A DNA stretch of 64,000 bases, from the NCBI RefSeq assembly GCF_048593235.1, contig NC_133622.1, positions 233,275,198-233,339,197 on the forward strand, given 5' to 3'. Of the stretch, positions 1-64,000 are shown piece by piece. The notes under the pieces are model-generated. The model was given only the letters and a program-made list of their open reading frames with translations. It searched no databases and had not been told where the DNA came from. Numbering within the stretch: the first letter of the stretch is position 1; each line of letters begins with the position of its first letter. Made by a program: the position numbers and the translations under genes. This DNA comes from Sminthopsis crassicaudata. Lineage: Eukaryota.

Positions 1-134
1 TTGGAGACCCTTGCATTTTGTGCTAGCCAGGGCAGGAAATAAAGACGGACGAAATCCCTTCTAGTGGGACACACCAGACATATCAACAATGGGACAGATC
101 ATTGCCTTGGACCGTGGGGACACGCAGGGGTATC

Positions 135-320
135 AGCCATAGAATCCTGGATTTGGATCTAGAAAGTCACCAGAAAAGCCCTTTAGTCCCCCACTCTTAT
201 TTGACGGCTGAGAAAATGGAAGCTCAGAGAAGGGGGTGACTTCCCAATGTCACCAGCTACTAAAGGGGAAAAGCAGGGTTTCCACTCAGATCCTTTCGCT
301 TCCATTCCAGCGCCCCTTTT
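135..320 (-). mobile_element. Decayed MIR-family SINE fragment
   Basis: Degenerate reverse MIR core (tttgacggctgagaaaatggaagctcagagaagggggtgacttccc); boundaries approximate. Confidence 0.5.
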
Positions 321-1227
321 ACTGCCCCCCACAGGGCCTTTCTAGGGTTCCAGACCAGGACCCCTTGTGACTTTGGACAAATGATTTCTCCTCTCTGGGC
401 TTTAATTTCCTCTATGTGACATGAGTGCTGGATTAGCGGCCTCTTGTGTCCGTTCTAGTTCAAGGTCTAGTTTACCAAAGTGGTTCCTTTCAGCACTCAG
501 TCTCTAATTCTCATTCTGGGAAATGACACAGAATGAATGTTGTGCCTCCTTGTGGTGAGTTGGAAAGATGCAGGAAGCCGACTCAAGAAAAGTTTCCTAG
601 GCGACAGATGGAGAACAGTTCTGTGATTTGTCAGTCAGGGTTCCCCAGGATGATGACCGCGGTTCTCTGCAGAGAAATAAGGGAGAGGAGAAAGGGACGG
701 GCTCAGGTGTGGAGCTGATGTTATTGGTCTCTACAGGACAAAATTTAAGGAAACATAACTACTGGTACCCAGTTTAACAGGAGCGATAAGAGGACACTCT
801 CAGGGTCTCTGAGAAAAACTTTGGAACTGATTGGGAGACATGGGAGACGCTGGGCTAGGACGGCCCCACACGTGGGCCCGCTTCAGATAAGGTGACAGGG
901 GTCTGTGAGACAAGCAGAATTTCAGGAGCTCCTTTGCACTAAAGAGGGGCTGGAGCCTGGATCTGGGTTCTAGGCATTCACTGTTCTCGCCGCTTTCAGA
1001 ACCAGACTCTCCCCTCATCCTTTGTACTCCTGATGTGATACTGAGTCATTGTTCCCCTCATCCTCATCCTCATTATACATCTAAGATCCAGAGAAGCAAA
1101 CTAACTAGCCTGAGATCACACAGCTAATTTATACTCCCAAATCCAGAACACAGTGTTCAGTTCTAGACACCATCTTTTGGGAAAGGATGGCTGACGTGAA
1201 GTCAGAGGACCTTACGGTGGGCTTTTC

Positions 1228-1420
1228 AAAGCACTTTACATTTATCATATCATTTGATCCTTACCAAAGCCTAGGAGGTAGTTGTTATAATTGTCCCCAC
1301 TTTACAGATGAGGAGACTGAGGCTGATGAGAGGTTCAGTGAATTGCCTAGGATTATACACCTAGTAAGTATCTAAGTAAAGATTCAAACACAGTTCATCC
1401 TGCTTCCAAACCCTACTTTC
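1228..1420 (-). mobile_element. MIR SINE
   Basis: Reverse MIR core: ccccactttacagatgaggagactgaggctgatgagaggttcagtgaattgcctagg. Confidence 0.7.
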
Positions 1421-2529
1421 TATCCAGAAAGGCCAGAGCGATTAAGAAGGTAGGAGGGCAGAAGTAACATGGCCTTAGGGCCTCTTTGGCTCCTTAGAGC
1501 TTTGTAAAGCTACAAGCCCGGAACCAAGAAAGGATAGAATGTTGATTTTTCTCCCACTTTTCTGGGAACTAGAGCATGTCATGTTTAAATATCAACACCA
1601 GATGGCACCCATGTCCTGAGACAGGGGACCCTTTCCTGCATCCTTTCTTCCCAGAATACAGCAACGCTGCTGGGACACCCAGATGTAAGTGGGGAGAAGG
1701 ATGGTGTCGTGCTGATGAATAGAAGAACAAGACCACGAATACTAGCAATATGGAGCCAGCTTCCTTCCATCTATCACTCCAGACACAATGGCAACCACCC
1801 CAAACTTCACATTCTGTTGTTTTATATCCACATATGATCCATGCTCTTCTCTCTGTAAGAGGAACGCGGCACATAGTAGGCATTTAATGAATAGTTATTG
1901 GCTGACTGGCCGTCCAAATATTTTCTCAGAAAGAAGTTAGAGAAATTGCGACTGGGAGAGAAACAAATAGAAGTCTGGAGTCCGGGATACAGGAGGAAAC
2001 AGTCTCAGTTTCCTCTCCCCTGATCACATTTAAAGTATTGTGATGGACTTTGAGAAATCCACATTGAGCAATTCAGTGCTTGTCCGCAAGGAGCTTACAT
2101 CCCAATGAGGAAGAGAGAACATATGGAGGAACTGGAAAGTGGGAAGTGAAGCACCTCATCGTCAGAGCTGGAAGGAACTCTAGAACATAGAATATCAAAG
2201 CTAGAAAGGACCTTAGGACATAGAACAGCTGGAGTCGGAGGGGGGTCTCATTCATCATCATCATCTAGTCAAAGGTTCTTAACATTATTCGGAGAGGTCA
2301 CCTCTTCCTAGGGGTCTCTAGGCTTTGCCAGACTTCCAGAAAGGAGCCTATACCACAGAAAAGGTTAAGAGCCTTGTTTAAAAAATGGAGACAGGGGCCC
2401 CAGGAGAGTTGCACAGAAGAAGCGAGGATGGAATTGTTCCTTTGAAAGATTGTAATTTCATTGAATTGTGAATCTCAGAGCTGGGAAGGAGTTCTTCTGA
2501 TTCAGACTCCTGCCTGCAGGTAGGTTTTG

Positions 2530-2750
2530 GTTGTTGTTCAGTGATTTCAGTCATATTCAATTCTTCATGACCCATTTGGTGTTTTCCTGGCAAGGACACT
2601 GGAATAGTTTGCCATTTCCTTCTCCAGCTCATTTTACAGATCAGGAAACTGAGGCTAAGAGGGTCACACAGCTAAAAAGTGTCTGAAGTCACTTCCTTCC
2701 TGATGAGACCTCAGGGAAATGAGACTTCCTGACTTCCAGCCTGGAGATCT
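2530..2750 (-). mobile_element. Mar1-type marsupial CORE-SINE
   Basis: ttgttcagtgatttcagtc...tttgccatttccttctccagctcattttacagatcaggaaactgaggc matches the reverse of the RTE-like tail plus CORE of Mar1 as recalled. Confidence 0.7.
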
Positions 2751-3344
2751 ATGTAAGTTATCATTACCTCTGTTCTCCAGATGAACCCACTGAGGCACAA
2801 AAAAGTACCCTGATTGTTTTCAAGTTCACCCAGACAGTAACTTTTTGGACCTTAAGAATGGGTGGGCTTGGCAAATGCCTTGTGGAAAAGGAAAAGGCTT
2901 AGCATAGGGAGAGATAGGGAGGTGGTACTGGAAGCTTGTCTTTCCCCACAAAAAGATGGTCCTGGGTCTTTAAGGGAGTAAAACAACCCAAGACAGAACT
3001 GAGTTGGTGTGCAATCCATCCCCACCCACCCCTGCCCATCCTTTCTTCCTCTCCTCCTCCCTCCTTCCCCAGAGAAATGGGTTTGCACTGCAGTCCGCCC
3101 CTTCTTCAGAAGTCTCAAAGAGCTTAGGGCAGTTCCCAAGCCACAGAGAAAAGCTCCATCTGCCTCCCTCAGTGTGGCTGGACCCCATGGATGTCACTTC
3201 CCAGCTGGCCCCACCGTGCCTGCAAACCAGCCCAGCTGGGAGCTTCTCAGGGGATAAAGACCTCCCATAAATCCCATGAAGGGAAGTGGCTCTCCCCCTT
3301 CAGACAAGACTTCTTTAACTGGGAATATGGTGGGATGACAGGAT

Positions 3345-3520
3345 CATCGAATTTAGAATTGGGACGAGCCATCAGAGAGGGTCTGTCTAACTCTCTCATT
3401 TTATGGGAAAGGAAGCCATAGCCCAGAGAAGGGGACTGATTTGCCCAAAGTCACACCCAAGATTCCCGTTCAGTCTGACCCCAAATCTACCCACTATGCC
3501 AGGTTTCCTCCCTTCCTGGT
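3345..3520 (-). mobile_element. Decayed MIR/MIR3 fragment
   Basis: ctctctcattttatgggaaaggaagccatagcccagagaaggggactgatttgcccaaagtcacac, a degenerate CORE-SINE. Confidence 0.5.
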
Positions 3521-4399
3521 TCAATCTGTCCTACTCAAAGGTGCCGGATTATCTTCCCTGCAGCACCCCCTTCCAAAAAGTCTTCAATGTCTCCCCATTG
3601 CCAGCAGGATCAACCCTAATCTACTTGGCCTGGCACTCAAGGTTCTCTGCCCTCTTTCCCCAAATTCTCCTGTTCTTATCTCCCTCTGCTCCAGTCTCCA
3701 GTTCCCTGAAATATCTTCCATTGGGGGGAGGGGGGAGGGAGGCTCCATCCTTTTTCTTACACCATTTTCTCTCTCTGACCGACTCATTCATTCATTCATT
3801 CTACTTTGTTAAAAAAAAATTGTTCTTATTTATTTAAAATTTAAATACAAAATAGAAAAAAAATTGCCCTGTGTACAGCAGAATATAAGAAAGGATTCAA
3901 AATATAAACCAGTAAATTTACTTTGCAAGAACTTTTATATAATAAATACTCCACATTGTGTTCTGAGCTGTCCATCTTTTTTTTTTTTTTTTTTTTTTTT
4001 TGCTTCCCTGTAGATTTCCTTTTGTTCTTTGCTGAAGACTTTTAACTTTATTCTTTTTCTTCCTTCCCCCTTTCCTCCTCCAAGAAGGTTCCAATTATTC
4101 TTGGACCTATATTTTATATACAAAAGTATGTGTTTGTATAACCACATACATATATACCTACAACTTGTATAGATACATACACTTATGTCCATAGATATCT
4201 ACAATCATATACATATATGCACATTTATATTCATACATTTCTATGTAAAACCACACTATACTTTGTCCTGTTTGTCTGAAGGTGGATAACATTATTCTTC
4301 ACAAGTCTAAGTCTCACCATGTTTTTCTAAATCCACAACTCATTATATCCTACACCACAGCAATATTCCAATCTTCTTCTGTCTGGTTATTTTAAATAG

Positions 4400-4887
4400 T
4401 CTAAAGCAGTATTGATTAATGTGGCTGACACATGGCGTGGTTTTCCTATTTTTCTCTTTTGTTTAAATCTGTTTTAGTTTTAGCTTTGTCTGAAATCCTA
4501 ATTGCTATCCCCTGCTTTGTTTCGCTGACAAATTCTACTCCTGATCTTTATTATTGTGTTAATGTATATCTCTTGTTTCCTATCCCTCCTCACTCCTTTG
4601 CTTTCCTTCTACCCCATACCTTACCCTCCTATAATGTAACCTCTCCCCTTCAATGATCCCTCCCTTTTCCTCTCCCCCACCCTTATCCCATTTCCATTAA
4701 TCTACATACTCTTCTCTACCCCTTCCCTCATCCTATTCCCTAACCCTCTTATTTCTTTATTAATTTGGAAAACTTTTATTCCCTTCCCAATATGTTATTC
4801 TCTTTACCCCTGATTGGATATGAGTCAGGTTCCCTCTAAAAATTCCTTCCTTATGCTTCTGAACTTAGAAGACTTTTATACTCCTCT

Positions 4888-4949
<62 letters not shown>

Positions 4950-6735
4950 TGTTCCCTCATTTACTTATTCCCCATAAGAGTTAAGTTCCAGAACTACCAG
5001 CCCTCCTCCACCATCTAATTCCTGTTTCCTACAGTGTTTTGCTTTTAGAGTTACATAACACTCAGCTCTATTCCAATCTTTCTTTCAAACTACCCAGTTT
5101 TAAGTGACAATCTTAAACATATATTTCCAAGTATAACATATAAAATGTTTGTCCTTAATGTGTTCATCATAATTAGCCTTTGATGTATACTTTATATTTC
5201 TCTTGGATCTTATATGTCAAATTTTCTATTAAGTTCAAGTCTTTTTTTGCAACAAAATCCCAAAAGTCTAGAAATTCTTTGCACATTCACCTTTTTTTCC
5301 TTCAGGATGATGTTTAACTTTGCTGAGTATATTTTCAACCACAACCACAATTCTTTTTTTTTTTTTTTTAATTTACTATTTCAAGGCCTATAATCTTTTA
5401 ATGTAGCTCTTGCTAGGTTTTATGTAAGACTAGCCATAGGTCTCTGCAATATTTGCATTGTTTTTTTTTAATTTACTTTTTTTGTAGCTCATAATGTTTC
5501 CTCCTTGACCTGAGAGTTTCAGAATTTGGCCATGATGCTCCTGTAGAGTTTTCCTCACAGGAACATTTTCATGTGGTTATTGGTGGATTTTTCTATTTCT
5601 ACCTTCCCTTCTTGTTTTAACATTTCAGGGCAACTTTCTTTAAGTATTTCCTGTATACACATTATACACAATTATTCAAGATTCTTTAAAAATAATAATT
5701 TTACTGTAGATTTCAGGTAGTACAATTATTCTTATATTTTCTCTTCTTGAACTGTTTTCTAGATCTGTTGTTTTTCTTATGAGATGTCTCACATTCTGTT
5801 CTATTTTTTTCATTCTTTATATTTTGTTTTATTATTTCCTGATCTGTTATAACTTCTCTGGCTTCCTTTTGACCAATTCTAGTTTTGAAGGAGTCATTTT
5901 CTTCCTTAAAATTCTGAATCTTTTTTCTATTAGTTAATTTTCTTTTCATAATATTCTTGTTTTTCTTGGATTTAAAAAAGTTTTCCTCAATCTCTTTCAT
6001 TTAATTTTTCAAGTTTCTTTTGAGTTCTCTGAATTCTTTTTGGACAGGTGACCATTCCACATTACTTTTTGGCATTTGGAAGGGCTTTTTTTTTTTTAAT
6101 TTCAGAATTTTCCTCTGAAGATGCATCCTGGTATTCTCCATCCCAGTAACGTTCTATGATTAGGTTCTTTCTCTTTTGCTTGTTAATTAAAAAAAACCTT
6201 TATTTATAGGAGCTTGTGAGGGTGATCACCTCCATTCCTGTGGTTGGGGGTGCTGTCTGAAGGTCCTTCTTTGTTCTCTCCTCTAGTTTGGAACCCCAAA
6301 TCAAGAACCCCACCCTCAGATAAGTCCCCATAGCCAGCAGTTCCCTGCTCCAGCACTCACCATGCCTACACTGATTCCTCCTTGCCCAGGGCAGTCTCTC
6401 AGCAGCACAGCTGAGCCTGGTGTGGCTTATCAGTGATGGTTCCCTCAATCTTCACAGAGACCCCCAACTCCTCACACTTTGGGGGAGGTGAAAGCTCATG
6501 TGGTTGGGACTGAGGTTAGCTCTGTAGCCTGGGGGAGCTAGGCTGGACTTCTAGTCTTAGCCCCTGCATCCTTCTTGCAAAACTCCTGTATCCCAGGAAG
6601 ACCAGGTGCTGCCCTATTGCTTATTGGTTTTTTACCCATTTACCTTGAAGCGATATTTTGTCTTATTTGTAGGGGAAATATGGAGAACTTGGGGTTTTCT
6701 GTCCTACTTCAGCATCTTCCCAGAATCTTTTCTCC
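4400..6735 (-). mobile_element. Old, degenerate LINE-1 (5' UTR, ORF1 remnant, start of ORF2 endonuclease)
   Basis: Minus-strand ORF 5713..6000 (KEENDSFKTRIGQKEAREVITDQEIIKQNIKNEK) resembles marsupial L1 ORF1p coiled coil. The reverse strand near 4490-4515 reads QGIAIRISDKAK, like the L1 EN motif GVAILISDK. An L1-like 5' end (gattctgggaagatg on -) lies near 6730. Boundaries approximate. Confidence 0.65.
4890..4948. repeat. (CA)n microsatellite
   Basis: Perfect CA run of ~59 bp. Confidence 0.95.
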
Positions 6736-7813
6736 CTAAATATCTTAATGAAGGTTTCCCTGATCTTTCTAACCTAGGTATTACATCTCCTTACTCAGGA
6801 AGGTCGTGGAAATCTATACATCTCTGACAGAGTTGATCTCCAATTTGGGCTGTGAATGAGTGCCATTGGCTTGTGCCCCCAGGAAAGGGCTAGCTTATTT
6901 TTCTCTGCTCCTGGTGCCTAATATGCTCAGGGGCTGCTCCATATATGTTGAGTGAATGAAAGAATTGAATGATTGAATGGGATGTAATGGAAGCAGCCTT
7001 AGGGGCTCCCCCCACCAGCAGTTCTCGCTCTTCATCCCAGGTCCCACCTTCTAAAGCCAAATGCTCCAATTTACCCCTGGGCTGGCAGTCCCATCGTTGC
7101 CAGCCTGTGCCAATCTGAAATGCCCTTGCCCTCCTGATGCTGTCCCACAGTGCCTCAAGAAGCAGAAGCTGGTGATTGTAGCCCCTGCTGCTTGCAGACA
7201 CCGTCTCGGATGGGCCCCAGCCTTTCGTTGTGCTGTTATAAACACAGATCTGGATTTTTATTTATCATCCACTAAGTGCTGACAACATAACGGAAAGTGC
7301 GGAGAACTTGGGCAGGCCCCAGGCTCACTACGGAAATATGTGAACCGTCCAACGGGTGAGACCGTTACATCTCACACTCTTGTTAAGGCTCCACAAACAA
7401 TGTGTTTGACCTTGAACGAATTTCACTTCTCCTCCCTGGGCCTCAGCTGCCTCCTCTGTTCCATAACGGGGCTGAATTACCCAAACACAAAGATCCTCTG
7501 ATAGTGGGACCCCAAAAACACCATCTGGGCAGTGAGAGAACTCAGCCCAAGTAGTCCAGCTGCTCATCCCAGGCCGGAGGTCACTCAAACAGGAAGCACT
7601 CAGTGTTGGATGCCCCAGCAATTTATTCTTTCTGTTAAATATGACCGTGGCTGCAGCTCCAAGCTACAGATACTCTGAGCTCCTCAATATTTAGCTCTCT
7701 TAAAGGAAACCTGACAGGTTTGCTAGGTCCCAAACTCCAGTGGGAATTTAAAATTTTCTCTCTGTCTCTTTCTCTCTCTGTATGTGTCTATCTCTCTGTC
7801 TTCCCTCTCTATT

Positions 7814-8139
7814 NNNNNNNNNNNNNNNNNNNNNNNNNNNNNNNNNNNNNNNNNNNNNNNNNNNNNNNNNNNNNNNNNNNNNNNNNNNNNNNNNNNNNNN
7901 NNNNNNNNNNNNNNNNNNNNNNNNNNNNNNNNNNNNNNNNNNNNNNNNNNNNNNNNNNNNNNNNNNNNNNNNNNNNNNNNNNNNNNNNNNNNNNNNNNNN
8001 NNNNNNNNNNNNNNNNNNNNNNNNNNNNNNNNNNNNNNNNNNNNNNNNNNNNNNNNNNNNNNNNNNNNNNNNNNNNNNNNNNNNNNNNNNNNNNNNNNNN
8101 NNNNNNNNNNNNNNNNNNNNNNNNNNNNNNNNNNNNNNN
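7814..8139. other. N-run (326 nt) within a CT/GA low-complexity tract
   Basis: Run of n flanked by CT-rich microsatellite; either an assembly gap or masking. Confidence 0.95.
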
Positions 8140-9397
8140 CACTCATATCTCTATCTCTCTTGATTTTTCTCTTTTTGTCTCTGCCTGTCCATCTCTCTTT
8201 CTCTGTCTTTTTGTCTTTGTACATTTTTGTCCAGATCTGTCTCTCAAGTTTTGTTATCTCTGTCTCACTATATCTCTCTGTCTCTCTCTGTCTCTCTGTT
8301 CCCTGCCTCACCTCCACCCCCAACCATGGAGCCTGGCAGATCCTCAGACATCTGTAGGTTCAAGAGGGCAGCATTCAAGCTACCAATTTGGTAGCAACAT
8401 CCTGCATGACAGGGATGCTAGAGAGGACCTGTATCAGAAGGAAGACTACTTAGCTTGCCTAGGAAGTCTGGGGCGGACTCACCCAGCTGGCAGCAAGGAG
8501 TGGAGAGCTGCTGCAAGGGCTGGGAGTACAGGAACTTTCCCTGACTTGTCCACCAAAAGCAGGATAACAGGGAAATGGTTTTCCTCCTTTTCTCACGAGG
8601 CTTTATTAGGGGGACACTACACTTCCCTGCAAAAAGCAGAAACGAGACATGCATTTATGGACATTGCCAATGTGGACATTTGTTTGGCTAGACTACGTGT
8701 ATTTGTCTGCAGGACTTTACTTTTATTTTATTGTTGTTCAGGTGAGGGGATAGGATACGGGAGAAAAAGTAATTTCTTTTAAAAATAAGTTAATTTTTTA
8801 AGCATTGCTCTTTGATCCCAAGAATAAAAGATAAAGTATGAAGGAATATGAACACACGGATTTTTTTTTAAGAATGGTTGAATTCAGTCACAGAAGACTT
8901 TGAATGCTATATTTGCATCTTGTTTTCTAATGTAATATATGTATGTGTACACATACATGTATATTTACATATATGAGCATAAGCAGTTATATGTGCATAT
9001 ATGCATACGTGTACATGTAAACAGCACATTTGTTATGTTAGCAAATATAGACATGTATATGTTATAATTGCACATATGTGCATATATGTATTTGTGCATA
9101 TGTGTGCATATATACACACATTTATGCACACATGCACATTTATATGACTAGATAATTATAATCTATTGAAATGAAGGGAAATTGGGAAAAATATTAATGG
9201 AATACATTGGAATAATTCATGACCAGAAAGGTATGGATTAATGTTGGGAATGGACTCATAGCTGTGAATTTAATAGAATTCAGACTGAAAAACTGAGAAG
9301 AAAAATTCAAGTTGAATCCATGTATACAGAGACCTAACTGGGAAAGACCCTAAATATTTTCTAGGACCAGAAGGGAGCTTGGGCACCCTGAGCTCAA

Positions 9398-9414
9398 GGC
9401 ACCATCTGGTGGCT
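9398..9414 (-). promoter_or_regulatory. CTCF-like motif (left arm)
   Basis: Reverse strand AGCCACCAGATGGTGCC closely matches the CTCF core; mirrored at 56807..56824. Motif match only. Confidence 0.45.
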
Positions 9415-10195
9415 AAATCGGAGATTACACTTAAACTACCCATTGCAATCTCCATCCATCTAAGAGAATAGTGTTGTCCTCCAGTAATTACAAGTGATTC
9501 TTTTTTGTAAAAAAAGTAACTGGTTTCAAAACTTTATTTTCTATTTTCATAATCCAAATGCAACTTAAAATTCAGACAAAGACCACCAGTATGAGCTCAT
9601 AATTTCTATACCTCAGGTCTGTATTGCAATCCTGGATAGCATTTTCAAAAGAACATTGGGTTTTTCAAGGAAGCACTGTGAAAAACACACACTCGTCCCC
9701 TGCTTAACTTCTAAATTAGTCCTTTTTTGGTATGATAAATTTTCCAATTTTTGGTAATAACCTGTGTTACATCCATTTTTTCCTTGAAGATCATTTCAAT
9801 AATTAAAAAATTATAAAAAAATTTAAAGTCAAAACTTAAATAATTATAATGATAATACTAATTTTAATAATATGAAATCAAAATAATGTTATAATAAAAA
9901 ATAAAAGTAGAAATAAAAATAATAAAAATTTAAGTAAAATAATTAAAATTAATAAAAATAAAAAATAATAAAAATTTAAAAATAAAATTTTTTTAAAGTT
10001 TTGAAAAATAAATATTTATACTCTTTTAGTCTATGTTCTCAATTTTCAAATTTTAACACTGAAGAAATGTTATCTTTCTCCAAGAAATCTGGCCCAATTA
10101 CAAGAGGGCACTGTGTGAATCACTGTCCCCTATACTCTATACCCCCGAAAATTGACATTTAATAGGGAAGACTATATGTAAATAAGTACAGAAAA

Positions 10196-10235
<40 letters not shown>

Positions 10236-10252
10236 CAGATAGAAAAAAAATC

Positions 10253-10816
10253 TGTAAGGGCCCTTTAAATGGGCGGACACAGTGCATCGGGAGATTGAGG
10301 CCCAGAAGTATTAGGACTGCCCTTGGGCGGGATCCTGGCCATATTGAGATAGTTTCGTAATGGGTGACTCTCTCGCTGATTGGCTGTGTGTGTGACCTCA
10401 CAGGCCCTATGTAAGCCCACTGCAGGCAGCAACCGCCCTCTTTAACCTCCTGCTGTTCACCCTGGCTCACCAGCCTGGGTGGCCAAGCCAAGATGGGTAG
10501 CCGAAAGAGGTAAGGGTTTTGGTAGTGAACACATGGGTCTTCTGACCAGGTGTTCACTAGGGAACCAACAAGTCAGGGCATCAGTTAAGGCATTATGTGA
10601 GTAGGTATAATAAAGGCTTTTAAGATTACACGTGGTTGTTCTTGAGTGCGCTACCGGTTATTAAGCTATAGATTCAAGAGATTGTGGCCAGAGACCTTAG
10701 AAGGCCTCAGAGGAGGCGAGCCGGGTAGAGCTCACACTGCAAAGGACAGTGGTCAAAGGTACTCTGGTGGGTCTAGGACAGACTAGTAATTGTAACTGCC
10801 AGGAGAGCACGTTACA
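10253..10816 (+). mobile_element. Solo retroviral LTR (564 bp)
   Basis: TGTAA...TTACA inverted termini and 6-bp TSD AAAATC (10247-10252/10817-10822). GC boxes at 10271 and 10325, reverse CCAAT at 10379, TATA-like TATGTAA at 10408, AATAAA at 10609. Confidence 0.9.
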
Positions 10817-11377
10817 AAAATCTATCATTATTTATATTGCCAAAGGACAAGGGGAAGTAAGCAGAAAAAAGATTTACAATTAACTATTTTAAAATATGAA
10901 AGTGAAAATCTACACTTAAAAGTAAGAAAAGGAAGAAAAACATATAAAGAATAGAGAAAGTGCTCAGACATCACTTTAAATTCTCAGTTAATCAGTAATA
11001 AGTTATTAAATATTTACCTTGAATGATAGGCTTTTGGATCTAGGTCTACTATTCCTGCCATCCCAAGGAAAACAATATTCATGCTTCTTTTGTATATGCT
11101 CAGGATATCCAGGGAAGACTCAGTGATGGTCCATAGATCCCCTAATATCCTTCATCCCAGAGAGGTCAACAGCTGCTTGACTCACTCTCCTGGGTCCTGA
11201 GACTTCATTCAAGGGTGTAGAAGCCTTGATCTTTTCAATCATCCCCCAATGTTACTCATGATTCCAAGCAAGATAGTGCTATGTGAAGCACAGGGGATAG
11301 CAAGAAAGATGAAAACAACTCTTTGTTCCCCTGAAAAATCCCATTTAATAAGTAAGACCATATGTATATAAGTACAC

Positions 11378-11412
<35 letters not shown>

Positions 11413-11881
11413 CAGGGTATATGCAAAAATCTCTATGCAAATTCTTGCCTTCCCAATGGCAAGAGGGGAAGTAGGCAGAGAGAAAATGTAGAAGTCAAGA
11501 TTTTAAAACATGAAAGTTAAAATGTTCCTGTCTAACTAAGAAAAGATCAAAAAACCTATTAATGGTTCTCTAATTTCACTAGGATTGATTTCATCTTACA
11601 ACAAAGAATGGCTTCCTCTTGATATCATGATGAGTTTTTCCTCAGTGTAGAGCCTCCTGGTGGCTGACCTGGCCTCCTGCTCCCCCCATCCCCCACTGAG
11701 ACCCAGGCCAGTCTGAAAGGCTCTCAGCAAAGCTAAGTGGGCCCCAGGCAAGGAAACTAGACTTGGAAGGAAATCAAAAAGGATTTGCACTTGAACTTCT
11801 GGCTATTCTTGTGGTGATTCCCCAACTGAAAGGAAGGTGGCTCCAAGACCTCCAGAAAACCATCCAAGAACTTGAGAGTTT

Positions 11882-11899
11882 GGGCGCCCAAAGTGGGGC
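11882..11899 (+). promoter_or_regulatory. Retroviral primer-binding site, tRNA-Lys(CUU) type
   Basis: GGGCGCCCAAAGTGGGGC matches 16/18 of TGGCGCCCAACGTGGGGC. Repeated at 16256, 20602, 24962, 29318, 33342, 37706, 42060, 46416, 50780 and 55126. Confidence 0.85.
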
Positions 11900-11931
11900 T
11901 AAGCACCTACATGTGTGACCCAGAAATTAAG

Positions 11932-13066
11932 GTGAGTACACAAACAGGCAAGAAGGAAACTCGGACAAGGGCTAACGTTGTATTTCAGCTGAAATGGGAC
12001 AAGGGTTTAGAAAGGAGCCTTTTCCACCTCAAGGAAAAGGTCTAGAAAGCATGGTGACACTGAAAAATGTTCAAGGTTTTCTGGTAATGGGGTCCAGGTC
12101 AGTGAAGTCTTTGAAATATTAAAAGACACATCTCCTTGGTTCTCTAAGCACAAAGAATTCCATCCAGACCAAGGGAAAGGAGTAGGAGAGCAACTAAGTG
12201 AATATTACAATGAGAATGGTGCTCATTCAATTCCTAAAGAAGCATTTTATACCTACACCTGAATCCAATTGGTCTGAGGAAATGATGTCTGCTCAAGAAG
12301 AAGGAAAAAGAAGAAAGAGCAGGAGGGGAAGGATACTGACAAACTAGGTGAAGAGCCTGAAGAATCAGGTAAGAATGGAGTGAAGTACAATTCTGATGAA
12401 ATTAAGGAGAGTGGTGCTTCCCAGCAGGAGACATTAGGACATTCCCCAACCCCTGACCTACCCCCCACCCCCAGGAACCTATTATGGGTGGAGGGAGAAG
12501 GAGGAGGAGGAGGGGCAGGGACAGAATCAGCATCTCCTGTGAAGCAGTCTGTGACAAGATGGCAAAAGGCAAAAAGGGGGACAGGATATATCTGCTGGAA
12601 TAGAAGAATACCCTGTGAGTGAAGACTTTGATCCTTCAGATCAAGCAGGAGAAGATACACTCCTTTGGATGTGGGGAAAAAAAATCAAGGATTTGAAAAA
12701 GGGCTGTACTCTTTATGGGGCTTCTCATCTTAGGCGAAAATGGTGTTAGAGAATTTGGCTTTTGAAATGGTAACCCCTGGTGATGGCAAATGTATAGCAA
12801 GGGCATGTTGAGAACCTGGAAACAACTTGTTGTGGCTTTTGGGCTATAGTGCACTTTGTAGGATACAAGCCAGGGAGGTCTGACCTGACCAAAGAAAGCA
12901 GGAGATGTTATGGGGCAGAAGTGAAATTGAACCAGGGAAGTGAATGATGGTGTCCTTGCCAGGTACTTAGTACATAATAGAGATTCCCCCCTAAGGCTAC
13001 TGATGGGATTAGCATAGAGTATATCAACTGGGACAATCACAGCCAGACATTCATTCTCTCTCTCAG
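11932..13066 (+). other. Predicted 5'-UTR intron of the ENY2-like gene (removes gag remnant)
   Basis: Consensus donor AAG|GTGAGT just after the PBS; acceptor ttctctctctcAG at 13066 (alternative AG at 13074), ~70 nt upstream of the ATG. Prediction only. Confidence 0.6.
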
Positions 13067-13133
13067 CTTTGTAGTGACTGGAGGCTGGAGGAAAAGAACT
13101 TCACCTCAGAGATTCATTGCATCTCCTAGCATC

Positions 13134-14537
13134 ATGGAGGACTGGAAGAGGCTCAGAGAAGACAGAGCACTGGAGAATGGAGCACAAGCTCTGGGACTGA
13201 GACAGACTTCAAGAAAGAGACCCTGGAGGTCATCCTCCTCCTTGCTACCTCGAAAGCAAGACCCATTACAGAGGCCCTCCACAAAGGGGGGCCGGGCCCA
13301 GGCCCAGAACTGGAAGAGACTCGGCGAAGACAGAGGACTGGAGGCTGGAGAAGAAGCTCTGGGACTTGGACGGATTTCAAGAAAGAGACCCTGTAGGTCC
13401 TCCTCCTCCTTCCTCCACAGAAAGCAAGACCCATGCCAGAGGATCTCCAGAAAGCAGACCCAGGCCCACAACTGGAAGAGACTCGGGGAAGACAGAGGAC
13501 TGGAGGCTGGAGAAGAAGCTCTGGGACTGAGACATTCTTCAAGAAAGAGACTGTGGAGGTCATCCTCCTACTTCCTCCACAGCAACCAAGACCCATTGCA
13601 GAGGCCCTCAACAAAGGGGGCCCAGGCCCAGGCCCAGGCCCAGGCCCAGGCCCAGCATTGGAAGAGACTCGGCGAAGACAGAGGACTGGAGGCTGAAGCA
13701 CAAACTCTCGGACAGAGACAGGTTTCAAGAAAGAGACCCTGGAGGTCCTCCCCATCCTTCCTCCACAGAAAGCAAGATCCATGCCAGAGGATCTCCAGAA
13801 AGCAGACCCAGGCCCACAACTGGAAGAGACTCGGGGAAGACAGAGGACTGGAGGCCGGAGAAGAAGCTCTGGGACTGAGACATTCTTCAAGAAAGAGACT
13901 GTGGAGGTCATCCTCCTACTTCCTCCACAGCAACCAAGACCCATTGCAGAGGCCCTCCACAAAGGGGGCCCGGGCCCAGGCCCAGCACTGGAAGAGACTC
14001 GGGGAAGACAGAGGACTGGAGGCTGAAGCACAAACTCTCGGACAGAGACAGGTTTCAAGAAAGAGACCCTGGAGGTCCTCCTCATCCTTCCTCTACAGAA
14101 AGCAAGACCCTTGCCACAGGATCTCCAGAAATTGGCCCCGGACCCCAGGCAAGGAAACACACTGTGAAGGAGACACTAGACTTTTGGGGACTCCATCACC
14201 TGCCAATTCTCCTGGGGATTGCTCTGATGAAACCAAGAATACCCAAATGAACACAGAGCCACCCATCAAAGCAATTCTTCACCAGAAACTGATAGAAACT
14301 GGTGAACGACAACGACTTCAACAGTGGCTAAGAGCTCAATTGCTCCAGTGTGGTTGGAAAGATCAACTACAAGCTCATTGTCAAGATGTGATTCAGCAAA
14401 AAGGCCTAGAACAGGTGACTGTGGACAACTTGGTAGCAGAACTCACTCTCAAAGGCAGAGAGCTTGTACCCCACAGTTTGATGGAGGAACTTTTCCAAAG
14501 AGTAAAGACCTTCTTGGCTCAGCACGACAGACCTTAA
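13134..14537 (+). CDS. ENY2: ENY2-like chimeric retrogene, copy 1 (467 aa): six Arg/Ser-rich repeats plus C-terminal ENY2/Sus1 domain (14247..14537)
   Basis: The C-terminal 96 aa ([41 protein letters not shown]...EL.QR..TFLAQH) align without gaps to recalled human ENY2, ~60/96 identical, with no introns. The first ATG (ATCATGG, good Kozak) is at 13134; the track start at 13074 is GTG. This is a paralog, not the parental ENY2. Confidence 0.9.
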
Positions 14538-14736
14538 GAGGGGGCCGAACATCAACACCATGTACTTTGACTTCTTGCATCCACAAAGAACAGACATGCC
14601 ATACCTTTGCAGGGCACTTGCTAAATTAGTCCTCTTTGGGTAGGATGCATTTTCCGTGTTTTCGTAGGATACTCTGTTGGATCCATTTTTTTCTCCAAGG
14701 TCATTTTTACAAGAAATCAATAAGAAAATATTTTAA

Positions 14737-14742
14737 AATAAA
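14737..14742 (+). terminator. Candidate polyadenylation signal AATAAA (repeated in each unit)
   Basis: First AATAAA ~200 nt after the stop, at the start of an AT-rich tract that contains several more. Confidence 0.4.
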
Positions 14743-15106
14743 AACAAAAATAACATAAAAATAAGAAACTATTTAATAAATTTTAAAATCATAGAATAAC
14801 TAATCATAAAAATCATAATATAAAATCATAACATAAAACATTTAAAATCAAAAGTAAATTTAAAAATTGAATAATCAGAAATACAATAAAAATCATAAAT
14901 AATAAAACTTTTAAAGTTTTCAAAATTACCTATTTCCACTCTCATAGTCTATGTTCTCTATTTTCAACTTTGAGCATTGACTATAAATGTTACCATCTTT
15001 CCCAAGAAAGATGGCCCATTACTCTTGTAACTGTCAGAAACACTGTCCCTTTGTCTCTTGTCCCCTCCCCCCTCAATACTAGCATTTAATAAGAGGATAT
15101 GTAAAT

Positions 15107-15167
<61 letters not shown>

Positions 15168-15740
15168 CCCAGGGAATAGGCCAAAATGTCTATCCAAATT
15201 CTTGCCTTCTTAAAGGGAGAAGGGCATTTAGGCAGAGAGAAAATTTAGAACTCAATATTATAAAAAACGAAAGTGAAAAGGTTCAGATAAAAGGAATTAA
15301 AGGAAGAAAAATATGTACAAAATAGAGAAAGTCCTCAGACATCACTCTAAATTCTCAATTAATCAGTAATAAGTTATTACATATTTACATTGAATGATAG
15401 GCTTTTGGATCTAGGTCTACTTTTCCTGCCATCCCAAGGATAGCAATATTCATGCTTCTTTTGTATATGCTCAGGATATCCAGGGGAGACTCAGTGATGG
15501 CCCATAGATCCCCTAATATCCTTCATCCCAGAGAGGTCAACAGCTGCTTGACTCACTCTCCTGGGTCCTGAGATTTCATTCAAGGGTGTAGAAGCCTTGA
15601 TCTTTTCAATCATCCCCCAATGTTACTCATGATTCCAAGCAAGATAGTGCTATGTGAAGCACAGGGAATAGCAAGAAAGATGAAAACAACTCTTTGTTCC
15701 CCTGAAAAATCCCATTTAATAAGTAAGACCATATGTATAT

Positions 15741-15789
<49 letters not shown>

Positions 15790-16019
15790 GTATATGCAAA
15801 AATCTCTATGCAAATTCTTGCCTTCCCAATGGCAAGAGGGGAAGTAGGCAGAGAGAAAATGTAGAAGTCAAGATTTTAAAACATGAAAGTTAAAATGTTC
15901 CTGTCTAACTAAGAAAAGACCAAAAAAACCTATTAATGGTTCTCTAATTTCACTAGGATTGATTTCATCTTACAACAAAGAATGGCTTCCTCTTGATATC
16001 ATGATGAGTTTTTCCTCAG

Positions 16020-17442
16020 TGTAGAGCCTCCTGGTGGCTGACCTGGCCTCCTGCTCCCCCCATCCCCCACTGAGACCCAGGCCAGTCTGAAAGGCTCTCA
16101 GCAAAGCTAAGTGGGCCCCAGGCAAGGAAACTAGACTTGGAAGGAAATCAAAAAGGATTTGCACTTGAACTTCTGGCTATTCTTGTGGTGATTCCCCAAC
16201 TGAAAGGAAGGTGGCTCCAAGACCTCCAGAAAACCATCCAAGAACTTGAGAGTTTGGGCGCCCAAAGTGGGGCTAAGCACCTACATGTGTGACCCAGAAA
16301 TTAAGGTGAGTACACAAACAGGCAAGAAGGAAACTCGGACAAGGGCTAACGTTGTATTTCAGCTGAAATGGGACAGGGGTTTAGAAAGGAGCCTTTTCCA
16401 CCTCAAGGAAAAGGTCTAGAAAGCATGGTGACACTGAAAAATGTTCAAGGTTTTCTGGTAATGGGGTCCAGGTCAGTGAAGTCTTTGAAATATTAAAAGA
16501 CACATCTCCTTGGTTCTCTAAGCACAAAGAATTCCATCCAGACCAAGGGAAAGGAGTAGGAGAGCAACTAAGTGAATATTACAATGAGAATGGTGCTCAT
16601 TCAATTCCTAAAGAAGCATTTTATACCTACACCTGAATCCAATTGGTCTGAGGAAATGATGTCTGCTCAAGAAGAAGGAAAAAGAAGAAAGAGCAGGAGG
16701 GGAAGGATACTGACAAACTAGGTGAAGAGCCTGAAGAATCAGGTAAGAATGGAGTGAAGTACAATTCTGATGAAATTAAGGAGAGTGGTGCTTCCCAGCA
16801 GGAGACATTAGGACATTCCCCAACCCCCCTGACCTACCCCCCACCCCCAGGAACCTATTATGGGTGGAGGGAGAAGGAGGAGGAGGAGGGGCAGGGACAG
16901 AATCAGCATCTCCTGTGAAGCAGTCTGTGACAAGATGGCAAAAGGCAAAAAGGGGGACAGGATATATCTGCTGGAATAGAAGAATACCCTGTGAGTGAAG
17001 ACTTTGATCCTTCAGATCAAGCAGGAGAAGATACACTCCTTTGGATGTGGGGAAAAAAAATCAAGGATTTGAAAAAGGGCTGTACTCTTTATGGGGCTTC
17101 TCATCTTAGGCGAAAATGGTGTTAGAGAATTTGGCTTTTGAAATGGTAACCCCTGGTGATGGCAAATGTATAGCAAGGGCATGTTGAGAACCTGGAAACA
17201 ACTTGTTGTGGCTTTTGGGCTATAGTGCACTTTGTAGGATACAAGCCAGGGAGGTCTGACCTGACCAAAGAAAGCAGGAGATGTTATGGGGCAGAAGTGA
17301 AATTGAACCAGGGAAGTGAATGATGGTGTCCTTGCCAGGTACTTAGTACATAATAGAGATTCCCCCCTAAGGCTACTGATGGGATTAGCATAGAGTATAT
17401 CAACTGGGACAATCACAGCCAGACATTCATTCTCTCTCTCAG
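16020..17442 (+). mobile_element. ERVK-like 5' remnant, unit 2
   Basis: Near-identical to unit 1; PBS at 16256. Confidence 0.85.
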
Positions 17443-17509
17443 CTTTGTAGTGACTGGAGGCTGGAGGAAAAGAACTTCACCTCAGAGATTCATTGCATCT
17501 TCTAGCATC

Positions 17510-18907
17510 ATGGAGGACTGGAAGAGGCTCAGAGAAGACAGAGCACTGGAGAATGGAGCACAAGCTCTGGGACTGAGACAGACTTCAAGAAAGAGACCCT
17601 GGAGGTCATCCTCCTCCTTGCTACCTCGAAAGCAAGACCCATTACAGAGGCCCTCCACAAAGGGGGGCCGGGCCCAGGCCCAGAACTGGAAGAGACTCGG
17701 GCAAGACAGAGGACTGGAGGCTGGAGAAGAAGCTCTGGGACTTGGACGGATTTCAAGAAAGAGACCCTGTAGGTCCTCCTCCTCCTTCCTCCACAGAAAG
17801 CAAGACCCATGCCAGAGGATCTCCAGAAAGCAGACCCAGGCCCACAACTGGAAGAGACTCGGGGAAGACAGAGGACTGGAGGCTGGAGAAGAAGCTCTGG
17901 GACTGAGACATTCTTCAAGAAAGAGACTGTGGAGGTCATCCTCCTACTTCCTCCACAGCAACCAAGACCCATTGCAGAGGCCCTCAACAAAGGGGGCCCA
18001 GGCCCAGGCCCAGGCCCAGGCCCAGCATTGGAAGAGACTCGGGGAAGACAGAGGACTGGAGGCTGAAGCACAAACTCTCGGACAGAGACAGGTTTCAAGA
18101 AAGAGACCCTGGAGGTCCTCCCCATCCTTCCTCCACAGAAAGCAAGATCCATGCCAGAGGATCTCCAGAAAGCAGACCCAGGCCCACAACTGGAAGAGAC
18201 TCGGGGAAGACAGAGGACTGGAGGCCGGAGAAGAAGCTCTGGGACTGAGACATTCTTCAAGAAAGAGACTGTGGAGGTCATCCTCCTACTTCCTCCACAG
18301 CAACCAAGACCCATTGCAGAGGCCCTCCACAAAGGGGGCCCGGGCCCAGGCCCAGCACTGGAAGAGACTCGGGGAAGACAGAGGACTGGAGGCTGAAGCA
18401 CAAACTCTCGGACAGAGACAGGTTTCAAGAAAGAGACCCTGGAGGTCCTCCTCATCCTTCCTCTACAGAAAGCAAGACCCTTGCCACAGGATCTCCAGAA
18501 ATTGGCCCCGGACCCCAGGCAAGGAAACACACTGTGAAGGAGACACTAGACTTTTGGGGACTCCATCACCTGCCAATTCTCCTGGGGATTGCTCTGATGA
18601 AACCAAGAATACCCAAATGAACACAGAGCCACCCATCAAAGCAATTCTTCACCAGAAACTGATAGAAACTGGTGAACGACAACGACTTCAACAGTGGCTA
18701 AGAGCTCAATTGCTCCAGTGTGGTTGGAAAGATCAACTACAAGCTCATTGTCAAGATGTGATTCAGCAAAAAAGCCTAGAACAGGTGACTGTGGACAACT
18801 TGGTAGCAGAACTCACTCTCAAAGGCAGAGAGCTTGTACCCCACAGTTTGATGGAGGAACTTTTCCAAAGAGTAAAGACCTTCTTGGCTCAGCACGACAG
18901 ACCTTAA
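17510..18907 (+). CDS. ENY2: ENY2-like chimeric retrogene, copy 2 (465 aa)
   Basis: Open ORF; private G>S change in the ENY2 domain (QQKSL). Confidence 0.9.
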
Positions 18908-19476
18908 GAGGGGGCCGAACATCAACACCATGTACTTTGACTTCTTGCATCCACAAAGAACAGACATGCCATACCTTTGCAGGGCACTTGCTAAATTAGT
19001 CCTCTTTGGGTAGGATGCATTTTCCGTGTTTTCGTAGGATACTCTGTTGGATCCATTTTTTTCTCCAAGGTCATTTTTACAAGAAATCAATAAGAAAATA
19101 TTTTAAAATAAAAACAAAAATAACATAAAAATAAGAAACTATTTAATAAATTTTAAAATCATAGAATAACTAATCATAAAAATCATAATATAAAATCATA
19201 ACATAAAACATTTAAAATCAAAAGTAAATTTAAAAATTGAATAATCAGAAATACAATAAAAATCATAAATAATAAAACTTTTAAAGTTTTCAAAATTACC
19301 TATTTCCACTCTCATAGTCTATGTTCTCTATTTTCAACTTTGAGCATTGACTATAAATGTTACCATCTTTCCCAAGAAAGATGGCCCATTACTCTTGTAA
19401 CTGTCAGAAACACTGTCCCTTTGTCTCTTGTCCCCTCCCCCCTCAATACTAGCATTTAATAAGAGGATATGTAAAT

Positions 19477-19521
<45 letters not shown>

Positions 19522-20094
19522 CCCAGGGAATAGGCCAAAATGTCTATCCAAATTCTTGCCTTCTTAAAGGGAGAAGGGCATTTAGGCAGAGAGAAAATTT
19601 AGAACTCAATATTATAAAAAACGAAAGTGAAAAGGTTCAGATAAAAGGAATTAAAGGAAGAAAAATATGTACAAAATAGAGAAAGTCCTCAGACATCACT
19701 CTAAATTCTCAATTAATCAGTAATAAGTTATTACATATTTACATTGAATGATAGGCTTTTGGATCTAGGTCTACTTTTCCTGCCATCCCAAGGATAGCAA
19801 TATTCATGCTTCTTTTGTATATGCTCAGGATATCCAGGGAAGACTCAGTGATGGCCCATAGATCCCCTAATATCCTTCATCCCAGAGAGGTCAACAGCTG
19901 CTTGACTCACTCTCCTGGGTCCTGAGATTTCATTCAAGGGTGTAGAAGCCTTGATCTTTTCAATCATCCCCCAATGTTACTCATGATTCCAAGCAAGATA
20001 GTGCTATGTGAAGCACAGGGGATAGCAAGAAAGATGAAAACAACTCTTTGTTCCCCTGAAAAATCCCATTTAATAAGTAAGACCATATGTATAT

Positions 20095-20135
<41 letters not shown>

Positions 20136-20365
20136 GTATATGCAAAAATCTCTATGCAAATTCTTGCCTTCCCAATGGCAAGAGGGGAAGTAGGCAGAGA
20201 GAAAATGTAGAAGTCAAGATTTTAAAACATGAAAGTTAAAATGTTCCTGTCTAACTAAGAAAAGACCAAAAAAACCTATTAATGGTTCTCTAATTTCACT
20301 AGGATTGATTTCATCTTACAACAAAGAATGGCTTCCTCTTGATATCATGATGAGTTTTTCCTCAG

Positions 20366-21788
20366 TGTAGAGCCTCCTGGTGGCTGACCTGGCCTCCTGC
20401 TCCCCCCATCCCCCACTGAGACCCAGGCCAGTCTGAAAGGCTCTCAGCAAAGCTAAGTGGGCCCCAGGCAAGGAAACTAGACTTGGAAGGAAATCAAAAA
20501 GGATTTGCACTTGAACTTCTGGCTATTCTTGTGGTGATTCCCCAACTGAAAGGAAGGTGGCTCCAAGACCTCCAGAAAACCATCCAAGAACTTGAGAGTT
20601 TGGGCGCCCAAAGTGGGGCTAAGCACCTACATGTGTGACCCAGAAATTAAGGTGAGTACACAAACAGGCAAGAAGGAAACTCGGACAAGGGTTAACGTTG
20701 TATTTCAGCTGAAATGGGACAGGGGTTTAGAAAGGAGCCTTTTCCACCTCAAGGAAAAGGTCTAGAAAGCATGGTGACACTGAAAAATGTTCAAGGTTTT
20801 CTGGTAATGGGGTCCAGGTCAGTGAAGTCTTTGAAATATTAAAAGACACATCTCCTTGGTTCTCTAAGCACAAAGAATTCCATCCAGACCAAGGGAAAGG
20901 AGTAGGAGAGCAACTAAGTGAATATTACAATGAGAATGGTGCTCATTCAATTCCTAAAGAAGCATTTTATACCTACACCTGAATCCAATTGGTCTGAGGA
21001 AATGATGTCTGCTCAAGAAGAAGGAAAAAGAAGAAAGAGCAGGAGGGGAAGGATACTGACAAACTAGGTGAAGAGCCTGAAGAATCAGGTAAGAATGGAG
21101 TGAAGTACAATTCTGATGAAATTAAGGAGAGTGGTGCTTCCCAGCAGGAGACATTAGGACATTCCCCAACCCCCCTGACCTACCCCCCACCCCCAGGAAC
21201 CTATTATGGGTGGAGGGAGAAGGAGGAGGAGGAGGGGCAGGGACAGAATCAGCATCTCCTGTGAAGCAGTCTGTGACAAGATGGCAAAAGGCAAAAAGGG
21301 GGACAGGATATATCTGCTGGAATAGAAGAATACCCTGTGAGTGAAGACTTTGATCCTTCAGATCAAGCAGGAGAAGATACACTCCTTTGGATGTGGGGAA
21401 AAAAAATCAAGGATTTGAAAAAGGGCTGTACTCTTTATGGGGCTTCTCATCTTAGGCGAAAATGGTGTTAGAGAATTTGGCTTTTGAAATGGTAACCCCT
21501 GGTGATGGCAAATGTATAGCAAGGGCATGTTGAGAACCTGGAAACAACTTGTTGTGGCTTTTGGGCTATAGTGCACTTTGTAGGATACAAGCCAGGGAGG
21601 TCTGACCTGACCTAAGAAAGCAGGAGATGTTATGGGGCAGAAGTGAAATTGAACCAGGGAAGTGAATGATGGTGTCCTTGCCAGGTACTTAGTACATAAT
21701 AGAGATTCCCCCCTAAGGCTACTGATGGGATTAGCATAGAGTATATCAACTGGGACAATCACAGCCAGACATTCATTCTCTCTCTCAG
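20366..21788 (+). mobile_element. ERVK-like 5' remnant, unit 3
   Basis: Near-identical to unit 1; PBS at 20602. Confidence 0.85.
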
Positions 21789-21855
21789 CTTTGTAGTGAC
21801 TGGAGGCTGGAGGAAAAGAACTTCACCTCAGAGATTCATTGCATCTCCTAGCATC

Positions 21856-23253
21856 ATGGAGGACTGGAAGAGGCTCAGAGAAGACAGAGCACTGGAGAAT
21901 GGAGCACAAGCTCTGGGACTGAGACAGACTTCAAGAAAGAGACCCTGGAGGTCATCCTCCTCCTTGCTATCTCGAAAGCAAGACCCATTACAGAGGCCCT
22001 CCACAAAGGGGGGCCGGGCCCAGGCCCAGAACTGGAAGAGACTCGGGCAAGACAGAGGACTGGAGGCTGGAGAAGAAGCTCTGGGACTTGGACGGATTTC
22101 AAGAAAGAGACCCTGTAGGTCCTCCTCCTCCTTCCTCCACAGAAAGCAAGACCCATGCCAGAGGATCTCCAGAAAGCAGACCCAGGCCCACAACTGGAAG
22201 AGACTCGGGGAAGACAGAGGACTGGAGGCTGGAGAAGAAGCTCTGGGACTGAGACATTCTTCAAGAAAGAGACTGTGGAGGTCATCCTCCTACTTCCTCC
22301 ACAGCAACCAAGACCCATTGCAGAGGCCCTCAACAAAGGGGGCCCAGGCCCAGGCCCAGGCCCAGGCCCAGCATTGGAAGAGACTCGGCGAAGACAGAGG
22401 ACTGGAGGCTGAAGCACAAACTCTCGGACAGAGACAGGTTTCAAGAAAGAGACCCTGGAGGTCCTCCCCATCCTTCCTCCACAGAAAGCAAGATCCATGC
22501 CAGAGGATCTCCAGAAAGCAGACCCAGGCCCACAACTGGAAGAGACTCGGGGAAGACAGAGGACTGGAGGCCGGAGAAGAAGCTCTGGGACTGAGACATT
22601 CTTCAAGAAAGAGACTGTGGAGGTCATCCTCCTACTTCCTCCACAGCAACCAAGACCCATTGCAGAGGCCCTCCACAAAGGGGGCCCGGGCCCAGGCCCA
22701 GCACTGGAAGAGACTCGGGGAAGACAGAGGACTGGAGGCTGAAGCACAAACTCTCGGACAGAGACAGGTTTCAAGAAAGAGACCCTGGAGGTCCTCCTCA
22801 TCCTTCCTCTACAGAAAGCAAGACCCTTGCCACAGGATCTCCAGAAATTGGCCCCGGACCCCAGGCAAGGAAACACACTGTGAAGGAGACACTAGACTTT
22901 TGGGGACTCCATCACCTGCCAATTCTCCTGGGGATTGCTCTGATGAAACCAAGAATACCCAAATGAACACAGAGCCACCCATCAAAGCAATTCTTCACCA
23001 GAAACTGATAGAAACTGGTGAACGACAACGACTTCAACAGTGGCTAAGAGCTCAATTGCTCCAGTGTGGTTGGAAAGATCAACTACAAGCTCATTGTCAA
23101 GATGTGATTCAGCAAAAAGGCCTAGAACAGGTGACTGTGGACAACTTGGTAGCAGAACTCACTCTCAAAGGCAGAGAGCTTGTACCCCACAGTTTGATGG
23201 AGGAACTTTTCCAAAGAGTAAAGACCTTCTTGGCTCAGCACGACAGACCTTAA
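21856..23253 (+). CDS. ENY2: ENY2-like chimeric retrogene, copy 3 (465 aa)
   Basis: Open ORF; private P>S change in repeat 1 (LLSRK). Confidence 0.9.
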
Positions 23254-23822
23254 GAGGGGGCCGAACATCAACACCATGTACTTTGACTTCTTGCATCCAC
23301 AAAGAACAGACATGCCATACCTTTGCAGGGCACTTGCTAAATTAGTCCTCTTTGGGTAGGATGCATTTTCCGTGTTTTCGTAGGATACTCTGTTGGATCC
23401 ATTTTTTTCTCCAAGGTCATTTTTACAAGAAATCAATAAGAAAATATTTTAAAATAAAAACAAAAATAACATAAAAATAAGAAACTATTTAATAAATTTT
23501 AAAATCATAGAATAACTAATCATAAAAATCATAATATAAAATCATAACATAAAACATTTAAAATCAAAAGTAAATTTAAAAATTGAATAATCAGAAATAC
23601 AATAAAAATCATAAATAATAAAACTTTTAAAGTTTTCAAAATTAACTATTTCCACTCTCATAGTCTATGTTCTCTATTTTCAACTTTGAGCATTGACTAT
23701 AAATGTTACCATCTTTCCCAAGAAAGATGGCCCATTACTCTTGTAACTGTCAGAAACACTGTCCCTTTGTCTCTTGTCCCCTCCCCCCTCAATACTAGCA
23801 TTTAATAAGAGGATATGTAAAT

Positions 23823-23873
<51 letters not shown>

Positions 23874-24446
23874 CCCAGGGAATAGGCCAAAATGTCTATC
23901 CAAATTCTTGCCTTCTTAAAGGGAGAAGGGCATTTAGGCAGAGAGAAAATTTAGAACTCAATATTATAAAAAACGAAAGTGAAAAGGTTCAGATAAAAGG
24001 AATTAAAGGAAGAAAAATATGTACAAAATAGAGAAAGTCCTCAGACATCACTCTAAATTCTCAATTAATCAGTAATAAGTTATTACATATTTACATTGAA
24101 TGATAGGCTTTTGGATCTAGGTCTACTTTTCCTGCCATCCCAAGGATAGCAATATTCATGCTTCTTTTGTATATGCTCAGGATATCCAGGGAAGACTCAG
24201 TGATGGCCCATAGATCCCCTAATATCCTTCATCCCAGAGAGGTCAACAGCTGCTTGACTCACTCTCCTGGGTCCTGAGATTTCATTCAAGGGTGTAGAAG
24301 CCTTGATCTTTTCAATCATCCCCCAATGTTACTCATGATTCCAAGCAAGATAGTGCTATGTGAAGCACAGGGGATAGCAAGAAAGATGAAAACAACTCTT
24401 TGTTCCCCTGAAAAATCCCATTTAATAAGTAAGACCATATGTATAT

Positions 24447-24495
<49 letters not shown>

Positions 24496-24725
24496 GTATA
24501 TGCAAAAATCTCTATGCAAATTCTTGCCTTCCCAATGGCAAGAGGGGAAGTAGGCAGAGAGAAAATGTAGAAGTCAAGATTTTAAAACATGAAAGTTAAA
24601 ATGTTCCTGTCTAACTAAGAAAAGACCAAAAAAACCTATTAATGGTTCTCTAATTTCACTAGGATTGATTTCATCTTACAACAAAGAATGGCTTCCTCTT
24701 GATATCATGATGAGTTTTTCCTCAG

Positions 24726-26148
24726 TGTAGAGCCTCCTGGTGGCTGACCTGGCCTCCTGCTCCCCCCATCCCCCACTGAGACCCAGGCCAGTCTGAAAGG
24801 CTCTCAGCAAAGCTAAGTGGGCCCCAGGCAAGGAAACTAGACTTGGAAGGAAATCAAAAAGGATTTGCACTTGAACTTCTGGCTATTCTTGTGGTGATTC
24901 CCCAACTGAAAGGAAGGTGGCTCCAAGACCTCCAGAAAACCATCCAAGAACTTGAGAGTTTGGGCGCCCAAAGTGGGGCTAAGCACCTACATGTGTGACC
25001 CAGAAATTAAGGTGAGTACACAAACAGGCAAGAAGGAAACTCGGACAAGGGTTAACGTTGTATTTCAGCTGAAATGGGACAGGGGTTTAGAAAGGAGCCT
25101 TTTCCACCTCAAGGAAAAGGTCTAGAAAGCATGGTGACACTGAAAAATGTTCAAGGTTTTCTGGTAATGGGGTCCAGGTCAGTGAAGTCTTTGAAATATT
25201 AAAAGACACATCTCCTTGGTTCTCTAAGCACAAAGAATTCCATCCAGACCAAGGGAAAGGAGTAGGAGAGCAACTAAGTGAATATTACAATGAGAATGGT
25301 GCTCATTCAATTCCTAAAGAAGCATTTTATACCTACACCTGAATCCAATTGGTCTGAGGAAATGATGTCTGCTCAAGAAGAAGGAAAAAGAAGAAAGAGC
25401 AGGAGGGGAAGGATACTGACAAACTAGGTGAAGAGCCTGAAGAATCAGGTAAGAATGGAGTGAAGTACAATTCTGATGAAATTAAGGAGAGTGGTGCTTC
25501 CCAGCAGGAGACATTAGGACATTCCCCAACCCCCCTGACCTACCCCCCACCCCCAGGAACCTATTATGGGTGGAGGGAGAAGGAGGAGGAGGAGGGGCAG
25601 GGACAGAATCAGCATCTCCTGTGAAGCAGTCTGTGACAAGATGGCAAAAGGCAAAAAGGGGGACAGGATATATCTGCTGGAATAGAAGAATACCCTGTGA
25701 GTGAAGACTTTGATCCTTCAGATCAAGCAGGAGAAGATACACTCCTTTGGATGTGGGGAAAAAAAATCAAGGATTTGAAAAAGGGCTGTACTCTTTATGG
25801 GGCTTCTCATCTTAGGCGAAAATGGTGTTAGAGAATTTGGCTTTTGAAATGGTAACCCCTGGTGATGGCAAATGTATAGCAAGGGCATGTTGAGAACCTG
25901 GAAACAACTTGTTGTGGCTTTTGGGCTATAGTGCACTTTGTAGGATACAAGCCAGGGAGGTCTGACCTGACCAAAGAAAGCAGGAGATGTTATGGGGCAG
26001 AAGTGAAATTGAACCAGGGAAGTGAATGATGGTGTCCTTGCCAGGTACTTAGTACATAATAGAGATTCCCCCCTAAGGCTACTGATGGGATTAGCATAGA
26101 GTATATCAACTGGGACAATCACAGCCAGACATTCATTCTCTCTCTCAG
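24726..26148 (+). mobile_element. ERVK-like 5' remnant, unit 4
   Basis: Near-identical to unit 1; PBS at 24962. Confidence 0.85.
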
Positions 26149-26215
26149 CTTTGTAGTGACTGGAGGCTGGAGGAAAAGAACTTCACCTCAGAGATTCATT
26201 GCATCTCCTAGCATC

Positions 26216-27613
26216 ATGGAGGACTGGAAGAGGCTCAGAGAAGACAGAGCACTGGAGAATGGAGCACAAGCTCTGGGACTGAGACAGACTTCAAGAAAGA
26301 GACCCTGGAGGTCATCCTCCTCCTTGCTACCTCGAAAGCAAGACCCATTACAGAGGCCCTCCACAAAGGGGGGCCGGGCCCAGGCCCAGAACTGGAAGAG
26401 ACTCGGGCAAGACAGAGGACTGGAGGCTGGAGAAGAAGCTCTGGGACTTGGACGGATTTCAAGAAAGAGACCCTGTAGGTCCTCCTCCTCCTTCCTCCAC
26501 AGAAAGCAAGACCCATGCCAGAGGATCTCCAGAAAGCAGACCCAGGCCCACAACTGGAAGAGACTCGGGGAAGACAGAGGACTGGAGGCTGGAGAAGAAG
26601 CTCTGGGACTGAGACATTCTTCAAGAAAGAGACTGTGGAGGTCATCCTCCTACTTCCTCCACAGCAACCAAGACCCATTGCAGAGGCCCTCAACAAAGGG
26701 GGCCCAGGCCCAGGCCCAGGCCCAGGCCCAGCATTGGAAGAGACTCGGCGAAGACAGAGGACTGGAGGCTGAAGCACAAACTCTCGGACAGAGACAGGTT
26801 TCAAGAAAGAGACCCTGGAGGTCCTCCCCATCCTTCCTCCACAGAAAGCAAGATCCATGCCAGAGGATCTCCAGAAAGCAGACCCAGGCCCACAACTGGA
26901 AGAGACTCGGGGAAGACAGAGGACTGGAGGCCGGAGAAGAAGCTCTGGGACTGAGACATTCTTCAAGAAAGAGACTGTGGAGGTCATCCTCCTACTTCCT
27001 CCACAGCAACCAAGACCCATTGCAGAGGCCCTCCACAAAGGGGGCCCGGGCCCAGGCCCAGCACTGGAAGAGACTCGGGGAAGACAGAGGACTGGAGGCT
27101 GAAGCACAAACTCTCGGACAGAGACAGGTTTCAAGAAAGAGACCCTGGAGGTCCTCCTCATCCTTCCTCTACAGAAAGCAAGACCCTTGCCACAGGATCT
27201 CCAGAAATTGGCCCCGGACCCCAGGCAAGGAAACACACTGTGAAGGAGACACTAGACTTTTGGGGACTCCATCACCTGCCAATTCTCCTGGGGATTGCTC
27301 TGATGAAACCAAGAATACCCAAATGAACACAGAGCCACCCATCAAAGCAATTCTTCACCAGAAACTGATAGAAACTGGTGAACGACAACGACTTCAACAG
27401 TGGCTAAGAGCTCAATTGCTCCAGTGTGGTTGGAAAGATCAACTACAAGCTCATTGTCAAGATGTGATTCAGCAAAAAGGCCTAGAACAGGTGACTGTGG
27501 ACAACTTGGTAGCAGAACTCACTCTCAAAGGCAGAGAGCTTGTACCCCACAGTTTGATGGAGGAACTTTTCCAAAGAGTAAAGACCTTCTTGGCTCAGCA
27601 CGACAGACCTTAA
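26216..27613 (+). CDS. ENY2: ENY2-like chimeric retrogene, copy 4 (465 aa)
   Basis: Open ORF, consensus protein. Confidence 0.9.
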
Positions 27614-28182
27614 GAGGGGGCCGAACATCAACACCATGTACTTTGACTTCTTGCATCCACAAAGAACAGACATGCCATACCTTTGCAGGGCACTTGCTAA
27701 ATTAGTCCTCTTTGGGTAGGATGCATTTTCCGTGTTTTCGTAGGATACTCTGTTGGATCCATTTTTTTCTCCAAGGTCATTTTTACAAGAAATCAATAAG
27801 AAAATATTTTAAAATAAAAACAAAAATAACATAAAAATAAGAAACTATTTAATAAATTTTAAAATCATAGAATAACTAATCATAAAAATCATAATATAAA
27901 ATCATAACATAAAACATTTAAAATCAAAAGTAAATTTAAAAATTGAATAATCAGAAATACAATAAAAATCATAAATAATAAAACTTTTAAAGTTTTCAAA
28001 ATTACCTATTTCCACTCTCATAGTCTATGTTCTCTATTTTCAACTTTGAGCATTGACTATAAATGTTACCATCTTTCCCAAGAAAGATGGCCCATTACTC
28101 TTGTAACTGTCAGAAACACTGTCCCTTTGTCTCTTGTCCCCTCCCCCCTCAATACTAGCATTTAATAAGAGGATATGTAAAT

Positions 28183-28233
<51 letters not shown>

Positions 28234-28806
28234 CCCAGGGAATAGGCCAAAATGTCTATCCAAATTCTTGCCTTCTTAAAGGGAGAAGGGCATTTAGGCA
28301 GAGAGAAAATTTAGAACTCAATATTATAAAAAACGAAAGTGAAAAGGTTCAGATAAAAGGAATTAAAGGAAGAAAAATATGTACAAAATAGAGAAAGTCC
28401 TCAGACATCACTCTAAATTCTCAATTAATCAGTAATAAGTTATTACATATTTACATTGAATGATAGGCTTTTGGATCTAGGTCTACTTTTCCTGCCATCC
28501 CAAGGATAGCAATATTCATGCTTCTTTTGTATATGCTCAGGATATCCAGGGAAGACTCAGTGATGGCCCATAGATCCCCTAATATCCTTCATCCCAGAGA
28601 GGTCAACAGCTGCTTGACTCACTCTCCTGGGTCCTGAGATTTCATTCAAGGGTGTAGAAGCCTTGATCTTTTCAATCATCCCCCAATGTTACTCATGATT
28701 CCAAGCAAGATAGTGCTATGTGAAGCACAGGGGATAGCAAGAAAGATGAAAACAACTCTTTGTTCCCCTGAAAAATCCCATTTAATAAGTAAGACCATAT
28801 GTATAT

Positions 28807-28851
<45 letters not shown>

Positions 28852-29081
28852 GTATATGCAAAAATCTCTATGCAAATTCTTGCCTTCCCAATGGCAAGAG
28901 GGGAAGTAGGCAGAGAGAAAATGTAGAAGTCAAGATTTTAAAACATGAAAGTTAAAATGTTCCTGTCTAACTAAGAAAAGACCAAAAAAACCTATTAATG
29001 GTTCTCTAATTTCACTAGGATTGATTTCATCTTACAACAAAGAATGGCTTCCTCTTGATATCATGATGAGTTTTTCCTCAG

Positions 29082-30504
29082 TGTAGAGCCTCCTGGTGGC
29101 TGACCTGGCCTCCTGCTCCCCCCATCCCCCACTGAGACCCAGGCCAGTCTGAAAGGCTCTCAGCAAAGCTAAGTGGGCCCCAGGCAAGGAAACTAGACTT
29201 GGAAGGAAATCAAAAAGGATTTGCACTTGAACTTCTGGCTATTCTTGTGGTGATTCCCCAACTGAAAGGAAGGTGGCTCCAAGACCTCCAGAAAACCATC
29301 CAAGAACTTGAGAGTTTGGGCGCCCAAAGTGGGGCTAAGCACCTACATGTGTGACCCAGAAATTAAGGTGAGTACACAAACAGGCAAGAAGGAAACTCGG
29401 ACAAGGGTTAACGTTGTATTTCAGCTGAAATGGGACAGGGGTTTAGAAAGGAGCCTTTTCCACCTCAAGGAAAAGGTCTAGAAAGCATGGTGACACTGAA
29501 AAATGTTCAAGGTTTTCTGGTAATGGGGTCCAGGTCAGTGAAGTCTTTGAAATATTAAAAGACACATCTCCTTGGTTCTCTAAGCACAAAGAATTCCATC
29601 CAGACCAAGGGAAAGGAGTAGGAGAGCAACTAAGTGAATATTACAATGAGAATGGTGCTCATTCAATTCCTAAAGAAGCATTTTATACCTACACCTGAAT
29701 CCAATTGGTCTGAGGAAATGATGTCTGCTCAAGAAGAAGGAAAAAGAAGAAAGAGCAGGAGGGGAAGGATACTGACAAACTAGGTGAAGAGCCTGAAGAA
29801 TCAGGTAAGAATGGAGTGAAGTACAATTCTGATGAAATTAAGGAGAGTGGTGCTTCCCAGCAGGAGACATTAGGACATTCCCCAACCCCCCTGACCTACC
29901 CCCCACCCCCAGGAACCTATTATGGGTGGAGGGAGAAGGAGGAGGAGGAGGGGCAGGGACAGAATCAGCATCTCCTGTGAAGCAGTCTGTGACAAGATGG
30001 CAAAAGGCAAAAAGGGGGACAGGATATATCTGCTGGAATAGAAGAATACCCTGTGAGTGAAGACTTTGATCCTTCAGATCAAGCAGGAGAAGATACACTC
30101 CTTTGGATGTGGGGAAAAAAAATCAAGGATTTGAAAAAGGGCTGTACTCTTTATGGGGCTTCTCATCTTAGGCGAAAATGGTGTTAGAGAATTTGGCTTT
30201 TGAAATGGTAACCCCTGGTGATGGCAAATGTATAGCAAGGGCATGTTGAGAACCTGGAAACAACTTGTTGTGGCTTTTGGGCTATAGTGCACTTTGTAGG
30301 ATACAAGCCAGGGAGGTCTGACCTGACCAAAGAAAGCAGGAGATGTTATGGGGCAGAAGTGAAATTGAACCAGGGAAGTGAATGATGGTGTCCTTGCCAG
30401 GTACTTAGTACATAATAGAGATTCCCCCCTAAGGCTACTGATGGGATTAGCATAGAGTATATCAACTGGGACAATCACAGCCAGACATTCATTCTCTCTC
30501 TCAG
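29082..30504 (+). mobile_element. ERVK-like 5' remnant, unit 5
   Basis: Near-identical to unit 1; PBS at 29318. Confidence 0.85.
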
Positions 30505-30571
30505 CTTTGTAGTGACTGGAGGCTGGAGGAAAAGAACTTCACCTCAGAGATTCATTGCATCTCCTAGCATC

Positions 30572-31639
30572 ATGGAGGACTGGAAGAGGCTCAGAGAAGA
30601 CAGAGCACTGGAGAATGGAGCACAAGCTCTGGGACTGAGACAGACTTCAAGAAAGAGACCCTGGAGGTCATCCTCCTCCTTGCTACCTCGAAAGCAAGAC
30701 CCATTACAGAGGCCCTCCACAAAGGGGGGCCGGGCCCAGGCCCAGAACTGGAAGAGACTCGGGCAAGACAGAGGACTGGAGGCTGGAGAAGAAGCTCTGG
30801 GACTTGGACGGATTTCAAGAAAGAGACCCTGTAGGTCCTCCTCCTCCTTCCTCCACAGAAAGCAAGACCCATGCCAGAGGATCTCCAGAAAGCAGACCCA
30901 GGCCCACAACTGGAAGAGACTCGGGGAAGACAGAGGACTGGAGGCTGGAGAAGAAGCTCTGGGACTGAGACATTCTTCAAGAAAGAGACTGTGGAGGTCA
31001 TCCTCCTACTTCCTCCACAGCAACCAAGACCCATTGCAGAGGCCCTCAACAAAGGGGGCCCAGGCCCAGGCCCAGGCCCAGGCCCAGCATTGGAAGAGAC
31101 TCGGCGAAGACAGAGGACTGGAGGCTGAAGCACAAACTCTCGGACAGAGACAGGTTTCAAGAAAGAGACCCTGGAGGTCCTCCTCATCCTTCCTCTACAG
31201 AAAGCAAGACCCTTGCCACAGGATCTCCAGAAATTGGCCCCGGACCCCAGGCAAGGAAACACACTGTGAAGGAGACACTAGACTTTTGGGGACTCCATCA
31301 CCTGCCAATTCTCCTGGGGATTGCTCTGATGAAACCAAGAATACCCAAATGAACACAGAGCCACCCATCAAAGCAATTCTTCACCAGAAACTGATAGAAA
31401 CTGGTGAACGACAACGACTTCAACAGTGGCTAAGAGCTCAATTGCTCCAGTGTGGTTGGAAAGATCAACTACAAGCTCATTGTCAAGATGTGATTCAGCA
31501 AAAAGGCCTAGAACAGGTGACTGTGGACAACTTGGTAGCAGAACTCACTCTCAAAGGCAGAGAGCTTGTACCCCACAGTTTGATGGAGGAACTTTTCCAA
31601 AGAGTAAAGACCTTCTTGGCTCAGCACGACAGACCTTAA
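30572..31639 (+). CDS. ENY2: ENY2-like chimeric retrogene, copy 5 (355 aa, four repeats)
   Basis: Open ORF with an in-frame 330-bp deletion of one repeat dimer; ENY2 domain intact. Confidence 0.9.
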
Positions 31640-32208
31640 GAGGGGGCCGAACATCAACACCATGTACTTTGATTTCTTGCATCCACAAAGAACAGACATG
31701 CCATACCTTTGCAGGGCACTTGCTAAATTAGTCCTCTTTGGGTAGGATGCATTTTCCGTGTTTTCGTAGGATACTCTGTTGGATCCATTTTTTTCTCCAA
31801 GGTCATTTTTACAAGAAATCAATAAGAAAATATTTTAAAATAAAAACAAAAATAACATAAAAATAAGAAACTATTTAATAAATTTTAAAATCATAGAATA
31901 ACTAATCATAAAAATCATAATATAAAATTATAACATAAAACATTTAAAATCAAAAGTAAATTTAAAAATTGAATAATCAGAAATACAATAAAAATCATAA
32001 ATAATAAAACTTTTAAAGTTTTCAAAATTACCTATTTCCACTCTCATAGTCTATGTTCTCTATTTTCAACTTTGAGCATTGACTATAAATGTTACCATCT
32101 TTCCCAAGAAAGATGGCCCATTACTCTTGTAACTGTCAGAAACACTGTCCCTTTGTCTCTTGTCCCCTCCCCCCTCAATACTAGCATTTAATAAGAGGAT
32201 ATGTAAAT

Positions 32209-32255
<47 letters not shown>

Positions 32256-32828
32256 CCCAGGGAATAGGCCAAAATGTCTATCCAAATTCTTGCCTTCTTA
32301 AAGGGAGAAGGGCATTTAGGCAGAGAGAAAATTTAGAACTCAATATTATAAAAAACGAAAGTGAAAAGGTTCAGATAAAAGGAATTAAAGGAAGAAAAAT
32401 ATGTACAAAATAGAGAAAGTCCTCAGACATCACTCTAAATTCTCAATTAATCAGTAATAAGTTATTACATATTTACATTGAATGATAGGCTTTTGGATCT
32501 AGGTCTACTTTTCCTGCCATCCCAAGGATAGCAATATTCATGCTTCTTTTGTATATGCTCAGGATATCCAGGGAAGACTCAGTGATGGCCCATAGATCCC
32601 CTAATATCCTTCATCCCAGAGAGGTCAACAGCTGCTTGACTCACTCTCCTGGGTCCTGAGATTTCATTCAAGGGTGTAGAAGCCTTGATCTTTTCAATCA
32701 TCCCCCAATGTTACTCATGATTCCAAGCAAGATAGTGCTATGTGAAGCACAGGGGATAGCAAGAAAGATGAAAACAACTCTTTGTTCCCCTGAAAAATCC
32801 CATTTAATAAGTAAGACCATATGTATAT

Positions 32829-32875
<47 letters not shown>

Positions 32876-33105
32876 GTATATGCAAAAATCTCTATGCAAA
32901 TTCTTGCCTTCCCAATGGCAAGAGGGGAAGTAGGCAGAGAGAAAATGTAGAAGTCAAGATTTTAAAACATGAAAGTTAAAATGTTCCTGTCTAACTAAGA
33001 AAAGACCAAAAAAACCTATTAATGGTTCTCTAATTTCACTAGGATTGATTTCATCTTACAACAAAGAATGGCTTCCTCTTGATATCATGATGAGTTTTTC
33101 CTCAG

Positions 33106-34528
33106 TGTAGAGCCTCCTGGTGGCTGACCTGGCCTCCTGCTCCCCCCATCCCCCACTGAGACCCAGGCCAGTCTGAAAGGCTCTCAGCAAAGCTAAGTGG
33201 GCCCCAGGCAAGGAAACTAGACTTGGAAGGAAATCAAAAAGGATTTGCACTTGAACTTCTGGCTATTCTTGTGGTGATTCCCCAACTGAAAGGAAGGTGG
33301 CTCCAAGACCTCCAGAAAACCATCCAAGAACTTGAGAGTTTGGGCGCCCAAAGTGGGGCTAAGCACCTACATGTGTGACCCAGAAATTAAGGTGAGTACA
33401 CAAACAGGCAAGAAGGAAACTCGGACAAGGGTTAACGTTGTATTTCAGCTGAAATGGGACAGGGGTTTAGAAAGGAGCCTTTTCCACCTCAAGGAAAAGG
33501 TCTAGAAAGCATGGTGACACTGAAAAATGTTCAAGGTTTTCTGGTAATGGGGTCCAGGTCAGTGAAGTCTTTGAAATATTAAAAGACACATCTCCTTGGT
33601 TCTCTAAGCACAAAGAATTCCATCCAGACCAAGGGAAAGGAGTAGGAGAGCAACTAAGTGAATATTACAATGAGAATGGTGCTCATTCAATTCCTAAAGA
33701 AGCATTTTATACCTACACCTGAATCCAATTGGTCTGAGGAAATGATGTCTGCTCAAGAAGAAGGAAAAAGAAGAAAGAGCAGGAGGGGAAGGATACTGAC
33801 AAACTAGGTGAAGAGCCTGAAGAATCAGGTAAGAATGGAGTGAAGTACAATTCTGATGAAATTAAGGAGAGTGGTGCTTCCCAGCAGGAGACATTAGGAC
33901 ATTCCCCAACCCCCCTGACCTACCCCCCACCCCCAGGAACCTATTATGGGTGGAGGGAGAAGGAGGAGGAGGAGGGGCAGGGACAGAATCAGCATCTCCT
34001 GTGAAGCAGTCTGTGGCAAGATGGCAAAAGGCAAAAAGGGGGACAGGATATATCTGCTGGAATAGAAGAATACCCTGTGAGTGAAGACTTTGATCCTTCA
34101 GATCAAGCAGGAGAAGATACACTCCTTTGGATGTGGGGAAAAAAAATCAAGGATTTGAAAAAGGGCTGTACTCTTTATGGGGCTTCTCATCTTAGGCGAA
34201 AATGGTGTTAGAGAATTTGGCTTTTGAAATGGTAACCCCTGGTGATGGCAAATGTATAGCAAGGGCATGTTGAGAACCTGGAAACAACTTGTTGTGGCTT
34301 TTGGGCTATAGTGCACTTTGTAGGATACAAGCCAGGGAGGTCTGACCTGACCAAAGAAAGCAGGAGATGTTATGGGGCAGAAGTGAAATTGAACCAGGGA
34401 AGTGAATGATGGTGTCCTTGCCAGGTACTTAGTACATAATAGAGATTCCCCCCTAAGGCTACTGATGGGATTAGCATAGAGTATATCAACTGGGACAATC
34501 ACAGCCAGACATTCATTCTCTCTCTCAG
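33106..34528 (+). mobile_element. ERVK-like 5' remnant, unit 6
   Basis: Near-identical to unit 1; PBS at 33342. Confidence 0.85.
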
Positions 34529-34595
34529 CTTTGTAGTGACTGGAGGCTGGAGGAAAAGAACTTCACCTCAGAGATTCATTGCATCTCCTAGCATC

Positions 34596-35993
34596 ATGGA
34601 GGACTGGAAGAGGCTCAGAGAAGACAGAGCACTGGAGAATGGAGCACAAGCTCTGGGACTGAGACAGACTTCAAGAAAGAGACCCTGGAGGTCATCCTCC
34701 TCCTTGCTACCTCGAAAGCAAGACCCATTACAGAGGCCCTCCACAAAGGGGGGCCGGGCCCAGGCCCAGAACTGGAAGAGACTCGGGCAAGACAGAGGAC
34801 TGGAGGCTGGAGAAGAAGCTCTGGGACTTGGACGGATTTCAAGAAAGAGACCCTGTAGGTCCTCCTCCTCCTTCCTCCACAGAAAGCAAGACCCATGCCA
34901 GAGGATCTCCAGAAAGCAGACCCAGGCCCACAACTGGAAGAGACTCGGGGAAGACAGAGGACTGGAGGCTGGAGAAGAAGCTCTGGGACTGAGACATTCT
35001 TCAAGAAAGAGACTGTGGAGGTCATCCTCCTACTTCCTCCACAGCAACCAAGACCCATTGCAGAGGCCCTCAACAAAGGGGGCCCAGGCCCAGGCCCAGG
35101 CCCAGGCCCAGCATTGGAAGAGACTCGGCGAAGACAGAGGACTGGAGGCTGAAGCACAAACTCTCGGACAGAGACAGGTTTCAAGAAAGAGACCCTGGAG
35201 GTCCTCCCCATCCTTCCTCCACAGAAAGCAAGATCCATGCCAGAGGATCTCCAGAAAGCAGACCCAGGCCCACAACTGGAAGAGACTCGGGGAAGACAGA
35301 GGACTGGAGGCCGGAGAAGAAGCTCTGGGACTGAGACATTCTTCAAGAAAGAGACTGTGGAGGTCATCCTCCTACTTCCTCCACAGCAACCAAGACCCAT
35401 TGCAGAGGCCCTCCACAAAGGGGGCCCGGGCCCAGGCCCAGCACTGGAAGAGACTCGGGGAAGACAGAGGACTGGAGGCTGAAGCACAAACTCTCGGACA
35501 GAGACAGGTTTCAAGAAAGAGACCCTGGAGGTCCTCCTCATCCTTCCTCTACAGAAAGCAAGACCCTTGCCACAGGATCTCCAGAAATTGGCCCCGGACC
35601 CCAGGCAAGGAAACACACTGTGAAGGAGACACTAGACTTTTGGGGACTCCATCACCTGCCAATTCTCCTGGGGATTGCTCTGATGAAACCAAGAATACCC
35701 AAATGAACACAGAGCCACCCATCAAAGCAATTCTTCACCAGAAACTGATAGAAACTGGTGAACGACAACGACTTCAACAGTGGCTAAGAGCTCAATTGCT
35801 CCAGTGTGGTTGGAAAGATCAACTACAAGCTCATTGTCAAGATGTGATTCAGCAAAAAGGCCTAGAACAGGTGACTGTGGACAACTTGGTAGCAGAACTC
35901 ACTCTCAAAGGCAGAGAGCTTGTACCCCACAGTTTGATGGAGGAACTTTTCCAAAGAGTAAAGACCTTCTTGGCTCAGCACGACAGACCTTAA
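34596..35993 (+). CDS. ENY2: ENY2-like chimeric retrogene, copy 6 (465 aa)
   Basis: Open ORF, consensus protein. Confidence 0.9.
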
Positions 35994-36564
35994 GAGGGGG
36001 CCGAACATCAACACCATGTACTTTGACTTCTTGCATCCACAAAGAACAGACATGCCATACCTTTGCAGGGCACTTGCTAAATTAGTCCTCTTTGGGTAGG
36101 ATGCATTTTCCGTGTTTTCGTAGGATACTCTGTTGGATCCATTTTTTTCTCCAAGGTCATTTTTACAAGAAATCAATAAGAAAATATTTTAAAATAAAAA
36201 CAAAAATAACATAAAAATAAGAAACTATTTAATAAATTTTAAAATCATAGAATAACTAATCATAAAAATCATAATATAAAATCATAACATAAAACATTTA
36301 AAATCAAAAGTAAATTTAAAAATTGAATAATCAGAAATACAATAAAAATCATAAATAATAAAACTTTTAAAGTTTTCAAAATTACCTATTTCCACTCTCA
36401 TAGTCTATGTTCTCTATTTTCAACTTTGAGCATTGACTATAAATGTTACCATCTTTCCCAAGAAAGATGGCCCATTACTCTTGTAACTGTCAGAAACACT
36501 GTCCCTTTGTCTCTTGTCCCCTCCCCCCTCAATACTAGCATTTAATAAGAGGATATGTAAATAA

Positions 36565-36617
<53 letters not shown>

Positions 36618-37190
36618 CCCAGGGAATAGGCCAAAATGTCTATCCAAATTCTTGCCTTCTTAAAGGGAGAAGGGCATTTAGGCAGAGAGAAAATTTAGAA
36701 CTCAATATTATAAAAAACGAAAGTGAAAAGGTTCAGATAAAAGGAATTAAAGGAAGAAAAATATGTACAAAATAGAGAAAGTCCTCAGACATCACTCTAA
36801 ATTCTCAATTAATCAGTAATAAGTTATTACATATTTACATTGAATGATAGGCTTTTGGATCTAGGTCTACTTTTCCTGCCATCCCAAGGATAGCAATATT
36901 CATGCTTCTTTTGTATATGCTCAGGATATCCAGGGAAGACTCAGTGATGGCCCATAGATCCCCTAATATCCTTCATCCCAGAGAGGTCAACAGCTGCTTG
37001 ACTCACTCTCCTGGGTCCTGAGATTTCATTCAAGGGTGTAGAAGCCTTGATCTTTTCAATCATCCCCCAATGTTACTCATGATTCCAAGCAAGATAGTGC
37101 TATGTGAAGCACAGGGGATAGCAAGAAAGATGAAAACAACTCTTTGTTCCCCTGAAAAATCCCATTTAATAAGTAAGACCATATGTATAT

Positions 37191-37239
<49 letters not shown>

Positions 37240-37469
37240 GTATATGCAAAAATCTCTATGCAAATTCTTGCCTTCCCAATGGCAAGAGGGGAAGTAGGCA
37301 GAGAGAAAATGTAGAAGTCAAGATTTTAAAACATGAAAGTTAAAATGTTCCTGTCTAACTAAGAAAAGACCAAAAAAACCTATTAATGGTTCTCTAATTT
37401 CACTAGGATTGATTTCATCTTACAACAAAGAATGGCTTCCTCTTGATATCATGATGAGTTTTTCCTCAG

Positions 37470-38892
37470 TGTAGAGCCTCCTGGTGGCTGACCTGGCCTC
37501 CTGCTCCCCCCATCCCCCACTGAGACCCAGGCCAGTCTGAAAGGCTCTCAGCAAAGCTAAGTGGGCCCCAGGCAAGGAAACTAGACTTGGAAGGAAATCA
37601 AAAAGGATTTGCACTTGAACTTCTGGCTATTCTTGTGGTGATTCCCCAACTGAAAGGAAGGTGGCTCCAAGACCTCCAGAAAACCATCCAAGAACTTGAG
37701 AGTTTGGGCGCCCAAAGTGGGGCTAAGCACCTACATGTGTGACCCAGAAATTAAGGTGAGTACACAAACAGGCAAGAAGGAAACTCGGACAAGGGTTAAC
37801 GTTGTATTTCAGCTGAAATGGGACAGGGGTTTAGAAAGGAGCCTTTTCCACCTCAAGGAAAAGGTCTAGAAAGCATGGTGACACTGAAAAATGTTCAAGG
37901 TTTTCTGGTAATGGGGTCCAGGTCAGTGAAGTCTTTGAAATATTAAAAGACACATCTCCTTGGTTCTCTAAGCACAAAGAATTCCATCCAGACCAAGGGA
38001 AAGGAGTAGGAGAGCAACTAAGTGAATATTACAATGAGAATGGTGCTCATTCAATTCCTAAAGAAGCATTTTATACCTACACCTGAATCCAATTGGTCTG
38101 AGGAAATGATGTCTGCTCAAGAAGAAGGAAAAAGAAGAAAGAGCAGGAGGGGAAGGATACTGACAAACTAGGTGAAGAGCCTGAAGAATCAGGTAAGAAT
38201 GGAGTGAAGTACAATTCTGATGAAATTAAGGAGAGTGGTGCTTCCCAGCAGGAGACATTAGGACATTCCCCAACCCCCCTGACCTACCCCCCACCCCCAG
38301 GAACCTATTATGGGTGGAGGGAGAAGGAGGAGGAGGAGGGGCAGGGACAGAATCAGCATCTCCTGTGAAGCAGTCTGTGACAAGATGGCAAAAGGCAAAA
38401 AGGGGGACAGGATATATCTGCTGGAATAGAAGAATACCCTGTGAGTGAAGACTTTGATCCTTCAGATCAAGCAGGAGAAGATACACTCCTTTGGATGTGG
38501 GGAAAAAAAATCAAGGATTTGAAAAAGGGCTGTACTCTTTATGGGGCTTCTCATCTTAGGCGAAAATGGTGTTAGAGAATTTGGCTTTTGAAATGGTAAC
38601 CCCTGGTGATGGCAAATGTATAGCAAGGGCATGTTGAGAACCTGGAAACAACTTGTTGTGGCTTTTGGGCTATAGTGCACTTTGTAGGATACAAGCCAGG
38701 GAGGTCTGACCTGACCAAAGAAAGCAGGAGATGTTATGGGGCAGAAGTGAAATTGAACCAGGGAAGTGAATGATGGTGTCCTTGCCAGGTACTTAGTACA
38801 TAATAGAGATTCCCCCCTAAGGCTACTGATGGGATTAGCATAGAGTATATCAACTGGGACAATCACAGCCAGACATTCATTCTCTCTCTCAG
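37470..38892 (+). mobile_element. ERVK-like 5' remnant, unit 7
   Basis: Near-identical to unit 1; PBS at 37706. Confidence 0.85.
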
Positions 38893-38959
38893 CTTTGTAG
38901 TGACTGGAGGCTGGAGGAAAAGAACTTCACCTCAGAGATTCATTGCATCTCCTAGCATC

Positions 38960-40357
38960 ATGGAGGACTGGAAGAGGCTCAGAGAAGACAGAGCACTGGA
39001 GAATGGAGCACAAGCTCTGGGACTGAGACAGACTTCAAGAAAGAGACCCTGGAGGTCATCCTCCTCCTTGCTACCTCGAAAGCAAGACCCATTACAGAGG
39101 CCCTCCACAAAGGGGGGCCGGGCCCAGGCCCAGAACTGGAAGAGACTCGGGCAAGACAGAGGACTGGAGGCTGGAGAAGAAGCTCTGGGACTTGGACGGA
39201 TTTCAAGAAAGAGACCCTGTAGGTCCTCCTCCTCCTTCCTCCACAGAAAGCAAGACCCATGCCAGAGGATCTCCAGAAAGCAGACCCAGGCCCACAACTG
39301 GAAGAGACTCGGGGAAGACAGAGGACTGGAGGCTGGAGAAGAAGCTCTGGGACTGAGACATTCTTCAAGAAAGAGACTGTGGAGGTCATCCTCCTACTTC
39401 CTCCACAGCAACCAAGACCCATTGCAGAGGCCCTCAACAAAGGGGGCCCAGGCCCAGGCCCAGGCCCAGGCCCAGCATTGGAAGAGACTCGGCGAAGACA
39501 GAGGACTGGAGGCTGAAGCACAAACTCTCGGACAGAGACAGGTTTCAAGAAAGAGACCCTGGAGGTCCTCCCCATCCTTCCTCCACAGAAAGCAAGATCC
39601 ATGCCAGAGGATCTCCAGAAAGCAGACCCAGGCCCACAACTGGAAGAGACTCGGGGAAGACAGAGGACTGGAGGCCGGAGAAGAAGCTCTGGGACTGAGA
39701 CATTCTTCAAGAAAGAGACTGTGGAGGTCATCCTCCTACTTCCTCCACAGCAACCAAGACCCATTGCAGAGGCCCTCCACAAAAGGGGCCCGGGCCCAGG
39801 CCCAGCACTGGAAGAGACTCGGGGAAGACAGAGGACTGGAGGCTGAAGCACAAACTCTCGGACAGAGACAGGTTTCAAGAAAGAGACCCTGGAGGTCCTC
39901 CTCATCCTTCCTCTACAGAAAGCAAGACCCTTGCCACAGGATCTCCAGAAATTGGCCCCGGACCCCAGGCAAGGAAACACACTGTGAAGGAGACACTAGA
40001 CTTTTGGGGACTCCATCACCTGCCAATTCTCCTGGGGATTGCTCTGATGAAACCAAGAATACCCAAATGAACACAGAGCCACCCATCAAAGCAATTCTTC
40101 ACCAGAAACTGATAGAAACTGGTGAACGACAACGACTTCAACAGTGGCTAAGAGCTCAATTGCTCCAGTGTGGTTGGAAAGATCAACTACAAGCTCATTG
40201 TCAAGATGTGATTCAGCAAAAAGGCCTAGAACAGGTGACTGTGGACAACTTGGTAGCAGAACTCACTCTCAAAGGCAGAGAGCTTGTACCCCACAGTTTG
40301 ATGGAGGAACTTTTCCAAAGAGTAAAGACCTTCTTGGCTCAGCACGACAGACCTTAA
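38960..40357 (+). CDS. ENY2: ENY2-like chimeric retrogene, copy 7 (465 aa)
   Basis: Open ORF, consensus protein; one synonymous AAG>AAA near 39784. Confidence 0.9.
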
Positions 40358-40928
40358 GAGGGGGCCGAACATCAACACCATGTACTTTGACTTCTTGCAT
40401 CCACAAAGAACAGACATGCCATACCTTTGCAGGGCACTTGCTAAATTAGTCCTCTTTGGGTAGGATGCATTTTCCGTGTTTTCGTAGGATACTCTGTTGG
40501 ATCCATTTTTTTCTCCAAGGTCATTTTTACAAGAAATCAATAAGAAAATATTTTAAAATAAAAACAAAAATAACATAAAAATAAGAAACTATTTAATAAA
40601 TTTTAAAATCATAGAATAACTAATCATAAAAATCATAATATAAAATTATAACATAAAACATTTAAAATCAAAAGTAAATTTAAAAATTGAATAATCAGAA
40701 ATACAATAAAAATCATAAATAATAAAACTTTTAAAGTTTTCAAAATTACCTATTTCCACTCTCATAGTCTATGTTCTCTATTTTCAACTTTGAGCATTGA
40801 CTATAAATGTTACCATCTTTCCCAAGAAAGATGGCCCATTACTCTTGTAACTGTCAGAAACACTGTCCCTTTGTCTCTTGTCCCCTCCCCCCTCAATACT
40901 AGCATTTAATAAGAGGATATGTAAATAA

Positions 40929-40977
<49 letters not shown>

Positions 40978-41550
40978 CCCAGGGAATAGGCCAAAATGTC
41001 TATCCAAATTCTTGCCTTCTTAAAGGGAGAAGGGCATTTAGGCAGAGAGAAAATTTAGAACTCAATATTATAAAAAACGAAAGTGAAAAGGTTCAGATAA
41101 AAGGAATTAAAGGAAGAAAAATATGTACAAAATAGAGAAAGTCCTCAGACATCACTCTAAATTCTCAATTAATCAGTAATAAGTTATTACATATTTACAT
41201 TGAATGATAGGCTTTTGGATCTAGGTCTACTTTTCCTGCCATCCCAAGGATAGCAATATTCATGCTTCTTTTGTATATGCTCAGGATATCCAGGGAAGAC
41301 TCAGTGATGGCCCATAGATCCCCTAATATCCTTCATCCCAGAGAGGTCAACAGCTGCTTGACTCACTCTCCTGGGTCCTGAGATTTCATTCAAGGGTGTA
41401 GAAGCCTTGATCTTTTCAATCATCCCCCAATGTTACTCATGATTCCAAGCAAGATAGTGCTATGTGAAGCACAGGGGATAGCAAGAAAGATGAAAACAAC
41501 TCTTTGTTCCCCTGAAAAATCCCATTTAATAAGTAAGACCATATGTATAT

Positions 41551-41593
<43 letters not shown>

Positions 41594-41823
41594 GTATATG
41601 CAAAAATCTCTATGCAAATTCTTGCCTTCCCAATGGCAAGAGGGGAAGTAGGCAGAGAGAAAATGTAGAAGTCAAGATTTTAAAACATGAAAGTTAAAAT
41701 GTTCCTGTCTAACTAAGAAAAGACCAAAAAAACCTATTAATGGTTCTCTAATTTCACTAGGATTGATTTCATCTTACAACAAAGAATGGCTTCCTCTTGA
41801 TATCATGATGAGTTTTTCCTCAG

Positions 41824-43246
41824 TGTAGAGCCTCCTGGTGGCTGACCTGGCCTCCTGCTCCCCCCATCCCCCACTGAGACCCAGGCCAGTCTGAAAGGCT
41901 CTCAGCAAAGCTAAGTGGGCCCCAGGCAAGGAAACTAGACTTGGAAGGAAATCAAAAAGGATTTGCACTTGAACTTCTGGCTATTCTTGTGGTGATTCCC
42001 CAACTGAAAGGAAGGTGGCTCCAAGACCTCCAGAAAACCATCCAAGAACTTGAGAGTTTGGGCGCCCAAAGTGGGGCTAAGCACCTACATGTGTGACCCA
42101 GAAATTAAGGTGAGTACACAAACAGGCAAGAAGGAAACTCGGACAAGGGTTAACGTTGTATTTCAGCTGAAATGGGACAGGGGTTTAGAAAGGAGCCTTT
42201 TCCACCTCAAGGAAAAGGTCTAGAAAGCATGGTGACACTGAAAAATGTTCAAGGTTTTCTGGTAATGGGGTCCAGGTCAGTGAAGTCTTTGAAATATTAA
42301 AAGACACATCTCCTTGGTTCTCTAAGCACAAAGAATTCCATCCAGACCAAGGGAAAGGAGTAGGAGAGCAACTAAGTGAATATTACAATGAGAATGGTGC
42401 TCATTCAATTCCTAAAGAAGCATTTTATACCTACACCTGAATCCAATTGGTCTGAGGAAATGATGTCTGCTCAAGAAGAAGGAAAAAGAAGAAAGAGCAG
42501 GAGGGGAAGGATACTGACAAACTAGGTGAAGAGCCTGAAGAATCAGGTAAGAATGGAGTGAAGTACAATTCTGATGAAATTAAGGAGAGTGGTGCTTCCC
42601 AGCAGGAGACATTAGGACATTCCCCAACCCCCCTGACCTACCCCCCACCCCCAGGAACCTATTATGGGTGGAGGGAGAAGGAGGAGGAGGAGGGGCAGGG
42701 ACAGAATCAGCATCTCCTGTGAAGCAGTCTGTGACAAGATGGCAAAAGGCAAAAAGGGGGACAGGATATATCTGCTGGAATAGAAGAATACCCTGTGAGT
42801 GAAGACTTTGATCCTTCAGATCAAGCAGGAGAAGATACACTCCTTTGGATGTGGGGAAAAAAAATCAAGGATTTGAAAAAGGGCTGTACTCTTTATGGGG
42901 CTTCTCATCTTAGGCGAAAATGGTGTTAGAGAATTTGGCTTTTGAAATGGTAACCCCTGGTGATGGCAAATGTATAGCAAGGGCATGTTGAGAACCTGGA
43001 AACAACTTGTTGTGGCTTTTGGGCTATAGTGCACTTTGTAGGATACAAGCCAGGGAGGTCTGACCTGACCAAAGAAAGCAGGAGATGTTATGGGGCAGAA
43101 GTGAAATTGAACCAGGGAAGTGAATGATGGTGTCCTTGCCAGGTACTTAGTACATAATAGAGATTCCCCCCTAAGGCTACTGATGGGATTAGCATAGAGT
43201 ATATCAACTGGGACAATCACAGCCAGACATTCATTCTCTCTCTCAG
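41824..43246 (+). mobile_element. ERVK-like 5' remnant, unit 8
   Basis: Near-identical to unit 1; PBS at 42060. Confidence 0.85.
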
Positions 43247-43313
43247 CTTTGTAGTGACTGGAGGCTGGAGGAAAAGAACTTCACCTCAGAGATTCATTGC
43301 ATCTCCTAGCATC

Positions 43314-44711
43314 ATGGAGGACTGGAAGAGGCTCAGAGAAGACAGAGCACTGGAGAATGGAGCACAAGCTCTGGGACTGAGACAGACTTCAAGAAAGAGA
43401 CCCTGGAGGTCATCCTCCTCCTTGCTACCTCGAAAGCAAGACCCATTACAGAGGCCCTCCACAAAGGGGGGCCGGGCCCAGGCCCAGAACTGGAAGAGAC
43501 TCGGGCAAGACAGAGGACTGGAGGCTGGAGAAGAAGCTCTGGGACTTGGACGGATTTCAAGAAAGAGACCCTGTAGGTCCTCCTCCTCCTTCCTCCACAG
43601 AAAGCAAGACCCATGCCAGAGGATCTCCAGAAAGCAGACCCAGGCCCACAACTGGAAGAGACTCGGGGAAGACAGAGGACTGGAGGCTGGAGAAGAAGCT
43701 CTGGGACTGAGACATTCTTCAAGAAAGAGACTGTGGAGGTCATCCTCCTACTTCCTCCACAGCAACCAAGACCCATTGCAGAGGCCCTCAACAAAGGGGG
43801 CCCAGGCCCAGGCCCAGGCCCAGGCCCAGCATTGGAAGAGACTCGGCGAAGACAGAGGACTGGAGGCTGAAGCACAAACTCTCGGACAGAGACAGGTTTC
43901 AAGAAAGAGACCCTGGAGGTCCTCCCCATCCTTCCTCCACAGAAAGCAAGATCCATGCCAGAGGATCTCCAGAAAGCAGACCCAGGCCCACAACTGGAAG
44001 AGACTCGGGGAAGACAGAGGACTGGAGGCCGGAGAAGAAGCTCTGGGACTGAGACATTCTTCAAGAAAGAGACTGTGGAGGTCATCCTCCTACTTCCTCC
44101 ACAGCAACCAAGACCCATTGCAGAGGCCCTCCACAAAGGGGGCCCGGGCCCAGGCCCAGCACTGGAAGAGACTCGGGGAAGACAGAGGACTGGAGGCTGA
44201 AGCACAAACTCTCGGACAGAGACAGGTTTCAAGAAAGAGACCCTGGAGGTCCTCCTCATCCTTCCTCTACAGAAAGCAAGACCCTTGCCACAGGATCTCC
44301 AGAAATTGGCCCCGGACCCCAGGCAAGGAAACACACTGTGAAGGAGACACTAGACTTTTGGGGACTCCATCACCTGCCAATTCTCCTGGGGATTGCTCTG
44401 ATGAAACCAAGAATACCCAAATGAACACAGAGCCACCCATCAAAGCAATTCTTCACCAGAAACTGATAGAAACTGGTGAACGACAACGACTTCAACAGTG
44501 GCTAAGAGCTCAATTGCTCCAGTGTGGTTGGAAAGATCAACTACAAGCTCATTGTCAAGATGTGATTCAGCAAAAAGGCCTAGAACAGGTGACTGTGGAC
44601 AACTTGGTAGCAGAACTCACTCTCAAAGGCAGAGAGCTTGTACCCCACAGTTTGATGGAGGAACTTTTCCAAAGAGTAAAGACCTTCTTGGCTCAGCACG
44701 ACAGACCTTAA
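43314..44711 (+). CDS. ENY2: ENY2-like chimeric retrogene, copy 8 (465 aa)
   Basis: Open ORF, consensus protein. Confidence 0.9.
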
Positions 44712-45280
44712 GAGGGGGCCGAACATCAACACCATGTACTTTGACTTCTTGCATCCACAAAGAACAGACATGCCATACCTTTGCAGGGCACTTGCTAAAT
44801 TAGTCCTCTTTGGGTAGGATGCATTTTCCGTGTTTTCGTAGGATACTCTGTTGGATCCATTTTTTTCTCCAAGGTCATTTTTACAAGAAATCAATAAGAA
44901 AATATTTTAAAATAAAAACAAAAATAACATAAAAATAAGAAACTATTTAATAAATTTTAAAATCATAGAATAACTAATCATAAAAATCATAATATAAAAT
45001 CATAACATAAAACATTTAAAATCAAAAGTAAATTTAAAAATTGAATAATCAGAAATACAATAAAAATCATAAATAATAAAACTTTTAAAGTTTTCAAAAT
45101 TACCTATTTCCACTCTCATAGTCTATGTTCTCTATTTTCAACTTTGAGCATTGACTATAAATGTTACCATCTTTCCCAAGAAAGATGGCCCATTACTCTT
45201 GTAACTGTCAGAAACACTGTCCCTTTGTCTCTTGTCCCCTCCCCCCTCAATACTAGCATTTAATAAGAGGATATGTAAAT

Positions 45281-45331
<51 letters not shown>

Positions 45332-45904
45332 CCCAGGGAATAGGCCAAAATGTCTATCCAAATTCTTGCCTTCTTAAAGGGAGAAGGGCATTTAGGCAGA
45401 GAGAAAATTTAGAACTCAATATTATAAAAAACGAAAGTGAAAAGGTTCAGATAAAAGGAATTAAAGGAAGAAAAATATGTACAAAATAGAGAAAGTCCTC
45501 AGACATCACTCTAAATTCTCAATTAATCAGTAATAAGTTATTACATATTTACATTGAATGATAGGCTTTTGGATCTAGGTCTACTTTTCCTGCCATCCCA
45601 AGGATAGCAATATTCATGCTTCTTTTGTATATGCTCAGGATATCCAGGGAAGACTCAGTGATGGCCCATAGATCCCCTAATATCCTTCATCCCAGAGAGG
45701 TCAACAGCTGCTTGACTCACTCTCCTGGGTCCTGAGATTTCATTCAAGGGTGTAGAAGCCTTGATCTTTTCAATCATCCCCCAATGTTACTCATGATTCC
45801 AAGCAAGATAGTGCTATGTGAAGCACAGGGGATAGCAAGAAAGATGAAAACAACTCTTTGTTCCCCTGAAAAATCCCATTTAATAAGTAAGACCATATGT
45901 ATAT

Positions 45905-45949
<45 letters not shown>

Positions 45950-46179
45950 GTATATGCAAAAATCTCTATGCAAATTCTTGCCTTCCCAATGGCAAGAGGG
46001 GAAGTAGGCAGAGAGAAAATGTAGAAGTCAAGATTTTAAAACATGAAAGTTAAAATGTTCCTGTCTAACTAAGAAAAGACCAAAAAAACCTATTAATGGT
46101 TCTCTAATTTCACTAGGATTGATTTCATCTTACAACAAAGAATGGCTTCCTCTTGATATCATGATGAGTTTTTCCTCAG

Positions 46180-47602
46180 TGTAGAGCCTCCTGGTGGCTG
46201 ACCTGGCCTCCTGCTCCCCCCATCCCCCACTGAGACCCAGGCCAGTCTGAAAGGCTCTCAGCAAAGCTAAGTGGGCCCCAGGCAAGGAAACTAGACTTGG
46301 AAGGAAATCAAAAAGGATTTGCACTTGAACTTCTGGCTATTCTTGTGGTGATTCCCCAACTGAAAGGAAGGTGGCTCCAAGACCTCCAGAAAACCATCCA
46401 AGAACTTGAGAGTTTGGGCGCCCAAAGTGGGGCTAAGCACCTACATGTGTGACCCAGAAATTAAGGTGAGTACACAAACAGGCAAGAAGGAAACTCGGAC
46501 AAGGGTTAACGTTGTATTTCAGCTGAAATGGGACAGGGGTTTAGAAAGGAGCCTTTTCCACCTCAAGGAAAAGGTCTAGAAAGCATGGTGACACTGAAAA
46601 ATGTTCAAGGTTTTCTGGTAATGGGGTCCAGGTCAGTGAAGTCTTTGAAATATTAAAAGACACATCTCCTTGGTTCTCTAAGCACAAAGAATTCCATCCA
46701 GACCAAGGGAAAGGAGTAGGAGAGCAACTAAGTGAATATTACAATGAGAATGGTGCTCATTCAATTCCTAAAGAAGCATTTTATACCTACACCTGAATCC
46801 AATTGGTCTGAGGAAATGATGTCTGCTCAAGAAGAAGGAAAAAGAAGAAAGAGCAGGAGGGGAAGGATACTGACAAACTAGGTGAAGAGCCTGAAGAATC
46901 AGGTAAGAATGGAGTGAAGTACAATTCTGATGAAATTAAGGAGAGTGGTGCTTCCCAGCAGGAGACATTAGGACATTCCCCAACCCCCCTGACCTACCCC
47001 CCACCCCCAGGAACCTATTATGGGTGGAGGGAGAAGGAGGAGGAGGAGGGGCAGGGACAGAATCAGCATCTCCTGTGAAGCAGTCTGTGACAAGATGGCA
47101 AAAGGCAAAAAGGGGGACAGGATATATCTGCTGGAATAGAAGAATACCCTGTGAGTGAAGACTTTGATCCTTCAGATCAAGCAGGAGAAGATACACTCCT
47201 TTGGATGTGGGGAAAAAAAATCAAGGATTTGAAAAAGGGCTGTACTCTTTATGGGGCTTCTCATCTTAGGCGAAAATGGTGTTAGAGAATTTGGCTTTTG
47301 AAATGGTAACCCCTGGTGATGGCAAATGTATAGCAAGGGCATGTTGAGAACCTGGAAACAACTTGTTGTGGCTTTTGGGCTATAGTGCACTTTGTAGGAT
47401 ACAAGCCAGGGAGGTCTGACCTGACCAAAGAAAGCAGGAGATGTTATGGGGCAGAAGTGAAATTGAACCAGGGAAGTGAATGATGGTGTCCTTGCCAGGT
47501 ACTTAGTACATAATAGAGATTCCCCCCTAAGGCTACTGATGGGATTAGCATAGAGTATATCAACTGGGACAATCACAGCCAGACATTCATTCTCTCTCTC
47601 AG
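46180..47602 (+). mobile_element. ERVK-like 5' remnant, unit 9
   Basis: Near-identical to unit 1; PBS at 46416. Confidence 0.85.
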
Positions 47603-47669
47603 CTTTGTAGTGACTGGAGGCTGGAGGAAAAGAACTTCACCTCAGAGATTCATTGCATCTCCTAGCATC

Positions 47670-49067
47670 ATGGAGGACTGGAAGAGGCTCAGAGAAGACA
47701 GAGCACTGGAGAATGGAGCACAAGCTCTGGGACTGAGACAGACTTCAAGAAAGAGACCCTGGAGGTCATCCTCCTCCTTGCTACCTCGAAAGCAAGACCC
47801 ATTACAGAGGCCCTCCACAAAGGGGGGCCGGGCCCAGGCCCAGAACTGGAAGAGACTCGGGCAAGACAGAGGACTGGAGGCTGGAGAAGAAGCTCTGGGA
47901 CTTGGACGGATTTCAAGAAAGAGACCCTGTAGGTCCTCCTCCTCCTTCCTCCACAGAAAGCAAGACCCATGCCAGAGGATCTCCAGAAAGCAGACCCAGG
48001 CCCACAACTGGAAGAGACTCGGGGAAGACAGAGGACTGGAGGCTGGAGAAGAAGCTCTGGGACTGAGACATTCTTCAAGAAAGAGACTGTGGAGGTCATC
48101 CTCCTACTTCCTCCACAGCAACCAAGACCCATTGCAGAGGCCCTCAACAAAGGGGGCCCAGGCCCAGGCCCAGGCCCAGGCCCAGCATTGGAAGAGACTC
48201 GGCGAAGACAGAGGACTGGAGGCTGAAGCACAAACTCTCGGACAGAGACAGGTTTCAAGAAAGAGACCCTGGAGGTCCTCCCCATCCTTCCTCCACAGAA
48301 AGCAAGATCCATGCCAGAGGATCTCCAGAAAGCAGACCCAGGCCCACAACTGGAAGAGACTCGGGGAAGACAGAGGACTGGAGGCCGGAGAAGAAGCTCT
48401 GGGACTGAGACATTCTTCAAGAAAGAGACTGTGGAGGTCATCCTCCTACTTCCTCCACAGCAACCAAGACCCATTGCAGAGGCCCTCCACAAAGGGGGCC
48501 CGGGCCCAGGCCCAGCACTGGAAGAGACTCGGGGAAGACAGAGGACTGGAGGCTGAAGCACAAACTCTCGGACAGAGACAGGTTTCAAGAAAGAGACCCT
48601 GGAGGTCCTCCTCATCCTTCCTCTACAGAAAGCAAGACCCTTGCCACAGGATCTCCAGAAATTGGCCCCGGACCCCAGGCAAGGAAACACACTGTGAAGG
48701 AGACACTAGACTTTTGGGGACTCCATCACCTGCCAATTCTCCTGGGGATTGCTCTGATGAAACCAAGAATACCCAAATGAACACAGAGCCACCCATCAAA
48801 GCAATTCTTCACCAGAAACTGATAGAAACTGGTGAACGACAACGACTTCAACAGTGGCTAAGAGCTCAATTGCTCCAGTGTGGTTGGAAAGATCAACTAC
48901 AAGCTCATTGTCAAGATGTGATTCAGCAAAAAGGCCTAGAACAGGTGACTGTGGACAACTTGGTAGCAGAACTCACTCTCAAAGGCAGAGAGCTTGTACC
49001 CCACAGTTTGATGGAGGAACTTTTCCAAAGAGTAAAGACCTTCTTGGCTCAGCACGACAGACCTTAA
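47670..49067 (+). CDS. ENY2: ENY2-like chimeric retrogene, copy 9 (465 aa)
   Basis: Open ORF, consensus protein. Confidence 0.9.
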
Positions 49068-49638
49068 GAGGGGGCCGAACATCAACACCATGTACTTTGA
49101 CTTCTTGCATCCACAAAGAACAGACATGCCATACCTTTGCAGGGCACTTGCTAAATTAGTCCTCTTTGGGTAGGATGCATTTTCCGTGTTTTCGTAGGAT
49201 ACTCTGTTGGATCCATTTTTTTCTCCAAGGTCATTTTTACAAGAAATCAATAAGAAAATATTTTAAAATAAAAACAAAAATAACATAAAAATAAGAAACT
49301 ATTTAATAAATTTTAAAATCATAGAATAACTAATCATAAAAATCATAATATAAAATTATAACATAAAACATTTAAAATCAAAAGTAAATTTAAAAATTGA
49401 ATAATCAGAAATACAATAAAAATCATAAATAATAAAACTTTTAAAGTTTTCAAAATTACCTATTTCCACTCTCATAGTCTATGTTCTCTATTTTCAACTT
49501 TGAGCATTGACTATAAATGTTACCATCTTTCCCAAGAAAGATGGCCCATTACTCTTGTAACTGTCAGAAACACTGTCCCTTTGTCTCTTGTCCCCTCCCC
49601 CCTCAATACTAGCATTTAATAAGAGGATATGTAAATAA

Positions 49639-49691
<53 letters not shown>

Positions 49692-50264
49692 CCCAGGGAA
49701 TAGGCCAAAATGTCTATCCAAATTCTTGCCTTCTTAAAGGGAGAAGGGCATTTAGGCAGAGAGAAAATTTAGAACTCAATATTATAAAAAACGAAAGTGA
49801 AAAGGTTCAGATAAAAGGAATTAAAGGAAGAAAAATATGTACAAAATAGAGAAAGTCCTCAGACATCACTCTAAATTCTCAATTAATCAGTAATAAGTTA
49901 TTACATATTTACATTGAATGATAGGCTTTTGGATCTAGGTCTACTTTTCCTGCCATCCCAAGGATAGCAATATTCATGCTTCTTTTGTATATGCTCAGGA
50001 TATCCAGGGAAGACTCAGTGATGGCCCATAGATCCCCTAATATCCTTCATCCCAGAGAGGTCAACAGCTGCTTGACTCACTCTCCTGGGTCCTGAGATTT
50101 CATTCAAGGGTGTAGAAGCCTTGATCTTTTCAATCATCCCCCAATGTTACTCATGATTCCAAGCAAGATAGTGCTATGTGAAGCACAGGGGATAGCAAGA
50201 AAGATGAAAACAACTCTTTGTTCCCCTGAAAAATCCCATTTAATAAGTAAGACCATATGTATAT

Positions 50265-50313
<49 letters not shown>

Positions 50314-50543
50314 GTATATGCAAAAATCTCTATGCAAATTCTTGCCTTCCCAATGGCAAGAGGGGAAGTAGGCAGAGAGAAAATGTAGAAGTCAAGATTT
50401 TAAAACATGAAAGTTAAAATGTTCCTGTCTAACTAAGAAAAGACCAAAAAAACCTATTAATGGTTCTCTAATTTCACTAGGATTGATTTCATCTTACAAC
50501 AAAGAATGGCTTCCTCTTGATATCATGATGAGTTTTTCCTCAG

Positions 50544-51966
50544 TGTAGAGCCTCCTGGTGGCTGACCTGGCCTCCTGCTCCCCCCATCCCCCACTGAGAC
50601 CCAGGCCAGTCTGAAAGGCTCTCAGCAAAGCTAAGTGGGCCCCAGGCAAGGAAACTAGACTTGGAAGGAAATCAAAAAGGATTTGCACTTGAACTTCTGG
50701 CTATTCTTGTGGTGATTCCCCAACTGAAAGGAAGGTGGCTCCAAGACCTCCAGAAAACCATCCAAGAACTTGAGAGTTTGGGCGCCCAAAGTGGGGCTAA
50801 GCACCTACATGTGTGACCCAGAAATTAAGGTGAGTACACAAACAGGCAAGAAGGAAACTCGGACAAGGGCTAACGTTGTATTTCAGCTGAAATGGGACAG
50901 GGGTTTAGAAAGGAGCCTTTTCCACCTCAAGGAAAAGGTCTAGAAAGCATGGTGACACTGAAAAATGTTCAAGGTTTTCTGGTAATGGGGTCCAGGTCAG
51001 TGAAGTCTTTGAAATATTAAAAGACACATCTCCTTGGTTCTCTAAGCACAAAGAATTCCATCCAGACCAAGGGAAAGGAGTAGGAGAGCAACTAAGTGAA
51101 TATTACAATGAGAATGGTGCTCATTCAATTCCTAAAGAAGCATTTTATACCTACACCTGAATCCAATTGGTCTGAGGAAATGATGTCTGCTCAAGAAGAA
51201 GGAAAAAGAAGAAAGAGCAGGAGGGGAAGGATACTGACAAACTAGGTGAAGAGCCTGAAGAATTAGGTAAGAATGGAGTGAAGTACAATTCTGATGAAAT
51301 TAAGGAGAGTGGTGCTTCCCAGCAGGAGACATTAGGACATTCCCCAACCCCCCTGACCTACCCCCCACCCCCAGGAACCTATTATGGGTGGAGGGAGAAG
51401 GAGGAGGAGGAGGGGCAGGGACAGAATCAGCATCTCCTGTGAAGCAGTCTGTGACAAGATGGCAAAAGGCAAAAAGGGGGACAGGATATATCTGCTGGAA
51501 TAGAAGAATACCCTGTGAGTGAAGACTTTGATCCTTCAGATCAAGCAGGAGAAGATACACTCCTTTGGATGTGGGGAAAAAAAATCAAGGATTTGAAAAA
51601 GGGCTGTACTCTTTATGGGGCTTCTCATCTTAGGCGAAAATGGTGTTAGAGAATTTGGCTTTTGAAATGGTAACCCCTGGTGATGGCAAATGTATAGCAA
51701 GGGCATGTTGAGAACCTGGAAACAACTTGTTGTGGCTTTTGGGCTATAGTGCACTTTGTAGGATACAAGCCAGGGAGGTCTGACCTGACCAAAGAAAGCA
51801 AGAGATGTTATGGGGCAGAAGTGAAATTGAACCAGGGAAGTGAATGATGGTGTCCTTGCCAGGTACTTAGTACATAATAGAGATTCCCCCCTAAGGCTAC
51901 TGATGGGATTAGCATAGAGTATATCAACTGGGACAATCACAGCCAGACATTCATTCTCTCTCTCAG
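50544..51966 (+). mobile_element. ERVK-like 5' remnant, unit 10
   Basis: Near-identical to unit 1; PBS at 50780. Confidence 0.85.
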
Positions 51967-52033
51967 CTTTGTAGTGACTGGAGGCTGGAGGAAAAGAACT
52001 TCACCTCAGAGATTCATTGCATCTCCTAGCATC

Positions 52034-53431
52034 ATGGAGGACTGGAAGAGGCTCAGAGAAGACAGAGCACTGGAGAATGGAGCACAAGCTCTGGGACTGA
52101 GACAGACTTCAAGAAAGAGACCCTGGAGGTCATCCTCCTCCTTGCTACCTCGAAAGCAAGACCCATTACAGAGGCCCTCCACAAAGGGGGGCCGGGCCCA
52201 GGCCCAGAACTGGAAGAGACTCGGGCAAGACAGAGGACTGGAGGCTGGAGAAGAAGCTCTGGGACTTGGACGGATTTCAAGAAAGAGACCCTGTAGGTCC
52301 TCCTCCTCCTTCCTCCACAGAAAGCAAGACCCATGCCAGAGGATCTCCAGAAAGCAGACCCAGGCCCACAACTGGAAGAGACTCGGGGAAGACAGAGGAC
52401 TGGAGGCTGGAGAAGAAGCTCTGGGACTGAGACATTCTTCAAGAAAGAGACTGTGGAGGTCATCCTCCTACTTCCTCCACAGCAACCAAGACCCATTGCA
52501 GAGGCCCTCAACAAAGGGGGCCCAGGCCCAGGCCCAGGCCCAGGCCCAGCATTGGAAGAGACTCGGGGAAGACAGAGGACTGGAGGCTGAAGCACAAACT
52601 CTCGGACAGAGACAGGTTTCAAGAAAGAGACCCTGGAGGTCCTCCCCATCCTTCCTCCACAGAAAGCAAGATCCATGCCAGAGGATCTCCAGAAAGCAGA
52701 CCCAGGCCCACAACTGGAAGAGACTCGGGGAAGACAGAGGACTGGAGGCCGGAGAAGAAGCTCTGGGACTGAGACATTCTTCAAGAAAGAGACTGTGGAG
52801 GTCATCCTCCTACTTCCTCCACAGCAACCAAGACCCATTGCAGAGGCCCTCCACAAAGGGGGCCCGGGCCCAGGCCCAGCACTGGAAGAGACTCGGGGAA
52901 GACAGAGGACTGGAGGCTGAAGCACAAACTCTCGGACAGAGACAGGTTTCAAGAAAGAGACCCTGGAGGTCCTCCTCATCCTTCCTCTACAGAAAGCAAG
53001 ACCCTTGCCACAGGATCTCCAGAAATTGGCCCCGGACCCCAGGCAAGGAAACACACTGTGAAGGAGACACTAGACTTTTGGGGACTCCATCACCTGCCAA
53101 TTCTCCTGGGGATTGCTCTGATGAAACCAAGAATACCCAAATGAACACAGAGCCACCCATCAAAGCAATTCTTCACCAGAAACTGATAGAAACTGGTGAA
53201 CGACAACGACTTCAACAGTGGCTAAGAGCTCAATTGCTCCAGTGTGGTTGGAAAGATCAACTACAAGCTCATTGTCAAGATGTGATTCAGCAAAAAGGCC
53301 TAGAACAGGTGACTGTGGACAACTTGGTAGCAGAACTCACTCTCAAAGGCAGAGAGCTTGTACCCCACAGTTTGATGGAGGAACTTTTCCAAAGAGTAAA
53401 GACCTTCTTGGCTCAGCACGACAGACCTTAA
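52034..53431 (+). CDS. ENY2: ENY2-like chimeric retrogene, copy 10 (465 aa)
   Basis: Open ORF, consensus protein. Confidence 0.9.
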
Positions 53432-54000
53432 GAGGGGGCCGAACATCAACACCATGTACTTTGACTTCTTGCATCCACAAAGAACAGACATGCCATACCT
53501 TTGCAGGGCACTTGCTAAATTAGTCCTCTTTGGGTAGGATGCATTTTCCGTGTTTTCGTAGGATACTCTGTTGGATCCATTTTTTTCTCCAAGGTCATTT
53601 TTACAAGAAATCAATAAGAAAATATTTTAAAATAAAAACAAAAATAACATAAAAATAAGAAACTATTTAATAAATTTTAAAATCATAGAATAACTAATCA
53701 TAAAAATCATAATATAAAATCATAACATAAAACATTTAAAATCAAAAGTAAATTTAAAAATTGAATAATCAGAAATACAATAAAAATCATAAATAATAAA
53801 ACTTTTAAAGTTTTCAAAATTACCTATTTCCACTCTCATAGTCTATGTTCTCTATTTTCAACTTTGAGCATTGACTATAAATGTTACCATCTTTCCCAAG
53901 AAAGATGGCCCATTACTCTTGTAACTGTCAGAAACACTGTCCCTTTGTCTCTTGTCCCCTCCCCCCTCAATACTAGCATTTAATAAGAGGATATGTAAAT

Positions 54001-54043
<43 letters not shown>

Positions 54044-54616
54044 CCCAGGGAATAGGCCAAAATGTCTATCCAAATTCTTGCCTTCTTAAAGGGAGAAGGG
54101 CATTTAGGCAGAGAGAAAATTTAGAACTCAATATTATAAAAAACGAAAGTGAAAAGGTTCAGATAAAAGGAATTAAAGGAAGAAAAATATGTACAAAATA
54201 GAGAAAGTCCTCAGACATCACTCTAAATTCTCAATTAATCAGTAATAAGTTATTACATATTTACATTGAATGATAGGCTTTTGGATCTAGGTCTACTTTT
54301 CCTGCCATCCCAAGGATAGCAATATTCATGCTTCTTTTGTATATGCTCAGGATATCCAGGGAAGACTCAGTGATGGCCCATAGATCCCCTAATATCCTTC
54401 ATCCCAGAGAGGTCAACAGCTGCTTGACTCACTCTCCTGGGTCCTGAGATTTCATTCAAGGGTGTAGAAGCCTTGATCTTTTCAATCATCCCCCAATGTT
54501 ACTCATGATTCCAAGCAAGATAGTGCTATGTGAAGCACAGGGGATAGCAAGAAAGATGAAAACAACTCTTTGTTCCCCTGAAAAATCCCATTTAATAAGT
54601 AAGACCATATGTATAT

Positions 54617-54659
<43 letters not shown>

Positions 54660-54889
54660 GTATATGCAAAAATCTCTATGCAAATTCTTGCCTTCCCAAT
54701 GGCAAGAGGGGAAGTAGGCAGAGAGAAAATGTAGAAGTCAAGATTTTAAAACATGAAAGTTAAAATGTTCCTGTCTAACTAAGAAAAGACCAAAAAAACC
54801 TATTAATGGTTCTCTAATTTCACTAGGATTGATTTCATCTTACAACAAAGAATGGCTTCCTCTTGATATCATGATGAGTTTTTCCTCAG

Positions 54890-55970
54890 TGTAGAGCCTC
54901 CTGGTGGCTGACCTGGCCTCCTGCTCCCCCCATCCCCCACTGAGACCCAGGCCAGTCTGAAAGGCTCTCAGCAAAGCTAAGTGGGCCCCAGGCAAGGAAA
55001 CTAGACTTGGAAGGAAATCAAAAAGGATTTGCACTTGAACTTCTGGCTATTCTTGTGGTGATTCCCCAACTGAAAGGAAGGTGGCTCCAAGACCTCCAGA
55101 AAACCATCCAAGAACTTGAGAGTTTGGGCGCCCAAAGTGGGGCTAAGCACCTACATGTGTGACCCAGAAATTAAGGTGAGTACACAAACAGGCAAGAAGG
55201 AAACTCGGACAAGGGCTAACGTTGTATTTCAGCTGAAATGGGACAGGGGTTTAGAAAGGAGCCTTTTCCACCTCAAGGAAAAGGTCTAGAAAGCATGGTG
55301 ACACTGAAAAATGTTCAAGGTTTTCTGGTAATGGGGTCCAGGTCAGTGAAGTCTTTGAAATATTAAAAGACACATCTCCTTGGTTCTCTAAGCACAAAGA
55401 ATTCCATCCAGACCAAGGGAAAGGAGTAGGAGAGCAACTAAGTGAATATTACAATGAGAATGGTGCTCATTCAATTCCTAAAGAAGCATTTTATACCTAC
55501 ACCTGAATCCAATTGGTCTGAGGAAATGATGTCTGCTCAAGAAGAAGGAAAAAGAAGAAAGAGCAGGAGGGGAAGGATACTGACAAACTAGGTGAAGAGC
55601 CTGAAGAATCAGGTAAGAATGGAGTGAAGTACAATTCTGATGAAATTAAGGAGAGTGGTGCTTCCCAGCAGGAGACATTAGGACATTCCCCAACCCCCCT
55701 GACCTACCCCCCACCCCCAGGAACCTATTATGGGTGGAGGGAGAAGGAGGAGGAGGAGGGGCAGGGACAGAATCAGCATCTCCTGTGAAGCAGTCTGTGA
55801 CAAGATGGCAAAAGGCAAAAAGGGGGACAGGATATATCTGCTGGAATAGAAGAATACCCTGTGAGTGAAGACTTTGATCCTTCAGATCAAGCAGGAGAAG
55901 ATACACTCCTTTGGATGTGGGGAAAAAAAAATCAAGGATTTGGAAAAAGGGCTGTACTCCTTATGGGGCT
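54890..55970 (+). mobile_element. ERVK-like 5' remnant of truncated unit 11 (ends inside gag CA; no ENY2 ORF)
   Basis: PBS at 55126. Identity to the unit stops abruptly after ...ttatggggct (55970). Confidence 0.9.
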
Positions 55971-56004
55971 AATTTAATCTCTGATTCCTCTCCGAATTAA
56001 AACA

Positions 56005-56275
56005 GTGCAAAAAGCACCAGGCTTGGAATCAGAAAGACTCCTCAGTTTTAAATTAATCTCAGATACAGATAGGGGGCGTCAAAGTGCACAAAGCTCTAGA
56101 CTTGGAATTAGATATATTCATGAGTTTTCACGTATTTTTGAATACAGCTAGGGGTCGCCAAAGAGCACAAAGCACCAGTCTTGGAATCAGAATCATGTTC
56201 ATAAATTCTAAAGTAATCTCAGATTCAGCTGGGGGTGGGGGGGGCGCCAAATTGTACAAAGAACCATGCTGGGCT
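56005..56275 (+). repeat. 3-4 tandem ~80-bp degenerate SINE-head (tRNA-like, Mar1/MIR) repeats
   Basis: Recurrent cagctaggggtcgccaaagagcacaaagcaccagtcttggaatcagaa-like units at ~56010, 56066, 56145 and 56226, resembling the marsupial SINE 5' head. Confidence 0.55.
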
Positions 56276-56806
56276 CCCTTTTTGGAGGCCTGTGGCATGG
56301 ATATTATTTTTTATTATTTATTATTATTGTTATTTGTAATTTTGTATTATAATTTAATTATTAAAATTATTATTATTTTATCATTTTAAGAAATGGTTAA
56401 TTTTTTTAATTAAAAAACTTTTTTTTTTTATTATTAAAATCATCTTCAAGAAAAATAAAGTGGATCCAACACAGGTTATCCCAAACCTTGGAAAATTCAT
56501 CATAACAAAAAAGGACGAATTTAGAAGTTTGGGCAGGGCTGAGCGTCTGTTTTCCCAGTGCTTCCTTTAAAAAAGTTGTTTTGAAAATGCTATCCAGGAT
56601 TTCAATACGGACAATACGGACAGAGTAATTATGAACTTATAATGGTGGACTTTCTGTGCCTATTTTGAAAAGTTTCATTTGGAGTATGAGAATACAAAAT
56701 AAAATTTTGATGCCAGTTGTGTTTTTTTACAATTTGCAATGACTGAGAAACTATTCTTTGAGATAGGTGCAGATTGGCCTACCAATTTAAGGTGCAATCT
56801 GCGACA

Positions 56807-56824
56807 TGGCCACCAGATGGTGCC
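56807..56824 (+). promoter_or_regulatory. CTCF-like motif (right arm)
   Basis: TGGCCACCAGATGGTGCC, a strong match to the CTCF core consensus; mirror of 9398..9414. Confidence 0.5.
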
Positions 56825-57419
56825 CTGAGCCCAGGGTTCCCAACCTCCCATCTAGTCCCAGAAAGCATTTAGGGTCTTTCCCTTTGAGGTCTCTGTACCC
56901 ATGCCCCCGAGCGGAATTATTCTTCTCAGTTTTTTAATCTGAATTCTATAACATTCAAAGCTATGAGTCCATTCCCAACATTAATCCACATCATTCCCAT
57001 GTATCCCACTAATATTTTCCCCAATTTCCCTTCACTTCTATGGATTATAATTATCTAGTCATATAAATGTGCATGTGTGCATAAATGTGTGGGTATATCT
57101 ACACACATATGCACAAATACATGTATGCACATATGTGCAGTTATAACAGATACATGTCTATATTTGCTAACATAACAAATGTGATGTTTAGATGTACATA
57201 TGTGCGTATATGCACATATAACTGCATGTGCTCAAGTGTGTAAATATACATGTATGTGTAAACATACATATATTATATTTAGAAAACAAAATGCAAATAT
57301 AGCATTCAAACTCTTCTGTGACTGAATTCAACCGTTCCTTTAAAAATCTGTTTTCATATTCCTTCATTCTTTATCTTTTATTCTTGTGATCAAAGAGCAA
57401 TTCTTTAAAAAATTAACTT

Positions 57420-57575
57420 TTTTTTTTTTTTTTTTTTTTTTTTGCAGAGGCTGGGGTTAAGTGACTTGCCCAGGGTCACACAGCTAGGACGTGTTAAGTG
57501 TCTGAGTCCAGATTTGAACTCGGGTCCTCCCAAATTCAGGGCTGGTGCTTTCTCCACTGCGCCCCCTAGCTGCTC
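57420..57575 (-). mobile_element. Young WSINE1-type SINE (dasyurid-like), right arm only
   Basis: Poly(T) followed by gcagaggctggggttaagtgacttgcccagggtcacacagctagg...cctagctgctc. TSD AAAAATTA(A/T)CTT at 57408-57419/57576-57587; empty site in the left arm near 8785. Confidence 0.9.
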
Positions 57576-58233
57576 AAAAATTATCTTATTTTTAAAAGAA
57601 ATTTTTTCTCCCGTATCCCATCCCCTCACCTGAACAACGATAAAATAAAAGTAAAGTACTGCAGACAAATACACGTAGTCTAGCCAAACAAAAGCCCATA
57701 TTGGCAATGTCCATAAATGCATGTCTCGTTTCTGCTTTTTGCAAGGGAAGTGTAGTGTCCCCTAATAAAGCCTCGTGAGAAAAGGAGGAAAACCATTTCC
57801 CTGTTATCCTGCTTTTGGTGGACAAGTCAGGGAAAATTCTTTACTCCCAGCCCTTGCAGCAGCTCTCCACTCCTTGCTGCCAGCTGGGTGAGTCCGCCCC
57901 AGCCTTCCTAGGCAAGCTAAGTGGTCTTCCTTCTGATACAGGTCTTCTCTAGCATCCCTGTCATGCAGGACGTTGCTACCACATTGGTAGCTTGAATGCT
58001 GCCCTCTTGAACCTACAGATGTCTGAGGATCTGCCGGGCTCCATGGTTGGGGGTGGAGGTGAGGCAGGGAACAGAGAGACAGAGAGAGACAGAGAGATAT
58101 AGTGAGACAGAGATAACAAACTTGAGAGACAGATCTGGACAAAAATGTACAAAGACAAAAAGACAGAGAAAGAGAGATGGACAGGCAGAGACAAAAAGAG
58201 AAAAATCAAGAGAGATAGAGATATGAGTGAATA

Positions 58234-58519
58234 NNNNNNNNNNNNNNNNNNNNNNNNNNNNNNNNNNNNNNNNNNNNNNNNNNNNNNNNNNNNNNNNNNN
58301 NNNNNNNNNNNNNNNNNNNNNNNNNNNNNNNNNNNNNNNNNNNNNNNNNNNNNNNNNNNNNNNNNNNNNNNNNNNNNNNNNNNNNNNNNNNNNNNNNNNN
58401 NNNNNNNNNNNNNNNNNNNNNNNNNNNNNNNNNNNNNNNNNNNNNNNNNNNNNNNNNNNNNNNNNNNNNNNNNNNNNNNNNNNNNNNNNNNNNNNNNNAA
58501 GACAGAGAGATACAGAGAG

Positions 58520-58581
<62 letters not shown>

Positions 58582-58971
58582 AAAGAAAACAGAGNNNNNN
58601 NNNNNNNNNNNNNNNNNNNNNNNNNNNNNNNNNNNNNNNNNNNNNNNNNNNNNNNNNNNNNNNNNNNNNNNNNNNNNNNNNNNNNNNNNNNNNNNNNNNN
58701 NNNNNNNNNNNNNNNNNNNNNNNNNNNNNNNNNNNNNNNNNNNNNNNAGAGGGAAAGACAGAGAGATAGAGAGATACACAGAGAGAGAGAAAGAGAGAGA
58801 GGAGAGGGAAGGAGAGAGAAAAATAGAGAGGNNNNNNNNNNNNNNNNNNNNNNNNNNNNNNNNNNNNNNNNNNNNNNNNNNNNNNNNNNNNNNNNNNNNN
58901 NNNNNNNNNNNNNNNNNNNNNNNNNNNNNNNNNNNNNNNNNNNNNNNNNNNNNNNNNNNNNNNNNNNNNNN
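58234..58971. other. Three N-runs (265, 153, 140 nt) in a (GA)n tract
   Basis: N at 58234-58498, 58595-58747 and 58832-58971, at the position homologous to the left-arm N-run. Confidence 0.95.
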
Positions 58972-59980
58972 NTGGAGTTTGGGACCTAGGAAACCTGTCA
59001 GGTTTCCTTTAAGAGAGCTAAATATTGAGGAGCTCAGAATATCTGTAGCTTGGGAGCGGCAGCCACGGTCATATTTAACAGAAAGAATAAATTGCTGGGG
59101 CATTCAATACTGAGTGCTGCCTGTTTGAGTGACCTCTGGCCTGGGATGAGCAGCTGGACTTCTTGGGCCGAGTTCTCTCACTGCCCAGAAGGTGTTTTTG
59201 GGGTCCCACTATCAGAGGATCTTTGTGTTTGGGTAATTCAGCCCCGTTATGGAACAGAGGAGGCAGCTGAGGCCCAGGGAGGAGAAGTGAAATTCGTTCA
59301 AGGTCAAACACATTGTTTGTGGAGCCTTAACAAGAGTGTGAGATGTAACGGTCTCACCCGTTGGACGGTTCACATATTTCCGTAGTGAGCCTGGGGCCTG
59401 CCCAAGTTCTCCGCACTTTCCGTTATGTTGTCAGCACTTAGTGGATGATAAATAAAAATCCAGATCTGTGTTTATAACAGCACAACGAAAGGCTGGGGCC
59501 CATCCGAGACGGTGTCTGCAAGCAGCAGGGGCTACAATCACCAGCTTCTGCTTCTTGAGGCACTGTGGGACAGCATCAGGAGGGCAAGGGCATTTCAGAT
59601 TGGCACAGGCTGGCAACGATGGGACTGCCAGCCCAGGGGTAAATTGGAGCATTTGGCTTTAGAAGGTGGGACCTGGGATGAAGAGCGAGAACTGCTGGTG
59701 GGGGGAGCCCCTAAGGCTGCTTCCATTACATCCCATTCAATCATTCAATTCTTTCATTCACTCAACATATATGGAGCAGCCCCTGAACATATTAGGCACC
59801 AGGAGCAGAGAAAAATAAGCTAGCCCTTTCCTGGGAGCACAAGCCAATGGCACTCATTCACAGCCCAAAGAGGAGATCAACTCCGTCAGAGATGTATAGA
59901 TTTCCACGACCTTCCTGAGTAAGGAGATGTAATACCTAGGTTAGAAAGATCAGGGAAACCTTCATTAAGATATTTAGGGA

Positions 59981-62274
59981 ATTTAAGACCTTCAGTAAGC
60001 ATAATATGCAATAGAAATAAACTGCAACCTTTCCCAGTAAGATCAGGAGTGAAACAAGGTTGCCCACTATCACCATTACTATTCAATATAGTACTAGAAA
60101 CACTAGCCTCGGCAATAAGAGCCGAGAAAGAGATTCAAGGAATTAGAGTAGGAAATGAGGAAATTAAACTATCACTTTTTGCAGATGACATGATGGTATA
60201 CTTAGAGAACCCCAAAGACTCTGCTAAAAAGCTACTAGAAATAATTCAAAATTTCAGCAAAGTGGCAGGATACAAAATAAATCCACATAAATCCTCGGCA
60301 TTTTTATATATCAGTAACAAAATGCAACAGCAAGAGATACAAAGAGAAATTCCATTCCAAACAAATGTTGAGAGTATAAAATATTTGGGAATCCATCTAC
60401 CAAAGAAAAGTCAGGAATTATATGAGAAAAATTACAAAACGCTTGCCACAAAAATAAAATCAGATTTAAATAATTGGAAAGACATTCAGTGCTCTTGGAT
60501 AGGCCGAGCGAATATAATAAAGATGACAATACTCCCCAAACTAATCTATTTATTTAGTGCTATACCAATCAGACTCCCAAGAAACTATTTCAATGACCTA
60601 GAAAAAATAACAACAAAATTCATATGGAAGAATAAAAGGTCGAGAATTGCAAGGGAACTAATGAAAAAAAACTCAGAGGAAGGTGGTCTAAGTGTACCTG
60701 ATCTAAAGCTATATTATATAGCAGCAGTCACCAAAACCATTTGGTATTGGCTAAGAAATAGACCGGTAGATCAGTGGAACAGATTAGATACAAAGGACAA
60801 AAAAGGGTACATCTATAGCAATCTAATCTTTGACAAACCCAAAGATTCCAACATTAGGGATAAAAATTCATTATTCGGAAAAAACTGTTGGGAAAACTGG
60901 AAATTAGTATGGCAGAAATTAGATATGGATCCACACTTAACACCATATACCAAGATAAGATCAAAATGGGTCCATGATTTAGGCATAAAGAGGGAGATAA
61001 TAAATAGATTAGAGGAACAGAGGATAATCTACCTCTCAGACTTGTGGAGGAGGAAGGAATTTATGACCAGAGGAGAACTAGAGATCATTATTGATCACAA
61101 AATAGAAGATTTTGATTACATCAAACTAAAAAGTTTCTGTACAAATAATACTAATGCAAACAAGATTAGAAGGGAAGTAACAAATTGGGAAAATATTTTT
61201 AAAAACAAAGGTTCTGACAAAGGTCTCATTTCCAAAATATATAGAGAACTGACCATAATTTATAAGAAACCGAACCATTCTCCAATTGATAAATGGTCAA
61301 AGGATATGAACAGACAATTCTCAGAGGAAGAAATTGAAACTATATCCACTCACATGAAAGAGTGTTCCAAATCACTACTGATCAGAGAAATGCAAATTAA
61401 GACCACTCTGAGATACCACTACACACCTGTCAGATTGGCTAAGATGACAGGAACAAATAATGATAAATGTTGGAGGGGATGTGGGGAAATTGGGACACAA
61501 ATACATTGCTGGTGGAGTTGCAAAAGAATCCAGCCATTCTGGAGAGCAATCTGGAATTATGCTCAAAAAGATATCAAACTGTGCATACCCTTTGACCCAG
61601 CAGCGCTACTACTGGGATTATATCCCAAAGAAATACTAAAGAGCAGAAAGAGACATATATGTGCCAAAATGTTTGTGGCAGATCTTTTTGTTGTAGCTAG
61701 AAACTGGAAGATGAATGGATGTCCATCAGTTGGAGAATGGTTGGGTAAATTGTGGTATATGAAGGTTATGGAATATTATTGCTCGGTAAGAAATGACCAG
61801 CAGGAGGAATATAGAGAGGCCTGGAGAGACTTAAATCAACTGATGCTGAGTGAAACGAGCAGAACCAGAAGATCACTATACACTTCAACAACAATACTGT
61901 ATGAGGATGTATTCTGATGGAAGTGGAAATCTTCAACATAAAGAAGATCCAACTCACTTCCAGTTGATCAATGATGGACAGAGGTAGCTACACCCAGAGA
62001 AGAAACACTGGGAAGTGAATGTAAATTGTTAGCACTAATATCTGTCTGCCCAGGTTGCATGTACCTTCGGATTCTAATGTTTATTGTGCAACAAGAAAAT
62101 GATATTCACACACATATATTGTACCTAGACTATATTGTAACACATGTAAAATGTATGGGATTGCCTGTCATTGGGGGGAGGGAATAGAGGGAGAGGGGGT
62201 AATTTGGAAAAATGAATACAAGGGATAATATTATAAAATATATATATATATATAATAAAAAAAATTAAAAAAAA
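59981..62274 (+). mobile_element. Young 5'-truncated LINE-1 (ORF2 RT C-half and CCHC domain, 3' UTR, A tail), right arm only
   Basis: Uninterrupted ORF2 fragment 60049..61917 with LFADD and CWRGC...HCWWSC motifs. 14-bp TSD AAGATATTTAGGGA (59967-59980/62275-62288) at a TT|AAGA site; empty site in the left arm near 6740. Confidence 0.97.
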
Positions 62275-62921
62275 AAGATATTTAGGGAGAAAAGATTCTG
62301 GGAAGATGCTGAAGTAGGACAGAAAACCCCAAGTTCTCCATATTTCCCCTACAAATAAGACAAAATATCGCTTCAAGGTGAATGGGTAAAAACCAATAAG
62401 CAATAGGGCAGCACCTGGTCTTCCTGTGATACAGGAGTTTGCAAGAAGGATGCAGGGGCTAAGACTAGAAGTCCAGCCTAGCCCCCCCAGGCTACAGAGC
62501 TAGCCTCAGTCCCAACCACATGAGCTTTCACCTCCCCCAAAGTGTGAGGAGTTGGGGGTCTCTGTGAAGATTGAGGGAACCATCACTGATAAGCCACACC
62601 AGGCTCAGCTGTGCTGCTGAGAGGCTGCCCTGGGCAAGGAGGAATCACTGTAGACATGGTGAGTGCTGGAGCAGGGAACTGCTGGCTATGGGGACTTATC
62701 TGAGGGTGGGGTTCTTGATTTGAGGTTCCAAACTAGAGGAGAGAACAAAGAAGGACCTTCAGACAGCACCCCCAACCACAGGAATGGAGGTGATCACCCT
62801 CACAAGCTCCTATAAATAAAGGTTTTTTTTAATTAACAAGCAAAAGAGAAAGAACCTAATCATAGAACGTTACTGGGATGGAGAATACCAGGATGCATCT
62901 TCAGAGGAAAATTCTGAAATT

Positions 62922-62922
<1 letters not shown>

Positions 62923-62960
<38 letters not shown>

Positions 62961-63674
62961 TATATATATATATATATTTTATAATATTATCCCTTGTATT
63001 CATTTTTCCAATTTACCCCCCCTCCCTCTATTCCCTCCCCCCGACGACAGGCAAAACCATACATTTTACATGTGTTACAATATAGTCTAGGTACAATACA
63101 TGTGTGCGAATATCATTTTCTTGTTGCACAATAAACATTAGAATCCGAAGGTACATGCAACCTGGGCAGACAGATATTAGTGCTAACAATTTTCATTCCC
63201 CTCCCAGTGTTTCTTCTCTGGGTGCAGCTACCTCTGTCCATCATTGATCAACTGGAAGTGAGTTGGATCTTCTTTATGTTGAAGATTTCCACTTCCATCA
63301 GAATACATCCTCATACAGTATTGTTGTTGAAGTGTACAGTGATCTTCTGGTTCTGCTCATTTCACTCAGCATCAGTTGATTTAAGTCTCTCCAGGCCTCT
63401 CTGTATTCCTCCTGCTGGTCATTTCTTACCGAGCAATAATATTCCATAACCTTCATATACCACAATTTACCCAACCATTCTCCAACTGATGGACATCCAT
63501 TCATCCTCCAGTTTCTAGCTACAACAAAAAGAGCTGCCACAAACATTTTGGCACATATATGTCTCTTTCTGCTCTTTAGTATTTCTTTGGGATATAATCC
63601 CAGTAGTAGCGCTGCTGGGTCAAAGGGTATGCACAGTTTGATAACTTTTTGGGCATAATTCCAGATTGCTCTCC
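62923..63674 (-). mobile_element. Young 5'-truncated LINE-1 (752 bp), same subfamily, right arm only
   Basis: Poly(T), (TA)n and a 3' UTR nearly identical to the reverse of ~61520-62274. 18-bp TSD AGGAAAATTCTGAAATTT (62905-62922/63675-63692); empty site in the left arm near 6105. Confidence 0.95.
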
Positions 63675-64000
63675 AGGAAAATTCTGAAATTTAAAAAAAA
63701 AATGTCTTTCCAAACCCCAAAAAGTAATGTGGAATGGTCACCTGTCCAAAAAGAATTCAGAGAACTCAAAAGAAACTTGAAAAATTAAATGAAAGAGATT
63801 GAGGAAAACTTTTTTAAATCCAAGAAAAACAAGAATATTATGAAAAGAAAATTAACTAATAGAAAAAAGATTCAGAATTTTAAGGAAGAAAATGACTCCT
63901 CCAAAACTAGAATTGATCAAAAGGAAGCCAGAGAAGTTATAACAGATCAGGAAATAATAAAACAAAATATAAAGAATGAAAAAAAATAGAACAGAATGTG

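Follow-up and report, generated by a model that had tools for sequence, protein, structure and literature searches.

One of the best-conserved small proteins of eukaryotes, ENY2 connects transcription with the deubiquitination of histone H2B and with mRNA export. Canonical ENY2 is a single-domain protein of about 100 aa encoded by a five-exon gene. Like yeast Sus1, it belongs to both the SAGA deubiquitinase module and TREX-2, in which it binds the N-terminal helix of ATXN7L3/Sgf11 and the CID helix of GANP/Sac3, respectively. Ampliconic, palindrome-associated germline gene families are exemplified by mouse Slx/Sly and the primate Y palindromes, and retrogenes that have recruited retroelement sequence as a promoter or 5'UTR are also known. 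In mammals, retrocopies of ENY2 are lineage-specific, highly conserved in sequence and devoid of added domains (PMC12611072). Drosophila e(y)2 and e(y)2b illustrate how a paralogue may specialise for the germline and cease to bind one of the partner complexes (PMC12611072). Marsupials, tandem arrays and chimeric ORFs are not mentioned in the same source. Lineage-specific retrocopies being common in mammals (PMC12611072), the premise of the first-pass annotation that ENY2 is normally a single-copy gene is not reliable.

Here, we describe an array of ENY2-derived genes located in a 64,000-nucleotide stretch of the Sminthopsis crassicaudata genome, referred to below as the window. Like the mammalian ENY2 retrocopies and the e(y)2/e(y)2b pair, the array gene is an intronless duplicate present in one lineage; unlike the mammalian retrocopies, it is fused to orphan repeats, diverges quickly and has been amplified. 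A full-length EnY2 domain, a five-helix fold and the family-wide conserved residues are shared with canonical ENY2 and yeast Sus1, but the array protein comprises 465 aa as compared to about 100, carries basic repeats, and is intronless, multicopy and fast-evolving. High copy identity, duplication in tandem and in inverted form, and repeated lineage-specific copy gain are reminiscent of Slx/Sly and the Y palindromes. In contrast to these, the dunnart locus is autosomal and has its genes in the spacer. As in retrogenes that have recruited retroelements, a sense LTR, a leader and a gag fragment lie directly upstream of the gene and have been kept across genera; the difference is that the mRNA-derived dunnart copy (L001) starts downstream of the ERV fragment. 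In our interpretation, to which we assign a probability of roughly 0.6, these genes form a dasyurid-specific protein-coding family that was born from a processed ENY2 copy and amplified in the dunnart.

Structure of the array

Self-BLAST and unit alignment resolved the array into 10.4 tandem units of ~4.35 kb, which occupy positions 10842..55970 of the window on the + strand. The units range in size from 4346 to 4376 bp, and the pairwise difference between units 1–10 in the unit alignment is 0–2.1 substitutions per kb. The ten near-identical open frames reported in the first-pass annotation were all recovered on the + strand, nine of them encoding 465–467 aa and one 355 aa. The ORFs start at positions 13074, 17450, 21796, 26156, 30512, 34536, 38900, 43254, 47610 and 51974 (+), while protein lengths and the CDS starts listed below are counted from the conserved ATG and not from the ORF start. 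A locus from the same genome (L002, window 8617-28907) was used for coordinates only. The elements of the array are as follows:

10842-13073, + strand: partial left-end unit, 1.9% diverged
13134..14537, + strand: copy 1 CDS, 467 aa, AQ run longer by two residues
17510..18907, + strand: copy 2 CDS, 465 aa, G to S substitution
21856..23253, + strand: copy 3 CDS, 465 aa
26216..27613, + strand: copy 4 CDS, 465 aa, majority protein, same in copies 6–10
30572..31639, + strand: copy 5 CDS, 355 aa, two 56-aa repeats lost in frame (330-bp deletion)
34596..35993, + strand: copy 6 CDS, 465 aa
38960..40357, + strand: copy 7 CDS, 465 aa
43314..44711, + strand: copy 8 CDS, 465 aa, its unit identical to unit 4
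47670..49067, + strand: copy 9 CDS, 465 aa
52034..53431, + strand: copy 10 CDS, 465 aa
ending at 55970, + strand: right-end unit, truncated

One identical protein is encoded by six of the ten copies, and the variable codons within the array include 3 non-synonymous and 5 synonymous ones. The G to S substitution in copy 2 affects a glycine that is conserved in at least 90% of aligned ENY2-family sequences and is kept in the other copies. All ten copies have A at −3 and G at +4 around the ATG.

The array is flanked by two inverted arms:

5790..9810, + strand: left arm, with a masked N run (7814-8139) inside
56423..64000, − strand: right arm, running to the window end, with masked N runs (58234-58972) inside
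59981-62274: LINE-like insertion of 2.3 kb in the right arm, with an RT ORF at 60049-61917
61539-62276 / 62939-63676: local inverted duplication in the right arm

The arms (5790-9810 / 64000-56423) are paired over at least 4 kb and share 97–98% identity, with a drop to 82% in the innermost 1 kb. The array had been described as nested in a palindrome. This holds for the flanking position of the arms, but the genes themselves are located in the spacer between the arms and not inside them. Long ORFs crossing the masked N runs were rejected as artefacts, as were antisense ORFs over the N-terminal repeats, whose frame is not conserved across loci.

ENY2 domain and N-terminal extension

The array protein is composed of three parts, given here for copy 4:

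26216-27205, + strand: repeats, N-terminal part of the CDS
27206-27322, + strand: linker between the repeats and the ENY2 domain
27323-27610, + strand: ENY2 domain, C-terminal part of the CDS

As first claimed, the ORF ends in an ENY2/Sus1 domain. It matches Pfam EnY2 (PF10163) with 82.3 bits against a cut-off of 27 (E=3e-23; profile positions 2-83 of 83) and human ENY2 (4dhx_B) with E=6.6e-37, 59 of 93 residues (63%) being identical. The AF2 model of the domain has a pLDDT of ~90 and displays the articulated hairpin of five helices (residues 373-386, 389-403, 406-421, 428-441 and 445-462). The best Foldseek match was ENY2 bound to GANP (4dhx; TM 0.93, rmsd 1.2 Å), followed by Sus1 in structures of the SAGA DUB and TREX-2. 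In an alignment of 60 ENY2-family sequences, all 16 positions with at least 90% conservation are kept in the majority array protein; namely, W406 and P444, which are invariant in the family, and 14 further positions. About half of the canonical ENY2 lysines are replaced, chiefly by glutamine, so partner binding may have changed.

The absence of introns was likewise confirmed. In a eutherian comparator, the tarsier ENY2 locus (L005), which was used here instead of the dasyurid parental ENY2, these residues are distributed among four coding exons across 7.2 kb, whereas they are contiguous in the window. Homology between the UTRs of the array gene and this tarsier locus was not detectable. Of a target-site duplication and a poly(A) tail, the hallmarks of a processed insertion, the proposed founding copy on chromosome 6 shows no more than an A-rich 3' tract. 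Because the gene possesses a 465-aa chimeric ORF without introns, it is an ENY2-derived paralogue and not an orthologue.

The N-terminal extension of ~370 residues consists of six 56-aa Arg/Ser/Lys-rich repeats and the linker. It has a pI of 11.5 and a net charge of about +40, and is predicted to be disordered. No homologues of the repeats were found in Pfam, PDB or 1.84 billion representative proteins. Comparison of the repeats with the ERV and L1 of the Sarcophilus locus (L004), the rest of the window and the eutherian ENY2 locus returned zero matches. A protein search with the full-length sequence, which was saturated by low-complexity words, and another with linker plus domain revealed no long homologues, and no exact match to the 465-aa protein is on record. 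The AF2 alignment was made up of window proteins and search hits; it had no depth in the repeat region, for which the model is of low confidence.

This lack of homologues and the low-confidence model of the N-terminal region count against the protein-coding family reading, as does the choice of the 96-aa ORF only by the NCBI pipeline: the RefSeq/NCBI genes over the array are 96-aa 'ENY2-like' calls that cover just the ENY2 part of each copy. The suggestion that the family is undescribed is therefore correct for the long ORF, which is neither annotated nor covered by any description of a chimeric family that we found in the literature, but not for the 96-aa ENY2 parts.

Retroviral fragment and transcript structure

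A fragment of an endogenous retrovirus lies upstream of each copy. Its parts in one example unit and the predicted UTRs are as follows:

19680..20595, + strand: putative LTR-like segment, same orientation as the gene
20596..20713, + strand: retroviral leader with primer-binding-site-like and splice-donor-like motifs
20714..21599, + strand: broken 5' gag, from matrix p10-like to the N-terminal half of capsid p24
21590..21855, + strand: predicted 5'UTR of copy 3; minimal mRNA 5' end at ~21590, from alignment of the L001 5' end
18908..19297, + strand: 3'UTR of copy 2 (as example), A-rich; AATAAA at 19271, predicted poly(A) site at ~19297

The poly(A) site was placed from the point at which homology with L001 stops and from the A-tail of this copy. 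At three junctions in Antechinus L003 and Sarcophilus L004, the end of the LTR-like segment abuts its own start, which suggests that the segment is a discrete element. A primer-binding-site-like motif follows within ~5 nt. The gag remnant is truncated at its 3' end and contains at least two frame changes and at least two in-frame stops, but still matches Gag_p10 (PF02337) with 28.5 bits against a cut-off of 23.9. The N-terminal fragment of capsid p24 is found in 10 of 10 units and is 56% identical to that of a fuller ERV in Sarcophilus L004. With leader and sense gag remnant present in every unit, each ORF does lie behind a retroviral leader, as had been stated. The leader motifs and gag ATG are conserved across three genera, in all of which LTR, leader and gag are in sense orientation upstream of the gene.

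No pro/pol homology was detected across the whole window, and domain scans of the window turned up no retroviral domains beyond gag; ~0.4 kb per unit lies outside the assigned features. The gag domains agree with those of a betaretrovirus-like endogenous retrovirus, but by its content the remnant is a 5' fragment and not a provirus with pro, pol and a second LTR. A search downstream of the gene's poly(A) site for the remaining part of gag, which would be expected if the gene had been inserted into an ERV, revealed no homology. Scans for tRNAs and Rfam families, which covered the window and related loci, gave no matches.

L001, located on a different chromosome of the dunnart, is a processed retrocopy derived from the chimeric mRNA. 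It possesses an intact ORF, an A-tail and a target-site duplication of 13 bp, for which 3 of 2000 shuffles gave an equal match, and its homology to the array is confined to the 5'UTR, the ORF and the 3'UTR. A heritable processed retrocopy with these hallmarks implies past germline transcription of an unspliced chimeric mRNA of ~2.1 kb.

The gene had been called ERV-wired. In that scheme, the sense LTR would serve as promoter and the splice donor in the leader would be joined to an acceptor just upstream of the ORF, which we regard as possible but rather doubtful. The LTR-like segment, the primer-binding-site-like motif, the GT splice-donor-like motif and the gag ATG share the orientation of the gene in three genera, and a polypyrimidine tract followed by AG occurs ~60 nt upstream of the ATG, the AG dinucleotides being specific to the Sminthopsis array. 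Amplification of the unit would also amplify an LTR-driven gene, and all units indeed carry a co-amplified ERV fragment, but physical linkage alone is sufficient to explain this. L001, however, has its start at the 3' boundary of the gag remnant and follows the genomic sequence without a break through the acceptor-like site; therefore, neither an LTR start nor splicing is seen in L001. This argument is weakened by the fact that retrocopies are often 5'-truncated and that L001 is older than the array-specific AG changes. The ERV 5' fragment upstream of the gene thus stands, while the wiring is unproven, given the 5' end of L001.

Frame retention and selection

Full-length intact ORFs outside the array were identified in Sminthopsis (L001), Antechinus (L003, L006 and L007) and Sarcophilus (L004). 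Both Antechinus and Sarcophilus retain an undisrupted chimeric ORF at the matching locus, and segmental duplicates on Antechinus chromosome 3 do so as well. All length differences among full-length ORFs preserve the frame; the Sarcophilus full-length copy has a 4-residue deletion within the ENY2 domain, which counts against the protein-coding family reading. In a neutral simulation with substitutions only, the probability of retaining the open frame was P=0.012 at K=0.06, 6.5e-4 at K=0.11 and 5e-5 at K=0.2.

The dN/dS values gave a divided picture. They were 0.51 between the array and retrocopy L001 (0.20 for the ENY2 part) and 0.42–0.50 among Antechinus paralogues, so the recent paralogues (0.42–0.51) speak for constraint. 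The values between genera (0.7–1.2 for the repeats, 0.44–1.3 for the ENY2 part) point the other way, being compatible with weak constraint, although they may be inflated by misaligned non-orthologous repeats.

A neutral by-product, in which a retrogene in decay was duplicated by an unstable repeat-rich region and the open frames represent young copies of a lucky ORF, appears quite improbable. In its favour, the similarity of the units (0–2 substitutions per kb) makes the ten array copies count as one observation, between-genus dN/dS is near 1, and the region is rich in microsatellites and in LINE and ERV fragments. Against this stand five more full-length ORFs, which come from three genera and four other loci and are intact at 11–20% divergence, along with the simulation (P<=0.001 for an open frame), the frame-keeping length changes and the dN/dS of 0.4–0.5 in recent paralogues.

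Copy number, distribution and chromosomal location

It is very improbable that the array is an assembly artefact with a real copy number far below or far above ten. Such arrays are difficult to assemble; unit 4 and unit 8 show zero differences over 4356 bp, unit 6 differs from both solely by 8 bp of microsatellite, and polishing during assembly could partly account for identical units. Most units, however, are distinguishable, whether through substitutions, microsatellite length (4346–4376 bp) or, in copy 5, the 330-bp deletion. The NCBI gene calls on the same record have the spacing of the units, and the counterpart loci of Antechinus and Sarcophilus likewise contain more than one copy.

The family was found in dasyurids only, which agrees well with the proposal of a lineage-specific, amplified chimeric family. 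Copy number increased independently in at least two genera: by tandem array formation and retrocopying in Sminthopsis, and by inter-chromosomal and inverted duplications in Antechinus.

The host record (CM109186.1, Sminthopsis crassicaudata) is 258.1 Mb long and matches Antechinus chromosome 6 in flank and position. The Antechinus counterpart sequence of 264,590,327 bp corresponds to chromosome 6 in Table 2 of PMC9290055, where the X has 86.6 Mb. By flank homology and this exact sequence length the locus is autosomal, and the analogy with sex-chromosome amplicons drawn in the first-pass annotation therefore fails. For all its near-identical copies and inverted repeats, a Slx/Sly-type sex-chromosome ampliconic family has a negligible chance of being correct, since the 258.1-Mb record matches chromosome 6 rather than the X and other copies lie on sequences of chromosome 3 and 4 size.

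Origin, possible function and significance

Under the protein-coding family reading, the chromosome-6 homologue would carry the founding locus, with a sense ERV fragment (LTR, leader and 5' gag) immediately upstream of the gene, and this locus would be older than the divergence of the genera Sminthopsis, Antechinus and Sarcophilus. Very recently, gene and ERV fragment have been multiplied together, as a 4.35-kb block, to ten copies in S. crassicaudata, probably by unequal crossing-over with continuing homogenisation thereafter. The ENY2 domain would still wrap long partner helices in TREX-2 (GANP) and/or the SAGA deubiquitinase (ATXN7L3), and the basic disordered tail would add nuclear targeting or binding to nucleic acids or chromatin. 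In this way, the protein would serve as a variant or competitor of ENY2 in the germline, and amplification would raise its dose.

A more specific scenario is that of a germline antagonist or mimic of ENY2 engaged in a continuing genetic conflict, its basic tail directing the TREX-2/SAGA-binding domain to chromatin or to RNA. We consider this scenario unlikely, and a role in conflict or drive is speculation. If true, such a conflict, which might concern autosomal transmission distortion along with its suppression or else the control of retroelement transcripts, would explain the copy bursts in two genera, fast evolution with an open frame and, possibly, a new LTR-driven spliced transcript.

The fat-tailed dunnart is on its way to becoming the laboratory marsupial. 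The long ORF is absent from public protein sets, and expression and proteome studies would therefore currently miss the family. The array protein combines an ENY2 fold with orphan, protamine-like basic repeats in a frame that is open in every dasyurid lineage sampled despite fast evolution. The family represents a natural case of gene birth by retroposition, a coding minisatellite and amplification.

Organization and location of the array

Ten plus-strand ORFs spaced about 4.35 kb apart were found in the ORF listing of the window. They belong to a tandem array flanked by inverted arms, with the following layout:

5790-9810, left arm, inverted, pairs with 64000-56423; 97-98% identity, 82% in the inner 1 kb
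10842-55970, plus strand, tandem array (self-BLAST)
10842-13073, partial first unit, about 1.9% diverged (self-BLAST)

According to self-BLAST, the ten ORF-bearing units are 4346-4376 bp long, except for unit 5 (4024 bp), and the last unit of the array is truncated. Pairwise alignment of units 1-10 revealed 0-2.1 substitutions per kb. Units 4 (26156-30511) and 8 (43254-47609) agree base for base over 4356 bp, and the sole difference between these and unit 6 (34536-38899) is 8 bp of microsatellite. Near-identity of the units suggests unequal crossing-over in the very recent past or ongoing homogenisation; the close match among units 4, 6, and 8 may reflect duplication at a higher order, very recent conversion, or polishing of the assembly. 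Directly past the right end of the array, before the right arm, lies a 79-bp tandem repeat (2.4 copies, 56004-56192).

The array occupies a 46.6-kb spacer between the arms. Both features had been proposed in the first-pass annotation: the ten open, near-identical ENY2 ORFs were upheld by the ORF listing, self-BLAST, and unit alignment, and the arms were confirmed at the identities listed. The right arm runs to the window edge and is interrupted by a LINE-like insertion. This 2.3-kb insertion (59981-62274) is present in the right arm only and contains a 622-codon ORF (60049-61917) with a partial RVT_1 domain; an inverted copy of the insertion's 3' part (61539-62276) lies at 62939-63676, beyond the arm block 62275-62921. 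The inner arms (8781-10228 and 56423-57425) hold a diverged copy of the gene 3'UTR with an A-rich tail (about 73% identity between 9707-10228 and unit positions 1538-2071), which suggests that an older gene copy was formerly located at the arm edges. Masked N runs occur at mirror positions in the two arms (7814-8139 and 58234-58972). The ORFs at 7784-8782 (+) and 57976-59103 (-) were rejected as genes, being composed of N-translation and CT-rich low-complexity sequence.

The window is located near 233.28 Mb on Sminthopsis crassicaudata CM109186.1 (GCA_048593235.1; 258.1 Mb). Counterparts occur at like relative positions in Antechinus flavipes (CM028222.1, 238.4 Mb of 264,590,327 bp) and Sarcophilus (239.2 Mb of a 267-Mb record). 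The match is supported by flank homology, with window positions 2-2060 sharing 82% identity, inverted, with the Antechinus locus L003. The length of 264,590,327 bp is exactly that of Antechinus chromosome 6 (Table 2), while the X (chromosome 7) measures 86.6 Mb (PMC9290055). Since the Antechinus counterpart is on chromosome 6 and not on the X, the array locus is autosomal. A gap-free assembly of chromosome 6 is reported in PMC13408496. The sex-chromosome analogy drawn earlier fails on this chromosome check, and the dunnart family differs from the Slx/Sly type in not being sex-linked.

Retroviral fragment and transcription

Unit anatomy was described using the unit at 17450-21795 as an example. 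The stop codon is followed by an A-rich 3'UTR of about 390 nt (AATAAA at 19271), a spacer of about 0.4 kb with a microsatellite, and these retroviral features:

19680-20595, LTR-like element, ~0.9 kb, boundaries inferred
20714-21599, sense, gag remnant; Gag_p10 over the Pfam threshold plus a fragment of the capsid p24 N-terminal half

The first element was assigned as LTR-like on the basis of three junctions, found in the Antechinus and Sarcophilus loci, at which the end of this segment directly joins its own start. Three features of the leader are conserved across genera: a primer-binding-site-like motif, a GT resembling a splice donor near 20651, and a gag ATG. The gag remnant lacks its 3' end and is broken by two or more frame changes and two or more in-frame stops; no homology to pro or pol was detected within the whole window. 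The 3' edge of the fragment lies about 260 nt ahead of the ATG. The retroviral leader noticed initially before each ORF is therefore real and represents a sense-oriented 5' ERV fragment, comprising the LTR-like element, leader, and gag remnant.

A ~70-bp 5'UTR motif (window ~21700-21800; L001 8760-8880; L003 14608-15000) forms a 5'UTR minisatellite, with one copy in the array, two in the dunnart retrocopy L001, two in Sarcophilus, and at least five in Antechinus. The region downstream of the Sarcophilus genes (L004 12320-19838) contains an L1 ORF1-like ORF and a more complete ERV. The latter has long ORFs for gag (p24), protease, and RT, is related to the gag fragment of the units, and served solely as a comparator.

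L001 is a single copy on a 478.7-Mb dunnart record (chromosome-4 size), with 89% identity to the array unit and an intact ORF of 455 aa. Homology to the unit is restricted, starting about 200 nt before the ORF and stopping where the 3'UTR ends. A 13-bp direct repeat, AAAAGTTACTTCA, flanks the copy (3 of 2000 shuffles gave a match), and the copy ends with an A run; both are marks of L1-type mRNA retroposition. Together with the homology limits, these marks identify L001 as a processed copy of an already chimeric transcript, which implies that the chromosome-6 gene was transcribed, unspliced, in the germline or early embryo. The poly(A) site deduced from L001 is near 19297. The 5' end of L001 corresponds to about 21590 and the equivalent positions, at the ERV/non-ERV junction; because retrocopies can be 5'-truncated, this start is a minimum and transcription may begin in the LTR.

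Judging from sequence motifs, an LTR-driven spliced transcript is possible in the array, where AG dinucleotides at ~21785-21797, and at the corresponding positions of every unit, form an acceptor-like site some 60 nt ahead of the ATG. These AGs are specific to the Sminthopsis array and are replaced by other bases in L001, Antechinus, and Sarcophilus. The 5' end of L001 at the junction and the unspliced nature of its mRNA give no sign of such a transcript, but this copy is older than the array-specific AG changes. In Sarcophilus (GCA_902635505.1), the NCBI 130-aa ENY2-like model P0006 has a gene range of 100 kb; this range implies that the model joins the end of the ENY2 ORF to a distant exon by a predicted splice, and devil transcript evidence may lie behind it.

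The chimeric protein

Counted from the conserved ATG, the encoded proteins measure 465 aa in eight copies, 467 aa in copy 1, and 355 aa in copy 5. Their start-codon context is good, with A at -3 and G at +4 in all ten copies. One identical protein is encoded by six of the ten, and only 8 codon columns vary among copies (3 non-synonymous, 5 synonymous).

In each full-length ORF, six repeats, 47-60 aa in length, are followed by an acidic linker of 39 aa and the ENY2 domain. The coding repeats have a 168-bp period and a 342-bp higher order; loss of two repeats in copy 5 and the other repeat number in Sarcophilus indicate that this coding minisatellite itself recombines. The repeat region is rich in Arg, Ser, and Lys (pI 11.5, net charge about +40). 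No relatives of it were detectable in Pfam or PDB, the best 150 HMMER matches among 1.84 billion representative proteins were all to the ENY2 part only, and no similarity was found between the coding repeats and the neighbouring ERV and L1.

The C-terminal 96 aa form a complete EnY2 domain (PF10163, E=3e-23) with 63% identity to human ENY2 (4dhx_B, E=6.6e-37). About half of the canonical ENY2 lysines are replaced, chiefly by glutamine. In an alignment of 60 ENY2 sequences, 16 positions are conserved at 90% or more, and each of them is kept here. Copy 2 alone has a Gly to Ser change at residue 422 (18781-18783 region), a glycine at least 90% conserved in the ENY2 family. The AF2 model contains five helices in the ENY2 part (pLDDT about 90), as compared to a pLDDT of about 40 for residues 20-370; the repeat tail is strongly basic and probably disordered. 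The top Foldseek match was human ENY2 of the ENY2:GANP complex (TM 0.93, rmsd 1.2 A), followed by Sus1 in SAGA DUB and TREX-2 structures. The residues that are contiguous here are distributed among four coding exons in a eutherian ENY2 gene, so that the domain is a processed copy and the ORFs are indeed intronless.

Family members in other dasyurids and selection

Antechinus L003 carries two copies, a truncated one (117 aa) and, after it, an intact ORF of 455 aa with the same architecture; Sarcophilus L004 has an intact ORF of 491 aa plus a short form of 227 codons. A matching ERV-containing spacer precedes the full-length ORF at both loci. The distal end of Antechinus chromosome 3 (636,717,922 bp, in agreement with the table in PMC9290055) carries a two-gene block twice:

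L006 and L007, Antechinus chromosome 3, 636.10 and 636.31 Mb, opposite orientation, a truncated and full-length pair each

These blocks are 212 kb apart and share 98.9% identity over more than 10 kb, and 95.7% with the chromosome-6 block. This expansion took place independently, through segmental and inverted duplication. Copy number has thus been gained recurrently by tandem, segmental/inverted, and retroposition routes.

The three full-length ORFs of Antechinus are all intact, and dN/dS between pairs of them is 0.42-0.50. When the array CDS was mutated at random, the share of trials with an open frame fell from 1.2% (K=0.06) through 0.065% (K=0.11) to 0.005% (K=0.2). The divergence among real copies is 11-20%, and survival is so rare at this level that the open frames at five further loci are not explained by neutral survival. 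Sequence comparison accordingly supports a family that predates the array and is under selection for an open frame. Conservation of the long antisense ORF over the repeats was not found across loci. Between genera, dN/dS is 0.7-1.2 for the repeats, whose units are maybe not paired with true counterparts, and 0.44-1.3 for the ENY2 part. The high values may be read as fast evolution of a still-required protein, with some contribution possible from repeat misalignment.

Novelty and proposed function

NCBI annotation of CM109186.1 shows a row of 96-aa genes at the array, with the RefSeq name 'ENY2-like'. Protein searches of public sets retrieved 96-130-aa models only, and exact look-up gave no record of the 465-aa protein. 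Lineage-specific ENY2 retrocopies are reported to be common in mammals, as conserved, weakly expressed, plain copies (PMC12611072); neither marsupials nor arrays are mentioned in that paper or its supplements, and our literature search found no paper linking ENY2 with marsupials or amplicons. The initial view of an undescribed family therefore holds for the long ORF and the literature, but the ENY2 part was already annotated. In contrast to the known plain, conserved retrocopies, the dunnart retrogene is chimeric, fast-evolving, and ampliconic.

The protein would be nuclear. Its ENY2 domain is predicted to engage the long partner helix of ENY2-type complexes, as in GANP (TREX-2) and ATXN7L3 (SAGA DUB module), and the basic tail could add nucleic-acid or chromatin affinity. 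A precedent is the Drosophila e(y)2/e(y)2b pair, with a germline-specialised paralogue that kept TREX-2 and lost DUB-module incorporation (PMC12611072). The dunnart protein may be a germline-specialised ENY2 variant or a competitor titrating ENY2 partners, and amplification would increase its dose. By analogy, the family would work like an autosomal ampliconic germline family.

What the first reader, a model, noticed from the sequence alone, without database searches (positions are those of the whole stretch)
11646..13134. Retroviral splice architecture co-opted: ENY2 fusion sits where env would be
Seen in every unit, in canonical retroviral order: putative LTR, PBS-Lys (11882), perfect donor AAG|GTGAGT (11931/2), gag ATG (11994) with broken MA and CA, pyrimidine-rich acceptor (13066), then the Kozak ATG (13134). 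Gag is riddled with stops and frameshifts while the splice signals are intact. Established: betaretroviruses express env and accessory genes by splicing from the post-PBS donor. Inference: the ERV LTR is the promoter and the gag remnant is now a 1.1-kb 5'-UTR intron. The ENY2 cDNA either inserted into the provirus or was transduced by it.
Basis: partly seen in the sequence, partly recalled or inferred. Interest (0 to 1): 0.82.

Follow-up and report, generated by a model that had tools for sequence, protein, structure and literature searches.

The report
LTR-encoded ENY2 fusion gene array
Ten tandem copies of an intact gene read their first ~370 amino acids from a retroviral long terminal repeat and end in a copy of the host gene ENY2; a retrovirus's own enzymes likely moved that copy, and a neighbouring broken provirus may now supply its first exon.

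Summary
The listed motifs are real, but the anatomy is misread. ENY2 does not sit where env was. After gag breaks at ~12871 come the provirus's polypurine tract (12890-12905) and a second LTR (12906-14237); pol and env are deleted. The acceptor (13066), the ATG (13134) and 368 codons of Arg/Ser-rich repeats lie in that LTR's R/U5 region, and ENY2 follows it. The acceptor AG is new (0 of 20 family LTRs), as is the donor's AAG (0 of 15).

Three dispersed older copies show the founding element: LTR, then spliced ENY2 cDNA, then an inverted ~27-nt U3 stub, within 6-bp target-site duplications (6/6, 6/6, 4/6). This points to integration by the ERV's integrase with two U3 ends. The parent ENY2 intron holds a matching LTR fragment. 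The LTR1-gag provirus inserted later, downstream, and was likely brought upstream by tandem duplication.

The ORF is open in all 10 units and two diverged paralogues (ENY2 part dN/dS 0.22). Splicing from LTR1 is plausible (~50%) but unproven: no RNA data were available, and LTR1 has lost its TATA box.

The parts
10842..55970 (+). Tandem array of ~4.36-kb units: 10 full ORF units and 11 LTR1-gag copies, >99% identical
11558..11879 (+). LTR1, the 5' LTR of a class II ERV: 5' ~100 nt lost, TATA box and R start deleted at 11653/4, AATAAA lost
11882..11899 (+). Primer binding site, tRNA-Lys(CTT) type, 16 of 18 matches
11911..11913 (+). Upstream ATG in weak context, absent from the relatives aligned; would open a uORF ending at 13127 or 13075 if spliced
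11929..11937 (+). Post-PBS splice donor AAG|GTGAGT; GT inherited from the family, the -2 A seen only in the array (0 of 15 relatives)
11994..12871 (+). gag remnant (MA and CA N-terminal part), broken by stops and frameshifts; deletion of the rest of the internal region at ~12871
12872..12905 (+). 3' end of the proviral internal region, with polypurine tract at ~12890-12905
12906..14237 (+). LTR2: TG start at 12906, hybrid U3, decayed TATA at 13020-13026 (TATATCA), expanded R/U5, AATAAA lost at ~14175, cut in U5
13052..13074 (+). Newly gained acceptor in the LTR2 R region: pyrimidine tract with AG at 13065-66 and a second AG at 13073-74
13134..14537 (+). 467-aa ORF: 368 LTR-derived codons (six 162-186-nt repeats, pI 11.1) fused in frame to ENY2
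14238..14996 (+). Processed ENY2 cDNA starting at a parental exon boundary, with 3' UTR; AATAAA at 14901, likely cleavage at ~14928
14997..15023 (-). Decayed inverted U3 stub, the right end of the founding LTR-ENY2 element
15024..15930 (+). Host flank: two copies of a ~245-bp spacer, the first ending in an empty site for the LTR1 insertion (~15330), the second leading into the next LTR1

Best explanation
Each unit holds an intact fusion ORF whose first 368 codons are LTR R/U5 sequence and whose end is a processed ENY2 copy; it likely began as an ERV-integrated LTR-ENY2 element with two U3 ends, and an independently inserted provirus likely now supplies a first exon spliced across its own gag remnant.

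Step 1 (shown): the parent ENY2 has a sense R/U5 LTR fragment ~700 bp upstream of the exon at which all copies begin. Inferred: this fragment was spliced into some ENY2 mRNAs.

Step 2 (inferred): the ERV's nascent plus-strand U3 start annealed to a 9-12-nt match in the ENY2 3' UTR and primed cDNA. RT crossed into a viral LTR through the R/U5 fragment, giving DNA with U3 at both ends, and integrase inserted it with a 6-bp duplication. The product is shown at three loci.

Step 3: a separate provirus (LTR1-gag) inserted 245 bp downstream of the chromosome-C6 copy (empty sites shown). A junction between its 3' LTR and the LTR of a neighbouring unit then made the present order (inferred).

Step 4 (shown): R/U5 expanded in frame, the poly(A) signals were lost, and the frame stayed open.

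Step 5 (inferred, ~50%): with the LTR2 TATA decayed, transcripts start upstream and use the newly strengthened 11931 donor and the 13066 or 13074 acceptor. They would make a basic, likely nuclear, ENY2 variant, probably in the germ line.
For: Anatomy: 20 of 20 fetched dispersed matches to 12960-13303 run on into LTR 3' sequence (12 of them shown in alignment). 12872-12920 aligns with the PPT-3' LTR junction of 6 relatives.

Founding element: ends and 6-bp flanks match 6/6 at C3:276.46M, 6/6 at C4:426.23M and 4/6 at C2:242.81M. Random pairs reach 6/6 at 0.0006 and >=4/6 at 0.056. 6 of 8 ordinary solo LTRs of the family match at >=5 of 6 in a 6-bp register. There is no poly(A) at these ends. The 3' junction shares 9 exact (11 of 12) letters between the parent 3' UTR and the inverted U3. 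The 5' junction falls at a parental exon start, and the intronic LTR fragment shares diagnostic letters with the C3 and C4:426 copies.

Later provirus: empty-site versions of its insertion point exist, and its U3 subtype differs from LTR2's.

Selection: the ORF is open in 10 of 10 units, in an 89%-identical L1-type retrocopy on C4 (455 aa), and in a C6:173.8M paralogue (237 codons). The ENY2 part, window vs C4, has dN/dS 0.22, p 0.001. Only 4 of 20 family LTRs have any open frame over one ~255-nt stretch.

Past germ-line transcription: the C4:333.7M copy has a poly(A) tail and a 13-bp TSD, and begins upstream of the LTR2 TATA.

Splicing: the acceptor AG is in 0 of 20 family LTRs and 0 of 3 informative paralogues (5 examined); the donor AAG is in 0 of 15. 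24 ATGs in the gag remnant would block an unspliced LTR1 transcript.
Against: No transcript was seen. LTR1 lacks the TATA box and R start that 10 of 13 gag-bearing relatives keep. A new upstream ATG at 11911 would open a uORF in the spliced form. The C4 retrocopy, from before the acceptor arose, was unspliced there, so the gene worked without this intron. The splice-site gains are post hoc observations on one lineage: the region differs from C4 at 19 of 182 aligned sites anyway. The repeats show no purifying selection among themselves (dN/dS ~0.5-1.5, none significant), and ENY2 against the C6:173.8M paralogue gives 1.1. The parent's intronic LTR fragment has no clean donor at the junction today. 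The priming mechanism is inferred from end structure only. The site patterns among copies are star-like and do not separate repeated origin from re-mobilisation.
Confidence: 0.6

Rival explanations
1. (Expression) LTR2 is still the promoter. Transcripts start ~25 nt after its decayed TATA box and reach ATG 13134 unspliced; LTR1-gag is a passenger of the amplified unit.
For: The TATA homologue and R start lie ~100 nt before the ATG, with no ATG between them. LTR1 has lost its TATA box.
Against: The LTR2 TATA reads TATATCA in the window and the C4 copy, against ATATAAG in 15 of 20 family LTRs. The C4 retrocopy starts upstream of that TATA. The model leaves the donor and acceptor gains to chance.
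Confidence: 0.3
2. (Expression) The new acceptor is used, but the first exon comes from elsewhere: the host flank, the previous unit, or another donor such as 12369.
For: Other donor-like sites exist at 12369 and 12615. The C4 transcript began upstream of the LTR2 TATA.
Against: 11932 is the best consensus match, and it gained its -2 A in the array.
Confidence: 0.12
3. (First reader) ENY2 occupies the env position of one provirus and uses the env splice acceptor.
For: The order LTR-PBS-donor-gag-acceptor-ATG is real.
Against: The PPT and 3' LTR start lie upstream of the acceptor. The acceptor is LTR R sequence, and its AG is absent from 20 of 20 family LTRs. No direct-repeat LTR follows ENY2.
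Confidence: 0.02
4. (Origin) The whole LTR1-gag-PPT-LTR2-ENY2-stub was integrated as one transducing provirus, and the dispersed copies are its solo-LTR derivatives.
For: The 6 bp before LTR1 and after the stub match at 4-5 of 6 in paralogues. The PBS and leader would supply packaging signals (inference).
Against: LTR1 and LTR2 have different U3 subtypes, and only 33 bp of them align locally. The spacer after the stub runs on into an empty site without LTR1. The flank is purine-rich, so chance matches are easy.
Confidence: 0.1
5. (Origin) Ordinary L1-mediated retrocopies of an LTR-containing ENY2 mRNA.
For: One copy (C4:333.7M) is of this kind: poly(A) tail and 13-bp TSD.
Against: The three founder-type copies start at the U3 TG, which an mRNA lacks. 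They end in an inverted U3 stub absent from the parent gene, have no poly(A), and carry the family's 6-bp TSD.
Confidence: 0.04

Closest known systems
LTR-mediated retroposition (Tan et al. 2016, PMC5131818, abstract part and passages read; FAM8A1/HERV-K as cited there)
   Same: Processed host mRNA joined to LTR-element sequence at microsimilarities, no L1 hallmarks, several insertion sites, co-transcription with the LTR.
   Different: There the retrocopy replaces internal ORFs between two direct LTRs. Here it follows one LTR cut in U5 and ends in an inverted U3 stub, so both ends are U3. The 5' junction is a parental exon boundary tied to an intronic LTR fragment. The word 'inverted' occurs 0 times in that paper's main text.
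D6Ertd527e and ERVL LTR 5' exons (Franke et al. 2017, PMC5538554, passages read)
   Same: An LTR supplies the start codon, repeat expansion builds coding sequence, and LTRs recycle processed pseudogenes.
   Different: There the CDS is a CAG expansion outside the LTR, and LTRs carry donors but no acceptor. Here 368 codons are the LTR's own R/U5, and the LTR has gained an acceptor.
ENY2/Sus1 retrocopies (Vorontsova et al. 2025, PMC12611072, passages read)
   Same: Repeated independent ENY2 retroposition in mammals; a testis-specialised paralogue in Drosophila.
   Different: That paper reports highly conserved, weakly expressed copies; 'marsupial' and 'LTR' occur 0 times in it. Here the copy is diverged, N-terminally extended and tandemly amplified.
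Marsupial class II ERVs, e.g. env-less MEBrv 3 of Dasyuridae (PMC11334065, passages and section 10 read)
   Same: Abundant betaretrovirus-like family with many solo LTRs and internally deleted proviruses.
   Different: Membership not tested: no RT sequence is left here and no reference sequence was compared.
Premature or aberrant plus-strand transfer in HIV-1 (PMC12657518, passages read)
   Same: Nascent plus-strand DNA can switch template early.
   Different: The passages describe deletions and tRNA read-through, not capture of a host mRNA or products with two U3 ends.

Membership tests
Class II (betaretrovirus-like) ERV, for LTR1-gag | tRNA-Lys primer binding site | tested here: met
   16 of 18 matches against a genomic tRNA-Lys(CTT) plus CCA
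Class II (betaretrovirus-like) ERV, for LTR1-gag | Gag_p10-type matrix domain | tested here: met
   PF02337 E 1.2e-6, 28.7 bits vs cut-off 23.9
Class II (betaretrovirus-like) ERV, for LTR1-gag | Capsid Gag_p24 | tested here: inconclusive
   E 1.1e-4, 22.6 bits vs cut-off 24, on a 64-aa piece with X at stops
Class II (betaretrovirus-like) ERV, for LTR1-gag | PPT followed by a 3' LTR; 6-bp TSD in the family | tested here: met
   6 of 8 solo LTRs match at >=5 of 6
Class II (betaretrovirus-like) ERV, for LTR1-gag | RT phylogeny | not tested
   pol is deleted here; no complete family member was sought
Retroviral env-position transduction | Cargo upstream of the PPT, behind an env acceptor | tested here: not met
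   cargo lies 3' of the PPT and 3' LTR; the acceptor is new
LTR-mediated retrocopy (Tan 2016) | Processed mRNA without L1 hallmarks | tested here: met
   four parental exons joined; no poly(A); 6-bp TSD at 3 loci
LTR-mediated retrocopy (Tan 2016) | Microsimilarity at the switch points | tested here: met
   3' junction 9 exact, 11 of 12; 5' junction through a shared R/U5 fragment
LTR-mediated retrocopy (Tan 2016) | Retrocopy replaces internal ORFs between two direct LTRs | tested here: not met
   one LTR plus an inverted U3 stub
LTR-mediated retrocopy (Tan 2016) | Further rounds as a non-autonomous element | tested here: inconclusive
   the two ends of the C4:426 copy are different U3 variants, which suggests a second round; star-like site patterns do not decide it
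L1-mediated retrocopy, for C4:333.7M only | Poly(A) tail and long TSD at an A-rich site | tested here: met
   13-bp TSD and short poly(A)
ENY2/Sus1 family | PF10163 domain | tested here: met
   E 3e-23; human ENY2 4dhx E 2.7e-38
ENY2/Sus1 family | Binding to SAGA-DUB or TREX-2 partners | not tested
   no complex prediction was run
LTR-exapted promoter or 5' exon | Transcription start in the LTR, spliced to the gene | not testable with these tools
   no RNA holder listed
LTR-exapted promoter or 5' exon | Intact LTR TATA box | tested here: not met
   deleted in LTR1, decayed in LTR2
MEBrv 3 (Dasyuridae) | RT clade; env-less gag-pro-pol genome | not tested
   no reference sequence in hand

The most novel reading that the evidence does not exclude
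A marsupial ERV family repeatedly made integrase-inserted retrocopies with two U3 ends, by priming its own plus-strand stub on a host mRNA pre-adapted with an exonised LTR fragment. One such copy became a selected, amplified germ-line gene whose protein is ~80% translated LTR, and it later evolved a new intron out of a neighbouring provirus's gag.
Probability: 0.4. Interest if true: 0.85.

Novelty: new variant of a known kind. Interest (0 to 1): 0.7.

Why it matters
It would add a route of gene duplication with its own searchable signature: one LTR, a cDNA, an inverted U3 stub and an integrase-length TSD. Screens that require two direct LTRs or L1 hallmarks would miss it. It would also be a rare case of hundreds of codons built from LTR regulatory sequence and fused to a SAGA/TREX-2 subunit. 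The paralogues capture successive stages: intronic LTR fragment, dead single copies, open-frame copies, L1 retrocopy, and an array with new splice sites. That makes the birth of an intron and of a promoter switch testable with one RNA experiment.

Tried and rejected
RNA evidence: no RNA holder listed. The four holder runs X1-X4, from one study, were laid on 11420-13300 only. Their contigs cover the gag remnant evenly and show no 11931>13067/13075 joint. They behave like DNA, so this says nothing about splicing.

Protein relatives: none at 256-818 aa; none among longer fused forms; no usable Atlas hit. One representative, P0001 (E 2e-10, 25% identity), is an unlike protein with a similar ~55-aa period and was rejected as chance. 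These blanks are weak evidence.

12872-13068 in three frames gave no pol or env family (one weak DUF hit, E 0.25).

The C3 dN/dS row was out of frame and was dropped. The TSD scores were off-register by a loose pattern and were redone; only its random control, PBS and microhomology lines are used. L035 and L044 were loose-pattern false pairs, and the L114 pairs are separate insertions.

Insertion of the ENY2 element into the provirus's 3' LTR was rejected, because no LTR remainder follows the stub.

No earlier scan findings were listed.

Literature: 10 searches. Searches returned 0 papers; one search returned one review, not read. Searches gave the papers cited, seen as listings plus the passages named. 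PMC13641905 has 0 mentions of ENY2. No supplements were opened; those of Tan 2016 and PMC12611072 could list similar or marsupial cases.
Full report
SETTING. The window lies on contig C6 of a 3.24-Gb, 8-contig genome; a marsupial, probably dasyurid, source is my inference. Positions 10842-55970 are a tandem array of ~4.36-kb units, with 11 LTR1-gag copies and 10 ORFs, all open (465 aa in 8, 467 in 1, 355 in 1). Units 2-10 differ from unit 1 by 4-8 substitutions before position 15090, plus length changes at simple repeats and in-frame repeat losses. Recurrence in every unit is therefore one observation, not ten.

The PBS, donor, gag ATG, pyrimidine-rich AG and Kozak ATG are at the stated places. 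The PBS matches a genomic tRNA-Lys(CTT) at 16 of 18. Gag has a Gag_p10 matrix and a sub-threshold Gag_p24 piece, and is broken. 11646-12871 is 74-78% identical to dispersed proviruses; of 13 fetched, several are ~3-kb internally deleted elements. The first 'would refute' test, no ERV similarity, is thus passed.

WHERE THE READING FAILS. The LTR starts at ~11558, not 11646. The family TATA box and R start are deleted at 11653/4, and AATAAA is lost (kept in 10 and 13 of 13 relatives). Gag homology stops at ~12871. The next 35 nt match the 3' internal end and PPT of six relatives, and TG at 12906 opens a second LTR, so nothing of pol or env is left. All 20 fetched dispersed matches to 12960-13303 (of 691 candidates, 40 scored) are LTRs: TATA homologue at 13020, R, poly(A) signal, U5. 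The acceptor and ATG lie in R. The six 162-186-nt coding repeats are an expanded R/U5 segment, and the LTR is cut in U5 at 14237, where ENY2 begins. ENY2 lies behind the 3' LTR, not in the env slot.

THE FOUNDING ELEMENT. Searches with the ENY2 protein and cDNA found the intron-bearing parent (C1:129.81M, four exons matched) and copies at C2:242.81M, C3:276.46M, C4:333.7M, C4:426.23M, C6:173.84M, plus fragments around the array. The C2, C3 and C4:426 copies begin at the U3 TG, run through an LTR cut at the same U5 point, continue as spliced ENY2 cDNA, and end in an inverted copy of the first ~27 nt of U3. Their flanks match 4/6, 6/6 and 6/6, against chance rates of 0.056 and 0.0006; 6 bp is the family's TSD length (6 of 8 solo LTRs at >=5/6). 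The parent 3' UTR shares 9 exact (11 of 12) letters with the inverted U3 at the switch point and then diverges. The 5' junction is the first base of the parental 77-nt exon (exon 2 by analogy with human ENY2, recalled). About 700 bp upstream of that exon, the parent intron holds a sense 160-bp R/U5 fragment that shares a diagnostic variant with the C3 and C4:426 LTRs. I infer that a chimeric ENY2 mRNA carried LTR sequence at its 5' end and a U3-complementary patch at its 3' end. The plus-strand U3 stub then primed on it, RT crossed into a viral LTR, and integrase used two U3 ends. One of 17 other exact U3 starts examined (L103) is a similar two-U3 element with ERV internal cargo and a 4/6 flank match, so the route may not be confined to ENY2. 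Repeated origin from the parent and re-mobilisation are not separated: site patterns are star-like (private changes 16, 31 and 63; 8 parent-only; 5 informative), although the two ends of the C4:426 copy are different U3 variants.

HOW GAG CAME UPSTREAM. At C6:173.84M the order is LTR2-ENY2-stub-245-bp spacer-LTR1. The same spacer also occurs running into non-LTR sequence (window ~15330 and ~10960, and an inverted copy in L027); these are empty sites. LTR1 and LTR2 have different U3 subtypes, and LTR2's U3 is a hybrid whose tip shares a variant with the neighbouring LTR1 paralogue L029. The simplest history is a later provirus insertion downstream, then a junction between its 3' LTR and the LTR of a neighbouring unit, then amplification (inference). 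A single transducing integrant is not excluded, since the flanks match at 4-5 of 6, but it fits the U3 subtypes and empty sites badly.

IS IT A GENE? The C4:333.7M copy has a poly(A) tail and a 13-bp TSD, so the ancestor was transcribed in the germ line and polyadenylated near 14928. It keeps a 455-aa ORF with the same start and stop at 89% DNA identity, and the C6:173.84M copy is open for 237 codons in the same frame. Only 4 of 20 family LTRs have any open frame over a single ~255-nt stretch. dN/dS, window vs C4, is 0.22 for ENY2 (p 0.001) and 0.55 for the LTR-derived part (p 0.017, repeat alignment uncertain). Repeats against each other, and ENY2 against the C6:173.84M copy, look neutral. 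The N-terminal part has pI 11.1 with 54 Arg and 40 Ser in 368 residues. A nuclear, nucleic-acid-binding extension on a SAGA/TREX-2 adaptor is the likely role (inference; the ENY2 roles are from PMC12611072).

IS GAG AN INTRON? Untested. For: the AG at 13065-66 is in 0 of 20 family LTRs and 0 of 3 informative paralogues; the tract lost its one purine; a second AG appeared at 13073-74 (1 of 19 in the family); the donor gained its -2 A (0 of 15); and the LTR2 TATA is decayed. 13066 ties for the best pyrimidine tract between donor and ATG, and 24 gag ATGs would make an unspliced LTR1 transcript useless. Against: LTR1 has no TATA box, a new ATG at 11911 opens a uORF, the C4 ancestor was unspliced here, and the gains are post hoc. 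No RNA holder was listed, and the four laid runs behave as DNA. I put LTR1-driven splicing at ~50%, an LTR2 start at ~30%, another upstream exon at ~12%, and silence at the rest.

VERDICT. The stronger finding is a retrocopy class with two U3 ends and a largely LTR-encoded fusion protein. I found no description of either in 10 searches of an incomplete library, with no supplements read. New variant of LTR-mediated retroposition; interest 0.7.

Noticed in passing
L103:8678-9426 (G000 C1:477.137M): A second kind of two-U3 element: a U3 stub, an ERV internal piece resembling the integrase C-terminus (by eye), and an inverted partial LTR; flanks match 4/6.
   Followed up: partly
L025:7242-9330 (G000 C4:333.706M): An L1-type retrocopy of the fusion gene keeps an intact 455-aa ORF with its own repeat pattern and may be a second active gene.
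   Followed up: partly
window 5790-9928 and 56308-64000: Inverted arms flank the array, 97-98% identical in the outer parts and 79% in the inner part; each inner end carries a diverged ENY2 3' UTR fragment.
   Followed up: no
window 10253-10816: A solo LTR of another family (TG...CA, identical 6-bp flanks, read by eye) marks the left edge of the array.
   Followed up: no
L085:5094-5971 (G000 C4:426.226M): The ENY2 cargo skips from the start of the first matched exon to the last and repeats an exon-junction piece, as from extra RT jumps.
   Followed up: partly
L027:8207-8958, L029, L031: Further partial units of the C6 lineage, at 173.84M and on both sides of the window, broken by L1 insertions and inversions.
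   Followed up: partly
window 12655-12722: A contig bearing the unit-11 variants has depth ~4 in run X2, against ~127-143 for array contigs. This is a weak hint of more than 11 copies in that sample; contig depth is not copy number.
   Followed up: no
window 59923-61914: An L1 ORF2-like fragment, open for 664 codons (identity by eye).
   Followed up: no
L116:1498-1571: A tRNA-Lys-like gene called with a TTA (stop) anticodon, probably a pseudogene.
   Followed up: no

Follow-up and report, generated by a model that had tools for sequence, protein, structure and literature searches.

LTR-mediated retrocopies, as the main text of Tan et al. 2016 (PMC5131818) describes them, are host cDNAs fused to LTR-element sequence, with short similarity at the junctions and no poly(A), and the cDNA is enclosed by a discontinuous element whose LTR sequence flanks it left and right. 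The same text reports in-frame proteins and re-mobilisation and cites FAM8A1/HERV-K; the word 'inverted' does not occur in it. ENY2 retrocopies are frequent in mammals according to PMC12611072, where the copies are said to keep high conservation and the parental structure; neither the main text nor one text supplement of that paper names a marsupial, although its supplementary figures may list marsupial copies. The paper also describes E(y)2b, a testis paralogue in Drosophila that binds Sgf11 and Xmas-2 and not the DUB module, and assigns helix 1 to contacts with NonStop and helices 2-5 to contacts with Sgf11.

The ENY2 gene analysed here lies in a window of 64,000 nucleotides (the whole stretch that was studied) from the dunnart Sminthopsis crassicaudata. 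Set against the main text of PMC5131818, it works like an LTR-mediated chimeric retrogene minus one defining feature, the flanking element in the same orientation. The likeness lies in an intronless cDNA fused to LTR-element DNA, with no L1 hallmarks. Unlike the retrocopies described there, however, the dunnart cDNA is bracketed by the 5′ part of one LTR and by an inverted LTR 5′ end of about 27 bp, and the same-orientation flanking element is missing, the 3′ side being inverted in L025, L026, L051 and L023 as well. The 5′ junction also differs in lying at an exon boundary, and LTR DNA makes up most of the coding frame. The gene likewise departs from the retrocopies described in the text of PMC12611072 in that it is 64% identical to its parent, carries a 371-aa extension and stands in ten tandem copies. 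Our literature search, which was thin on subscription papers, returned nothing on ENY2 in dunnart, on this locus or on this form of capture, and the accessible part of the preprint bioRxiv 10.1101/2025.08.12.669816 does not mention ENY2. The features of the array and of its first unit are as follows.

10842..55970, + strand: tandem array with a period of ~4.36 kb and ten intact ORFs (TRF, sequence comparison)
11558..11880, + strand: incomplete LTR from a related subfamily, lying 5′ of the gene in every array unit (dispersed LTR copies match at 72-84%)
11881..11899, + strand: primer-binding-site-like sequence (same position after the LTR in L034 and L037; 11 copies in the window)
11900..12937, + strand: broken gag remnant (Gag_p10 PF02337, E 1.4e-6 at 12011-12259; 73% to the L034 internal region)
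12938..13133, + strand: 3′ portion of LTR U3 with the beginning of R (LTR copy L032 shares 259/356 nt over 12960-13303)
13134..13136, + strand: first ATG, within LTR sequence (strong context, A at -3 and G at +4)
13143..14132, + strand: six in-frame tandem segments of the LTR R/U5 region, alternating A and B (48-codon core plus GGCCCA spacer)
14133..14237, + strand: linker, LTR sequence 3′ of the unit up to the LTR-ENY2 junction (13983-14237 aligned to L034 and L032)
14238..14537, + strand: intronless ENY2 exons 2-5 (four parental exon blocks on C1, 75-81% identical)
14538..14995, + strand: ENY2 3′ UTR, expanded by AT-rich sequence (AATAAA words at 14737, 14775, 14885 and 14901)
14996..15023, + strand: degraded LTR 5′ end in inverted orientation, at the close of the captured element (sequence; intact form in L025, L026, L051 and L023)

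In copy 1, the ORF list gives a single open frame (13134-14537, +; 467 aa) that runs through six units and a linker into an EnY2 domain. The alternation of six repeats of types A and B, claimed in the earlier note, was confirmed by six W[KN][RK]L unit starts in one frame (13143, 13311, 13473, 13659, 13821 and 13989), spaced by 168, 162, 186, 162 and 168 nt; TRF assigned periods of 168 (5.9 copies) and ~348 (2.9 copies) to the same region. The 48-codon core is ungapped across units and length varies only in the GGCCCA (AQ) spacer, while the first Trp is conserved in 6/6 units and the second in 5/6 (Cys in unit 2). The repeat region is basic (R+K 22%, net +38, pI 11.4) and predicted to be disordered (FoldIndex -0.30). 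The linker to ENY2, which the note had put at a 38-aa scale, is about 40 aa long. The EnY2 family (PF10163) matches at aa 380-461 (E 3e-23; 82.3 bits against a cut-off of 27), and human ENY2 (4dhx_B) matches with E 8.7e-38. The first 368/467 codons, 79% or about four-fifths of the protein, are LTR-derived. On the opposite strand, a frame at 13153-14085 (-; 310 codons) is open in all ten copies (198 codons in copy 5); it is likely a by-product, because it is interrupted in the C4 copy.

A TATA-like word lies at 13017-13028, with no ATG from there to 13134, and the LTR segment 12938..13133 is likely the 5′ UTR and, judging from these signals, a putative promoter. The C2 element shares the ATG of 13134, there out of frame with ENY2. 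Four out-of-frame ATGs separate the first ATG from the internal Met at 14247, which has lost its -3 purine (C, where the parent has A). Downstream, the AT-rich expansion at 14720-14900 is absent in the parent, is common to the C4 copy, which ends just past it, and adds several AATAAA words.

The source of the repeats, which the earlier note had not recognised, was sought in the host genome using a two-unit protein query. A total of 150 of 752 candidates were scored, giving 149 matches, of which 34 were the array and its paralogues and 115 were scattered across seven contigs, stops being present in many. Of these scattered matches the best 15, representing 14 loci, were retrieved, and all 15 belong to one ~540-bp element; each matches the last repeat and linker at 72-80% over 230-259 nt. 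Window positions 13983-14237 aligned to L034 (190/259) and L032 (205/259), both of which end at the same AAG. At L034 the element has TG...CA ends, followed by the primer-binding-site-like word, which we take to be of tRNA-Lys type, and then by gag remnants (Gag_p10 E 1.8e-10, zf-CCHC_5 E 3.4e-7, and two p24 pieces below cut-off), and a 6-bp target duplication flanks L035, a solo LTR from the family. Because of the primer-binding-site-like word, gag and the TG..CA ends, a SINE origin was ruled out, and by these hallmarks the source of the repeats and linker is an endogenous-retrovirus LTR. The alignments show that LTR DNA runs directly into ENY2 exon 2 at its first base, and the promoter region, first ATG, repeats and linker of the window are all colinear with the LTR. 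At L034, two LTR copies (1479-2016 and 5084-5626) that are 92.6% identical lie inverted 3 kb apart, with the gag remnants after the first. To our knowledge, domesticated retroviral proteins derive from gag, pol or env, whereas the dunnart repeats derive from an LTR.

Read in the same frame, all 15 LTR copies share 24-31 identical residues over 45-48 aligned codons with the repeats, and the core is open in the repeat frame in 3/15; both figures lean high, since the copies were picked via a protein search. The RKR cluster and conserved Trp residues to which the earlier note drew attention are indeed present in the repeats, but since same-frame LTR translations already spell most motif residues, they are mostly inherited letters and no sign that NLS or kinase motifs evolved. 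Searches for proteins related to the repeats found none: with the full protein as query, no such relative among 8000 scored candidates reached E<=0.001, a weak search of 63 candidates contained no fused form of greater length, and among the best 150 of 694 hits from 1.84 billion representatives the best stretch always lay in the linker or ENY2 end and never in the repeats. No Pfam family matches the repeats (an NFLD hit below cut-off was rejected), and the best atlas score with the repeats, 0.82, is chance level.

The spliced ENY2 parent lies on C1, where exons 2-5 were mapped, and the ENY2 part of the window gene is identical to it at 61/96 aa. Within intron 1 of the parent, 640 bp short of exon 2, lies a 160-bp fragment from the same family of LTRs in sense orientation (C1:129817529-129817688). 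A possible splice acceptor immediately precedes this fragment, which retains a GT donor-like site and is thereby a candidate alternative exon. In four insertions (C2, C3, C4:426 Mb and the C6 lineage) the LTR breaks off at one and the same AAG, where exon 2 follows from its first base. All carry spliced ENY2 cDNA, which has undergone internal rearrangement at C4:426 Mb, and in all the 3′ UTR gives way at an identical point to ~27 bp of LTR 5′ end in inverted orientation, which closes the insertion. None of the four has poly(A) at its 3′ end. Perfect 6-bp target duplications flank the C3 (GGAAAT) and C4:426 Mb (CCCAGA) insertions, the C2 flanks match at 4/6 positions, and the C6 lineage insertion has lost its 5′ end. 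The three captures other than the C6 lineage, at L025:2569-3642, L026:2554-3681 and L051:989-1866, have differing flanks and LTR R regions that look like different subfamilies. At the 3′ junction, about 9 nt (CTTTCTCCA) are common to the ENY2 3′ UTR and the inverted LTR end, and the 5′ junction fits a splice and a 3-nt similarity equally well. As donor dinucleotide, L034 and the parent's intron fragment have GT and most LTR copies have GC. In identity to the parent's intron piece, the U5 of C4:426 Mb (92/103) surpasses all 14 LTR loci (best 90/106), that of C3 (87/105) is within the range of the LTR loci and those of C2 (74/104) and C6 (79-80/110) are not close. These comparisons support a single cis origin of all four captures only in part; as a possible trace of descent among them, one replacement is common to C2 and C3.

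We infer that the LTR piece in parent intron 1 gave rise to an RNA spliced from the LTR to exon 2, which a retroviral reverse transcriptase would have copied while a plus-strand fragment of the LTR start paired with the ~9-nt similarity in the ENY2 3′ UTR; integrase would have inserted the product. Template switching with other LTR subfamilies would also be required, because the donor is GC in most copies and the parent's fragment is clearly the nearest match for just one of the four U5 parts. The broadest scenario extends this to a tRNA-independent, non-autonomous retroelement (LTR 5′ part, ENY2 cDNA and inverted LTR end, primed by plus-strand DNA of a helper virus and inserted by the integrase of that virus) that would have seeded at least four sites in a dasyurid genome, one of them domesticated into a new germline gene whose protein, 79% LTR-derived, would have been adaptively remodelled and amplified tenfold as a decoy tuning H2B deubiquitination or mRNA export; taken as a whole, this chain is unlikely to hold.

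The sibling copies differ in the number of LTR units. The C2 and C3 copies have one unit and stops in the ENY2 frame; the C6:173.8 Mb copy combines a truncated A unit with a complete B unit in a frame that is open over 236 codons, and a neighbouring fragment has more units and one frameshift; the C4:333.7 Mb copy and the window have six units each. Comparison of the copies shows that in the chromosome-6 lineage an LTR segment entered the frame, two units became six, and the gene gave rise to a copy on C4 and to the tenfold array. NCBI proteins at the window locus and C4 have 96 aa and start at the internal Met, and the 467-, 465- and 455-aa forms are absent from the protein collection searched; at C6:173.8 Mb, NCBI annotates an ENY2-like paralogue (P0001, 189 aa) with a 93-aa LTR-derived extension. 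The C4:333.7 Mb copy retains all six repeats and, with an A-rich tail and a 13-bp target duplication, shows signs of being an L1-type retrocopy, so that the repeats were once in polyadenylated RNA of cells of the heritable lineage. The dunnart copies resemble L1-mediated processed retrogenes in being intronless, and the C4:333.7 Mb daughter also in these signs, but the founding insertions are unlike these in having no poly(A), LTR-terminus ends and 6-bp duplications, against the 7-20 bp of L1 target duplications. The C4 retrocopy begins upstream of the LTR TATA-like word, and its RNA thus did not start at this LTR promoter; by these structural signs it shows past and not present expression.

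The ten array ORFs start at 13134, 17510, 21856, 26216, 30572, 34596, 38960, 43314, 47670 and 52034. The genes are 99.1-99.5% identical to unit 1, apart from copy 5, in which one 330-bp dimer is missing and the frame is retained, and the eight ORFs of equal length vary at 4 of 1398 columns. Because the copies are so alike, the intactness of the ten ORFs was set aside as evidence of function. The array sits among inverted duplications that are 97-98% identical, on the 258-Mb C6, which is taken from its size to be an autosome. Near-identical tandem copies, flanking inverted duplications and fast-evolving basic repeats are found in ampliconic germline gene arrays and TE-derived coding sequence, and the dunnart array has all three. 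Several side features of the surroundings were recorded. Nested inverted duplications (79-98% identical) lie on both sides of the array, at 6733-9928 and 56308-59980 and at 1-6114 and beyond 64000, and the stretch 6805-9926 is duplicated also at C6:173.84 Mb, 59 Mb away (86-89% identical). Lone remnants of ENY2 3′ UTR and inverted LTR end with a common 3′ flank, at window positions 9707-10233, L052:1501-1726 and L053:1501-1724, are relics of older duplications around the array. Just before the array its flank is broken by a ~580-bp insertion bounded by TG...CA (10235-10818), probably another LTR type, and a 575-codon open C-terminal piece at 60190-61917 (+) presumably represents L1 ORF2.

Selection on the ENY2 domain was estimated using a branch codon model over 96 codons, with five tests whose p values are uncorrected. 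The dN/dS was 0.22 (p=0.004) on the window and C4 tips, 3.8 (p=0.047) on their stem, 3.5 (p=0.08) on the C6:173.8 Mb tip, 0.87 on the two broken copies and 0.018 on the parent. Statistically, this shows a burst of amino-acid change in the domain followed by purifying selection. Replacement differences in ENY2 (8/226) are about one third of the UTR divergence (58/567; p=0.0015). Since 13/17 ENY2 differences from C4 lie on the window branch, array conversion bias may lower the ENY2 dN/dS. Hydrophobic positions, used as a sequence proxy for the helical hairpin, stay hydrophobic in 35/39 cases (27 identical), 11/34 charged positions became Q, H or N, and the start of helix 1 is altered.

The repeats keep their reading frame and hardly their sequence. 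Over 12 units their dN/dS is 0.72, which is not significant against 1 (p=0.18) or against the UTRs (p=0.07). The concern raised beforehand, that the repeat might be a fragment of a transposable element without constraint, thus held as to origin, the fragment being LTR, and amino-acid constraint did not reach significance. At least 84 substitutions in the repeats created 0 stops against ~5 expected (P about 0.005), and of the 6 frames only the ENY2 frame is stop-free in both the window and C4. There are 0 frameshifting indels in 1113 nt of repeats and 4 in 354 nt of UTR (p=0.003); measured against the LTR copies, 0.86 frameshifts were expected and the difference is not significant (P=0.42). The open frame was partly pre-existing, as the LTR segment is open in 3/15 copies and rarely takes frameshifts. 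Moreover, gene conversion between units makes the substitutions non-independent and, together with the choice of a locus for being open, weakens the frame tests. Triplet-sized ORF indels (6, 24, 6 and 330 nt) were rejected as frame evidence, being hexamer or unit steps.

The likeliest reading of the locus is an ENY2 paralogue with a basic tail that is translated, the protein being a candidate titrator of SAGA-DUB/TREX-2. More fully, and with a probability of roughly one half, the fusion would be translated, its ENY2 clamp still binding ATXN7L3/GANP helices, while a neutralised surface and altered helix 1 would weaken the contact with USP22 and the basic tail would add nuclear or nucleic-acid affinity without precise motifs. 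It is rather unlikely that the repeats are instead an untranslated or uselessly translated leader, the product being the 96-aa ENY2 from Met 14247, whose dose the array raises. The NCBI models beginning at that Met, clear selection on the ENY2 part only and an LTR frame that is open by itself in a fifth of the copies would fit such a leader. It accords poorly, however, with five upstream ATGs, the first in strong context and the internal one weakened, with the lack of stops among the repeat substitutions, with the C4 retrocopy, which places the repeats inside RNA, and with the LTR-derived extension that NCBI annotates on the shorter C6:173.8 Mb paralogue. A processed pseudogene that evolves neutrally inside an unstable macrosatellite, with inverted segmental duplications on either side, could account for the highly identical duplications and the broken or partial siblings (C2, C3, C4:426 Mb, L024, L052 and L053); we consider it very improbable for the array as a whole, given purifying selection on the ENY2 part, for which the broken copies serve as control, and two six-repeat copies (window and C4:333.7 Mb) that are both intact though 8% apart (92% identical over the frame).

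As regards the tail, the repeats might be a selected multivalent module that uses its RKR, Ser-run and Trp motifs for kinase-controlled binding to chromatin or RNA, as their six-fold array, basic charge and predicted disorder, a Ser run longer than in LTR translations (WRSSSSF compared with WWSSCF-like) and a repeat dN/dS point estimate below 1 could suggest. With most motif residues pre-existing in LTR copies, that dN/dS not significant, and no repeat relative in the best 150 hits, Pfam or the atlas, we judge this decidedly improbable; a loosely constrained basic appendage is more likely than a motif-coded phospho-switch. Under the preferred reading of a translated fusion, translation would start at 13134 and the ENY2 domain would bind ATXN7L3/GANP, while the altered surface and the basic, predicted-disordered tail, acting through charge, length and disorder more than exact motifs, would exclude the protein from the normal SAGA deubiquitinase module. 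The protein would then be a dosage-tunable competitor or retargeter of ENY2; the competitor role is transferred by analogy from fly E(y)2b, as described in the text of PMC12611072. Among 19 listed sequencing runs, none of them recorded as RNA, 4 runs from one study, whose type was guessed, contained 83-85% of query words, and this was not counted as expression evidence. The product is likely a germline nuclear protein, and the array is plausibly a young functional gene.

The observed repeats are real, and their origin is explained. If true, this would be a fully staged case of a non-coding retroviral LTR becoming a large protein domain, with the intermediates all in one genome: the LTR piece in the parent's intron, broken copies with a single unit, a two-unit copy, six-unit copies and a ten-gene array. 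The locus and its siblings also show a form of gene capture for which we found no description, in which one LTR and an inverted LTR end, with integrase-sized target duplications, enclose the cDNA at the same junctions four times. Finally, the dunnart gene offers a mammalian test of divergent ENY2 paralogues as germline competitors, as proposed for fly E(y)2b.
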